DNA from: an uncultured Thiosulfatimonas sp.
GTDB taxonomy: Bacteria > Pseudomonadota > Gammaproteobacteria > Thiomicrospirales > Thiomicrospiraceae
NCBI GenBank assembly: GCA_964574275.1
Contig: CAZNML010000003.1
Location: forward strand, 1-51,131
Direction: 5' to 3'
Length of the DNA stretch: 51,131 bases
Shown: positions 1-51,131 of the stretch, one piece after another
How positions within the stretch are numbered: position 1 is the stretch's first letter
How the letters are laid out: each line of letters starts with the position of its first letter
The notes under the pieces: generated by a model
The model's database searches: none
The model's input: the letters and a program-made list of their open reading frames with translations, nothing else
What the model was told of the DNA's origin: nothing
Translations under genes and position numbers: made by a program

Positions 1-34
1 CAGAGATCAAGTAAATAAGCCCTTCCGAAAAGGT

Positions 35-1597
35 TTAGTGTTTAAAATGGCGCATCCCTGTGAACACCATTGCGATACCATGCTCATCAGCCGCATCAAT
101 TACTTCCTGATCACGCATTGATCCACCTGGGTGAATAACCGCGGTGATACCGGCTTCTGCCGCCGCATCGATTCCATCACGGAATGGGAAGAATGCATCA
201 GAAGCCATTACCGAACCAGGAACCTCTAAACCTTCATCGGCAGCTTTGATACCAGCGATTTTAGCTGAGTAAACACGGCTCATTTGACCCGCACCGACAC
301 CGATCGTCATGCCGTCTTTAACGTAAACGATGGCGTTCGATTTAACGAATTTAGCCACTTTCCAAGCAAACATAAGGTCTTTCATCTGCTCTGCAGTTGG
401 TGCCTTTTTAGTCACTACCTTAAGGTCGGCTTCGTCAACCATGCCTAAGTCACGGTCTTGAACCAATAGTCCACCCGTTACACGCTTGTAGTCATAAGCC
501 GCTTCTTGCTGACCTAGTTCACCGCAAGCTAATAGTCGAACGTTTTTCTTCGCTTCAACTACCGCTTTCGCTTCGTCTGAAACAGTCGGAGCAATGATGA
601 CTTCAACAAATTGGCGGTCAACGATAGCTTGTGCCGTTTCTGCATCTAGTTCTGTATTGAATGCGATGATGCCACCGAATGCAGAAGTTGGGTCAGTTTT
701 GTAAGCGCGGTCATAGGCTTCAAACTGAGTTGCGCCGATTGATACACCACAAGGGTTGGCGTGCTTGACGATAACACAGGCGGTTTCAGTGAAAGTTTTG
801 ACCAATTCAAGTGCCGCATCGGTATCCGCGATATTGTTGAATGAAAGCTCTTTACCTTGAATCTGAGTCGCCGTTGAGATAGACGCTTCAGAAGGGTTGC
901 GTTCTGTATAGAAAGCCGCACTTTGATGCGGGTTCTCACCGTAACGCATAGTCTGTTTTTTAACCAGCTGAGTGTTGAAAGTACGCGAGAAGTTGTCTGC
1001 TGAATCTTCAGAGAACATCTTACCGAAGTAGTTAGAGATCGCACCGTCGTAACGTGAAGTTTGTTCAAAGGTCTTGATAGCTAGATCGAAACGTGTCGCG
1101 TGAGCCAGTTGACCATCGTTAGCTTGCATCTCTTCCAAGATGCGGCTGTAGTCTGCAGGGTCTGTTACTACAGCAACGTCTTTATGGTTCTTGGCTGCTG
1201 AACGTAGCATTGTTGGTCCACCGATATCGATGTTTTCAACCGCATCTTCCAGTTTGCAATCTGGGTTAGCAACAGTCGCTTCAAACGGGTATAGGTTAAC
1301 CACGACCATATCGATTGCATCGATACCGTGTTCAGCCATGACCGCGTCGTCAGTACCGCGACGACCTAGCAGACCACCGTGAATCTTAGGGTGAAGCGTT
1401 TTTACACGACCGTCCATCATCTCTGGGAAACCAGTGTATTCAGAAACTTCAGTAACAGGCAGGCCTGCTTCAGAAAGTACTTTATAAGTACCGCCAGTTG
1501 AAAGGATGGCAACATTCATTGCGGTTAACGACTCGGCAAACTCTAAAATGCCGGTTTTGTCTGAAACGCTAATCAGGGCGCGACGTACTGGTTTCAT
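35..1597 (-). CDS. purH: Bifunctional AICAR transformylase/IMP cyclohydrolase
   Basis: [13 protein letters not shown]-terminus, [45 protein letters not shown]-terminus. Confidence 0.99.
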
Positions 1598-1660
1598 TGG
1601 GGCTTCTCCAAAAATAAAAACTAAAATTAAAAATCTGTATGGGGTTGTGACTGACTCAAC

Positions 1661-1963
1661 TTAAATCAAATCGTATTTCTGCATTTTCTTGCGCAATGTA
1701 TTGCGATTGATGCCCAGAATCTGGGCACTCTTTGACTGATTTTGATCGGTTTGCGCCAGAATAAATTCAATCAACGGTTTCTCAACCTGTTGTATGACCA
1801 TTTCATAGACATCGGTCGCCGACTCTTTGTCGAGCGTGTCAAAATAGCTCTCTAAAGTCACGGTAACTTGTGCGCTCAAAGAGTGGTTAGGGTTCTTTTC
1901 TGTCATTCGCTTTAAATTAAATTCGAGGTTGATTCGATTCTGAGCAGGCCTGGTAAAAGGCAT
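1661..1963 (-). CDS. fis: Fis family DNA-binding protein
   Basis: C-terminal HTH NQSKSAQILGINRNTLRKKMQKY; between dusB and purH; AGGA RBS before ATG 1963 (alternative start 1906). Confidence 0.93.
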   Translation of the reverse strand: MPFTRPAQNRINLEFNLKRMTEKNPNHSLSAQVTVTLESYFDTLDKESATDVYEMVIQQVEKPLIEFILAQTDQNQSKSAQILGINRNTLRKKMQKYDLI

Positions 1964-1974
1964 GGTTTCCTGTT

Positions 1975-2943
1975 TTATAACAGGTCTGCAAAGAAATGTT
2001 CGATCAACAGCAGTTGTTCTTTAGGTTCGGTGAGCTGATTGAATGACCTGCGAAGTGTCGTTCCTTCGGGCAGGTGTTGGCTATACCATCCAATGTGTTT
2101 GCGGGCGATGCGAACACCGAGCATGTCACCGTATAACTGATGCAGCCCGGAGATATGTTCAATCATGGTGTGATAGAACTCATTCAGTGTCGGGGCGGGG
2201 AGGTGCGAACCGGTTTCAAGATAATGATTTATCTCACGAAATATCCAAGGGTAACCTTGAGTTGCACGTCCAATCATAATGCCATCAGCAGATGTGTATT
2301 CTAATACAAATTTGGCCTGCTCGGGAGTGTTAATATCACCATTTGCAATCACGGGAATGTCAATATTCTGTTTGACGCTACGAATGGTTTCGTATTCAGC
2401 TTGGCCGTTAAACTTATCTTCACGGGTGCGGCCGTGGATAGTCACCGCTTTGAGACCGCTCTGCTGAGCCAGTGTCGCAATCTGCAGAGCATTTTTATTG
2501 TTTTGGTCGGTGCCGACACGCATTTTAACGGTGACCGGAATGTCCACCGCATCCATCACCGCCTTAAAAATTTCAGCTACGGTTTCAGGTCTGCCCATCA
2601 GTGCCGAACCCGCAGCCACACTGCAGACTTTTTTGGCTGGGCAACCTAAGTTCAAGTCAATGATCTGTGCGCCATTCTGCTGTTGCCAGTGTGCGGCATC
2701 AGCCAGCTCCTGAGCATTGGTGCCCAGTAGTTGCACGGCTCTGGGTTCAGGATCACTTTTATCGACATGGCGAGTGGAGGATTTTTTTGAGTTCCACAGC
2801 TGTTTTTGTGAGGCGACCATCTCCGCCAGCGTGTAGCAGGCCCCATTCTGGCGACAGATTCGGCGGTAGACAGCATCGGTGATGCCTGCCATAGGGGCAA
2901 GCACAATATTATGTTCAAATTGATAGGGGCCAATGGTCAGCAT
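1975..2943 (-). CDS. dusB: tRNA-dihydrouridine synthase B
   Basis: LAPMAGITD, IDLNLGCPAKKV, TIHGRTR, IPVIANGDI; dusB-fis synteny. Confidence 0.96.
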   Translation of the reverse strand: MLTIGPYQFEHNIVLAPMAGITDAVYRRICRQNGACYTLAEMVASQKQLWNSKKSSTRHVDKSDPEPRAVQLLGTNAQELADAAHWQQQNGAQIIDLNLGCPAKKVCSVAAGSALMGRPETVAEIFKAVMDAVDIPVTVKMRVGTDQNNKNALQIATLAQQSGLKAVTIHGRTREDKFNGQAEYETIRSVKQNIDIPVIANGDINTPEQAKFVLEYTSADGIMIGRATQGYPWIFREINHYLETGSHLPAPTLNEFYHTMIEHISGLHQLYGDMLGVRIARKHIGWYSQHLPEGTTLRRSFNQLTEPKEQLLLIEHFFADLL

Positions 2944-2988
2944 AATTGTCTTTCGCGTGTGTCAGTGTTTTCAGCAGGGCTGCTCAGC

Positions 2989-3867
2989 TTAAGCTTGCTT
3001 GGTTCCCGCTAACAGTCCCCACTCTTCTTGAGATTTGAAGGTGTCTAAAATAATGCCAAACTGCTGATAGTGGTTTTGCAGCTCCTCGGCCTGTGAGGTC
3101 AGCAGGCCTGACAGAACCAGAGTTCCGCCCGGTTTAAGCAGATGGTCAAACTCTTCAGCCAACTCTTTCAGTGGCCCCGCCAGAATATTGGCAATCAGTA
3201 GATCAACCGGTTCCGATTTAAAGTCTTTAACCAGCTCAAATGGAATCTGTTCACCATTGCGTTTTGCATTTTCCAAACTGGCTGAAATCGCTTGCGGGTC
3301 AATGTCGGTACCGGCCACCGAAGCGGCACCCAGTTTTTGTGCCGCCAGCGCCAAAACGCCGGAACCGCAGCCATAATCGATTACACTGAGGTTTTCAGGT
3401 GGGTGCTGATCCAGCCAGGTTAAGCACTGGGCAGTGGTTGGATGAGTTCCGGTTCCAAATGCCATGCCGGGATCCAGCATTAGATTGACCGCATCAGGTT
3501 GTGGCGGTTGTGTCCAGCTTGGCACAATCCACAGGCGCTCACCAAATTGCATCGGTTCAAACTGATCCATCCAGGCACGAACCCAGTCTTTGTCTTCCAG
3601 CTGTTCAACTTTGAAGTTCTGTTTTTCAAGGGTCGGCTGCAGCAGACACAGAATATCGATGATGTTATCGCTGTTCATCTCAGCATCAAACAGGCCGATC
3701 ACTTTGGTACGGTTCCAGATCGGGGTGGTGCCTAGATCGGGCTCGTAGATGGGCTGGTCTTTGGCGTCTTCAAAGGTGACCGAACTGGCACCGACGTCCA
3801 TAAAGGCATCGGAAAGAGGTTCTGCTAGGGCTTCATCGACAGTGGTATTGATTTGGATCCAAGCCAT
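2989..3867 (-). CDS. prmA: Ribosomal protein L11 methyltransferase
   Basis: LDPGMAFGTGTHPTT, IDYGCGSGVLA SAM motif, ANILAGPL. Confidence 0.98.
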   Translation of the reverse strand: MAWIQINTTVDEALAEPLSDAFMDVGASSVTFEDAKDQPIYEPDLGTTPIWNRTKVIGLFDAEMNSDNIIDILCLLQPTLEKQNFKVEQLEDKDWVRAWMDQFEPMQFGERLWIVPSWTQPPQPDAVNLMLDPGMAFGTGTHPTTAQCLTWLDQHPPENLSVIDYGCGSGVLALAAQKLGAASVAGTDIDPQAISASLENAKRNGEQIPFELVKDFKSEPVDLLIANILAGPLKELAEEFDHLLKPGGTLVLSGLLTSQAEELQNHYQQFGIILDTFKSQEEWGLLAGTKQA

Positions 3868-3978
3868 GGTTATTCCTTAATAAATTTGAATCAATGGTTT
3901 TAAGTTTCTCTTAAAAGCATTTTGCAAGAGCGGCAGTTGGCGTGCAGTCCGTGCAAAATCCTCTCCAGTAGAAAAAAC

Positions 3979-4014
3979 AAAAAACCTCTTACGGGATTCC
4001 ATAAGAGGTTTTTT
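3979..4014. terminator. Intrinsic terminator downstream of accC (bidirectional-looking)
   Basis: AAAAAACCTCTTA..loop..TAAGAGGTTTTTT inverted repeat with A/T tracts on both sides. Confidence 0.8.
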
Positions 4015-4064
4015 GATGCAGATCTTCTATCTCAATAGAGGATACAAGATCGAGTGTGCAGCGC

Positions 4065-5414
4065 TTATACCAGGTGTTCTAAACGGTGCTCAAGGTAGTG
4101 AATATTCACGCCGCCTTCGCAGAAGCCGTGATCATTCATAATCTCGCGTTGTAGGTGAACATTGGTATCGATACCTTTAATCACCATCTCCTGTAGCGCG
4201 ACGTTCATGCGGCTAATCGCTGTGTTACGGTCATTACCGAAACAGATCAGTTTACCGATCATGGAGTCATAATGCGGTGGAATTGAGTAGCCGGTATAGA
4301 TGTGTGAATCCCAACGAACGCCCAAACCGCCTGGCAGGTGAAGTCGATCAATCTGGCCTGGCGAAGGCATAAAGTTTTTCGCCGGGTTTTCTGCATTGAT
4401 ACGACACTCAATGGCGTGGCCTTTAAGTTGAATGTCCTCCTGTTTCAGGCTTAACGGCATACCTACCGCGACTTCGATCTGTGCTTTTACCAGATCCACT
4501 CCGGTCACCATCTCTGTGACAGAGTGTTCAACCTGCAGACGTGTGTTCATCTCAATAAAGTAGAACTCACCGTTTTCGTATAGGAACTCAAACGTTCCAG
4601 CACCACGGTAGTTGATCTCAATACAGGCGTTAACACAAGCGGCACCGATCTTAGCGCGCTGCTCAGGTGTTACTCCAGGAGCCGGAGCTTCTTCCACTAC
4701 CTTTTGGTGGCGGCGCTGCATAGAGCAGTCTCGCTCACCCAGGTGAACCGCATTGCCTTGACCGTCGGCTAACACCTGAACCTCTACGTGTCGAGGGTTC
4801 TCCAGGAACTTCTCCATATAGACTTCCGGGTTACCAAAGAAGCTGCCCGCTTCCGACTTGGTTAGCTGAATCGATTTCAGTAGGTTGGCTTCGGTGTGCA
4901 CCACACGCATTCCGCGTCCGCCACCACCACCAGAGGCCTTGATGATAATTGGGTAGCCGATCTCTTTGGCGATACGGTGGTTCTCTTCATCGTCATCACC
5001 TAAAGGGCCGCCAGAACCAGGTACAGTCGGAACGCCCGCCGCTTTCATAGCGCGAATCGCGGAGACCTTGTCACCCATAGTACGGATGGTGTCCGCCTTA
5101 GGGCCGATAAAAACAAAGCCACTCTCTTCAACACGTTCAGCAAAGTCGGCGTTTTCAGCCAAAAAGCCGTAGCCAGGGTGAATGGCTTCCGCATCGGTGA
5201 TCTCTGCCGCGGCAATAATGGCAGGCACATTCAGGTAGCTGTCGGTTGATGGCGCAGGTCCGATACAGACGGACTCGTCCGCCAGCAGAACGTGTTTTAA
5301 TTCAGCATCCGCTGTTGAGTGAACGGCAACCGTTTTAATGCCCAGTTCTTTACATGCGCGCAACACGCGTAGAGCAATCTCTCCACGGTTGGCAATCAGA
5401 ATTTTTTCAATCAT
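4065..5414 (-). CDS. accC: Acetyl-CoA carboxylase biotin carboxylase subunit
   Basis: [44 protein letters not shown]. Confidence 0.99.
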
Positions 5415-5426
5415 TGTGGGCCTTCC

Positions 5427-5891
5427 TTATTCGATAACGAATAGTACTTGACCGAACTCAACAGGCTCGCCATTCACGCCTTGAATCTGTTTGACCGTAC
5501 CGGATACCTCAGACTCGATTGGATTCATGATCTTCATCGCTTCAATAATGCATAGGGTATCACCGGCGGCAACCTGATCACCTACCTGAACAAATGGGCC
5601 TGCATCAGGCGATGGAGCGGCGTAGAAAGTACCGACCATTGGTGAAGTGACCTTGTGGCCAGAGATTTCAGCAGGTGCAGCCGTTTCCGCTTCAGCAGAT
5701 GGCGCAGCTGCTGCTGGTGCAGCAGGTGCCGCAACTGCCGCCGGAGCAGCGGCCGCTTGCGGTGCAGCAACAATGACAGGCTCTTTGCTGCGAGTAATAC
5801 GAATATTGTGCTCGCCTTCTTTGATCTCAATTTCAGCGATGTCTGACTGTTCAACAATTTCAATTAGTTTACGAATTGAACGAATATCCAT
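5427..5891 (-). CDS. accB: Biotin carboxyl carrier protein
   Basis: [11 protein letters not shown], Ala/Pro linker, [12 protein letters not shown] biotinylation motif. Confidence 0.98.
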
Positions 5892-5982
5892 GTTTCTTCC
5901 TTTGTCTGCTGCCTTAGCATGGGTGATAAGGCATTAATTAATAGGGGTTAGCGCATCCAAACGATGCGCTGTATAAATTCTT

Positions 5983-6423
5983 TTACGACTTGATTTTTTC
6001 CACTGCTGCTTGTAATGCCAGCGCGTAACCTTTACTGCCTAAACCGGCAATCACGCCTTCTGCCAAATCTGAAAAATAGGAGTGAGCTCGAAACGGTTCT
6101 CTCTTATGGATATTGGACAGGTGTACTTCTATAAAGGGCAGGTTAACGGTTGCAATCGCATCGCGAATGGCGACACTGGTGTGGGTGAAAGCGGCGGGGT
6201 TGATAATAATGAAATCGGTGCCATCATCCATCGCTTGATGAATGCGCTCGACAATCTCATGCTCGGCATTGCTTTGAAAGTGGCGCAGTCGAACATTGTA
6301 TTGATCGGCCAGCTGCTCGAGCTCTTCGGTGATGTCTGCAAGCGTTTGATGGCCGTAAATTTGCGGTTCGCGTTTGCCTAACATATTCAGGTTAGGGCCA
6401 TTCAATACTAATATGCTTGCCAT
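5983..6423 (-). CDS. aroQ: Type II 3-dehydroquinate dehydratase
   Basis: [35 protein letters not shown]. Confidence 0.98.
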
Positions 6424-6612
6424 ACTTTAAGAATCCGTCGTTAGTTGTTGTTGTGATTATAGCCCAACTGCCTGGATAACTCTATGAAAAGTAGGGGGCA
6501 AGAGGTAAATTTCTGTAACGAAATGTTGCGTTTTGTTTTGAAATTGAGCGAAAGGTCGGTTTTGGGGTGTGAGCCCGGTACTGAAAACCGGGCTTGATAA
6601 TGGGTGAAGTGT

Positions 6613-8841
6613 TTAGCGGTAAGCTTGATTGACGATCTGGGTGAAATCTTCGGCATTTTTAAAGCCAACTACACGTTGTGCTTTCAGCTCTTCACCTTCA
6701 GTATTGAAGAATAGAATCGCCGGCGGGCCGATCAATCCGTATTTTTTCATTAAGGCTTTATCGATGGTGTCGTTAGCGGTGACGTCCGCCTGAATCAGGG
6801 TCACACCTTTAAGGGCGTTGTGCACATTTTGGTCGGTAAAGGTTAAGGCCTCCATCTCTTTGCAGCTAACGCACCAATCGGCATAGAAATCCAGCATAAC
6901 CGGCTTGCCTTTGGCAAGTTCGGCATTTAAGTCATCGATGCTTTTAATGCTTTTGAACTCTAGGTGTTCCGAGTGCGCCTGTGTACTGCCGCCACCCTGG
7001 AAGACTTTAAGAGGTTGCAGCATCTGTTTGCTACCGCCTAAAACGCCAACCAGGATCATTGCACCGTAAAGCGCTAGAATCAGACCAAAGCCTTTGGCCA
7101 GCTTTGACCAGCCGGACTTGCCGTCGGTGCTGTCGAATGCCCCGAGGTAGACCGCTGAGATAATAAATAGCGCAGCCCAGCTCAGTAGAATGATCTCTGC
7201 CGGCAGGATGCGATCTGCCATCCAGATGGCAATACCGATCAGCATGACACCGAATACCGCTTTGACGTTGTCCATCCACGCACCAGCACGCGGCAGCAGT
7301 TTACCTGCCGAGGTACCGAGCAGCAGCAACGGTAACCCCATACCCATACTCATGGCAAACAGGGCGGTACCGCCCAGCAGGGCATCACCGGTCTGACCAA
7401 TATAGATCAGCGCACCCGCCAAAGGTGGGGCGACGCATGGTCCGACAATCAGAGCCGACAGGAAGCCCATAATGGCCACACCGGTTAGGGTGCCGCCTTG
7501 CTGCTTATTGGAGAGATTGGTTAATTTGGTCTGCAGTTTTCCAGGCAGCTGCAGTTCATAGAAACCAAACATCGACAGCGCCAGCAGTAGGAAAATAACG
7601 GTGAAGCTACCGATAATCCATGGGTTCTGGAAAGCGGCCTGCAGGTTCTCTCCAAATAGCCCGGCTAAAACACCGGCAACCGTGTAGGTTACCGACATTG
7701 CCAGAACATAAACCAGCGACATGATGAAGGCGCGTCGAGTCGTCAGTTGATCCCCCTGACCGATAATGATGCTGGATAGGATCGGGATCATTGGGAAGAC
7801 ACAAGGGGTCAATGCCAGTAGCAGTCCAAATACAAAGAAGGTGGCAATGACAATCCAGACGCTGCTGTTCTTCAGAGTATCGGCAATCTGATCGGTTTCA
7901 GACAGGTTCTGCTCAGCGACATTGGCTGTACCCAGAGTAACACCGCTGGCAGCAGAAGCCATCTTCAAGTCTTCCGCATTGACCTCAACCGATTTTTGCA
8001 TAGGCGGGTAACAGACGCCGGCAGAGGCGGAGCAGCCCTGGAATTCAAACTCTATGGTGGATGGGCTGCTAATTGCGCTAATTGGTAGGGTGGCTTGGAT
8101 AGTGCCGTGGTAAACGTCGGTTTTGCCAAATAGAGGGTCATCTATGGTTTTTGCGGCAGGCAACTGCAGTGGTTCAATGGTTGCGTCGCCACTGGTTACC
8201 TTGACTTTGATCTTGTCCTTATAGAGGTGGTAGTCATTGGCAATATTCCAGCTGGCGGTTAACTGACCGTCAATAATCTGTGTGCTGAATTGAAAGGCGT
8301 CATCCGCTTCCAGCAGTTCCGGTTGGCCACTGCTGTCAACTAAAAGTTCATTCAAGCCCGCCAGAGCATCAAAACCCTGGCTGGTCGGTTGAGTGGCCTG
8401 AGGGGCTTGAGGAACATCAATGGTAAATTTTTTGGTCTGAGGTGGGTAGCAGACGCCAATTTTATCGGCGCAACCCTGATATTTAACCGTGAGGTTAATG
8501 CTGCTGGAGGCTGTGGTAAACGGGGTTTGCACCTCAGCATTGTCGCTGTAAACCTCGGTTTTACCAAACAGCGGATCGTCTACCAGTTTTGCTTTAGAGA
8601 AGATCGATGTGCCTAGAGTGGCGTTGTCAGAGCTGACTGATATTTTGTCTTTGTAGAGTTTGTAGTCCTTTGCAATCGACCACTGGGTAATGATCTTACC
8701 ACTCTCTATGGTTGGGGTGCTCAGTTGGAAGGCGTCATCCACCTCCAGTAACTCGTCGGCATGCGCACTATGCAACGGGGCAAATAGTGATAAGCTCAAT
8801 AATAAGATGCTAACTAATTTGAATTGTGACCAGATCTGCAT
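6613..8841 (-). CDS. dsbD: Thiol:disulfide interchange protein DsbD with two N-terminal domains
   Basis: Signal peptide; two GC..xGVCYPP domains; TM domain with TPCVFPM and GPCVAPP; thioredoxin domain DFYADWCVSCKE. Confidence 0.96.
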   Translation of the reverse strand: MQIWSQFKLVSILLLSLSLFAPLHSAHADELLEVDDAFQLSTPTIESGKIITQWSIAKDYKLYKDKISVSSDNATLGTSIFSKAKLVDDPLFGKTEVYSDNAEVQTPFTTASSSINLTVKYQGCADKIGVCYPPQTKKFTIDVPQAPQATQPTSQGFDALAGLNELLVDSSGQPELLEADDAFQFSTQIIDGQLTASWNIANDYHLYKDKIKVKVTSGDATIEPLQLPAAKTIDDPLFGKTDVYHGTIQATLPISAISSPSTIEFEFQGCSASAGVCYPPMQKSVEVNAEDLKMASAASGVTLGTANVAEQNLSETDQIADTLKNSSVWIVIATFFVFGLLLALTPCVFPMIPILSSIIIGQGDQLTTRRAFIMSLVYVLAMSVTYTVAGVLAGLFGENLQAAFQNPWIIGSFTVIFLLLALSMFGFYELQLPGKLQTKLTNLSNKQQGGTLTGVAIMGFLSALIVGPCVAPPLAGALIYIGQTGDALLGGTALFAMSMGMGLPLLLLGTSAGKLLPRAGAWMDNVKAVFGVMLIGIAIWMADRILPAEIILLSWAALFIISAVYLGAFDSTDGKSGWSKLAKGFGLILALYGAMILVGVLGGSKQMLQPLKVFQGGGSTQAHSEHLEFKSIKSIDDLNAELAKGKPVMLDFYADWCVSCKEMEALTFTDQNVHNALKGVTLIQADVTANDTIDKALMKKYGLIGPPAILFFNTEGEELKAQRVVGFKNAEDFTQIVNQAYR

Positions 8842-9152
8842 TGAGTGTCTCTCTTAAATATCTTTTAATTGGGGACCTTGAAAAAAATGGATTTAACTCT
8901 ATTTAAATCAGGTATGACCCTTGATGACAATTTGATTTTAAAGTTGTCATCTTTAATAATTATTAATGAATTCTATAACACTTAATAAAGAGTGTTTACC
9001 TTTTTAATTGCCTTTAGATGGATAATTTAACGCATAAACCCGGTTGTGCCATTTTATGCGGTTCTATTCTAGAAGCTTAAGCTCCGTTTTTAAGTTATCA
9101 CGCTGCTGTGGTTAATTGATGATTCTGAGAGCGCTTATTTAATGAGACCCCT

Positions 9153-9653
9153 ATGTTAAAAGTTTTCTTTCTGCTGTTTCTACTGATTCCTCTGATTGAG
9201 CTGTATGTATTGATACAGGTTGGTGGGGTGATTGGTGCTCTGCCCACTGTGCTATTGACTATTACCACTGCTGTTATTGGGGTTGCACTGATGAGAAGTC
9301 AGGGGATGGCTACTATGCATAAAGCACAAGTAGCAATGTCTTCCGGGCAGCCGCCGCAGATGGAGATTATGGAGGGGGTGTTTATTTTCCTGGGAGGCGT
9401 ATTTCTGTTTGTACCAGGCCTGATCAGTGATACCTTAGGTTTTCTGTTTTTGGTGCCGTTTATCCGTCAGGCGCTGATTAAGCAGGCGCTAAAAGGGACG
9501 CAGATGCGCGGTCACTACCGTTATCAGCGTGGTCAGGGCGACTACTATGAGGGGGAGTGGAGCGAAGCGGAACCAAAACAGCCGCACTCCCTGCAGCAAA
9601 AAGACATTATTGACGGTGAAGTGATCGATTCAGACTCTTCGCGCAAGTCTTGA
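9153..9653 (+). CDS. fxsA: FxsA family membrane protein
   Basis: LIPLIELYVLIQVG, GGVFLFVPGLISD, C-terminal IIDGE. Confidence 0.93.
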   Translation: MLKVFFLLFLLIPLIELYVLIQVGGVIGALPTVLLTITTAVIGVALMRSQGMATMHKAQVAMSSGQPPQMEIMEGVFIFLGGVFLFVPGLISDTLGFLFLVPFIRQALIKQALKGTQMRGHYRYQRGQGDYYEGEWSEAEPKQPHSLQQKDIIDGEVIDSDSSRKS

Positions 9654-9655
9654 GT

Positions 9656-10495
9656 TTACTCAATTAACTCCAGATACCCATCTTGATAACTTGGGTATTT
9701 GAATTCATAACCGCTTTGGCGAACTTTCTGGTTGGATAGCCGTTTATTGCTGCGCATCAAACGGCTGTTCTCAGTCGGTTCAATATGTTCTATCTCCGCC
9801 ACATTCAGCTGTTCAGCCAGCCACTCATACACTTCGCACGACAGAGTCGGCTGGTTGTCGACCCCGATATAGAGCGCCTCCAGCTGGCCTGGTGTTTGTT
9901 CATTTAGACTAATCAGATGCGCCAGCATGCCAACACAGTCACTGGAGTGGATACGGTTGCTGTAGACGCCCTCCATGCAGTGTGCCTTGCCGTCACGCAC
10001 CAGGTCAATCAGATGGTTGCGGCCTGGGCCATAGATGCCGCCAAAACGTATTATGGTCGAGGCAATCGGCGACTCTTTTACCAATGTTTCCCCCTCAAGC
10101 AGGCGTCGAGTTGAAAAGTTGCTGTCGGAGGTTGGGCTCTCCTCAGTGACCACTTCACCCTCATTTTGTCCAAAAACCGAGGTGCTGGAGATAAAAAAGA
10201 AGCGTTTAATGTTCTGCTCTGTTAAAGCTTCCAGAGTATGTCGCACGCCGGACACATAGGCTTGATAGTAGGCGAGGTCTTTGTGTTTGCCAGCAGAGGC
10301 GCTGTAGATGACATAGTCAATGTTGTCGGGCAGATCCGTAAGGGGGGCAGATAGGTCTGCTTGGATTGGCGTGATCTCATCAGGGATGTTGTCAGTAGTG
10401 CGTCGCAGCCCATACACCGTATGCCCTTGTGCCGTCAGGGTTGAACCCAGTTCACAGCCAATGCCGCCGCAGCCTGCAATAAGAATCTTTGCCAT
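9656..10495 (-). CDS. NAD-dependent epimerase/dehydratase (SDR, YeeZ-like)
   Basis: KILIAGCGGIG Rossmann motif, FISSTSVFG, RFGGIYGPGR; start moved to ATG 10495 behind AGGAGG. Confidence 0.88.
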   Translation of the reverse strand: MAKILIAGCGGIGCELGSTLTAQGHTVYGLRRTTDNIPDEITPIQADLSAPLTDLPDNIDYVIYSASAGKHKDLAYYQAYVSGVRHTLEALTEQNIKRFFFISSTSVFGQNEGEVVTEESPTSDSNFSTRRLLEGETLVKESPIASTIIRFGGIYGPGRNHLIDLVRDGKAHCMEGVYSNRIHSSDCVGMLAHLISLNEQTPGQLEALYIGVDNQPTLSCEVYEWLAEQLNVAEIEHIEPTENSRLMRSNKRLSNQKVRQSGYEFKYPSYQDGYLELIE

Positions 10496-10575
10496 AAATC
10501 TTCCTCCTAACTTTAAGGCTAGTATGCCGAAAAATTCGGCAACAAAAAAGAGATAAATGTTAAAAATTGATGACA

Positions 10576-10593
10576 CTGAACAGGCCTGTTCAG
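10576..10593. repeat. 18-bp perfect palindrome CTGAACAGGCCTGTTCAG (CAGGCCTG family)
   Basis: Direct reading; intergenic. Confidence 0.9.
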
Positions 10594-10627
10594 ATTTTAA
10601 CAGCGATTTTGTTGGCGTTCAGGTAAT

Positions 10628-10665
10628 AAAAAAGCCGCGACTAGATCAGATCTAGTCGCGGCTTT
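10628..10665 (-). terminator. Intrinsic terminator of the FadL-like gene
   Basis: AAAGCCGCGACTAGATC/A/GATCTAGTCGCGGCTTT long inverted repeat with U tract on the minus strand. Confidence 0.88.
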
Positions 10666-10693
10666 GAATAAGCTAAGTAGAAATTAACTTAGA

Positions 10694-12196
10694 TTATTTT
10701 TTCACGCCCCAAGCGTAAGAGTACATTGCCTGCCAAGAAGTCTGGCTGTGGTCAACTTCAATTCCTGTTGAAGTGTTTGTATCTCTCACGTTAGCTGCAA
10801 GTGTTACTGAGAAGTCAACTGTGCTCTCTTTGCTTAACTTGTAACCGAAACCACCTGTTAGGTGACCTTTGATCGTCGCTGGGAATAGTGGGTTCAGTGT
10901 TGATGAAGGAACCGGGTTGTTGGCGATGTTCATACCACCACGTAGAGTCAGCTTCTCAGATGACTGGTACTGAGCACCCATCATTACTACAGTCTGGTCA
11001 TTCCAGTTCTGATCCATAGTCACATCAAGTACGGTATTAGCGAAACCACCGTTAGTCGCACTGCTGTCTGCTGTGAATGTCATAGCGAACTGTTTCATAG
11101 TGTTAGCCCAGCCGATGTGTTTCACATCACCGGAAACCATCCACTTTTCACTTGGCTTATGTGTGAAACCAAGTGCAAAGGTTTCTGGCCACTGGAAGTC
11201 TTTAACTTTGATTTCACCGGTTAGAGGAACTGTGACGGTATCAATTACAGCGTTTGGAGTACCTGTAGTGAAGTAACCTGTATCCCCTTCAACCTGCATG
11301 CTTAATGCTGCTTTCCCTGTGAAGTCGCTCATATTTGTTTTTGTATGGTATGACGCACCAAATGTGGTCTTAGGTGACATTTTGTAGGTAAAACCTAGTT
11401 TTCCACCCATACCAGTTCCGCTGGTCTTTTGAGAGAAATCACTGTTATCCGAGAAGTCAAAACGCGCCCAGTTAACATCGGTAATTAAGCCACCAGTCAT
11501 AGCTCCTTGAAGACCTTGTGCCATGGTGCCGCCAACAGAGCCGCCATTACCCGCCATTAGCTGGCCGAAGTTTGCACCGTCCATATCCATCTGCAGGTCC
11601 ATTCCACCCCAGACGTAATCGATCGATGCACCAATGTTTAGTTTGTCGGTGATGTCGTAGTTGATTGGTACAATCAAGCGACCCACACCTACTTCAGAAC
11701 GGATTGTGTCACCGCTTAAAGTGGTCATGTTTGCAGGGTCTGTGTTTCCTGTATTGTTCAGTGAGTTACCGAATGCAAATAGGTCACCAGACGCACCAGT
11801 CAAGTCAGCTTTACCGTAGTCAGTACCCATACCACCTTGAGCCATGACACCCACACCCCAGGTTAGGCGGTTCTTTTTAGTTGCGTAACCGAAGCCAGGC
11901 ATTAGGAATGAACCTTTAGAGTTTGATTTCAATCCCATTGCGTGCTTAGAGCTGATTGATGGGTGAAGTCCACCAACCGCGATCTGGAACTTGTTACCCT
12001 CTTTAGAGCCTAGACCCATAGTAGCCGGGTTGTTCATCATCCCACCCAGACCGTTGTTGTATGCTGAAGCAGTTCCACCCATAGCTGTTGATACAGGACC
12101 GTAACCTTCCATATTCATACCGTTTGTAGCAAAAGCTTGTGAGCTCATTAATGCCGCTGAAGCGATGGCTAGTGCAATTCTTGTTTTTTTCATCAA
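10694..12196 (-). CDS. OmpP1/FadL/TodX family outer-membrane hydrophobic-compound channel
   Basis: Signal peptide ending AFA; TNGMNMEGYG..AMGG; NNPA hatch motif; beta-barrel alternation; WNDQ and LTLRGG motifs. Confidence 0.88.
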   Translation of the reverse strand: MMKKTRIALAIASAALMSSQAFATNGMNMEGYGPVSTAMGGTASAYNNGLGGMMNNPATMGLGSKEGNKFQIAVGGLHPSISSKHAMGLKSNSKGSFLMPGFGYATKKNRLTWGVGVMAQGGMGTDYGKADLTGASGDLFAFGNSLNNTGNTDPANMTTLSGDTIRSEVGVGRLIVPINYDITDKLNIGASIDYVWGGMDLQMDMDGANFGQLMAGNGGSVGGTMAQGLQGAMTGGLITDVNWARFDFSDNSDFSQKTSGTGMGGKLGFTYKMSPKTTFGASYHTKTNMSDFTGKAALSMQVEGDTGYFTTGTPNAVIDTVTVPLTGEIKVKDFQWPETFALGFTHKPSEKWMVSGDVKHIGWANTMKQFAMTFTADSSATNGGFANTVLDVTMDQNWNDQTVVMMGAQYQSSEKLTLRGGMNIANNPVPSSTLNPLFPATIKGHLTGGFGYKLSKESTVDFSVTLAANVRDTNTSTGIEVDHSQTSWQAMYSYAWGVKK

Positions 12197-12549
12197 ACTG
12201 TTCTCTTTATTTATTGTTTGTTGTATCAGCAGAATGGACTGCTTTGTTGAATTCGTGAGTAACTATGCCTGAAAGTATTAGCGTTTCATAATTAAAAGAT
12301 TTTTATAGGTTATTAGTATGATTGATTTAGTTAATGGGTGATAAGTTTAAGTTATATGTCAATAATTTAGGGTGATTTCAACTTGAATTAAGTTGTTGAA
12401 AATAAACGGGAATAGTGATTGAGTAGGGTGGTGGTTGAAAGGGTGGGCTAAGTTCTGTTTATGGGGTGGTTAACACTATTGAATAGATAAAAAAGCGTAT
12501 ATAAAATTTTTTATTGTTTGTGCTGCTCTAGTGATGGAATTGCAGATAT

Positions 12550-12578
12550 AAAAAAACCGCTTTGCAGCGGTTTTTTTT
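12550..12578. terminator. Intrinsic terminator downstream of the DUF302 gene
   Basis: AAAAAAACCGCT-TTGC-AGCGGTTTTTTTT. Confidence 0.85.
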
Positions 12579-12587
12579 CGGAAAAGA

Positions 12588-12609
12588 AACTGACCAGGCC
12601 TGGTCAGTT
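12588..12609. repeat. 22-bp perfect palindrome AACTGACCAGGCCTGGTCAGTT (CAGGCCTG family)
   Basis: Direct reading; intergenic. Confidence 0.9.
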
Positions 12610-12625
12610 CTGTTAAGCGGTCGGC

Positions 12626-13195
12626 TTAGAATTCACCTGCTTTACCGTTTTGTAGCATTTCCCACATAGCGTTACGCACTTCCATTGTCGCTTCTAAAAG
12701 CTCTGGTGGCATTTTTTTACCCATTTTGATCGCCATGTCCATGTTCATTGTGTAGATGTGAAGACCATCTTCTTCTTCAACAATGTTTACACGACAAGGT
12801 AGGAAACCACCCATTGCTGGAGAGAAATCAACCATTTTACGTGCTGTTTCTGGGTTACAGAAAGACATTACGTGAATCACTTTTGAATCAATTCCACGTG
12901 CTTTCAGCTCTTCTGAAAGTGGTAGCTCACCCACGTTTTTGATGTTGCGGTTAACACCTACCGCGTTGATTGCGTCAATCACGTCTTCAAGTTCAACACC
13001 TTCGTCAACTTTAACTTCCCACATGGTTGCATCAGCGATATCGCCTTCTGCTTCAACCCACTTATCCCAGATTTCCATAAATGTTTCACCGGCACCGTCG
13101 TTTAGGTTACCGATCGCGTTCATTGTTCCACAACCTGAAAGAGTTGTAACAGCAGCTGCCAATAGAGCCGCTTTAATTGCGTGAGTGAATTTCAT
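12626..13195 (-). CDS. DUF302 domain lipoprotein
   Basis: Lipobox LSGC; DUF302-type FCNP...LPCRV cysteine pair; start placed at second Met (13195) behind GGAG. Confidence 0.82.
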   Translation of the reverse strand: MKFTHAIKAALLAAAVTTLSGCGTMNAIGNLNDGAGETFMEIWDKWVEAEGDIADATMWEVKVDEGVELEDVIDAINAVGVNRNIKNVGELPLSEELKARGIDSKVIHVMSFCNPETARKMVDFSPAMGGFLPCRVNIVEEEDGLHIYTMNMDMAIKMGKKMPPELLEATMEVRNAMWEMLQNGKAGEF

Positions 13196-13350
13196 TGATT
13201 TGTACTCCATTTAGTATTGAGTTTGTTGGCTAACCAACTTTTAACGCTGTGTAGATTACCTCTATATTAAGTAAAAAGGAATATTAAATTTTTTGGTGTT
13301 TAATAATTTAATTTTATTAAAATTTTCTAATACTCTTATATTAGCCCGTA

Positions 13351-14475
13351 TTAATGGGCTTTAAAGCCCATTCGGGACAGGACTTTACGTAGCTCGATAT
13401 GGTTATTGGTTTCAATAATATGTTGTTGCCACTCTCGATGAACCGGGTAGTTTCGGCGGTAATCTTCATAACTTTTGTGAAGTTGAGTGATCTGTGAATG
13501 ACGGATCGCCTGGTCATCATCGAGCGGGTTGTAGGTTTTTAGACAGATATCGGTGATCTGTATCTGCAGGCTGTCAAACTGCTGTGCCACGATTCTATCT
13601 GGTGCTGGTGGCAATGCGGCTTTCCACTGGGTTTGCGGTTCAATGCCCCAGTGCTGACACAGCTGCAGATAGACCATCTCTGTGCCGGCTATTTTGGCGT
13701 CCAAAGAGTGGCCTGCGATATGCGGGGTAGCAATGGAGGCTGTTTGATAGAGCTGTTCATCAATATGCGGTTCATTGACCCAGCAGTCAATAATATTGGT
13801 CAAGGTTTGCGTTTTACTCCAGGCCTGTTCATTAATAATGCCGCCGCGTGCCGCGTTAATGACTATTTGATTGGCGCTGATGTTTTTGAGTTGTACCTCG
13901 CCAATCAGGTCTTGGGTAGGATGCGCCCCGCTGGTGGTCAACGGGGTGTGTACAGTAATAATGTCCGCTTTTAGACAGCTCTCTAGATCACTGTATTGTG
14001 TTGCTAACTGCGGCTGCAGCTCAACTTTAGGTGGGTCATTCAGTAAACAGCTCATGCCCAGCGCACGCGCTTTTTGATAAACCAGGCTGCCGACATTACC
14101 GACCCCAATAATAGCCAGACTTTTCTGACTCAGATCAAACTGGTGTTTTTCTGCGGTCAGCAGTAGGCTGGTCATAATGTATTCGGCCACCGAGTTGGCG
14201 TTGCAGCCCTGTGCAGAGTAGAAGTGGATGCCACGCTCTTGCAGGTAACTCTGGTCAACATGATCCAGACCGACCACGGTGCTGCCGACAAAGGAGACCG
14301 AGCTGTGCTCCAGCAGTGCCTGGTTGATCTGTGTGCGGGAACGAATAATAAGTGCATCGGCCTGTTTGGCTGTTTGGGCATCGATACTCTTACCGGGTAT
14401 CAGTTTTAAGTTTCCGAGGTGTTGGAACATCTCTTTGGCGTAAGGGATGGCATCGTCAATAATAATGGTTTTCAC
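13351..14475 (-). CDS. pdxB: Erythronate-4-phosphate dehydrogenase
   Basis: ALIIRSRT, GLDHVD, GCNANSVAEY, IIGVGNVG, TPHIAGHS; GTG start. Confidence 0.94.
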   Translation of the reverse strand: MKTIIIDDAIPYAKEMFQHLGNLKLIPGKSIDAQTAKQADALIIRSRTQINQALLEHSSVSFVGSTVVGLDHVDQSYLQERGIHFYSAQGCNANSVAEYIMTSLLLTAEKHQFDLSQKSLAIIGVGNVGSLVYQKARALGMSCLLNDPPKVELQPQLATQYSDLESCLKADIITVHTPLTTSGAHPTQDLIGEVQLKNISANQIVINAARGGIINEQAWSKTQTLTNIIDCWVNEPHIDEQLYQTASIATPHIAGHSLDAKIAGTEMVYLQLCQHWGIEPQTQWKAALPPAPDRIVAQQFDSLQIQITDICLKTYNPLDDDQAIRHSQITQLHKSYEDYRRNYPVHREWQQHIIETNNHIELRKVLSRMGFKAH

Positions 14476-14562
14476 AAGTTGCCTGCCTGTTAGCGGGTTA
14501 TTGATTTAAAGGCGCTATTATAAGTTATCATGTGGCAAAAAATATCAAGCTAGGAAGGTTTA

Positions 14563-15195
14563 ATGAGTGCAAAGAGTCAAAAGGTGTTGATTGATGGGCC
14601 GCAGGGCCAGCTGGAGTTGCGTGTTAAGGGGGTTGTGGGTGAGTCGATGGAAGAGGCACCTGCTAAGTTTGTGGTGATTAGCCACCCGCACCCCGAGTTT
14701 GGAGGCACCATGGATAATAAGGTGGTGACCACGCTGGAACGTACCTTTCAAGGTTTGGGCTATGGCACGGTGACCTATAACTTTAGAGGGGTGGGTGACA
14801 GTGATGGCGACTATGATGGCGGAGTCGGCGAGCAGCAGGACCTGAGCTTTGTGGTTGAGTGGCTGCGTCAGCAAACTGAACTGCAAACATTGGTTTTGGC
14901 GGGCTTCTCTTTTGGAGCCTTTATCGCTCTGTCTGCTCAGCCCACTTTGCAGGCGGACCGCCTTCTGGTAGTGGCGCCACCGGTTGGGTTGTATGATTTT
15001 TCTGCGATTGCAGAGGTGGAGCAGCCGTGGGATATGGTGGTCGGACTTGAGGATGAGGTGATCGAGGTCAAAGAGATGATGGACTGGGCGATGGCAAGAT
15101 CTTTGAAACCGAGTTTGTACTGTAAATCGGGAGCGAGCCACTTCTTTCATGGTCAACTGGTGTGGCTGAAAAAGATGGTTATGTCAATATATTAG
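14563..15195 (+). CDS. Alpha/beta hydrolase
   Basis: HPHPEFGGTMDNKVV, FRGVGDSDG, GFSFG nucleophile elbow, HFFHG. Confidence 0.9.
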   Translation: MSAKSQKVLIDGPQGQLELRVKGVVGESMEEAPAKFVVISHPHPEFGGTMDNKVVTTLERTFQGLGYGTVTYNFRGVGDSDGDYDGGVGEQQDLSFVVEWLRQQTELQTLVLAGFSFGAFIALSAQPTLQADRLLVVAPPVGLYDFSAIAEVEQPWDMVVGLEDEVIEVKEMMDWAMARSLKPSLYCKSGASHFFHGQLVWLKKMVMSIY

Positions 15196-15250
15196 TATTT
15201 ACTTATATGATTGCGTTACGTATAATTCTCATATTAGAAAATTCTTATAT
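15189..15250 (+). promoter_or_regulatory. Sigma70-type promoter flanked by two 20-bp operator-like boxes
   Basis: TTTACT(15198-15203)-17 bp-TATAAT(15221-15226); boxes ATATTAGTATTTACTTATAT (15189-15208) and ATATTAGAAAATTCTTATAT (15231-15250). Confidence 0.65.
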
Positions 15251-15346
15251 GTTAATAAGCTTGTGTTATACCCTGAAAATAGGTAAGGTTAGGCCGTTTT
15301 AGGTTAAAAAACTTTGAATGGACGGCTGTTTCATTTTCGGTGAAGT

Positions 15347-15375
15347 AAAAAAGGATGTTGTGACATCCTTTTTTT
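15347..15375 (+). terminator. Terminator-like hairpin 60 nt upstream of the tolC-like start
   Basis: AAAAAAGGATGT-TGTG-ACATCCTTTTTTT. Confidence 0.75.
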
Positions 15376-15435
15376 GCATTTCAAGGAAGCTGAAAGAGTC
15401 GGTTTTTTCGGGTTTACACGGCATACGGAGTCAAT

Positions 15436-16857
15436 ATGAAGCAGCAAAACAAGTCTGGTTTGCAATTAAAGAGCTTGGCGATGGCCATGGCGTTCGCATT
15501 CCCAGTTGTGGGTGAGGCAGCTAAAGTAGGTGCTGAAACCACCTATGAGTTTAATACTTGTGTTGAAACAACACTGAATCAAAACCCTGAGATGTCTGTC
15601 AGTGCCGCGCGCATTAAACAGGCTGAGTCGGCGCTGAATGAAGCAAGCAATAGCCGCCTTCCACAAATTACCGCATCGTTAACGGCTTCGAACTCGGATA
15701 ATGCCCTGAACGTATTTGGCATGAAATTGCAACAGCGTCAAGCGGCGTTGGCAGATTTTGGTTTTGACAATACCACGGCTAACGCTTTCGCAACCGGTGA
15801 CTACGCTCACCAGCCAGACGCGCTGAATAATCCGGATGCCCATACCGACTTTAATACCCGTATTGAGATGCTGATCCCGGTCTATAACGGTGGCAAGATC
15901 AGCAGCTATCAAAACCAGGCTAAGGCGATGATTAAAGCGGCTCAAAATGGGGATGCCGCCGTAAAACAGTTTTTAACCTTCAATGTCTATCAAGCCTATG
16001 AAGCGGTACACACTGCCCGTGCGTTTATTGAGGTATCTGAAAAAGCGGTATTGGCAGCGGACTCCTATGTTAAGACCACTTCAAACCTGGTGAAAGAGGG
16101 GATTCTGGTGCGTTCGGAGTTACTGAGCGCCAAGGTTAACCAATCTAACGCCCGCATGGCATTAGAAAAAGCCAAGAACCAGGAAGCGATTGCCCTTGAA
16201 AGCCTGAGAATGTTGATGGCTTTAGATCAGTCTGCCGCTTTTGATATTGGTGATCGTAAAGATATCGATCTACCGGCCGGGAATGTCGATGAGTTGATCT
16301 CTATGGCTTTATCAAATAATCCAGAGCTTGAAGCTCAGCGTAACCAGGTTAGCTCAAGTTTTGCCGCCGTAGATGCAAGCAAAGCCGCACTTTATCCAAG
16401 TTTCAACTTAATGGCGCGTCATGACTGGAATGATGACGAGTTAGGTTTTGAAAGTGGTTCTTATACCGTTGCAGGTGTGGTCTCATGGAAAATTACCGAC
16501 TTTGGTGTCACAACCAGTGCGGTTGATAAGGCCAATGCCGCCGCTAAAGTCAAAGAGTCTGAACTGCGCTCTAAAGAGAATCAGTTGCGTTTAGAGGTGA
16601 TGACATCTTGGAATAAGTTGGATATTGCCGATAAGCAGGTGCGTGTTAATGAGCTGGCTGCGGAACAGGCAGAAGAGGCTCAGCGTCTGGTATTAAAGCG
16701 TTATAAAAACGGTGTAGCGACGATTACCGAAGTATTGGCAGGACAAGCGCTGCTGGATAAGGCGCGTGCAGAAGTGGTTTCAGCGACCTATGACCGTAAT
16801 GTTCAGGCCGCTAAGTTACGTTTGAATACTGGAACCATGACTCTGGCACAACTGTAA
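15436..16857 (+). CDS. TolC family outer-membrane efflux protein
   Basis: Signal peptide; two OEP repeats (LNQNPE..RLPQI, ALSNNPEL..LYPSF), PVYNGG, RYKNG; upstream of MFP and RND genes. Confidence 0.93.
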   Translation: MKQQNKSGLQLKSLAMAMAFAFPVVGEAAKVGAETTYEFNTCVETTLNQNPEMSVSAARIKQAESALNEASNSRLPQITASLTASNSDNALNVFGMKLQQRQAALADFGFDNTTANAFATGDYAHQPDALNNPDAHTDFNTRIEMLIPVYNGGKISSYQNQAKAMIKAAQNGDAAVKQFLTFNVYQAYEAVHTARAFIEVSEKAVLAADSYVKTTSNLVKEGILVRSELLSAKVNQSNARMALEKAKNQEAIALESLRMLMALDQSAAFDIGDRKDIDLPAGNVDELISMALSNNPELEAQRNQVSSSFAAVDASKAALYPSFNLMARHDWNDDELGFESGSYTVAGVVSWKITDFGVTTSAVDKANAAAKVKESELRSKENQLRLEVMTSWNKLDIADKQVRVNELAAEQAEEAQRLVLKRYKNGVATITEVLAGQALLDKARAEVVSATYDRNVQAAKLRLNTGTMTLAQL

Positions 16858-16932
16858 TCAGAATAGAGTTTGTTAACTCCTGTCTGTGGCTAGGAGTTTA
16901 AAGGGAATTAATTTTTAGTTTTGAGGTTAAAT

Positions 16933-18027
16933 ATGAAACAGCTATATAAAGTGTTAACACTGACTGTTCTTGCTTCGGCAATCGGACTATCTGGGTGTTC
17001 ACAAGAAGAAGACAGTGCGGTTAAGACAGAGAGTCAGCAGACCATTGAAGCCACCATCGGTACCGTTGAGTTAGGAACTGTGCCAATGTTGGCGGTGGTA
17101 CCAGGTGCGGTTGTTCCGGATCAGAAAGCCCAGATCTCTTCGCGACTAATTGGTTACATTAAAGATCTGAATGTAAAAGTCGGTCAAAAAGTGAAACGTG
17201 GCGAGCTGCTGTTCAGCATTGACTCTACCGATGTTAAGAGTCAGATCTCTCAAGCTCAAGCGGCTTATCAGCAAGCGGTAGCGGCGTTGAAGGATGCTAA
17301 ACTGGATAATGACCGTTTCACCAAGCTTTTCAAAGAAGACTCCGTTTCTAAACAGCAGTTTGACAAGATCAAGTTGCAGTACAGTGTTGCGCAAGAGAAC
17401 CTGGCAGCAGCTAAATCTGGTTTGGATCAGGCGAAATCTCAGCTCTCTTATGCCAACGTACGTGCACCATTTACCGGTGTAATCGTTGAAAAACTAGCGG
17501 AAGCGGGTGGTCTTGCATCACCAGGTCAGCCGATCGTAGTGATTGAAAACCTGCAGAGTGTTTCTGTACAGACTGAAGTTGCGGGTGAGCTGTTTGCAGT
17601 ACTGCGTGCCGGAGATTCAGCCTCTGTTTTAATCGATGGTCAACCTGAAGCCCTGACAGGAACCATCTATACCTTAGTAAGTGCTGCCAACCCTAAAACA
17701 CGTACTCACACTGTGAAATTAAGCCTGCCGGCAATCAGTAATGTAAACAGTGGTACCTTTGCACGTGTTAGCTTTAAGCGTGGTGAGCGTCAAACCATTA
17801 TGGTTCCAAGTACCGCGATTGTCGTTCGTGCAGGTATTCCAGGTGTGTTCGTTGTTAGCGAAGGTAAGGCTTACTTCTCTATGGTTCGTCCTGGTATGAG
17901 CATGAATGGTCAGACAGAAATTCAAGCTGGTTTGAACCTGGGTGAGCGTATTGTTATCGATAACAACCTAAGTTTATTAAATGGCGATATCGTTGAGACC
18001 GTTGCAGCAACGAATGAAGGAGCTTAA
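16933..18027 (+). CDS. RND efflux periplasmic adaptor (MFP), lipoprotein
   Basis: Lipobox LSGC; VKVGQKVKRGELL lipoyl half; VRAPFTGVI; ATG 16933 behind GAGG. Confidence 0.93.
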   Translation: MKQLYKVLTLTVLASAIGLSGCSQEEDSAVKTESQQTIEATIGTVELGTVPMLAVVPGAVVPDQKAQISSRLIGYIKDLNVKVGQKVKRGELLFSIDSTDVKSQISQAQAAYQQAVAALKDAKLDNDRFTKLFKEDSVSKQQFDKIKLQYSVAQENLAAAKSGLDQAKSQLSYANVRAPFTGVIVEKLAEAGGLASPGQPIVVIENLQSVSVQTEVAGELFAVLRAGDSASVLIDGQPEALTGTIYTLVSAANPKTRTHTVKLSLPAISNVNSGTFARVSFKRGERQTIMVPSTAIVVRAGIPGVFVVSEGKAYFSMVRPGMSMNGQTEIQAGLNLGERIVIDNNLSLLNGDIVETVAATNEGA

Positions 18028-18032
18028 TTAGC

Positions 18033-21000
18033 ATGGCTGGTAATGAAAACTCTTCTAAGGATGAGTTAAATATCGCCGGTAAATTGGCAAAGATATTTAT
18101 TCATTCTAAGATCACAATGATGATCATGATCGCGATCACCCTGGCGGGGATGATGGCGTATCTGGTTACTCCTCGTGAGTATAACCCTCAAATTATCGTA
18201 CCTGCGGCTAATATTATTGTGCCAAAAGGCGGGGCGACACCTGAAGAAGTTTCTAATATGGCGATCAAGCCGTTAGAAGCGATTATGAATGCCTTGCCGG
18301 GGGTGGATCACACCTTTGGTTTTGCAGCGAATGACTTCGGTGTGGTGACGGTCCAGTTTGAAGTGGGTGAAAACCAAGTAGACAGTCTGGTTAAGGTTTA
18401 TAACCAGCTGATGCAGAACATGGATAAGATGCCGCCGGATACGCAGCAGCCGATTATCAAGCCGATTAACGTGGATGATGTACCAATTATGACCTTGGCG
18501 ATTACCTCAGATGAGCTACCAGGGGTCGCGTTGCGTGATGTGTCGTTAAAATTGGTTGAGCACCTGCGTAATGTACCGGGTGTCTCGTTTACCGATGTAG
18601 TCGGTGGTGACCGTCGTGCGGTGAATGTCTGGTTGGATGCGCAGAAGATTGCCTTAACCGGTCTGACTTTAGAGCAGATCAGTGAGATGTTGAAAGGTTC
18701 TAACGTCTCTATGCCGGTTGGTTCTTTGGTTAACAACAACAAAAATGAGCTGGTTCGTGTAAACGGTTATCTGGGTAATGCCCAAGAGGTGGGTTCAATT
18801 ATTATCGGTGCGGATATGGGGCGTCCTATCTTCCTGCGCGATATCGCCATGATTGAGGACGCACCTCAAGAGGCGGACTCTTATACGCGTATCGGTTACG
18901 GGCCTGAAGGTGCGAGTGATGTTCGTGGTGAGCAGACCGCTGTTACCATCAGCATTGCTAAAAAACCGGGTACTAACGCGGTGGATGTAGCAAATGCCGT
19001 ACTGGAGAAAATGGAGCACCTGAAAGCTTCGGTCGTTCCAGCCAATATTGATGTTGTGGTGACTCGTAACGATGGTGAAAAAGCCAATGCGGCGGTAAAC
19101 CTGTTGATGGAACACCTGGTGATCGCGGTCGCTTCGGTTGTGGTCATTCTGGTTATTTTCCTGGGTTGGCGTGAAGCGGGTATCGTTACCCTGACGGTGC
19201 CATTGATTCTGTTCGTGGTACTGTTTATCGGTCTATTGGCGGATCAAACCATCAACCGTATTACCCTGTTTGCCTTGATTCTATCGTTGGGGCTTCTTGT
19301 TGATGCCGCCATTGTAGTAATAGAGAACATCCACCGGCATATTCATGAAGGATTTGATCCTGATAACTTTGATGAGGTGATGATCAAAGCGACCAATGAG
19401 ATCGGTAACCCGACTAACGTGGCGACGCTGGCGGTTATTCTGGCGTTCATCCCAATGATGTTCGTTACCGGGATGATGGGACCATTTATGGGGCCGATTC
19501 CATTTAACGTGCCGGTGGCCATGATTGCATCTTTGGTGGTGGCGTATATTCTTGTACCTTATGCGGCTTACCGCTGGTTAGGTAAGAAAGCGATCAAAGA
19601 GATGCAGGAGCGTGAAAGTACCGAAGCGCATCATGTTCATCAAGAGGACTGGATGCAGAAACTTTACGTTAAGGCGATCAATCCTCTGATTGAGAGTCGC
19701 ACCAAGCGTAACCTGTTCCTGGGTGGGGTATTGATTGCCCTGTTTGCGGCGATGTTACAGCCAGCGCTGCAGTTTATGCGTGATGACGGTATGAACAATC
19801 CGCTGCATGCAGCGGGTGTTGAAGTGAAGATGTTACCTTACGATAATACCAGTACTTTCCTGGTTCAGGTTGATATGCCGGAAGATTCGGCTCTGGAAGC
19901 AACGGATCGCGTGGTCCGTCATGTTGGTACCGAGATCTCTAACCTGATGCATGTTACCGACTACAGTGTTTATCTGGGTCGTCCTGCACCGATCGACTTC
20001 GCGGCGCTGGTTCGTGGTGACTTGATTAAGCAGGGTGCCAACTTTGCTCAGATTCGAGTTAACCTGGTGGGCAAACACCACCGTTCAGAGTCGTCGCATG
20101 AGATTGCGATTATGCTGGATGAGAACTTGAAAGAGCTAAGAGCGACTTTCCCGGAAGCGAATATCAAAATCTATGAAACGCCTCCAGGTCCGCCGGTAAC
20201 GACGCAGATTATGGCGGAGTTATATGGTCCGGATTACGATAAGTTGCGTGAAGCGGCGGTTGAAGTGGATGCGGCATTTGAAAGCATCTACGGCATGATC
20301 AATGTCGATGACACTGTTACCTCTGATATGCAGACCTATGAGATCAATATTGACCGTGAGCAGTCAAACCTGTTGGGTGTAGCGCCTGCACAAATTGCAA
20401 AAATGCTGCGTGACTATATCAATGGTTACGAGCTGGGTTACATGCACTTAGACAATGTGCGTGAGTCGGTCAACATTCTGGTTCGCCTACCGAAAGCGGA
20501 ACGTACCGTTGCTGAGCAACTGCTGTCTCTACGTGTTCAGTCACGTTCTGGTCAAGCGGTGCCTCTATCTGCGGTAGCGGATATTGAGAAAGTGATGCAC
20601 GCCAAGCCGATTCTGGATCGTGACCAGCATAAAATGGTGATGGTCGGTGGTGAGCTGCTGCGTTCAAGCCCGGTTTATGCGGTACTGTCTCTGGATAAAA
20701 TGCTGGATGGCGTGACTCTGCCTGAGTCTGGTGTGACTTTCCACACCTCAAACTTAGGTTTTGTTGCGGCTGAGCCGAATGATGTGATGGATTACAACCT
20801 GCTATGGGGCGGTGAGATGCGTCTAACCTTGGATGTATTCCGTGATATGGGTAGCGCGTTTATTGTGGCATTGATCTTTATCTACTTGATCCTGGTAGGT
20901 TACTACAAGTCATTTATGATGCCGGTGATCGTAATGGGTGCCATTCCGTTGACTATGATTGGTGTATTCCCAGGTCACTGGATTACCGATCAGGCCTTTA

Positions 21001-21356
21001 CCGCGACCTCTATGATCGGGGTGATCGCGCTCGCCGGAATCGTGGTGCGTAACTCCTTGCTGTTGATTGACTTCATTCTAGAGTATCGTGCAGAGGGGCA
21101 GTCGCTGCGAGATGCAGTGATCGAGGCTGGTAAAGTTCGTTTCCGTCCGATCCTGTTAACTGCATTAGCGATTATGTTCGGTTCAATGATTATGATTACG
21201 GATCCGGTCTTCGGTGGTCTAGCCGTGTCATTGATCTTCGGAACGCTGTCTTCGACTGTATTGACTCTACTGGTCATTCCATTGATGTACTACATCTGGC
21301 AGTGGCACGGTGGCGTTAAGCAGCAGGAACAGCAGGAAGCTCAAAACGCCAAATAA
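18033..21356 (+). CDS. RND efflux transporter permease
   Basis: 1107 aa; TPREYNPQI; TM4 LGLLVDAAIVVIENI; GIVVRNSLLLIDF; RFRPILLT. Confidence 0.96.
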   Translation: MAGNENSSKDELNIAGKLAKIFIHSKITMMIMIAITLAGMMAYLVTPREYNPQIIVPAANIIVPKGGATPEEVSNMAIKPLEAIMNALPGVDHTFGFAANDFGVVTVQFEVGENQVDSLVKVYNQLMQNMDKMPPDTQQPIIKPINVDDVPIMTLAITSDELPGVALRDVSLKLVEHLRNVPGVSFTDVVGGDRRAVNVWLDAQKIALTGLTLEQISEMLKGSNVSMPVGSLVNNNKNELVRVNGYLGNAQEVGSIIIGADMGRPIFLRDIAMIEDAPQEADSYTRIGYGPEGASDVRGEQTAVTISIAKKPGTNAVDVANAVLEKMEHLKASVVPANIDVVVTRNDGEKANAAVNLLMEHLVIAVASVVVILVIFLGWREAGIVTLTVPLILFVVLFIGLLADQTINRITLFALILSLGLLVDAAIVVIENIHRHIHEGFDPDNFDEVMIKATNEIGNPTNVATLAVILAFIPMMFVTGMMGPFMGPIPFNVPVAMIASLVVAYILVPYAAYRWLGKKAIKEMQERESTEAHHVHQEDWMQKLYVKAINPLIESRTKRNLFLGGVLIALFAAMLQPALQFMRDDGMNNPLHAAGVEVKMLPYDNTSTFLVQVDMPEDSALEATDRVVRHVGTEISNLMHVTDYSVYLGRPAPIDFAALVRGDLIKQGANFAQIRVNLVGKHHRSESSHEIAIMLDENLKELRATFPEANIKIYETPPGPPVTTQIMAELYGPDYDKLREAAVEVDAAFESIYGMINVDDTVTSDMQTYEINIDREQSNLLGVAPAQIAKMLRDYINGYELGYMHLDNVRESVNILVRLPKAERTVAEQLLSLRVQSRSGQAVPLSAVADIEKVMHAKPILDRDQHKMVMVGGELLRSSPVYAVLSLDKMLDGVTLPESGVTFHTSNLGFVAAEPNDVMDYNLLWGGEMRLTLDVFRDMGSAFIVALIFIYLILVGYYKSFMMPVIVMGAIPLTMIGVFPGHWITDQAFTATSMIGVIALAGIVVRNSLLLIDFILEYRAEGQSLRDAVIEAGKVRFRPILLTALAIMFGSMIMITDPVFGGLAVSLIFGTLSSTVLTLLVIPLMYYIWQWHGGVKQQEQQEAQNAK

Positions 21357-21383
21357 TATTAAATATTATTAAGCGAGCATAAG

Positions 21384-21411
21384 AAGCCCCGCAATAGCGG
21401 GGCTTTTTTTT
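21384..21411 (+). terminator. Intrinsic terminator after the RND operon
   Basis: AAGCCCCGC-AATA-GCGGGGCTT followed by T tract. Confidence 0.9.
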
Positions 21412-21551
21412 GCCCGAAAAAATTGGCAAAAAAATGATCAGGCCTGATTAGTTATAATGAAGTTTACTTATTTAAAAATTACGTAAATAGACGCTACAAT
21501 GCAAAGTGTTGTATTCAATTCAACCTAGATACAGAAGAGGATAATAAGATC

Positions 21552-22055
21552 ATGAAAATAAAATTAAAACAGCTATTGGTTGCATTAGGTGTGGCCGCTA
21601 TGTCAATCACTCCAGTTCAGGCGGATGATGAGCCAATGACGGCAAGTGTGGCGCGTATTACCATGGATGTGGCTAATACCATCGCTTTGAACGCGGTGGC
21701 CGCGTGCCGTGAAAAAGGCATTCCAATCAGTGTTACCGTGGTGGATCGCAACGGCATTATTCAAACCCAGCTAAGAGATACGGTCGCACCACCTGTCTCG
21801 CTGCCGATTAGTCGCAATAAAGCCTATACGGCGGTGATGTTCAATGTTAAAGGCTCACAGCTGGAAAGTCGTGCTAATAGCCCATTGCAGACGATGGGTG
21901 TAGATCTGGCCTTTATGGCGGGTTCAACGCCGATTCAAGCCGGTGGTAAATTGTATGGTGCAGTGGGTGTCAGTGGTGCGCCAGATGGTATGGATGATGA
22001 GGCCTGTGCGATTGCCGGTGTAGAGTCGGTTTTGGACGATTTGGAGATGCAATAA
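21552..22055 (+). CDS. Secreted GlcG/HbpS family (heme-binding-like, DUF336) protein
   Basis: Signal peptide VQA; SVTVVDRNG, KAYTA, GAVGVSGA..DEACA. Confidence 0.88.
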   Translation: MKIKLKQLLVALGVAAMSITPVQADDEPMTASVARITMDVANTIALNAVAACREKGIPISVTVVDRNGIIQTQLRDTVAPPVSLPISRNKAYTAVMFNVKGSQLESRANSPLQTMGVDLAFMAGSTPIQAGGKLYGAVGVSGAPDGMDDEACAIAGVESVLDDLEMQ

Positions 22056-22091
22056 AGTCTTATTTATTCTCAAAAAGAGGATGGGTTAGTG

Positions 22092-22119
22092 AAAAAGCCA
22101 GCGAAAGCTGGCTTTTTTT
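22092..22119 (+). terminator. Intrinsic terminator after the GlcG/HbpS gene
   Basis: AAAAAGCCAGC-GAAA-GCTGGCTTTTTTT. Confidence 0.9.
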
Positions 22120-22159
22120 ATGCCTAGAATTTGCCAGAAATCACTTTTTTGTCGCTAGT

Positions 22160-22195
22160 ATATTAGGTTTTTATTATATAAGCATTTATTAATAT
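22160..22195. promoter_or_regulatory. Two overlapping operator-like boxes upstream of the Tad operon
   Basis: ATATTAGGTTTTTATTATAT (22160-22179) and ATATAAGCATTTATTAATAT (22176-22195); each matches 13 of the 14 specified positions of ATATWAG-N6-CTWATAT; AT-rich background lowers confidence. Confidence 0.4.
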
Positions 22196-22418
22196 TACCT
22201 GCTTTTATGCTTGATAAAGAAATATATTTTTTATAATTTTCAATGTGTTACGTGGGTTTTTGTGTCGGTAAAATGGATTAATAAATTTACTTATTTATAA
22301 ATCAAAAGTTTTGTTTATGAAAAGTCATAAAAACTATTGAAGTCAAAAAAATCATGCCGTTAAATACGTAGTCAGCCGAGCACGGCAACAAATAAAAAAT
22401 AATTTTGAGGATACGAAA

Positions 22419-22619
22419 ATGTTAAATGAATCTAAAGTAATGAGCATGATCAAGGCTAAGCAAGTTAAGAAGCAGAAGGGTGCATCAATGATTGAATATG
22501 CTCTGGTGGTAGCCGGTGTAGCGGCAATTGCTGCTGTTTTGTTCTCTGGTGGCGATAATAATGCCGGTACAGTAGGCGATGCGGTTAAAGCCAAAGTTGA
22601 AGGTTCAATTCCAAAATAA
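22419..22619 (+). CDS. flp: Flp family (Tad) major pilin
   Basis: 66 aa; KQKG|ASMIEYALVVAGVAAIA Flp motif (G|xxxxEY plus hydrophobic helix); GAGG RBS. Confidence 0.93.
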   Translation: MLNESKVMSMIKAKQVKKQKGASMIEYALVVAGVAAIAAVLFSGGDNNAGTVGDAVKAKVEGSIPK

Positions 22620-22627
22620 TTTGAGAA

Positions 22628-23131
22628 ATGAGCACTCACCTACATAAGCAAAAAGGGGCTGTTATGTTAGAGACAGCCTACTTTTTGCCTATTATGATTG
22701 CCGTGATCCTGTTTATGGTGGAAGTTGTTTCCTATGCAATGAACAGCTTTGCGGCCAATGATGTATTAACCGATATACACTCCGCGATGGTTGCGGAAGG
22801 TGAGCAGGTTGCGGAACTGGAAGAAGATGATACGCTTCCCGCTTCGATCAAGTACGCCAGTTGTAATGCAGGTAAAGTGGCTCTGCCAACAGGCAGCAGC
22901 AGCTCCATTACTTCAATAGTGAAGACGACCTTAGCCAGCAAAAATATCACCTTTCTGGGATCTGATCCTGGCGCTACCCATATTAGCAAAAGCTCGGTTT
23001 CTGGTTTTGATGTTTATGTCATCACCTTTAGCGGCACGGCCAACTCTTTGGTGATACCCAATTTTATGTCTGAACTGCTCCCTATTAGCGTTAATACCGT
23101 TATCAGTATCAAAGACAACTGTGTTGTTTGA
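22628..23131 (+). CDS. tadE: TadE/TadF-like minor pilin
   Basis: KQKG|AVMLETAYFLP prepilin motif with Glu+5; position in Tad operon. Confidence 0.78.
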   Translation: MSTHLHKQKGAVMLETAYFLPIMIAVILFMVEVVSYAMNSFAANDVLTDIHSAMVAEGEQVAELEEDDTLPASIKYASCNAGKVALPTGSSSSITSIVKTTLASKNITFLGSDPGATHISKSSVSGFDVYVITFSGTANSLVIPNFMSELLPISVNTVISIKDNCVV

Positions 23132-23174
23132 TGACTGACCCAATTCCAAACATTCTAAATATTAAGAGATTTTT

Positions 23175-24059
23175 ATGAAACTTCAACGCAGTGATCTGAT
23201 TCTGTACGGGGTCGCTTTGCTCTCCTCTATGCTGGCCGTTAGCCTGGTTTATGGTTATGTTGAGAACCGCGTGGCCGAAGCCGAAAGCAAGGCCGAAGTG
23301 AAAACCGTGACCGTGATTGAAAAGCCGGAGCTACGTTCGGTGGTGGTGGCCAATCGTGATCTCTACCGTGGCGAGAAGATCGAGATCGACGACATCAAGG
23401 TGCTGATGGTACCGACTGAGGGCGTGGTAGCGAATGGCGTGATGGTCAACCCCGACAAGATTGTGGGTCGTGTCGCCAAGCAGCACATCTATGCTGGCGA
23501 GTGGATGATCGATCAGAAGATCGGTCTGCAGGACGATGACGAGGGTCGGGTTGAGTCGTTGTTGGAGGCGGGCATGCGTGCCATGCGTATTCCGGTGTCA
23601 GCCGAGAGCGGTCTATTGGGGATGCTGAACCCAAGCGATCATGTGGATGTGATCAGTGTGTTTGAAAGTGCTGATGGCAAGCGCATGATCAGTCGCACCA
23701 TCCTGCAGAATATTGAGGTGCTCTCCATCGGCCAGACCAACCGCATGGGGAAACTGAAGGATGAAGAGCTCAAGCAGTCCTATGAAAACCATGAGGGTGA
23801 GGCGTTTGTTAAAGCGTCAATGGTAGCGCTTAATGTCAATACACGTCAGGCAGAGCAGCTGGCATTGGCAATGAATGTCGGTGCCATTCATCTGGCGTTA
23901 CGTGGACCGGCGGATGTCAAACTGGTGACCACTGACGGCGTCAATGTCAAAGTGATGGAGCGCAGCAAACAGCGTCCGCCAAAATACAAACCAAAAACCA
24001 AACGTGATGTGATTCAGATTATGCAGGGTGACAGTGTTCAAGAGGTATTTACACGATGA
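23175..24059 (+). CDS. cpaB: Flp pilus assembly protein CpaB/RcpC
   Basis: N-terminal TM; SAF domain VVVANRDL; GMRAMRIPV, LNPSDHVDVI, ILQNIEVLSIGQ. Confidence 0.92.
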   Translation: MKLQRSDLILYGVALLSSMLAVSLVYGYVENRVAEAESKAEVKTVTVIEKPELRSVVVANRDLYRGEKIEIDDIKVLMVPTEGVVANGVMVNPDKIVGRVAKQHIYAGEWMIDQKIGLQDDDEGRVESLLEAGMRAMRIPVSAESGLLGMLNPSDHVDVISVFESADGKRMISRTILQNIEVLSIGQTNRMGKLKDEELKQSYENHEGEAFVKASMVALNVNTRQAEQLALAMNVGAIHLALRGPADVKLVTTDGVNVKVMERSKQRPPKYKPKTKRDVIQIMQGDSVQEVFTR

Positions 24060-25636
24060 AAATTATTCCAAAATGGCTATCAAAAACGGCTTTAATCAGC
24101 GGAATTGGACTGTCGGTCGCCCTGACATCCATGAGTTCACAGGCGGAGTTGGCCAAAGTCTATAACCTGACCGAGACCGACAGTCAGATCGTTAAGTTTG
24201 ATAAGGCGCTGAAGCGTGCCATGATCGCCAACCCGGAGCTGGCAACGGTGAAAGTACTCAGCAAGAATGAGTTGTTGATCACCGGTAAAGGGGCGGGTCG
24301 TACGCAGTTGATTGTGACCTATCGCTCCAGTCCGAATGTGGATCATCAGGTGGTACTGAATGTGTCGCCAGATCAGTCACGCAGAGAGGAGATTGAGGGT
24401 ACGCTAAAACAACTTTTAGCCGATCTTAATCCGCAGGGTACCGTTAAATTCGAGTTGAAAAATATCTGGATCAACTCCGAGAGTGCCGTACGTCGTGAGA
24501 TTGATGAGATTGGTAATCAGATTGATGGTGATGCCAATCAGACTGCGGCAAAACGCCATGATAAAGAGGTGCTGCAGGCCGAAGTGTCCAGTGGTGAATT
24601 GGATGCTCAGCCGTTAGCGGGTAACTACATGGTGCTATTGAGCGGAGAGGTGCCAAACAGGGCGCAGAAAAAACGCATTCAATCGGTGGTCTCCGCATTA
24701 GGGCTGTCGGTGGTGAATATGGTCAAGGTTACCGGGCCGCAGCAGGTTAAGTTGTCGGTGCGTGTTGCCGAGGTGGTTAAGGGCAACCCCTTTAGAAGTG
24801 GTGTCGCCGCGCGCGATAAACGCGATCACTTTGGGATTTTTCCTCCCGGAAACTTGGGCTCTACCGCCGGCTTCTTGTTGAATGTTGAAAATGTGGTAGC
24901 CGGCACCCCAGCGGGCATGGCGTTCCCACATCCGGATGGTTTTCAGATCGGTATCAACCCGCTAGGCAGTGATCTGTTTGGTGTGTTATCGATTCTGGAG
25001 GGCAATAATCTGGCACGTGTTCTGGCCAAGCCGGAACTGATTGTGCAGTCCGGTGAAACGGCTGAGTTCCTAGTCGGTGGTGAAGTGCCGATTCCGGTCG
25101 CTCAGGACGCAGACACCATTACCGTTGAGTATAAAGAGTTTGGAGTACGTCTGCGTTTTAGCCCGATTATTACCGAGTCGGGTGAGATTCAGATGACGGT
25201 AGCACCCGAGGTGAGTAATATCGACTCGAGCGCCGGTTATCAGGCCGGTAACATTGTGGTACCCGGTTTTAGATCTCGCAAAACCAATACCACCATTACC
25301 ATGGCCGCCGGGCAGAGTTTCGTTATTGGCGGTCTGATTCAGGACAATATGCGCAGCTCAGTAAATAAGGTGCCGCTGCTTGGCGACATCCCGGTGATTG
25401 GGGCGCTGTTTAGATCAACCAGCTATGAGAAGGATCAGTCGGAGTTGGCCATTTTGGTGACCCCAACTTTTGTCGAACCGATTGCAGAGGGTCAGAAAGT
25501 AAGCCTGCCGGGAGAGAATCTAGACCGCCCAACTGCAGCCGATGGCTTCTTTATGGGCAAGGTAGCGGAGCTGCTGCCAGAGGGAGATAGTGCTCTGCCT
25601 GATCTGGCGGTCAAGATTGGACTGGAGAAGCCGTAA
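24056..25636 (+). CDS. cpaC: Tad secretin CpaC/RcpA
   Basis: IANPELA..LITGK..GRT N-domain; QQVKLSVRVAEV; AEFLVGGEVPIP; VPLLGDIPVIGALFRS. Confidence 0.95.
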   Translation: MKIIPKWLSKTALISGIGLSVALTSMSSQAELAKVYNLTETDSQIVKFDKALKRAMIANPELATVKVLSKNELLITGKGAGRTQLIVTYRSSPNVDHQVVLNVSPDQSRREEIEGTLKQLLADLNPQGTVKFELKNIWINSESAVRREIDEIGNQIDGDANQTAAKRHDKEVLQAEVSSGELDAQPLAGNYMVLLSGEVPNRAQKKRIQSVVSALGLSVVNMVKVTGPQQVKLSVRVAEVVKGNPFRSGVAARDKRDHFGIFPPGNLGSTAGFLLNVENVVAGTPAGMAFPHPDGFQIGINPLGSDLFGVLSILEGNNLARVLAKPELIVQSGETAEFLVGGEVPIPVAQDADTITVEYKEFGVRLRFSPIITESGEIQMTVAPEVSNIDSSAGYQAGNIVVPGFRSRKTNTTITMAAGQSFVIGGLIQDNMRSSVNKVPLLGDIPVIGALFRSTSYEKDQSELAILVTPTFVEPIAEGQKVSLPGENLDRPTAADGFFMGKVAELLPEGDSALPDLAVKIGLEKP

Positions 25637-26895
25637 TGACACAGATGTTATCAAGTGATTCAATGGCGCTGAAACACGCGCTCTATTTTGGTACGGATGA
25701 AGATCTGCAGGAAGCAGTACGTGTATCGATTATGTCGAAATACACCACAGAGGCGATGAGTGAAGTGCCGCATATCTGGCCGGAAGATGTCAATCTGGTG
25801 CTGTTGGAGTACCAGGGAGAAGCCGATCAGGTGCTGGCTAACATCACACAGATTCTGACCCTGGCCAAAGGGGTACCGGTGTATGTGCTGCTGAAAGAGA
25901 AGAACGCCGACTTCATTATTGAAGCCTCTCATCAAGGGGTACAGGGATTTATCGAGTGCCCGAATGAGGTGTTTCATATTCTCTCTATTCTGCATATGCA
26001 GGATCGCCGCCGCCAGGGTAAAAACGGTAATGTCTCTTCACTATTCAGCTTGAAAGGAGGGGTGGGCTGTACCGCTTTAGCCACCAATATCGCCTCACAC
26101 TTGAACGATATGACCGAGGGGCGTACCGTACTGGTTGATCTAAATATGCCGCTGGGAGATACCGCTCTGTATCTGAATATGGAGGGGCAACGCCTCTACT
26201 CACTGACCGATTTTGTCTATAACTTGAACCGTTTTGATGAGAACCTGATCTACAAATCCTTAAGCCGTCATGAGTCGGGGTTGTATGTGCTGTCGCTGCC
26301 GACTGAAGTCAGTGAGCTGGATGGGATCAACGGCGATATTATTAAAACCATTATTGAGTCACTGCGCCGTTATTACGATCATGTGTTAATCGATTGCGCC
26401 AGTGATCTGTCGGATATGACCCTGAGCTGTCTGGATGAGTCGGATAATATTGTTTTGGTTGCCGAGCCGTCGTTGTCGTCGTTAAGAGCGGTTAACTCGG
26501 TGATTCAACTGACGCAGAAACTGGGTTATATCCGCGAGTCAATCAAACTGGTGGTCAACCGCAGCACCAGCCAGGAAGATGAGATGCTGGATGACGTGAT
26601 TGATGCCCTGGATGTGGATACGGTGGTGCGTGTCGCTAACCAGTATGCCGATTTTAATGATTCGTTGAAAGAGGGCGTGCTGCTTAAGGAGTTTAACCCG
26701 GACTCCATTATCAATCGCCAGTTACACAATATCGCCAATATGCTGCACACCGGCAGTCTGCAGCTGGATATTGAACTGGAGCAGGCGTCGGCAAGCAGCG
26801 CCAAAGGTCTTTTGTCAGGCCTGTTCAAAAAGAACAAAAAGTCAAAATCCAAAGCAGAGCCGGTGATTGACGATGCTAAAGTGGCGGTATCCTAA
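25636..26895 (+). CDS. cpaE: Flp pilus localisation ATPase CpaE/TadZ
   Basis: Degenerate receiver domain plus MinD-like SLKGGVGCT and LVDLN..GD motifs. Confidence 0.88.
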
Positions 26896-28304
26896 TGAGT
26901 TTACGTGACCGTTTGAGACAAGTTGAACAGCACCGCCAGGTGAGTGCGGATATTGCCGCCAATGACTCGGTGGATAAGCCGGACCCGATTGCCAAGCGCA
27001 CGCTATCTGAAACCAATCTGGCGCAAAACCCAACCCTGTTGGAGATTAAGAGGCGCTGCCAAAAGAAAGCCACCGAAGATGAGGCTTTTTATCAGGCTGA
27101 TAGCAATGAGACTCGTCAAGAGCTGCGTCCGCGCTTAGAGGAGCTGGTGCGTGAAAATGCGGCTGATCTAGGGTATCCACTGTCGGAGATTGAGGTCAGA
27201 CAGTTGGGGGTGGAGCTGCTGGATGAGATCTACGGTTTGGGGCCGATTGAACCGCTGCTGGCCGACCCGAGTGTTTCCGATATTCTGATTAACCGTTATA
27301 ACCAGGTCTATGTTGAGCGCGGCGGTATGCTGGAGCTGACCGATATCAGTTTTATCAGTGAAGAGCACCTGCGCAATAAGGTCGACCGTATGCTGTATGT
27401 CACCGGTCGCCGTGTGGATGAGTCCTCACCGCTGGTGGATGCGCGTCTGCCGGACGGTTCGCGTATCAATATCATTATCCCACCGCTGGCGGTGGATGGC
27501 ATCAGTGTCTCCATTCGTCGTTTTCCAGAGAAACACCTGCGTCCACAAGATCTGATCGCCTTTGGTTCCATGACCGAACAGATGTACACCTTTTTGGACT
27601 ATGCGGTTAAGGCGGGTCTGAATATGCTGGTATGTGGCGGAACCGGTTCCGGTAAAACCACCACCTTGAATATGTTGTCTGGCTTGATTCCGGAGAACGA
27701 GCGTACTGTCACCATTGAGGACAGCGCCGAGCTGCGTATGCAGCAGACCCATGTGGTGCGTTTGGAGACGCGTCCACCAAATGCCGAAGGCGTCGGTGAG
27801 GTGACGCAACGTGAACTGTTGAAAAATGCGCTACGTATGCGCCCGGACCGCATTGTTCTGGGTGAGGTGCGTGGTGGCGAAGTGCTGGATATGCTACAGG
27901 CGATGAACACCGGGCACGACGGCTCTTTGGCAACGCTACACGCCAACAGTCCGCGTGACAGTATTGCGCGTCTGGAGCTGATGATTAACTTGAGTGGAGT
28001 CGATATTCCAGCGGCCTCGATTCGTAAGCAGATCGCCAGTGCGATTGATCTGATTATTTATGTTAACCGTGGTAAAGACGGTAAGCGTCGGGTGGAGTCG
28101 GTCACCGAAGTGGTAGGGATCGAAGAGGAGAATGTGGTTCTGCAGGAGATTTTTGTTTTTGAAAATCAGCTGGATAAGCAGTCTGAAACCATGCGCGGCA
28201 CCTTTAAGGCGACCGGCCTGCGCCCAAGTTGCGGTAAGAAGTGTGAGGCGGTCGGTTATCGTCTGCCGCAGGATCTGTTTAGTTTTTCTAAGGAAGTATT
28301 TTAA
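26895..28304 (+). CDS. tadA: Tad assembly ATPase CpaF/TadA
   Basis: GGTGSGKTT Walker A; TIEDSAEL; [15 protein letters not shown]; AMNTGHDGS. Confidence 0.97.
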
Positions 28305-29245
28305 TGGATCTGGGGTTTATTATTGTCGCTTTGGCGATCATTGTGCCGTTTGCCATCTTTGCGTTTACCTTATCCTTCAAGCAGCGCCGTCAACATCAAG
28401 CGCAGCTGAATGCCTTGATGAAACGTGTGGGTCTGAAAGGGTCAGAGACCACGCAGCTTAAAGATCAGCTGCTGCAGCACAAAGATAAGAGTTGGTACCT
28501 GTGGCTGACAGGCCTGTTTAAAAAGGCCGGGATTGCCAATCGTAAGGATGTGACTCGTCTGCTGGTGGTGCAGGCATCGCTGCTGTTTATCAGTGCGTTT
28601 GTATTGGCGACCAAGTTGAATACCCTGTCTGAAAATCAGCTGATCATCAGTATGTTACTGCCATTTCTACCGAGCGCCTACCTGTATTTCAAAATCAAAC
28701 AGCGTCAAACTGAGTTGCGTAAACAGTTTCCGGAGATGCTGGACTCGATTGTGCGCTCTTTGCACTCAGGCTACGGCATCGACGGCGCTCTGGGAGCGGT
28801 TGGCGAAGACATGCGCGGCCCTTTGGCAGAGGAGATGCGTGAGGTCAATAAGCAGCTGACTTTAGGGATCAGTATGCGCGATATTCTGCGAGAGTTTCAG
28901 CGTCGTGTCGCTCTGCCGGAAGCACAATTTTTTGTTATCACTTTGATTATTCAACGTGAGACCGGTGGCCAGCTGGCGGCGATTCTCTCCGAACTGTCTA
29001 AACTGATGCGCCGTCGTGATAACTTTCAGGCCAAACTGAAAACCCTGACGGCGGAGTCTCGTTTTACCGCCTGGTTTATCGGTGGGGCGCCGATTATTTA
29101 TATCGGCTACAAATACTTCTTTGACCGTGAGTCGATGCACTTCTTTTTGAATGACCCTTTAGGCTTTAAGTTATTTTTGTTCTCTTTGTTGATGATCGGT
29201 TTAGGAACCTTGATTCTGCGTCAAATGTTAAAGATGAGATTTTAA
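28304..29245 (+). CDS. tadB: Tad platform protein TadB (T2SSF family)
   Basis: QFPEMLDSIVRSLHSG; IQRETGGQLA; LTAESR. Confidence 0.93.
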   Translation: MDLGFIIVALAIIVPFAIFAFTLSFKQRRQHQAQLNALMKRVGLKGSETTQLKDQLLQHKDKSWYLWLTGLFKKAGIANRKDVTRLLVVQASLLFISAFVLATKLNTLSENQLIISMLLPFLPSAYLYFKIKQRQTELRKQFPEMLDSIVRSLHSGYGIDGALGAVGEDMRGPLAEEMREVNKQLTLGISMRDILREFQRRVALPEAQFFVITLIIQRETGGQLAAILSELSKLMRRRDNFQAKLKTLTAESRFTAWFIGGAPIIYIGYKYFFDRESMHFFLNDPLGFKLFLFSLLMIGLGTLILRQMLKMRF

Positions 29246-30147
29246 TGATGATGGATTTAGCGGTACTGCTGTTAACGGTTGCCAGTTTGTCTTTTGTGAC
29301 GGTGTGGCTGTTTGTCAATCGCGCCTTGAAACTGCAAAGTAATCAGTTGCAAAAGGAGCGCATTAAAGCGCGTATCGGTCTGGCAAGCCAGTACAGCAAA
29401 AACAAACGCTGTCTGTCGAGCTGCTGGTGGTGCTCTTTGGGTCGAGCCATTGGTCCTAAAAGCAAGAAAGAGCTGCAAACCACGCAGCAGCAGCTGGTCA
29501 GTGCCGGTTTTAGGGAGGAGCGTCATATTGGGGCTTACTTCTTTATTAAGTATGTCACGCTTCTCGCATCAGTACTGCTTTCGGCGGCGCTATGGGCCTG
29601 GTTCGCTGTGCGTTTGGAGATTGTGATCCTGATTCCGATTGTTATGTTGCTGCTGCCGGAACGTATTCTGATCTATTTAGGGCAGCACCGTCTGGCACAG
29701 ATTAGTAATCACCTGCCGGACTTTTTGGATATGTGTAATATCTGTATGAATGCCGGTTTGAGTTATCTGGTGGCGATTAAACGGGTGTCTGAGGAGTTAA
29801 AAGAGATTAATCCGGAGATCTGTTACGAATTTCAGTATCTGCTGGATCAGATTCAGATGGGCATGGCGCGTACCGAGGCGCTGCGCCAGTTTGCCGAGCG
29901 TAACCCGACTAAAGACATTCAAAATCTGGTGCAGGTTCTGATTCAAAATGAGAAACTCGGTAGCTCAATCAGTGAGGCTCTGAATGAGTTCTCGCGCCGC
30001 ATGTATCAGGAGCGCGAACAGGCTCTGGAAGAGAAGGCGGCGAAAACTTCGGCCAAAATGGCGGTGGTGATTATGCCTTTTTTAATGGTGCCTTATCTTA
30101 TTTTACTGCTGGGCGAACGCATGGTTCTGCTTGGAAGAGGGTTTTAA
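29245..30147 (+). CDS. tadC: Tad platform protein TadC (T2SSF family)
   Basis: LPDFLDM..CMNAGL; QNEKLGSSI; EEKAAK. Confidence 0.92.
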   Translation: MMMDLAVLLLTVASLSFVTVWLFVNRALKLQSNQLQKERIKARIGLASQYSKNKRCLSSCWWCSLGRAIGPKSKKELQTTQQQLVSAGFREERHIGAYFFIKYVTLLASVLLSAALWAWFAVRLEIVILIPIVMLLLPERILIYLGQHRLAQISNHLPDFLDMCNICMNAGLSYLVAIKRVSEELKEINPEICYEFQYLLDQIQMGMARTEALRQFAERNPTKDIQNLVQVLIQNEKLGSSISEALNEFSRRMYQEREQALEEKAAKTSAKMAVVIMPFLMVPYLILLLGERMVLLGRGF

Positions 30148-30780
30148 ATGTCAGTATTGTTTAACGTTAAAGTCATGCGAACAGGCCTGTTGCTTCTGTT
30201 ATTGGGGTTGTTAAGCGCGTGCTCGCAAGCGCCTAAAAAAGCGGCAGCTCCGATCAAACCCAGCGTACAGCAGAGTCAGACGCCGCCTTTGGCTTCTGAT
30301 CTGAGTGCCAAGGATGAATATGAATTTGCGTTGGACTTGGCGCGTTTGGAGCTGAAACGCCAGCGTTATGCTCGTGCCGAGGGGCTGCTGCAAAAGTTGC
30401 GTAAGATTGATCGACAGGATGTGCGTGTCTATCGCTCTCTGGCACAGGTGTATGAAGCGCAGAAAAAATCGCAAATGGCGCTGATCGCCTGGAAACAGGT
30501 GAATAAATCGGCAGATAAAACCATTCGTGACGAAGCGGAGCTGGCCAGACTGGCGCTCATGCATGAGGAGTTTGTTTTGGCAGAACAGATCTACCAGGCC
30601 TGGTTAAAATCGGATTCGGAGTTGCAGCAGGTCAGTGCCTTCAATAATTTGGGTTTCTCGGCGGTTCTGCAAAAACGTTACCCGCAGGCAAAACAGTATT
30701 TCGAACAGGCGCTGGCTTTGGATCCGCTTAATACCAAAGCGCTTAATAACTTAAAACTGGTTAATACCTTAATCGAGTAA
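30148..30780 (+). CDS. tadD: TPR lipoprotein, TadD-like pilotin
   Basis: Lipobox LSAC; TPR NNLG..A..YFEQALALDP; follows tadC. Confidence 0.78.
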   Translation: MSVLFNVKVMRTGLLLLLLGLLSACSQAPKKAAAPIKPSVQQSQTPPLASDLSAKDEYEFALDLARLELKRQRYARAEGLLQKLRKIDRQDVRVYRSLAQVYEAQKKSQMALIAWKQVNKSADKTIRDEAELARLALMHEEFVLAEQIYQAWLKSDSELQQVSAFNNLGFSAVLQKRYPQAKQYFEQALALDPLNTKALNNLKLVNTLIE

Positions 30781-30782
30781 CT

Positions 30783-32165
30783 ATGACAGCAGCGAATATT
30801 TTAAAAAAGCAGCGCGGAGCCATCTCTATTCTAGGGGCGGCGTCGATCGCCTTGTCTCTGTATGGGTTTGATCAGGTTCTGCAGTATGGTAATGCCAAGA
30901 TTTTAGACCGTGAATTGGACAACTATGCCCGCACGGCTGCGCAGGTTGCTTTGCGTTCGGAACTGGCTCTGACCAAAGCGGGGATTGAATCCGGCAGTAT
31001 GGATCCGCAGCAGACCGACAAGATCATCAACAGCTTGCTGGCTCAGGTCGAGATGCATCTGGAAGCGTCGGATGATCATGATGTCAATCTGAAGAAAAAG
31101 ATCACCTTTGGTAACTTTGCCGATGATTCGATCTGTAACTCCTCCGATCCGGAAGTACGCAAAGGCTGTTTTATCCCTCTGAGCAGTGATGCCAGTAATC
31201 CTCGTGCAGCCGAAACACCACCGGACTTTAGTGCGGTGTCGGTGCAGTTATGGAGTACCGACAGCTTCTATACCTTTACCCCGCAGGGGCGGGCGACTTA
31301 TGGCCTGGAGGCTTCAGAGCAAGACAGCGACTCCGGCTGCTACTGTAAGAATCGCTATACCGCCTGCCTGGATATGGATCTGACTACTGCTGAGCTGGCG
31401 CCGATTCCCGCCACTGAAGCCGCAGCCATTGCCGTTAAGGGTTCGGATGCACGCAAAAACTACTGTAACTATGGTTATACCGATACCAGGGTGAGTGATT
31501 TAACAGAGACCAAGTACCCTTGGGCTGAGTTTGATGATGGCTGGATTGGTCGAACACCGGATACGGCGAATCTGTTTATGTTTTTCACCCAGGGTTATGA
31601 CAATGCCAGTTTTTCTAAAGTGTTGGAGCATAAGCCCTTGGCTCTTGAGGATGGTGAGGACCCTTTGTATCAAACAGGGGGCATGTTTGCGGCAATGATG
31701 GGGATGATGGGCGCTTCTGATCTAAGGTTTGGTTATGAGCAGAATCAGTCGACCTACAAGAAAGGTGAAATTACACCGAGTTCAGATGCGAGCGATTTTC
31801 GTTGCAAAAAAAGCTTTGGCCTAGCAAATTGCAGCGACAGTGGCTGGGGGAGTTCAAATTGGAAAACCGTTTTAGATGATAGTTTTTACGTGGGGTATCA
31901 AGCTACCTGTATTCCGGGAACCTCTTCAGCTAATTTGGCTATGTCCCGCTGCTTGGCCTATAACGACGGGGCAACGCCTAGATATGAAAGCTGTCTGGAG
32001 ATCGAGCGCAGAAGCACTATGTCGATGAACTTCTTTGAGCGTATGATGGCGTTTTTTATGGGGCCGATTCTCAACTGGGAGCGCTCCTATGAAGGCCTGA
32101 ACTGCGAAATGAAACAGATGAAATACAAAGGCTGGCTATTCTGGGGCGGCTGGGAAGAGGTTTAA
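30783..32165 (+). CDS. TadG-like pilin-anchored protein with Cys/Met-rich C-terminal region
   Basis: KQRG|AISILGAA prepilin-like N-terminus; ELDNYARTAA Tad-domain-like helix; 12 Cys; last gene of Tad operon. Confidence 0.7.
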   Translation: MTAANILKKQRGAISILGAASIALSLYGFDQVLQYGNAKILDRELDNYARTAAQVALRSELALTKAGIESGSMDPQQTDKIINSLLAQVEMHLEASDDHDVNLKKKITFGNFADDSICNSSDPEVRKGCFIPLSSDASNPRAAETPPDFSAVSVQLWSTDSFYTFTPQGRATYGLEASEQDSDSGCYCKNRYTACLDMDLTTAELAPIPATEAAAIAVKGSDARKNYCNYGYTDTRVSDLTETKYPWAEFDDGWIGRTPDTANLFMFFTQGYDNASFSKVLEHKPLALEDGEDPLYQTGGMFAAMMGMMGASDLRFGYEQNQSTYKKGEITPSSDASDFRCKKSFGLANCSDSGWGSSNWKTVLDDSFYVGYQATCIPGTSSANLAMSRCLAYNDGATPRYESCLEIERRSTMSMNFFERMMAFFMGPILNWERSYEGLNCEMKQMKYKGWLFWGGWEEV

Positions 32166-32223
32166 AATATATCATCAGGCCTGCTGAATGGAATGAGTAA
32201 TTTTTTCGATTTCAATTTCTGAC

Positions 32224-32258
32224 TGGACATTATCGCTTTTAATGTCTATAATCCGCCA
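32224..32258 (+). promoter_or_regulatory. Sigma70 stable-RNA promoter
   Basis: TGGACA(32224-32229)-17 bp-TATAAT(32247-32252) followed by GC-rich discriminator CCGCCA, just upstream of tRNA-Ser. Confidence 0.8.
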
Positions 32259-32265
32259 TTCCTTA

Positions 32266-32355
32266 GGAGAGCTGTCTGAGCGGCTGAAGGAGCTCGCCTG
32301 GAAAGCGGGTATAGGGTTAAACCTATCGGGGGTTCGAATCCCCCGCTCTCCGCCA
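32266..32355 (+). tRNA. tRNA-Ser(GGA)
   Basis: GGAGAGC/GCTCTCC acceptor stem, anticodon loop CT-GGA-AA, long variable arm, GGTTCGAATCC, GCCA end. Confidence 0.97.
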
Positions 32356-32359
32356 TAAA

Positions 32360-32434
32360 GCGGGTATCGTATATTGGCTATTACCTCGGCCTTCCAAGCC
32401 GATGAGAAGGGTTCGATTCCCTTTACCCGCTCCA
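32360..32434 (+). tRNA. tRNA-Gly(TCC)
   Basis: GCGGGTA/TACCCGC acceptor stem, TCGGC-CT-TCC-AA-GCCGA anticodon arm, GGTTCGATTCC, TCCA end. Confidence 0.97.
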
Positions 32435-32440
32435 TATTAT

Positions 32441-32550
32441 GGTGACTCTATTCGTCCCCTCGCGACGCTAAGTTGGGAACTCCGCCAGGTCCGGAAGGAA
32501 GCAACGGTACCTTCTGATGCGTGCGCCGAGGTAAGGCGGGTAGGGTTGCC
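32441..32550 (+). ncRNA. ffs: Signal recognition particle 4.5S RNA
   Basis: Conserved CAGGTCCGGAAGGAAGCA helix-8 motif; terminal pairing GGTGACTCTA/TAGGGTTGCC; upstream of dnaX. Confidence 0.95.
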
Positions 32551-32705
32551 ACCATTTTCTGTTTTTACTCCCTGTTTGTTGTTTTATAGATCTGTTAAAT
32601 GCACTCGCATTTTTCGCTTTTTTATTCTCAATTCACGTTAAAATAATCACTTCTATATTTGATTTAGACTCTTTTTTTGCTGCATTGACGGATAGATAAA
32701 ATCTC

Positions 32706-34994
32706 ATGAGTTATACCGTATTAGCCCGTAAGTGGCGCCCTAAAAACTTTGCCGAATTAGTCGGTCAGTCTCATGTGATGCAGGCCTTGTCAAATGCCCT
32801 GGATCAGAACCGTCTGCACCACGCTTATCTGTTTACCGGAACGCGCGGGGTGGGGAAGACCACCATTGCGCGTATCTTCTCTAAGGCGTTGAACTGTCAG
32901 CAGGGTATCTCGTCCACTCCGTGTGGCGTGTGTGAGACCTGCCGTGCGATTGACGAGGGGCGTTTTATTGACCTGATTGAGGTCGATGCCGCTTCGCGTA
33001 CCAAAGTGGATGATACCCGCGAGATTCTGGATAATGTGCAGTTTGCGCCGACTCAGGGGCGTTACAAGGTCTATCTGATCGATGAGGTGCATATGCTCTC
33101 CAAAAGCAGCTTTAATGCGCTGCTAAAAACCCTGGAGGAGCCGCCGGAGCATGTTAAGTTTCTATTAGCCACTACCGATCCGCATAAGTTGCCGATTACA
33201 GTGCTGTCGCGCTGTCTGCAGTTTAATTTGATGCGTCTGACGCAGACCCAGATTCAAGGGCATCTGGAACATATTTTGCAGCAAGAGGCGATTCCGTTTG
33301 AGTCCAGCGCTCTGGCACTGATTGCCAAAAGTGCCGACGGTTCGGCGCGTGATGCTTTGAGTCTATTGGATCAGGCGATTGCTTATGGTGCCGGCGAGAT
33401 CCATTTTGAACCGGTGCAGACCATGTTGGGCTTGGTGGATCAGCAGTATACCGTGGCTATTTTGGAGGCACTGGCTGCAGACTCGCCCGAGCAGATTAAA
33501 AGCTTGATTCAGCAGCTGGCGGCCATGGGGGTGGACTATGCCGCGCTGCTGGCGCAGCTAATCGAAACCCTGCATGCGCTCTCCTATAACCAGGTATTAG
33601 GCGGGATGAGTGAGTCCTCGCTATTGCCGGAGGAGGTGATCGCCTCTTTAAGTCACGCTTTACCGGCCGAGCGCGTGCAGCTGCTCTATCAGGTTGCGCT
33701 GTTGGCAAAACAGGATATGCAGTTAGCCCCGGATATCCGCATCGGTTTTGAGATGGCACTGATGCGTATGCTGGCATTTCAGCCGGCTGACACAGTCACT
33801 TCTAGCGAGACGCCGGCACCGACTCAGACTGCCGTGAGTCGCCCGTCTACGCAAGCGGCGACTTCTGCGCTACAAGCGGTTGCCAGCTCGGCGCCAGAAC
33901 CGCAGTTGCAGGAGCAGGATCCACAAACGGTACTGGCGGGTCTGTCTTCAGCCAGAGCCCTAATGGCTAAGGCGGCGCCACAGCCGGAAGCACCTGCATC
34001 AAAACAGAGTGAGCAGCCTCCAGCCTCTGAAAATATAGCCTCTGTGCAGACGCCACCAAGCGAGCCGCCTTCGATGGCCGCAGCGACAGCAGAACAGATT
34101 GAGCCTGTTGTGGCACCCGCTGCTGCACCACTGATGGAGGATGCGCCGCCGTGGGATATCGGAGAAGCGGTCACGCAGCCACAGCAGTCACAGCCGAGCC
34201 CTCAAGCTGCAGCAGAGCAAGCAGTGAGTTCCGCGCCAGTGCAGAGTGCCGGGGATCACCTGTCACAGATTAAACAGAGGTTGAAACAGCCGCTGGGAAA
34301 GCAGCCGGAGAGGGTTGAGTCAGCTCAATCTGAGGCGTTTTCGGCCAATCAGCAGATGCAACCTGCGGTGCAGAGTGCTGAGAAAATTGAAGTAGTCTCT
34401 GCGCCGCAGAGCGTGGTTGAACCTGTTTCAACCACAGCGCTATCTCCGAGCGTGGCGGAGCGTTTGCAGATGAGCTCACAGCCTGAAGCGTCTGTTGAAG
34501 CGCCGCAAGTTCAGGGTAATGTGGCTCTAGAGGTCGACAAAGCCATTGAAGAAAACAGCTGGCACAACCCGGCAGAGCAGCCGCAATCGTGGGAGTATGT
34601 CGCGCTGACGGATGATAACCGTTTGCAGGTTTGGCTGTCGGCACTGGAAAAAATCAGACCGGAGGGGATGGCTGCCGAGTTGACCAGGCAGAGTGTATTG
34701 GTTGATTACTCGCCGGAAGTCTGGCGTTTGAGCGTTGACCCGCAGCAGGCCTATGCTAAAAGTGATATGGCCGTATTGCGCCTTAAAGAGGTGTTGCAAC
34801 AGTTTTTAGGCTCACAGGTTCAGTTAGAGTTTGTAGAGTTTCATTGTCATGATACGCCGCTTAAATATGAACAGCAGGTGGCGGCCGATAAACAGGCTCA
34901 GGCAGAAGCGTCTATTCAAAGCGATCCGTTGGTCAACCAACTGAAGAGCGAGTTGGGTTTTGAGGTGATTCAAAGCAGTATCAGCCCGCTATAG
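32706..34994 (+). CDS. dnaX: DNA polymerase III subunit gamma/tau
   Basis: SYTVLARKWRP, GTRGVGKTT, Zn-Cys motif, IDEVHMLS, SRC; long P/A/Q/S linker. Confidence 0.98.
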   Translation: MSYTVLARKWRPKNFAELVGQSHVMQALSNALDQNRLHHAYLFTGTRGVGKTTIARIFSKALNCQQGISSTPCGVCETCRAIDEGRFIDLIEVDAASRTKVDDTREILDNVQFAPTQGRYKVYLIDEVHMLSKSSFNALLKTLEEPPEHVKFLLATTDPHKLPITVLSRCLQFNLMRLTQTQIQGHLEHILQQEAIPFESSALALIAKSADGSARDALSLLDQAIAYGAGEIHFEPVQTMLGLVDQQYTVAILEALAADSPEQIKSLIQQLAAMGVDYAALLAQLIETLHALSYNQVLGGMSESSLLPEEVIASLSHALPAERVQLLYQVALLAKQDMQLAPDIRIGFEMALMRMLAFQPADTVTSSETPAPTQTAVSRPSTQAATSALQAVASSAPEPQLQEQDPQTVLAGLSSARALMAKAAPQPEAPASKQSEQPPASENIASVQTPPSEPPSMAAATAEQIEPVVAPAAAPLMEDAPPWDIGEAVTQPQQSQPSPQAAAEQAVSSAPVQSAGDHLSQIKQRLKQPLGKQPERVESAQSEAFSANQQMQPAVQSAEKIEVVSAPQSVVEPVSTTALSPSVAERLQMSSQPEASVEAPQVQGNVALEVDKAIEENSWHNPAEQPQSWEYVALTDDNRLQVWLSALEKIRPEGMAAELTRQSVLVDYSPEVWRLSVDPQQAYAKSDMAVLRLKEVLQQFLGSQVQLEFVEFHCHDTPLKYEQQVAADKQAQAEASIQSDPLVNQLKSELGFEVIQSSISPL

Positions 34995-35059
34995 AGTCGT
35001 GTTTAAAAAAGAATAATTAAATTTCAATTTTATAAGTATTAAGTTTTAAAGGAAAAGTT

Positions 35060-35389
35060 ATGTTTGGTGGAAAAGGTGGAATCGGTAATCTAATGAAACA
35101 GGCGCAAGAGATGCAGAAAAACATGCAGGATGCGCAGGAACAGATTGCTAAAATGGAAGTAACCGGTGAAGCGGGCGGCGGCATGGTTAAGGTCTCTATG
35201 ACTGGTAAGCATGAGCTGGTCAAAGTTGAAATCGACGACAGTCTGATGGATGACAAGGAGATGCTGGAAGACCTGTTTGCCGCAGCGGTTAACAGTGCGG
35301 TGCGTCGTGTTGAAGAGGTCACACAAGAAAAAATGGGTGGTTTGACCGATGGCATGAACCTGCCTGCTGGAATGAAAATGCCGTTTTAA
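35060..35389 (+). CDS. ybaB: YbaB/EbfC nucleoid-associated protein
   Basis: [29 protein letters not shown]; dnaX-ybaB-recR synteny. Confidence 0.96.
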
Positions 35390-35405
35390 GCAGGCCTGCT
35401 TAAAA
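35384..35405. repeat. 22-bp perfect palindrome TTTTAAGCAGGCCTGCTTAAAA (CAGGCCTG family)
   Basis: Direct reading; overlaps the ybaB stop codon. Confidence 0.9.
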
Positions 35406-35423
35406 TAGTATTCAGTTTAATTT

Positions 35424-36017
35424 ATGTTTAGCCCACTTATCTCTGAATTGATCGAATCCTTCCGGGTTCTGCCGGGCGTTGGGCCCAAGTCCGCACAACG
35501 CATGGCCTACTATCTACTCGAGCAAAACCGTTCAGGCGGTCAGCAGCTCGCTCACATTTTAGAGCAGGCCTTGGATAAGGTGACGCACTGTGAACAGTGC
35601 CGCAACCTGTCTGAGGAGCCTGTCTGCTCTATTTGTGCTTCCAGTTCTCGCCACGACAGTGAGTTATGTATTGTCGAATCTCCCTCTGATGTGATTGCCA
35701 TAGAGCAGTCCGGTATTTATCGTGGCAAATATTTTGTTTTAATGGGGCATTTATCCCCCATTGATGGTATTGGTCCGCAGGAGATAGGTTTAGACCTACT
35801 TGAGGCTCGATTATCGGAACCGGGGGTGGTAGAATTAATTATCGCTACCAATCCAACCGTTGAAGGTGAGGCGACTGCGCACTATATTCAGCAGATGGCT
35901 CAGGGGCGTGACATTAAAGTAACGCGCTTAGCGCAAGGTATCCCAATTGGAGGGGAACTTGAGTATATTGACTCAGGTACTTTGTCACAAGCGTTCATCT
36001 CTCGAAAAGAGGTTTAG
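35424..36017 (+). CDS. recR: Recombination mediator RecR
   Basis: [12 protein letters not shown]4 zinc finger, Toprim [12 protein letters not shown]. Confidence 0.98.
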
Positions 36018-36021
36018 ACTG

Positions 36022-37860
36022 ATGGTTAAGATGATTAAGTGGGTAGGGTTTCTCAGTTTAGCACTGCTGGCAGGCTGCGGTGGCAGTGCAGGCAATACAG
36101 GTGCGGCTGAGGCACAATTTAATGAACCGGGTATTAACCTCTCAATGAGTGCTTCCTCAACGGGCGAGGTGAAAACATCAATTCCAGCTAATGATGATGC
36201 AAAAATCAATATTGTCTTTTTGGATGATGGCAGTCTGCCGCTGGATAATGAGATTATCTCACTGACAGCGACCTCCGGCACCCTGTCTCAGGCTTCTGTT
36301 TTAACCAATAATACCGGGCGTGCCAGCGTTACTATCTATGCACCGGATGATCTGAGCTCCGGTTCTGCTCCTGGTGTCTTAACCGCAGTGGCCGGTGAAG
36401 TTTCGGCCACCTTGAATTATGAATTTGTCGCCACGGCGAGCAGTGATGGGGCCAACAGCTCCTCGGCGGGCTCTATTGAGTTTATCAATGCAGCACCAAC
36501 CTTTATGTCTATGAAGGGCACCGGCGGCCAGGGTTATGGCGAAACTTCGCAGGTGACCTTTAAGGTAGTGGATATTACTGGTGCCCCTATCGAGGGTGCG
36601 ACCATTAATTTCACCGTGAGTACCACCGTCGGTGGGCTTTCACTGTCGCCTGCCAGCGCAAGCACCAATGCCTCCGGTTTGGTGACCACCACCGTTCAAG
36701 CCGGAACCATCTCCACCCCGGTTCGAGTCGGCGCTTCAGTGACGCTGTCTGATGGGGAACTGATCTATGTGCAGTCCGATCTATTAACGGTGACCACCGG
36801 TATTCCAGATCAAAACAGTTTTAGTCTGTCGATGGATAAGTTTGCGCCAGAGGGCTGGAATTACGATGGGCAAGAGGTTGTTGTTACCGCCCGTTTAGGT
36901 GATCGTTTCAATAACCCGGTGCCGGATGGAACTGTGGTGAACTTTACCACTGAAGGCGGAAGTATTGAGAGCAGCTGCACCACAACTGACAGTTCTTGTA
37001 CAGTGACCTGGACCAGCCAGAATCCGCGTCCGGATGATCATCGATCTACGGTATTGGCTTATGCCATCGGGCATGAAACCTTCTATGACTTTAATGCCAA
37101 TGGCGTGTTTGATAATGGGGATGAGTTTGATGATCTGGGTGAGGCATTCCGCGATGATGATGAAACCGGAACCTACAATCCAGGTTCCGGCAATGGTTTC
37201 AGTCAAGATGAGAAGCTAATTGACTACGATGAGAATGGATTATTTACGGCGGCAGATGGCGACTATAACGGTGTGCCTTGTGATCACACCACCCAGTGTC
37301 CAACCGATGCCAATAATATTGCCGACCGCTCCAACTTTTTAACCAATGTGCGTCAAAGTGCGGTCATTATTATGGCAACCAGTGCGGCCAATATTGAGAT
37401 GTACGAGCTGTTAGGTGCCAATACCAGTTGTTTAAATGCTTCGGGTAAACTGGTGGTTGACGATGTGGTGTGTCGTGACGTGACCGATTTTGCCGTTGAC
37501 CTGGATCAGAAAACCATCTGGGTTTTGGTTGAAGATACCGCGGCTCTCTGTCTGGATGCGGTGGATGGTGACCGTGTGGCAGGTGTTGTCGATCCGGATG
37601 CCGCAGCTTGTACTGTAGCGGTCAGACAGTCGGCGCCAACAGGGTCTACCATTACCGTATCGAGTGATGTCGGTGAGCTGTCGGATATCCCTTATGAGGG
37701 GGTTCCGAACCAAACAGCGCACCTAGAGTTCACCTTTACTGTGACCTCTGATCCGGCAAATGGTACGGATGAACTGGGTGAGTTAAAAGTGCTGGTGACT
37801 TCTCCGGTTGGGGATGTGGATGTTGCCGATAGTGCTAATATTACCGATCCGGCCTCTTAA
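36022..37860 (+). CDS. Surface lipoprotein with Ig-like (Big_1/invasin-type) domains and Ca-binding-like acidic loops
   Basis: ATG 36022 after AGAGG; lipobox LAGC; Ig-like motifs (TNNTGRASVT, GAPIEGATINF, NPVPDGTVVNFTTEGG); DxNxNG/DxDxNG loops. Confidence 0.75.
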   Translation: MVKMIKWVGFLSLALLAGCGGSAGNTGAAEAQFNEPGINLSMSASSTGEVKTSIPANDDAKINIVFLDDGSLPLDNEIISLTATSGTLSQASVLTNNTGRASVTIYAPDDLSSGSAPGVLTAVAGEVSATLNYEFVATASSDGANSSSAGSIEFINAAPTFMSMKGTGGQGYGETSQVTFKVVDITGAPIEGATINFTVSTTVGGLSLSPASASTNASGLVTTTVQAGTISTPVRVGASVTLSDGELIYVQSDLLTVTTGIPDQNSFSLSMDKFAPEGWNYDGQEVVVTARLGDRFNNPVPDGTVVNFTTEGGSIESSCTTTDSSCTVTWTSQNPRPDDHRSTVLAYAIGHETFYDFNANGVFDNGDEFDDLGEAFRDDDETGTYNPGSGNGFSQDEKLIDYDENGLFTAADGDYNGVPCDHTTQCPTDANNIADRSNFLTNVRQSAVIIMATSAANIEMYELLGANTSCLNASGKLVVDDVVCRDVTDFAVDLDQKTIWVLVEDTAALCLDAVDGDRVAGVVDPDAAACTVAVRQSAPTGSTITVSSDVGELSDIPYEGVPNQTAHLEFTFTVTSDPANGTDELGELKVLVTSPVGDVDVADSANITDPAS

Positions 37861-37878
37861 TAGAGCTAATTTAGCAGA

Positions 37879-37913
37879 CATAAAAAATCCCGCTTTATGC
37901 GGGATTTTTTATG
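37879..37913. terminator. Bidirectional intrinsic terminator between convergent genes
   Basis: CATAAAAAATCCCGC-TTTAT-GCGGGATTTTTTATG. Confidence 0.92.
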
Positions 37914-37925
37914 GGTAAAGAAAAG

Positions 37926-38573
37926 TTAGATCTCACTGATCAGGAAGGTGACTCGGCGGTTTTGTCGTTTGCCCTCTGGTGAGTTATTGCTGGCAATCGG
38001 GCGCTCCTCTCCGTAACCGTAGGTCTGGATACGGTTACTGTCGATGCCGTTTTTCATCAGGTGCAAGGCGACGCCTTTCGCACGGTTTTCAGACAGCTGT
38101 TGGTTATAGGCATTGGAGCCGTCAGAGTCGGTATGTCCCTCAATGTGAACGCGCGTATTGGTATGGCGGTTCATCGCTTTAACGACCGGTGATAGACGGC
38201 TCAACTCATATGGGTCAAGTTGTGCCGAGCCGGAGCGGAAATTGACGTTCTGTACATTGACCTGAATATACTCCTGATCGCCAATTTTAACCGCCTCTAC
38301 GGTGGTGTTTGGGTCATTGCGGGTGTCAGCATTGACCTCATCATAGATATGGCGTGCAGTGACCCCGGAGATCACACCGACGACCGCTTTACCGGCGTTA
38401 TCGTCCATCCCCAGCGCGTTGGCCGCCAGAGCACCACCAATGGCTGCCATTGCAGTAATGACATTTTTCTCTTCCGCTCTCTCTGAAGCGGTTTTATTCG
38501 GGCTTGATGAGCAACCGGAGAGGGTGGCTAGTGCTGTTGTGGTAATGACCGCTGCAATCAGTTTCTTGTTCAT
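37926..38573 (-). CDS. OmpA-family peptidoglycan-binding lipoprotein (YiaD-like)
   Basis: Lipobox LSGC; IEGHTDSDGS..YNQQLSENRA; GYGEERPIA; NRRV. Confidence 0.92.
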   Translation of the reverse strand: MNKKLIAAVITTTALATLSGCSSSPNKTASERAEEKNVITAMAAIGGALAANALGMDDNAGKAVVGVISGVTARHIYDEVNADTRNDPNTTVEAVKIGDQEYIQVNVQNVNFRSGSAQLDPYELSRLSPVVKAMNRHTNTRVHIEGHTDSDGSNAYNQQLSENRAKGVALHLMKNGIDSNRIQTYGYGEERPIASNNSPEGKRQNRRVTFLISEI

Positions 38574-38717
38574 CGCTATTCTCCTAAGTATTGAGTAGGC
38601 ATTCGATTAAATATAAGTCTATAAGCTATTTATAACCATTCCGCTTAATTATTCAAGTGATAACACGACACTCAACGCTATCTACAGGGTTTGCCAAGTG
38701 TGTTGAAAAGTTTGTGA

Positions 38718-38741
38718 AATCTGAACAGGCCTGATCAGATT
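38718..38741. repeat. 24-bp near-perfect palindrome AATCTGAACAGGCCTGATCAGATT (CAGGCCTG family)
   Basis: Direct reading; one mismatched pair; just downstream of the mgtE stop. Confidence 0.88.
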
Positions 38742-38753
38742 AACAAGTACAGA

Positions 38754-40112
38754 TTACAGCAGGACGATGGTCGCTAGACCGAGGAAGACAAAAAAGCCTA
38801 AGGAGTCGGTCACAGTGGTCAGCATTAAACCGGAAGCCAGGGCAGGATCAATACGCATACGCTGTAGGATGAGTGGAATGCTGGCACCGGCCAGGGCGGC
38901 GGCGATCAGGTTTATCATTAGGGCGGAGGCAAAAATCAGGCTCAAAGCCAGATCCTGGAACCAAACCAGCACCGCAATGCCGGTTAAAAAGGCCCAGATA
39001 AGGCCGTTTAACAGCCCGACTGTAGTCTCTTTAATTAACAGCGAACGGCTGTTTTGACTGGCAAGTTTACCGGTAGCCAAAGCACGGATAACAATGGTGG
39101 CGGTCTGGGTGCCAGCAATACCGCCCATACTGGCAATAATCGGCATTAGAACGGCCAGTGCAACGATCTTTTCAATGGAGGCATCGAACAGACCGATGAC
39201 AATAGAGGCAAAAATAGCGGTTAACAGGTTGATGCCCAGCCAGAAGGTACGGCGTTTGGCAGAGCGCGTGGCGGGCGCAAAGATATCTTCATCTTCATTT
39301 AGACCGGCGCTGGCCATCTGCACGTGTTCACCCTCTTCACGGATGATGTCCACCACATCATCAATGGTGATGCGGCCAAGAATCTGGTTGTTGTCATTGA
39401 GGACAGCGATTGAGATCAGATCGTGTTTTTCAAACAGTTGCGCGACCTCTTTTTCTGGGGTGAAGGCGCGTGCACTGGGTTTGCTGGTGTTAATCAGATC
39501 GGATACCAGCATGTCCGGATCGTTGGTCAGTAGAGAGTTTAGGCTTAAGGTTCCGGCATAAAAGCCGTTACGATCGCTGACAAACAGGTCCAGGGTGGCG
39601 GGTGGCAGTTCACCGAGCTTACGCAGATAGCGCAGCACAACGTCTAAAGAGACATCGGCACGTACCGAAATAAAGTCGGTACTCATCAGCCCCCCGGCGG
39701 TATCATCCGGATAGGCCATAGCGGTTTCAACCGCGGTACGATCCTCTTCGTTCAGAGAGTCAAGCAGGGTTTGCTGGCTTTGATCATCCAGAGATTGCGC
39801 GATGTCGGTAATGTCATCGGTCTCGAGGTTCTCGGTAATCTCGGTGATTTCATGCGGTGCAAGCTGTTCAAGCAGGCTGGCGCGAACCTCATCATTGGTA
39901 TGCGCGAGTATTTCACCTTGCAGGTCGGCATCCAACAGATCCCATAGGTAGTGACGCGCCTTGGGAGGCATCGACTCCAGCAGTTCCGCAATGTCTTCAT
40001 CAACCAGTAGGGCGGTAAGGGTATTGATCTGCTCAAGATTCTGCTCTTCAATGGCCGCAAGGAGTTGCTGGGCAATCTGTGCTTTATCGATAACAGTGTT
40101 GCTCTGTGACAT
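38754..40112 (-). CDS. mgtE: Magnesium transporter MgtE
   Basis: YPDDTAGGLM, CBS pair, GRITIDDVVD, LMPIIASMGG.AGTQ, DPALASG..LTTVTD. Confidence 0.97.
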   Translation of the reverse strand: MSQSNTVIDKAQIAQQLLAAIEEQNLEQINTLTALLVDEDIAELLESMPPKARHYLWDLLDADLQGEILAHTNDEVRASLLEQLAPHEITEITENLETDDITDIAQSLDDQSQQTLLDSLNEEDRTAVETAMAYPDDTAGGLMSTDFISVRADVSLDVVLRYLRKLGELPPATLDLFVSDRNGFYAGTLSLNSLLTNDPDMLVSDLINTSKPSARAFTPEKEVAQLFEKHDLISIAVLNDNNQILGRITIDDVVDIIREEGEHVQMASAGLNEDEDIFAPATRSAKRRTFWLGINLLTAIFASIVIGLFDASIEKIVALAVLMPIIASMGGIAGTQTATIVIRALATGKLASQNSRSLLIKETTVGLLNGLIWAFLTGIAVLVWFQDLALSLIFASALMINLIAAALAGASIPLILQRMRIDPALASGLMLTTVTDSLGFFVFLGLATIVLL

Positions 40113-40217
40113 AGCGCCTCCTTACTTACATTAAAAATAGATCATCGCTTTTATTGTAGCAGGCCAGTGTGTCAATTTAGTGAAAAAATAGTGTGGAGTA
40201 ACAGGTCTATAGAAATG

Positions 40218-40245
40218 AAAACGCCCGAACTGAGTCGGGCGTTTT
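40218..40245. terminator. Intrinsic terminator downstream of hpf
   Basis: AAAACGCCCGA..TCGGGCGTTTT. Confidence 0.8.
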
Positions 40246-40273
40246 GAGTGTGTTAAACAATAGGGCGTGTGGT

Positions 40274-40597
40274 TTATACCGCCATATTTTTTACACCACC
40301 AGATTTTTTATTGTGATCACTGATTTTTTCTTTATGTTTAATGATTTGGCGATCTAATTTATCAACCAAGCCGTCAATAGAGGCATACATATCATCAGTG
40401 TCGTGTTGTGCAAATAAATCTGCGCCAGATGCATGAACAGTTGCTTCAGCTTTTTGCTGTTGTTTTTCAACAGTTAGAATCACGTGGACATTGGTGACGT
40501 GATCAAAATGGCGTTCTAGTTTTTCCATTTTTTCTGAAACATAGTCACGAAGTGCATCGGTAACTTCTACGTGGTGGCCAGTAATATTAATTTGCAT
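40274..40597 (-). CDS. hpf: Ribosome hibernation promoting factor
   Basis: MQINITGHHVEVTDALRDYV, DMYASIDGLVDKLDRQ. Confidence 0.96.
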   Translation of the reverse strand: MQINITGHHVEVTDALRDYVSEKMEKLERHFDHVTNVHVILTVEKQQQKAEATVHASGADLFAQHDTDDMYASIDGLVDKLDRQIIKHKEKISDHNKKSGGVKNMAV

Positions 40598-40716
40598 GAT
40601 CGCTCCTTTCTTCTTGTGTTTTGCGATGTAACAGCTCTGCTTTAAATATCGATATATGCTTGAGCTTCAAATTCAGTATAACATCAAGCGCTGAAAAAAC
40701 AGCAGTAATTTTATGT

Positions 40717-40751
40717 AAAAATACGCCCTATTTTTTGTGTGGATAGGGCGT
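40717..40751 (-). terminator. Probable terminator downstream of lptB
   Basis: Minus strand ACGCCCTAT-loop-ATAGGGCGT followed by ATTTTT. Confidence 0.6.
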
Positions 40752-40778
40752 CAAAAAAATGATAAATGTTGTCCGTTG

Positions 40779-41501
40779 TTAAATGAAGTCCTCTCCCAGA
40801 TAAACACGTCGAACTTCGCTGTGATTGAGGACCTCTTCCGGTTTGCCGGAAGCTAAAATGGTGCCGGCATGCAAAATATAGGCTTGATCACAGACCCCTA
40901 GGGTTTCACGTACATTGTGGTCGGTAATCAGTACCCCAATGCCTTTGTCTTTCAGGTGCAGAATAATGTTTTGAATATCTTTGACGGAGATCGGGTCAAC
41001 CCCGGCAAAAGGTTCATCCAATAGTATAAACGTGGGTTCCATCGCCAGGGCGCGTGCAATTTCAACGCGTCGACGTTCACCACCGGACAGCGCCTGCCCG
41101 GGTTGTTCGAGTATGTGTCCAATCTGCAGGTCATCAACCAGGTGTTCAAAGATACTGTTACGTTGATCGCTGTCCAGTTCTGGACGCATCTCCAGGATGG
41201 CGCGAATGTTCTCTTCTACCGTTAACTTACGAAAGACGGAGGCCTCTTGCGGCAGGTAGCCAATACCACGTTTGGCTCTTTCATGAATTGGCAGTTTACT
41301 GATCTCTTCGTCGCCAAGGTAGATCTCTCCGCCGTCATTTTCCACCAGGCCTGTCATCATATAGAAGGTGGTGGTTTTACCGGCTCCATTCGGTCCCAGC
41401 AGGCCTACCACTTGTCCATTGTGTACGTCGAGGTCAACTGAGGTGACCACGGTACGTTTTTTATAGCTTTTGGCTAGGTTGCGGGCGTAAAAATGAGACA
41501 C
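40779..41501 (-). CDS. lptB: LPS export ABC ATPase
   Basis: [50 protein letters not shown]; GTG start. Confidence 0.98.
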
Positions 41502-41523
41502 GGATGATTTCCTACATAAAAAA

Positions 41524-42069
41524 TTACGGTTTATTCTTATCTTTTGTAGCCGGTTCAGGCATCAACGTCACTGAGATGCGCTGCTTCTGTTTTGGGGTGC
41601 TTTGCGCTTTCAAAGTTTTGTTCTGCATGTCATAGAACAGTTTTGGCCCGGTGATCAGGTGTTTGCCTGGCTGTTCAACTTTGGCGCTGCCAATTAACAG
41701 CAGGGTGCGCTCATCGGCCTGATAGTGAATGAAGTCCGCTCGGCCTTTTACCCAGGTCTGCTCGACAGCGTCAAAACGTTTAAACCGGGCTTGCTGGCCG
41801 GTGACTTTGATCGATTGTACGCTGCGTTCAGGGTGCTGGATGGTAATGCGGTCGCCATTCAAGGTCAGAGAGCCTTGAATTACTTCAACACGGCCTGTAT
41901 AGACACTCAATCCGGTTTGATCTTGAATATCAAGAGAGTCGGCAGAGATGTGTACCGGTTGTTCCTCATCAGGCGTGGTTGTATCCGCTAAGGCTTCGGC
42001 AAAAGCGGGCCATGCCGTGAGGCTGAATAGCACAGAGATAAAAAGAGCGGTTAACCTGGTGTTGTGCAT
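41524..42069 (-). CDS. lptA: LPS transport periplasmic protein
   Basis: Signal peptide; [20 protein letters not shown]; synteny. Confidence 0.9.
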
Positions 42070-42081
42070 GTTTGTGTCTCG

Positions 42082-42672
42082 TTACTTTTGGCTGTCTTGT
42101 GGCTGGTAGTCCGTTTGCACATCTGACAGCAGTTGGTAGTGCCTGTTCTGAATATCGGCTTTCAGGCCTGTTCCAGTGGTTGTGGCGTTAGGCTGAGTGA
42201 TCTCAACCCGCTGATCACTGGTAAGCACCTGTGTCTCTGAATTATAAGTGATGTACTCGGTTTTTAAGGTTTTATTTTGATCTGCCTGACTCAGCTGTTG
42301 GATCGGTTGGTCGAACTGGGTTAAAACAACTTTACCACTGAGTTCAAGTTCATTGTCGTTGATAGAGTGCCCATTTTCACTGCGAATAAAAAGGGTCTGC
42401 TCGGCTTGAATCATAGTGACACGGGGTTCGGTGAAGTCGCTGCTTTTAGCGGCATCATCGTAAAACAGGGTGTCTGCCTGAATGGTGGAACCGGGTTGAT
42501 TGCTGACCTTGTCAAATTGCCAGGTGGTGCTGTTGAATAGTTGCCAGCTGTAGCCGGACTCTTCTAAGGTGCTGGAGGCGGGAGGAGCTTTTTTAGCGGT
42601 CTGTTGGAAAACAAACCACAGGGCGAATACAGAGAGGATGAGTGTAAACAAGGTAAAGCGGATGTTTAGCAT
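42082..42672 (-). CDS. lptC: LPS export protein LptC
   Basis: N-terminal TM plus beta-jellyroll pattern (LSGKVVL, LKTEYI, TGTGLKAD); between kdsC and lptA. Confidence 0.85.
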   Translation of the reverse strand: MLNIRFTLFTLILSVFALWFVFQQTAKKAPPASSTLEESGYSWQLFNSTTWQFDKVSNQPGSTIQADTLFYDDAAKSSDFTEPRVTMIQAEQTLFIRSENGHSINDNELELSGKVVLTQFDQPIQQLSQADQNKTLKTEYITYNSETQVLTSDQRVEITQPNATTTGTGLKADIQNRHYQLLSDVQTDYQPQDSQK

Positions 42673-42721
42673 GCGGTCCTCTCTGAGTCTTTTAATAGAT
42701 CAAAGTTTGATTTTACTCGTT

Positions 42722-43264
42722 TTACAGCTCTTTTCGAAGATAAAAATCCATGTGCTGTTGCCAACTGCCTTGTGACTTCATTAACAGTTCACACATTTCA
42801 CGCACGCAGCCACGTCCACCAATAAACTCAGAGACGTAGTCAACACGTGGTTTGACTTCAATATCACCATCTGCTGGCGTGGCGGACAGTCCGACACGTG
42901 TTAAGATCGGCAGATCTAAGATATCATCGCCGATGTAAGCGATCTGTTCCAAATCCAGACTTAACTCTTCAACCAGCTTAATAAAGGTCGGCAGTTTGTC
43001 CGGTACACCCTGGTGTACATGTTTGACCTTGAGGTCACGCATGCGGTTTGCAACCAGTGTTGACTTGCGGCCAGTGATAATACCGATATCGATTCCAGAT
43101 TTTTGCAGCATGACCATGCCGTGGCCATCACGGGTGTAGAATGTTTTGGTTTCAACACCATCGTCACTGTAGTGCAGCAGGTTGTTGGTCATGACGCCGT
43201 CAACGTCGAGTAACAGCAGTTTGATCTTTTTAGCTTTGGCGATGATTTCTGGTGAAAATTCCAT
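42722..43264 (-). CDS. kdsC: KDO 8-phosphate phosphatase
   Basis: HAD motif LDVDGVMT, IITGRKS, YIGDDILDLP, GGRGCVRE. Confidence 0.96.
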   Translation of the reverse strand: MEFSPEIIAKAKKIKLLLLDVDGVMTNNLLHYSDDGVETKTFYTRDGHGMVMLQKSGIDIGIITGRKSTLVANRMRDLKVKHVHQGVPDKLPTFIKLVEELSLDLEQIAYIGDDILDLPILTRVGLSATPADGDIEVKPRVDYVSEFIGGRGCVREMCELLMKSQGSWQQHMDFYLRKEL

Positions 43265-43310
43265 GTCTGTTAAGCCTTGTTAGTGGTCGGTAATAGCAAA
43301 AATGAACTTG

Positions 43311-44306
43311 TTATGCGCCGGTAGAGCGGAAATATAACGTCACTAAATATGCCACAAAGCCGAAGGTAAGTAAAAGCCCTTTTGAGGTGCTGATAACGGC
43401 ATCGCCTTTTCTAGAGATCGCCAGCAGCAACATGGCCAGAGTAAAGCCAAGCATGACGATCATATCCACCGACAGGACTTCAGGTGTTAATACCGATGGC
43501 GCCAGAATCGCCGGTACCGCCAGTACGGCCAGGATATTAAACAGGTTGGAGCCGACGATATTACCGATCATTAGATCGGCCTCGTTTTTGCGTGCTGCGG
43601 CAATGGCGGCTGCCAGTTCAGGTAGACTGGTTCCAATGGCGATAATGGTCAGACCGATAACCACTTCAGGTACTTCAAAGAAGGTGGCGATCTCTACCGC
43701 ACCCCATACCATCATTTTGGCGCTGACCATCAGCACGATCAGGCCACCCAGCAGCATGATCAGCGCTTTGTTCATGGTGTGCTCAGCCAGGCTCTCTACC
43801 GCTTCATTGGTCTCTTCAGCAAGCGGATCTTTTGGATCAACCGATTTGTTGACCTTGATCATCCATAGCATCACCAATACCAGTGTTACCGCCAGGATCA
43901 GACCGTCTATCAGACCGAGTTCACCATCAATCATTAATAGGTAGGCACCGATGGAGATGGCCATCAATACTGGAAGTTCACGTCGTATTAAGGTGGATTT
44001 TACGACAATGGGAGCGATCAGGGCGGTGACACCCAGTACCAGACCGATATTAGCGATATTGGAACCGATGGCATTACCGATGGCGAGCCCCGGACTGTTG
44101 TCAATCGAAGCTAAGCTGGCGACTACGATCTCCGGCATGGAGGTACCAAAACCGAGAACGACCACACCGATAATCAATGGGGAGATCGAAAGGTGTATCG
44201 CCGTGCTGGCCGCTCCGTCAATGAAAATGTCTGAACTCCAAACCAGTAGCGCTAAGCCGATTATTAGGATTAGGGTGGGAAGAAGTAGGGTGGTAGTCAT
44301 AGCCAT
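43311..44306 (-). CDS. yrbG: Ca2+/Na+ antiporter (CaCA family, YrbG)
   Basis: Two alpha repeats GTSMPE..GNAIGSNI and GTSLPE..GNIVGSNL. Confidence 0.93.
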   Translation of the reverse strand: MAMTTTLLLPTLILIIGLALLVWSSDIFIDGAASTAIHLSISPLIIGVVVLGFGTSMPEIVVASLASIDNSPGLAIGNAIGSNIANIGLVLGVTALIAPIVVKSTLIRRELPVLMAISIGAYLLMIDGELGLIDGLILAVTLVLVMLWMIKVNKSVDPKDPLAEETNEAVESLAEHTMNKALIMLLGGLIVLMVSAKMMVWGAVEIATFFEVPEVVIGLTIIAIGTSLPELAAAIAAARKNEADLMIGNIVGSNLFNILAVLAVPAILAPSVLTPEVLSVDMIVMLGFTLAMLLLAISRKGDAVISTSKGLLLTFGFVAYLVTLYFRSTGA

Positions 44307-44445
44307 TGTCTTTTTGAATCACTTAAGTTAGTGGGGCATTATAACTAATGTGATGGAATGATATAAAATTAATTTATGCAGGAGGGGCTACGAAACGGAG
44401 TTTGATGAAGTAAACTGGGCAAATTATTGTGTAGAAGATAATGAA

Positions 44446-45060
44446 TTGGAGCGCTGTTTGAATAATTTACAGATCGGTACGCTGGGTTGGTTGCACTCGG
44501 ATTGGGTTGGTGGCTTCTATCCTGATGATATGCCACAGGAGTGGCAGCTCGATTACTACAGCAATGCCTTTAGAGTGGTGTTAGTGCCTGAAAATCAGTG
44601 GCTCAGTTGGTCAGATGAAGATCTGGAGGAGTGTGTTGATGGCGTGGAAGGGGAGTTTGGCTACTATCTTAAGGTCGAGCAGCAGATTACCGAAGACAAG
44701 GCGCAGCAGTTGCAGGCTGTTCAGCAGGGTTTAGGCTCGCTGTTAAAAGGGGTGGTGGTGTTTTCAGAGACGGAGATTCCTGAGGCCATGATTCACGGAC
44801 AGCCGGTGACGCTGGTTTCCACAAGTTTGCGTCTGCCCGGCTGGAGTTATCAGACTGAGGCGTTTACCTTATCGGGGAATCCGCTTGGTTTCTGCGCTCA
44901 ACTGCAGGAAGACGGTAAATGGCAGGCCGCGCTGCTAAAAGATTTTATGCACTCTCTGCCGGATAATATCAGCGGCGCAGCCTTTTTTATTGGTGGGGAT
45001 TCAATTAATATGACCCAGGTTGCGAATCTAAAAGTCGTCGGTGAGTTTTTAGGTTATTAA
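44446..45060 (+). CDS. DUF72 (YecE-like) domain protein, short/divergent
   Basis: N-terminus IGTLGW.HSDWVGGFYPDD..WQLDYYS..F resembles DUF72; TTG start uncertain. Confidence 0.6.
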   Translation: MERCLNNLQIGTLGWLHSDWVGGFYPDDMPQEWQLDYYSNAFRVVLVPENQWLSWSDEDLEECVDGVEGEFGYYLKVEQQITEDKAQQLQAVQQGLGSLLKGVVVFSETEIPEAMIHGQPVTLVSTSLRLPGWSYQTEAFTLSGNPLGFCAQLQEDGKWQAALLKDFMHSLPDNISGAAFFIGGDSINMTQVANLKVVGEFLGY

Positions 45061-45173
45061 TAAGTAATAAAATAGGGCCTTATCAGATCATTTTTGTCGC
45101 CTTGAGTTTTAAAATGATCAGGCCTGGTTATAATTGACCGCTTTTAAAACCAGCAAACACTGTTTCCATCAGA

Positions 45174-45992
45174 ATGAATGATATGAACCAATCTGACACC
45201 CTAATAGAAATACAGAATTTGAGCTTTTCACGTGGATCGCGAACCATTTTTGATGATCTGAGTTTGTCGATTCCAAAAGGCAAGGTTACCGCGATTATGG
45301 GGCCAAGCGGTACCGGAAAAACCACGCTGTTAAAACTGATTGCCGGACAGCTGAAGCCCGAGCAGGGCACTATTCAGGTTGAAGGGCAGAATGTTCATAA
45401 GTTGAAACGCTCTAAGCTGTATGAGTTACGTCAAAAGATGGGCATGCTGTTTCAAAGTGGTGCTCTGCTAACCGACTTGAATGTGTTTGATAATGTGGCT
45501 TTTCCGCTCAGAGAGCATACCCGCTTGCCGGAGTCGGTGATAGAGCCTTTGGTATTGATGAAGCTGCAGGCAGTCGGGCTGATGGGCGCACGTGATTTGA
45601 AGCCGGCGGAGCTGTCCGGCGGGATGTCTCGCCGAGTGGCTTTGGCGCGGGGCATCGCCCTGGATCCGGAAATGATTTTTTATGATGAGCCGTTTGTCGG
45701 GCAGGATCCGATTACCATGGGCGTGCTGGTGAAACTGATTCGCAAGCTGAACGACAGTTTGGGTCTGACCAGCGTGGTAGTCTCGCACGATGTGAATGAG
45801 GTGCTCTCTATTGCCGATTATGTCTGTGTGTTGTCTGAGGGTAAAATTATTGCGCAGGGCACCACGCAGGAGCTGTTAGAGAGTGACTGTGATTATGTGA
45901 ACCAGTTTATCAATGGTTTGCCTGATGGCCCGGTGCCATTCCACTACTCGGATGAGTCTTATGACCACGTTATGCGTAAGGAGAGTCTTTAA
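45174..45992 (+). CDS. mlaF: Phospholipid asymmetry ABC ATPase
   Basis: GPSGTGKTT, MLFQSGAL, LSGGMSRRVALAR, YDEPFVGQDP. Confidence 0.95.
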   Translation: MNDMNQSDTLIEIQNLSFSRGSRTIFDDLSLSIPKGKVTAIMGPSGTGKTTLLKLIAGQLKPEQGTIQVEGQNVHKLKRSKLYELRQKMGMLFQSGALLTDLNVFDNVAFPLREHTRLPESVIEPLVLMKLQAVGLMGARDLKPAELSGGMSRRVALARGIALDPEMIFYDEPFVGQDPITMGVLVKLIRKLNDSLGLTSVVVSHDVNEVLSIADYVCVLSEGKIIAQGTTQELLESDCDYVNQFINGLPDGPVPFHYSDESYDHVMRKESL

Positions 45993-46786
45993 TGGCTATA
46001 TTACAGACGCTATTGATGCGCCTTGGTGATCTGGGCGCTCGCGTGTTTGCACTGCTGTCCGGCTTAGGGCGCATGGCTTTTTTTGTGGCCTCTTTACTAC
46101 CGGCGCTGCCTTACTCTTTTATTCGTTTAGAGCTGCTGGTAAAGCAGGTTTATGTTGCTGGTGTGTTGTCGCTGCCAATTATTCTGACCGCCGGTCTGTT
46201 TGTCGGTATGGTGTTGACTCTGCAGGGTTATAATGTGCTGGTTGACTATAACTCGGAAGAGGCGGTAGGTACCATGACCGCGCTGTCGCTGCTGCGAGAG
46301 CTGGGGCCGGTGGTGGCCGCGCTGTTGTTTGCCGGTCGCGCCGGTTCGGCTCTGACGGCGGAGATCGGTTTGATGCGCTCTACCGAGCAACTCTCTGCGT
46401 TGGAGATGATGGCGGTTGATCCGTTAAAGTATATTTTTGCCCCGCGTTTCAGTGCGGCTTTTATCACGCTGCCGATGTTGTCCCTGCTGTTTATCGCTAT
46501 GGGAGTGTTGGGAGGCTATCTGGTTGCGGTCGGCTGGTTAGGTGTGGATGAAGGCTCTTTCTGGTCTCAGATGCAGGACTCGGTCGACTGGCAGGAAGAT
46601 GTGATGAATGGAATCATCAAGTCGATCGCCTTTGCGGCCTTGGTTGCCACGATTGCGCTGTTCCAGGGGTATGATGCGATGCCGACTTCAGAAGGTGTCA
46701 GCAACGCCACCACTCGAACAGTGGTACACTCCTCTTTAGGAGTATTAGGTTTAGACTTTATTTTGACAACCATGATGTTTAGTTAA
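45992..46786 (+). CDS. mlaE: Phospholipid asymmetry ABC permease
   Basis: LLRELGPVVAALLFAGRAGSALTAEIGLM. Confidence 0.96.
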   Translation: MAILQTLLMRLGDLGARVFALLSGLGRMAFFVASLLPALPYSFIRLELLVKQVYVAGVLSLPIILTAGLFVGMVLTLQGYNVLVDYNSEEAVGTMTALSLLRELGPVVAALLFAGRAGSALTAEIGLMRSTEQLSALEMMAVDPLKYIFAPRFSAAFITLPMLSLLFIAMGVLGGYLVAVGWLGVDEGSFWSQMQDSVDWQEDVMNGIIKSIAFAALVATIALFQGYDAMPTSEGVSNATTRTVVHSSLGVLGLDFILTTMMFS

Positions 46787-46806
46787 GCAGCATTAAAGGG
46801 ATATAG

Positions 46807-47271
46807 ATGAAACGTCAGTTAAAAGTGGAAATTTGGGTAGGTGCATTTGTCTTGATGACACTGGTCTCACTGGCTGTGATCGCCTTGCAGGTCAGTAATT
46901 TTAACAGCTGGAAAGAGAAGTCAAGCTATCAAGTGACCGCACTGTTCGACAATATTGGTGGGCTTAAGGTGCGTGCACCGGTTAAAATCAGTGGTGTGGT
47001 CGTCGGGCGTGTCACTGGGATTGAGGTTGACGCTCAAACTTACCAGGCGCGTGTGACCATGGATGTATTTTCAGAGTTTAGTGAACTGCCGATTGATACT
47101 TCGGGCTCTATTTTGACATCCGGCTTGCTGGGTGATCAGTATATCGGTCTGGAAGTCGGGGCTGAGGAAGAGGTGCTGCAGCATGGTGATCAGTTAGACC
47201 TTACGCAGTCGGCTCTGGTATTGGAAGAGTTAATTGGTCAGTTTCTAGTCAAATTTAGTGAAGGCGAGTAA
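46807..47271 (+). CDS. mlaD: MCE-domain protein MlaD
   Basis: FDNIGGLKVRAPV..GV.VGRV; ILTSGLLGDQYI; SALVLEELIGQF. Confidence 0.96.
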   Translation: MKRQLKVEIWVGAFVLMTLVSLAVIALQVSNFNSWKEKSSYQVTALFDNIGGLKVRAPVKISGVVVGRVTGIEVDAQTYQARVTMDVFSEFSELPIDTSGSILTSGLLGDQYIGLEVGAEEEVLQHGDQLDLTQSALVLEELIGQFLVKFSEGE

Positions 47272-47273
47272 AC

Positions 47274-47924
47274 ATGCAAGTGTCTCATTATAAATTTAAA
47301 ATAATCAACCTGTTGGCACTGTGTGCCATGCTGCTGGGGGTGAGTGTGCATGCACAGGCGCACGCCATCCCACAGGATGATCCGGAAAAAATGATTACTG
47401 TTCTGTCGGAGACGTTGATTGATGAGCTGAATAAGCAGCGTGCCGAACTTGAGGGTAGTCCAGAGAAGATAAAAGCGTTTGCGCAGAGTTATGTGCTGCC
47501 ATATGTGGATACGCCTAAAATGGCGCGTTATGTAATGGGGCGTTACTGGCGTACCACCAGTGCCGAGCAGAAAGAGGCGTTTCAACAGGAGTTCACCACC
47601 ACGTTGATGCGTTCTTACTCGTCGAGCCTGTTAAAACTGGAGATTACTTCGGTGGTGGTCAAACCACAGATCACCGAGAAGCCGGGGCGGGTCACAGTGG
47701 CTTCTGAGGTGACGCAGGCTGATGGTAATAAAAGTACTGTTGTGTACCGAGCGTATCTGAATAAGAAAACCGGGTTATGGATGGTGTACGACGTCGCCGT
47801 TGAGGGTGTCAGTATGCTGTTAAACTACCGTAAAACCTATGGCTCTGAGTTTTCCAAGTTTGGTGTGGATGCGGTGATTGAGTCGATGAAAGAGAAGAAC
47901 AAAAGTTTTAATGGTCAGGCTTAA
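47274..47924 (+). CDS. mlaC: Periplasmic phospholipid shuttle MlaC
   Basis: Signal peptide; MARYVMGRYWR; WMVYDVAVEGVSML.NYR. Confidence 0.93.
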   Translation: MQVSHYKFKIINLLALCAMLLGVSVHAQAHAIPQDDPEKMITVLSETLIDELNKQRAELEGSPEKIKAFAQSYVLPYVDTPKMARYVMGRYWRTTSAEQKEAFQQEFTTTLMRSYSSSLLKLEITSVVVKPQITEKPGRVTVASEVTQADGNKSTVVYRAYLNKKTGLWMVYDVAVEGVSMLLNYRKTYGSEFSKFGVDAVIESMKEKNKSFNGQA

Positions 47925-47936
47925 AGGTCACAGGCA

Positions 47937-48224
47937 GTGAAGAGACAGAGTGTGAACATAGAGTGGATAGCATCTGGGGTGTTGAAACTACCTGCGGTGG
48001 TCAATGTGGAGACGGTGCCTGAGCTTCTTAAGTTGGTTGACAGGGCTAAGCAGCCGTTAACAACGGTGGACTTCTCCGATGTGGTACAGGCGGACAGTGT
48101 AGCCCTGGCGCTGCTGTTGAAGTGGCAAACTGCCAGTAAACAGCCCATTCAGGTTCAGCATCTGCCTGAAGATCTGCAAACGCTGGTACATCTATATGAT
48201 TTGGAGAGTGTGTTACAGGTTTAA
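47937..48224 (+). CDS. mlaB: STAS-domain protein MlaB
   Basis: VDFSDV..ADS.ALALLL; LVHLYDL; synteny. Confidence 0.85.
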   Translation: MKRQSVNIEWIASGVLKLPAVVNVETVPELLKLVDRAKQPLTTVDFSDVVQADSVALALLLKWQTASKQPIQVQHLPEDLQTLVHLYDLESVLQV

Positions 48225-48365
48225 TAGGTTGCTACGCTTTTAATTCCCCCTCTTTGACCTTTCGTCTCGTTAAAGGTTTATTACATTAATAATTAAATTT
48301 TTACCTCGCTATCGAGGTATTTTTGCTTTAAGCGGTTCGCTTTTTTATTACACAAGGATTGGCTG

Positions 48366-49280
48366 ATGACAGCAGCGGTTAAGTTTGATCAGGTGGTTAA
48401 ACGTTATGATGAGTTTGAAGCTCTGAAAGGCATCTCTTTTGAGGTGGAACAGGGCGCTTTCTTTGGACTGCTTGGGCCCAATGGTGCGGGAAAATCGACG
48501 CTGATTAATGCCATGTCCGGTTTGGTGACACCAAGCTCCGGCTCGATTCAGGTGCAGGGCTTTGATGTGATTGAGGATTATCGTCAGACGCGTCGCCGAC
48601 TCGGTTTGGTACCACAGGAGCTGATTGCCGATCCATTCTTCTCGATACGTGAACTGCTACAGATGCAATCAGGTTATTACGGGCTGAAAGGGCCGCAGCA
48701 GCAGAAGTGGATTGATGAGCTGTTGGAGCGTCTGGCCTTAACGGATAAAGCAAATGCCATCACCAATCAACTGTCGGGCGGTATGAAACGCCGTGTACTG
48801 ATCGCCATGGCATTGGTGCATAAACCGCAAGTGCTGGTGCTGGATGAGCCGACCGCGGGGGTCGATGTCGATCTGCGTCATACCTTGTGGGAGTTTACCA
48901 AGGAGTTGCATCAAAAGGGGCATACCATTATTTTGACCACGCACTATCTGGAGGAGGCGGAAGCTCTATGTGAACAGGTGGCGATTATGCAGTTGGGCGA
49001 AGTCAAGGCGCTGGATAACACCGCCGACCTGTTGGCGACCCACCCATTCCGCTATATTCGCGTCTCGCTCGAAGAGCAGAATGCGATATTAAGCCCGGAG
49101 TTGTCATCGCGTCTGGTGGAGTCGGATGCCTCCGGCCACCTGTTTAAGATGGAGAACGAGCTGAGCATGTCAGCGATGCTGGGTATGATTCACCAGAGTG
49201 GCCTGCATGTAAAAGATATTCGCAGCCGCGATGCCACTCTGGAAGAGGTGTTTATGGACTTAACAGGGGCGCAGTCATGA
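48366..49280 (+). CDS. ABC-2 type transporter ATP-binding protein (YadG-like)
   Basis: GPNGAGKST, LSGGMKRRV, LDEPTAGVD, LTTHYLEEAE. Confidence 0.92.
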   Translation: MTAAVKFDQVVKRYDEFEALKGISFEVEQGAFFGLLGPNGAGKSTLINAMSGLVTPSSGSIQVQGFDVIEDYRQTRRRLGLVPQELIADPFFSIRELLQMQSGYYGLKGPQQQKWIDELLERLALTDKANAITNQLSGGMKRRVLIAMALVHKPQVLVLDEPTAGVDVDLRHTLWEFTKELHQKGHTIILTTHYLEEAEALCEQVAIMQLGEVKALDNTADLLATHPFRYIRVSLEEQNAILSPELSSRLVESDASGHLFKMENELSMSAMLGMIHQSGLHVKDIRSRDATLEEVFMDLTGAQS

Positions 49281-50047
49281 GGCAGTTCAATTTTGCGGGC
49301 TGTTGGGCCCTGTTTATTAAAGAGGTTAAGCGCTTCTATTCGGTGGTGGTGCAGACTGTATTTGCGCCGGTAGTGTCTACACTGCTGTATCTGTTGGTAT
49401 TTGGGCATGTGATTGATACTCAATTGGAGACCTTTTCTGGATTGAATTACAGTCAATTTCTGATTCCTGGTCTGGTGATGATGGCGATTCTACAAAATGC
49501 CTTTGCCAATACCTCATCCAGTCTGATTCAGTCGAAAATGCACGGTAACTTGACCTTTGTTTTATTGAGCCCGATCTCTCCGCTGGAATTTTATATCGCT
49601 TTTATTGCCGCTTCGGTAGTGCGTGGTTTGGCTGTCGGTGTTGGGATCTTGATTATCGGCATGCTCGGCTTTGATCTGACGATTCAGTCCGGTCTGTGGG
49701 TGTTGCTGTTTGCGATCTTAAGTGCGGCGATGATGGGCGGTTTAGGGATGCTGGCCGGTATTCTGTCTGATAAATACGATCAGCTGGCTGCTTTTCAGAA
49801 TTTCATTATTATGCCGTTGACCTTTTTGAGCGGGGTGTTTTATTCGATTCATGCTTTGCCTGAGTTCTGGCAAACGGCTTCGCACTTTAATCCGTTTTTC
49901 TATATGGTGGATGGGTTTCGTTATGGGTTTTTTCAGCAATCTGACGTATCAATTTATATGAGTTTGCTGGTTACAACCCTGTTCTTAATTCTGATCACTG
50001 CGATAAATCTGATTTTATTGAATAAAGGCGTTAAAATACGCAAGTAA
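49277..50047 (+). CDS. ABC-2 type transporter permease (YadH-like)
   Basis: KEVKRF, FLIPGLVMM, PLTFLSGVFYSI, NPFFYMVDGFRYGF. Confidence 0.92.
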   Translation: MRQFNFAGCWALFIKEVKRFYSVVVQTVFAPVVSTLLYLLVFGHVIDTQLETFSGLNYSQFLIPGLVMMAILQNAFANTSSSLIQSKMHGNLTFVLLSPISPLEFYIAFIAASVVRGLAVGVGILIIGMLGFDLTIQSGLWVLLFAILSAAMMGGLGMLAGILSDKYDQLAAFQNFIIMPLTFLSGVFYSIHALPEFWQTASHFNPFFYMVDGFRYGFFQQSDVSIYMSLLVTTLFLILITAINLILLNKGVKIRK

Positions 50048-50067
50048 AATTTTTTGGAAAAGAAAAT

Positions 50068-50286
50068 ATGTCACCTGAAAAGATTAAAGAGATGATTCAA
50101 AACGCAATTCCTGACAGCCAAGTAGAGATGTCAGGAGCCGACTGTAACTTTGCTGTCACTGTGACCAGCTCAAGTTTTGAAGGTAAGAGTCCTTTGCAGA
50201 AACATCGTATGGTGAATGATATTTTTAAAGCCGAATTTGAGAGTGGTGAGCTGCACGCACTGTCAATTAAAACAAAAAATGCCTAG
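50068..50286 (+). CDS. BolA/IbaG family protein
   Basis: FEGKSPLQKHRMV, LHALSIKT; upstream of murA. Confidence 0.9.
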   Translation: MSPEKIKEMIQNAIPDSQVEMSGADCNFAVTVTSSSFEGKSPLQKHRMVNDIFKAEFESGELHALSIKTKNA

Positions 50287-50308
50287 ACGCTTGAAATTGG
50301 ATAACTAA

Positions 50309-51131
<823 letters not shown>

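What the first reader, a model, noticed from the sequence alone, without database searches (positions are those of the whole stretch)
1460..45126. Highly iterated palindrome CAGGCCTG across the whole window
Seen: at least 18 perfect copies, counted by eye, starting at 1460, 1945, 3103, 9415, 10581, 12595, 13820, 21439, 26816, 28509, 30182, 30595, 32176, 35391, 38726, 41346, 42163 and 45119. A random 8-mer is expected about 0.8 times in 51 kb (51131/4^8). Copies occur inside CDSs on both strands, and seven are intergenic. Known analogies: cyanobacterial HIP1 (GCGATCGC), DNA uptake sequences, and dispersed chromosome-organising sites (matS, SlmA sites). Inference: a genome-wide cis-acting signal with an unknown cognate protein (methyltransferase/repair bias, nucleoid organiser or uptake receptor). 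I know of no description of it for this kind of organism.
Basis: partly seen in the sequence, partly recalled or inferred. Interest (0 to 1): 0.8.

Follow-up and report, generated by a model that had tools for sequence, protein, structure and literature searches.

The report
Genome-wide palindromic watermark of sulfur oxidisers
This sulfur-oxidising bacterium and nearly half of its family carry the palindrome CAGGCCTG about once every 2.4 kb; here it is the core of a 24-base symmetric site, which likely serves as a self-DNA tag for natural DNA uptake, but its reader protein was not found.

Summary
Confirmed: 18 of 18 copies (0.8 expected). The genome, a Thiomicrorhabdus-type sulfur oxidiser, has 977 copies (0.42/kb; 13-18-fold over Markov nulls), in all reading frames, even along the chromosome. 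The octamer is the strict core of a 24-bp dyad, AAAWTRAN-CAGGCCTG-NTYAWTTT; listed sites of relatives are mostly ACCAGGCCTGGT, with clade dialects. 44 of 99 family genomes are rich (118-568/Mb), 55 poor (0-64/Mb), interleaved on an RpoB tree; 0 of 397 other genomes of the class reach 100/Mb. No DNA methyltransferase family tested tracks it. Its profile (all-or-none core, AT flanks, doubled tripeptides, permissive genes, hairpin pairs after stop codons) matches Neisseria/Haemophilus uptake sequences, but those are not palindromic, ComEC is kept in motif-poor genomes, and no receptor was found (TetR, Fis, VF530, MinE, pilin clusters rejected). The same octamer is published for Synechococcus PCC 6312, whose plasmid carries it mostly as CCAGGCCTGG without the arms. 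This scan noted the octamer before in a Thiomicrospira genome (e1-4173747); not found in print for this family. Best reading: uptake/transformation signal (0.4); rivals: nucleoid-protein site (0.3), repair or recombination ratchet (0.2).

The parts
1460..1467 (.). core, inside purH (35-1597, -), xCA GGC CTG frame
1945..1952 (.). core, in the 5' extension of the fis ORF (1661-1963, -); probably upstream of the true start
3103..3110 (.). core, inside prmA
9415..9422 (.). core, inside fxsA
10576..10593 (.). intergenic site CTGAA-CAGGCCTG-TTCAG (core 10581-10588)
12588..12609 (.). perfect 22-bp palindrome around core 12595-12602, 16 bp past the stop of ORF 12626-13210 (-)
12550..12578 (-). separate canonical intrinsic-terminator-like hairpin next to the 12595 site; the motif is not needed as terminator here
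13820..13827 (.). core, inside pdxB, CAG GCC TGx frame
21439..21446 (.). core, intergenic after the RND permease; consensus arms, no stable hairpin
26816..26823 (.). core, inside an ORF of the Flp/Tad pilus locus; conserved in L001
28509..28516 (.). core, inside an ORF of the Flp/Tad locus; conserved in L001
30182..30189 (.). core, inside ORF 30148-30780; not conserved in L001
30595..30602 (.). core, inside ORF 30148-30780; conserved in L001
32176..32183 (.). core, intergenic, between ORF 30783-32165 and tRNA-Ser
35384..35405 (.). perfect 22-bp palindrome around core 35391-35398, at the stop of ORF 35060-35389 (ybaB/ebfC-like, label recalled) before recR; core kept in L001 and L002, one-off in L004, deleted in L003
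38718..38741 (.). 24-bp dyad around core 38726-38733, downstream of mgtE (-); core conserved in L001
41346..41353 (.). core, inside lptB
42163..42170 (.). core, inside lptC
45119..45126 (.). core, intergenic upstream of mlaF; consensus arms, core not in a stable hairpin

Best explanation
CAGGCCTG is the strict core of a 24-bp symmetric site present about once per 2.4 kb throughout the chromosome, and it most likely works as a DNA uptake-type signal: a probably dimeric reader in the transformation pathway would favour DNA bearing the site, so that such DNA recombines in more often and the sites accumulate. Shown: abundance, dyad arms, origin by substitution, retention in a rich relative, dialects, repeated switches on the tree, and presence of comEC and dprA (family hits) and of comEA-, pilT/U- and MSHA-like pilus genes (labels read by eye). 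Inferred: that a protein reads it as double-stranded DNA, that the step is uptake, that motif-poor lineages lost the bias and their sites then decayed, and that hairpins at gene ends are secondary use as terminators.
For: All-or-none core: 977 perfect sites against about 53 expected, whereas 1095 one-mismatch sites exceed background only at the two outer positions and lack the arms (arm score >3 in 60% of perfect, 0-8% of one-off, 2.4% of random sites). PMC1626085 (passages) names this strong consensus as a mark of USS/DUS, unlike regulator sites. AT-rich flanks. QAW and QAC are the two most over-represented tripeptides, 2.9x and 2.3x; 208 of 257 QA[CW/stop] contexts use the motif. Density 0.39-0.40/kb in genes 40-70% identical to G003, 0.11 in genes >=85%, 0.21 in genes with no G003 hit, as described for uptake sequences in PMC2817400 (abstract). 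309 coding sites align gap-free to G003, mode 3 mismatches. 32 close pairs, 28 between genes, 13 at 24-25 bp spacing, like DUS terminator pairs (PMC2397512, passages). No ori/ter bias; spacing more even than random (CV 0.87 vs 0.97+/-0.04). 5 of 6 window sites kept in L001 at 73% DNA identity. Dialects by clade. ComEC in 92 of 98, DprA in 5 of 5.
Against: DUS and USS are not palindromes (PMC1939737, passages); a dyad fits an intracellular dimer at least as well. ComEC, DprA and the MSHA-like pilins are present in motif-poor genomes too. No basic minor pilin was seen in G000 and no pilin cluster tracked richness in 22 genomes (150 of 178 matches listed). No canonical PilA/PilQ-type set was recognised in G000 or G003. 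Genes without a G003 hit still carry 0.21 sites/kb, whereas DUS are reported absent from recently acquired genes. 0 of 3 window sites are kept in the rich genome G019. The PCC 6312 plasmid carries 12 sites in 23 kb, which there suggests an intracellular process. No report of natural transformation in this family appeared in the listings.
Confidence: 0.4

Rival explanations
1. The site is bound inside the cell by a dimeric chromosome-organising protein (nucleoid-associated, loop anchor or topoisomerase helper), and weak selection keeps about one site per 2-3 kb.
For: True two-armed dyad: A at -2 in 83% of symmetrised intergenic sites, left and right arm scores positively correlated, r=0.25. A- and T-tracts lie about two helical turns apart. 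Even spacing. A structural role is proposed for HIP1 (PMC5861425). A TetR-family gene is present in 32 of 44 rich and 9 of 54 poor genomes.
Against: No ori/ter pattern. One-off sites with good arms are rare, unlike graded protein sites. The TetR is not found in six 99-100% complete rich genomes (G017, G021, G035, G108, G080, G081) and is found in five poor genomes of the genus. The Fis recognition helix is alike in 10 rich and 10 poor genomes. VF530 and MinE do not track the motif. About eleven switches on the tree mean it is dispensable.
Confidence: 0.3
2. The sites are produced by a biased repair or recombination step (Elhai's ratchet for cyanobacterial HIPs, or a Chi-like hotspot read by a dimeric nuclease) and have little function of their own.
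For: Same decamer CCAGGCCTGG as in Synechococcus PCC 6312 (left flank C in 10 and right flank G in 11 of 12 plasmid sites). One-offs are enriched only at the outer positions, as for HIP1 (PMC4390886, abstract). Central one-offs are slightly more depleted than in G003 (0.49-0.92 vs 0.59-1.04). HIP1 aids transformation partly like Chi (10.1101/2024.09.10.611283, abstract).
Against: C5 methyltransferases occur in 17 of 44 rich and 25 of 55 poor genomes. N6/N4 type in 1 of 5 and D12 type in 0 of 5 closed rich genomes. G025 and G122 show none in four families, apart from short partial Eco57I-family matches of PrmC-like size. TAGGCCTG is enriched 3x, not depleted as Vsr repair would predict. A ratchet does not readily explain arms reaching 8 bp out.
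Confidence: 0.2
3. The motif is a terminator loop or a REP-like mobile repeat.
For: 408 of 977 sites lie outside called genes; densest in convergent gaps (3.9/kb); 29 of 406 have perfect arms >=7 bp against about 2.5 expected.
Against: 569 sites are inside genes, with the same arms and no pairing covariation. Only 49 of 371 intergenic 32-mers fold at -10 kcal/mol or better. Coding sites align without gaps. In G023 a hairpin persists with the core replaced.
Confidence: 0.05

Closest known systems
CAGGCCTG alternative HIP of Synechococcus sp. PCC 6312 (PMC5861425; PMC13756078)
   Same: Identical octamer, near-identical density and enrichment (0.37/kb, O/E 14.7 there; 0.42/kb, 13.1 here); the decamer CCAGGCCTGG dominates on its plasmid and in listed sites of G073 and G074.
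   Different: There a single strain, flanks lack the -2 A and the A-tracts (12 plasmid sites), and GGCC methylation is proposed. Here a whole proteobacterial family, 24-bp dyad, dialects, no co-occurring methyltransferase.
HIP1 (GCGATCGC) of cyanobacteria
   Same: GC-rich octamer palindrome, coding and non-coding, all frames, arises by substitution, one-offs enriched at the ends, repeated losses.
   Different: Different sequence; HIP1 is tied to GATC and CGATCG methyltransferases; lower density than many HIP1 genomes; extended arms.
Pasteurellaceae USS and Neisseriaceae DUS
   Same: Density of order 1/kb, anomalously strong core, AT-rich flanks (USS), doubled tripeptides, permissive genes, close pairs in terminators, no replichore bias, clade dialects.
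   Different: USS and DUS are asymmetric and read by minor pilins (ComP; ComN/PpdA predicted, PMC12616744 abstract). Here the site is a dyad, no such pilin was found, and uptake bias is untested.
matS/MatP, SlmA sites, parS (recalled)
   Same: Palindromic sites of 12-16 bp read by dimers.
   Different: Those number tens and are confined to or excluded from chromosome regions; here about 1000 sites are uniform.

Membership tests
Highly iterated palindromes (HIP) | octamer palindrome far above Markov-2 expectation, genome-wide, all frames | tested here: met
   977 sites, O/E 13.1; frames 208/319/42 vs 59/40/1.4. Below the O/E>16 cut-off used for HIP1-rich genomes in PMC5861425, like PCC 6312.
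Highly iterated palindromes (HIP) | sites conserved between related genomes beyond background | tested here: inconclusive
   5 of 6 kept in L001 at 73% identity, 0 of 3 in G019; too few sites.
Highly iterated palindromes (HIP) | cognate DNA methyltransferase co-occurs | tested here: not met
   PF02384 and unknown families were not searched
Highly iterated palindromes (HIP) | periodic long-range spacing | not tested
   G000 is in 222 contigs; only evenness of neighbour gaps was tested
DNA uptake sequences (DUS/USS) | strong consensus: perfect copies far exceed the excess of one-off copies | tested here: met
   about 925 excess perfect sites; one-offs above background only at the outer two positions
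DNA uptake sequences (DUS/USS) | arise by substitution, in permissive genes, bias tripeptides, close pairs at gene ends | tested here: met
DNA uptake sequences (DUS/USS) | competence genes present | tested here: met
   ComEC 92 of 98, DprA 5 of 5; ComEA-, PilT/U- and MSHA-like genes labelled by eye; also present in poor genomes
DNA uptake sequences (DUS/USS) | non-palindromic motif | tested here: not met
   perfect dyad with both arms
DNA uptake sequences (DUS/USS) | cognate minor-pilin receptor | tested here: inconclusive
   none recognised in a 90% complete genome; pilin clusters do not track richness
DNA uptake sequences (DUS/USS) | preferential uptake of motif-bearing DNA | not testable with these tools
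   needs a bench assay
matS / SlmA / parS sites | confined to or excluded from a chromosome region | tested here: not met
   0.36-0.43/kb in six ori-to-ter bins, p=0.84, mapped through 1350 syntenic orthologues onto closed G003
REP / BIME elements | extragenic, inserted as copies | tested here: not met
   569 of 977 coding; 309 gap-free alignments

The most novel reading that the evidence does not exclude
Thiomicrospiraceae are a third bacterial family with sequence-specific DNA uptake, the first to use a palindromic, methylation-independent 12-24-bp signal read by a new kind of dimeric receptor.
Probability: 0.3. Interest if true: 0.87.

Novelty: new variant of a known kind. Interest (0 to 1): 0.68.

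Why it matters
Why HIP1-like palindromes fill genomes has been open for 30 years, and sequence-specific uptake is established in only two families. If uptake holds, adding the site should ease genetic work on these deep-sea and soda-lake autotrophs.

Tried and rejected
Gene subtraction against the closed motif-poor genome G003: 297 of 2125 called G000 proteins had no hit. They were screened by synteny and by eye on N-termini, not by a family scan; part of the output was cut and reprinted. No rich relative could be read whole, so the intended intersection with a second rich genome was not done. Tested and rejected as reader: C67/C130 pilus system (only 43-45% paralogues in 3 rich genomes); MinE (absent in rich G016, present in poor G023 and G075); TetR C65:10032-10622 (32 of 44 rich, 9 of 54 poor); Fis, tested because the arms resemble recalled Fis half-sites (helix alike in both classes; R-to-K in rich G017 and poor G107 and G003); YbaB/EbfC (80-93% identical in both classes); VF530 (50 of 76, absent from rich g27 genomes); pilin counts. 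G003 has no replacement palindrome (CAGGCCTG 31 vs 41 expected; top palindrome O/E 4.35 on 22 sites). Viral contigs: 8 stretches with the 16-mer; 7 of the 8 held one core and one held two. A plasmid search with window DNA gave only dusB matches. Delaye and Moya 2011 on HIP1 across prokaryotes is not held and was not read.
Full report
Observation. The 18 copies are at the stated places; shuffles give 0.79. The window is contig C3 of G000 (2.32 Mb, 222 contigs, 90% complete) and holds housekeeping genes and an Flp/Tad locus. G000 has 977 sites, 0.42/kb, the commonest 8-mer, 13-fold over a second-order Markov null where the next palindrome reaches 2.8, and 18.5-fold with the motif masked. The 25 contigs without a site are all 6.1 kb or shorter. 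With my own gene calls (2125 genes), 569 sites are coding (208/319/42 by frame; 59/40/1.4 after synonymous-codon shuffling) and 408 lie in the 11% left over. The caller missed genes (126 of 320 further ORFs had a G003 hit), so the intergenic share is somewhat overstated.

Anatomy. The unit is longer than eight bases. Around 406 intergenic sites, symmetrised, A is 83% at -2, T 68% at -4, and A 62/70/56% at -6/-7/-8; position -1 is free. The same pattern, weaker, holds at 567 coding sites. The consensus is AAAWTRAN-CAGGCCTG-NTYAWTTT, about 4 bits in the arms. Left and right arms pair no more than the profile predicts in coding DNA. Between genes there is a modest excess, with 29 of 406 sites having perfect arms of 7 bp or more against about 2.5 expected. 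The core is all-or-none: one-mismatch octamers are above background only at the outer positions (O/E 1.55-3.05 at the first base, up to 1.7 at the second, 0.49-0.92 in the centre) and do not carry arms. In motif-poor G003 the same variants are 0.59-1.57. Thirty-two pairs lie within 40 bp, 28 between genes, 13 at 24-25 bp; some read as terminator-like hairpins. Only 49 of 371 single intergenic sites fold strongly. Of the seven intergenic window sites, four fold better than most shuffles and three do not; 12595 sits beside an ordinary terminator hairpin.

Origin and cost. 309 coding sites align gap-free to G003; 8 are identical and the mode is 3 mismatches, so they arise by substitution. QAW and QAC are the two most over-represented tripeptides. 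Residues encoded by sites are less often identical in G003 than the same residues elsewhere (Cys 0.56 vs 0.83, Gly 0.72 vs 0.88, Arg 0.39 vs 0.80; Ser 0.64 vs 0.62 shows no drop). Site codons overall (64%) match nearby codons (66%). Density is 0.11/kb in the most conserved genes, 0.39-0.40 in genes 40-70% identical and 0.21 in genes with no hit. Mapped onto closed G003 through 1350 of 1460 orthologues, density is flat from origin to terminus (p=0.84). Gaps are more even than random (CV 0.87 vs 0.97; 0.66 for 44 gaps in G074), though gene length may contribute.

Distribution. Of 99 family genomes, 44 have 118-568 sites/Mb and 55 have 0-64: 21 of 42 in the own genus, 11 of 23 in g27, 11 of 11 in g30, 1 of 3 in g31, none in g26, g28 or g29. 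Named records: Thiomicrorhabdus sp. Milos-T2 825, T. cannonii 74, ISEC-1 31, T. marina 20. On an RpoB tree of 56 genomes (60 were searched, five gave no full-length hit, G000 added) I count by eye about eleven switches: one gain, nine losses and a regain in G009. G009 is 8% contaminated and the tree rests on one gene. Some poor genomes keep the flank signature in their few sites (A..T flanks: G091 6 of 7, G120 84 of 96, G023 33 of 95; against G003 2 of 32), which points to decay after loss. In 17.5 kb aligned between G019 and G023, 1 of 5 G019 sites is kept. Five of 6 window sites are kept in L001 at 73% identity, 0 of 3 in G019. Flanks differ by clade: 42 of the 45 listed G074 sites are ACCAGGCCTGGT; A..T flanks are 47% in G000, about 70% in G074 and G112, and about 20% in G073, G078, G093 and G095. 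None of 397 genomes from other families of the class reaches 100/Mb (highest about 85).

Search for the cause. C5 methyltransferases are in 17 of 44 rich and 25 of 55 poor genomes. N6/N4 and D12 families were found in 1 of 5 and 0 of 5 closed rich genomes. G000, G025 and G122 give only short partial Eco57I-family matches. ComEC (92 of 98), DprA (5 of 5) and an MSHA-like pilus cluster are in both classes. Subtraction against G003 gave 297 proteins. The best candidate, a TetR-family gene, is in 32 of 44 rich and 9 of 54 poor genomes but was not found in six complete rich ones; others failed outright (see Tried and rejected).

Mechanism. A strict core with graded, symmetric, A-tract arms that persist inside genes indicates recognition of double-stranded DNA by a two-fold symmetric protein (inference). 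The population pattern matches what PMC1626085 (passages), PMC2817400 (abstract) and PMC2397512 (passages) describe for USS and DUS, so I commit to an uptake or transformation signal at 0.4. Dyad symmetry, the missing receptor and intact competence genes in poor genomes keep a nucleoid-protein site (0.3) and a repair or recombination ratchet (0.2) alive; terminators are a secondary use (0.05).

Known and new. Whole-word search for CAGGCCTG found 3 papers, 2 listed, both on cyanobacteria. PMC5861425 (passages and section 25 read; supplements not read) reports it in Synechococcus sp. PCC 6312 at 0.37/kb, O/E 14.7, function unknown. PMC13756078 (passages) notes its GGCC core as a methylation target. 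PMC4390886 (abstract, first part of section 18, term search) gives the ratchet model and does not mention PCC 6312. The PCC 6312 plasmid has 12 sites in 23 kb, nearly all CCAGGCCTGG, without the arms. That two distant lineages iterate the same decamer is unexplained. Searches for the longer forms and for this family with palindrome, methylome, uptake or transformation terms (listings only) showed no description; the library lacks most subscription journals. An earlier finding of this scan (e1-4173747) reports the octamer in a Thiomicrospira genome with the same analogies. The few lines shown of it do not mention the 24-bp dyad, the dialects, the rich/poor map or the candidate tests. Verdict: real, family-specific, a new variant of the HIP/uptake-sequence kind; interest 0.68.

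Noticed in passing
G000 contig C128 (5.4 kb): Genes whose N-termini I recognise (recalled, not searched) as phiX174 proteins: likely a sequencing spike-in binned into this assembly; it holds no motif.
   Followed up: no
G003 (L139-L257) and G016: G003 has a minC-like hit but no minD/minE orthologue hit; MinE was also not found in closed G016. Min loss in closed Thiomicrorhabdus-type genomes.
   Followed up: partly
G000:C65:10032-10622: TetR-family gene conserved across the family (49-77% identity in rich genomes), in 32 of 44 motif-rich and 9 of 54 motif-poor genomes; target unknown.
   Followed up: partly
G000 contigs C67 and C130: An extra type IV pilus-like system (secretin, two ATPases, three large pilin-like ORFs) absent from G003; no close orthologue in five other genomes.
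   Followed up: partly
window 22419-32165: Flp/Tad pilus locus, absent from G003, present in L001; carries four coding motif sites, three of them conserved in L001.
   Followed up: partly
G062 (genus g26): A motif-poor genome with 20 A..T-flanked sites, many within 1 kb of contig starts: probably part of a repeated element.
   Followed up: no
L318 (pSYN6312.01): GGCC occurs 173 times in 23 kb at 46.6% G+C and HIP1 not at all.
   Followed up: no
G024:C1:88273-89076: ComEC open frame of 594 aa against about 850 in relatives, in a genome that seems to have lost the motif recently; may be broken.
   Followed up: no
G000:C82:4770-4970 and C10:27975-28337: Two lysine/alanine-rich, histone-H1-like ORFs with no G003 hit (low complexity may hide hits).
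   Followed up: no
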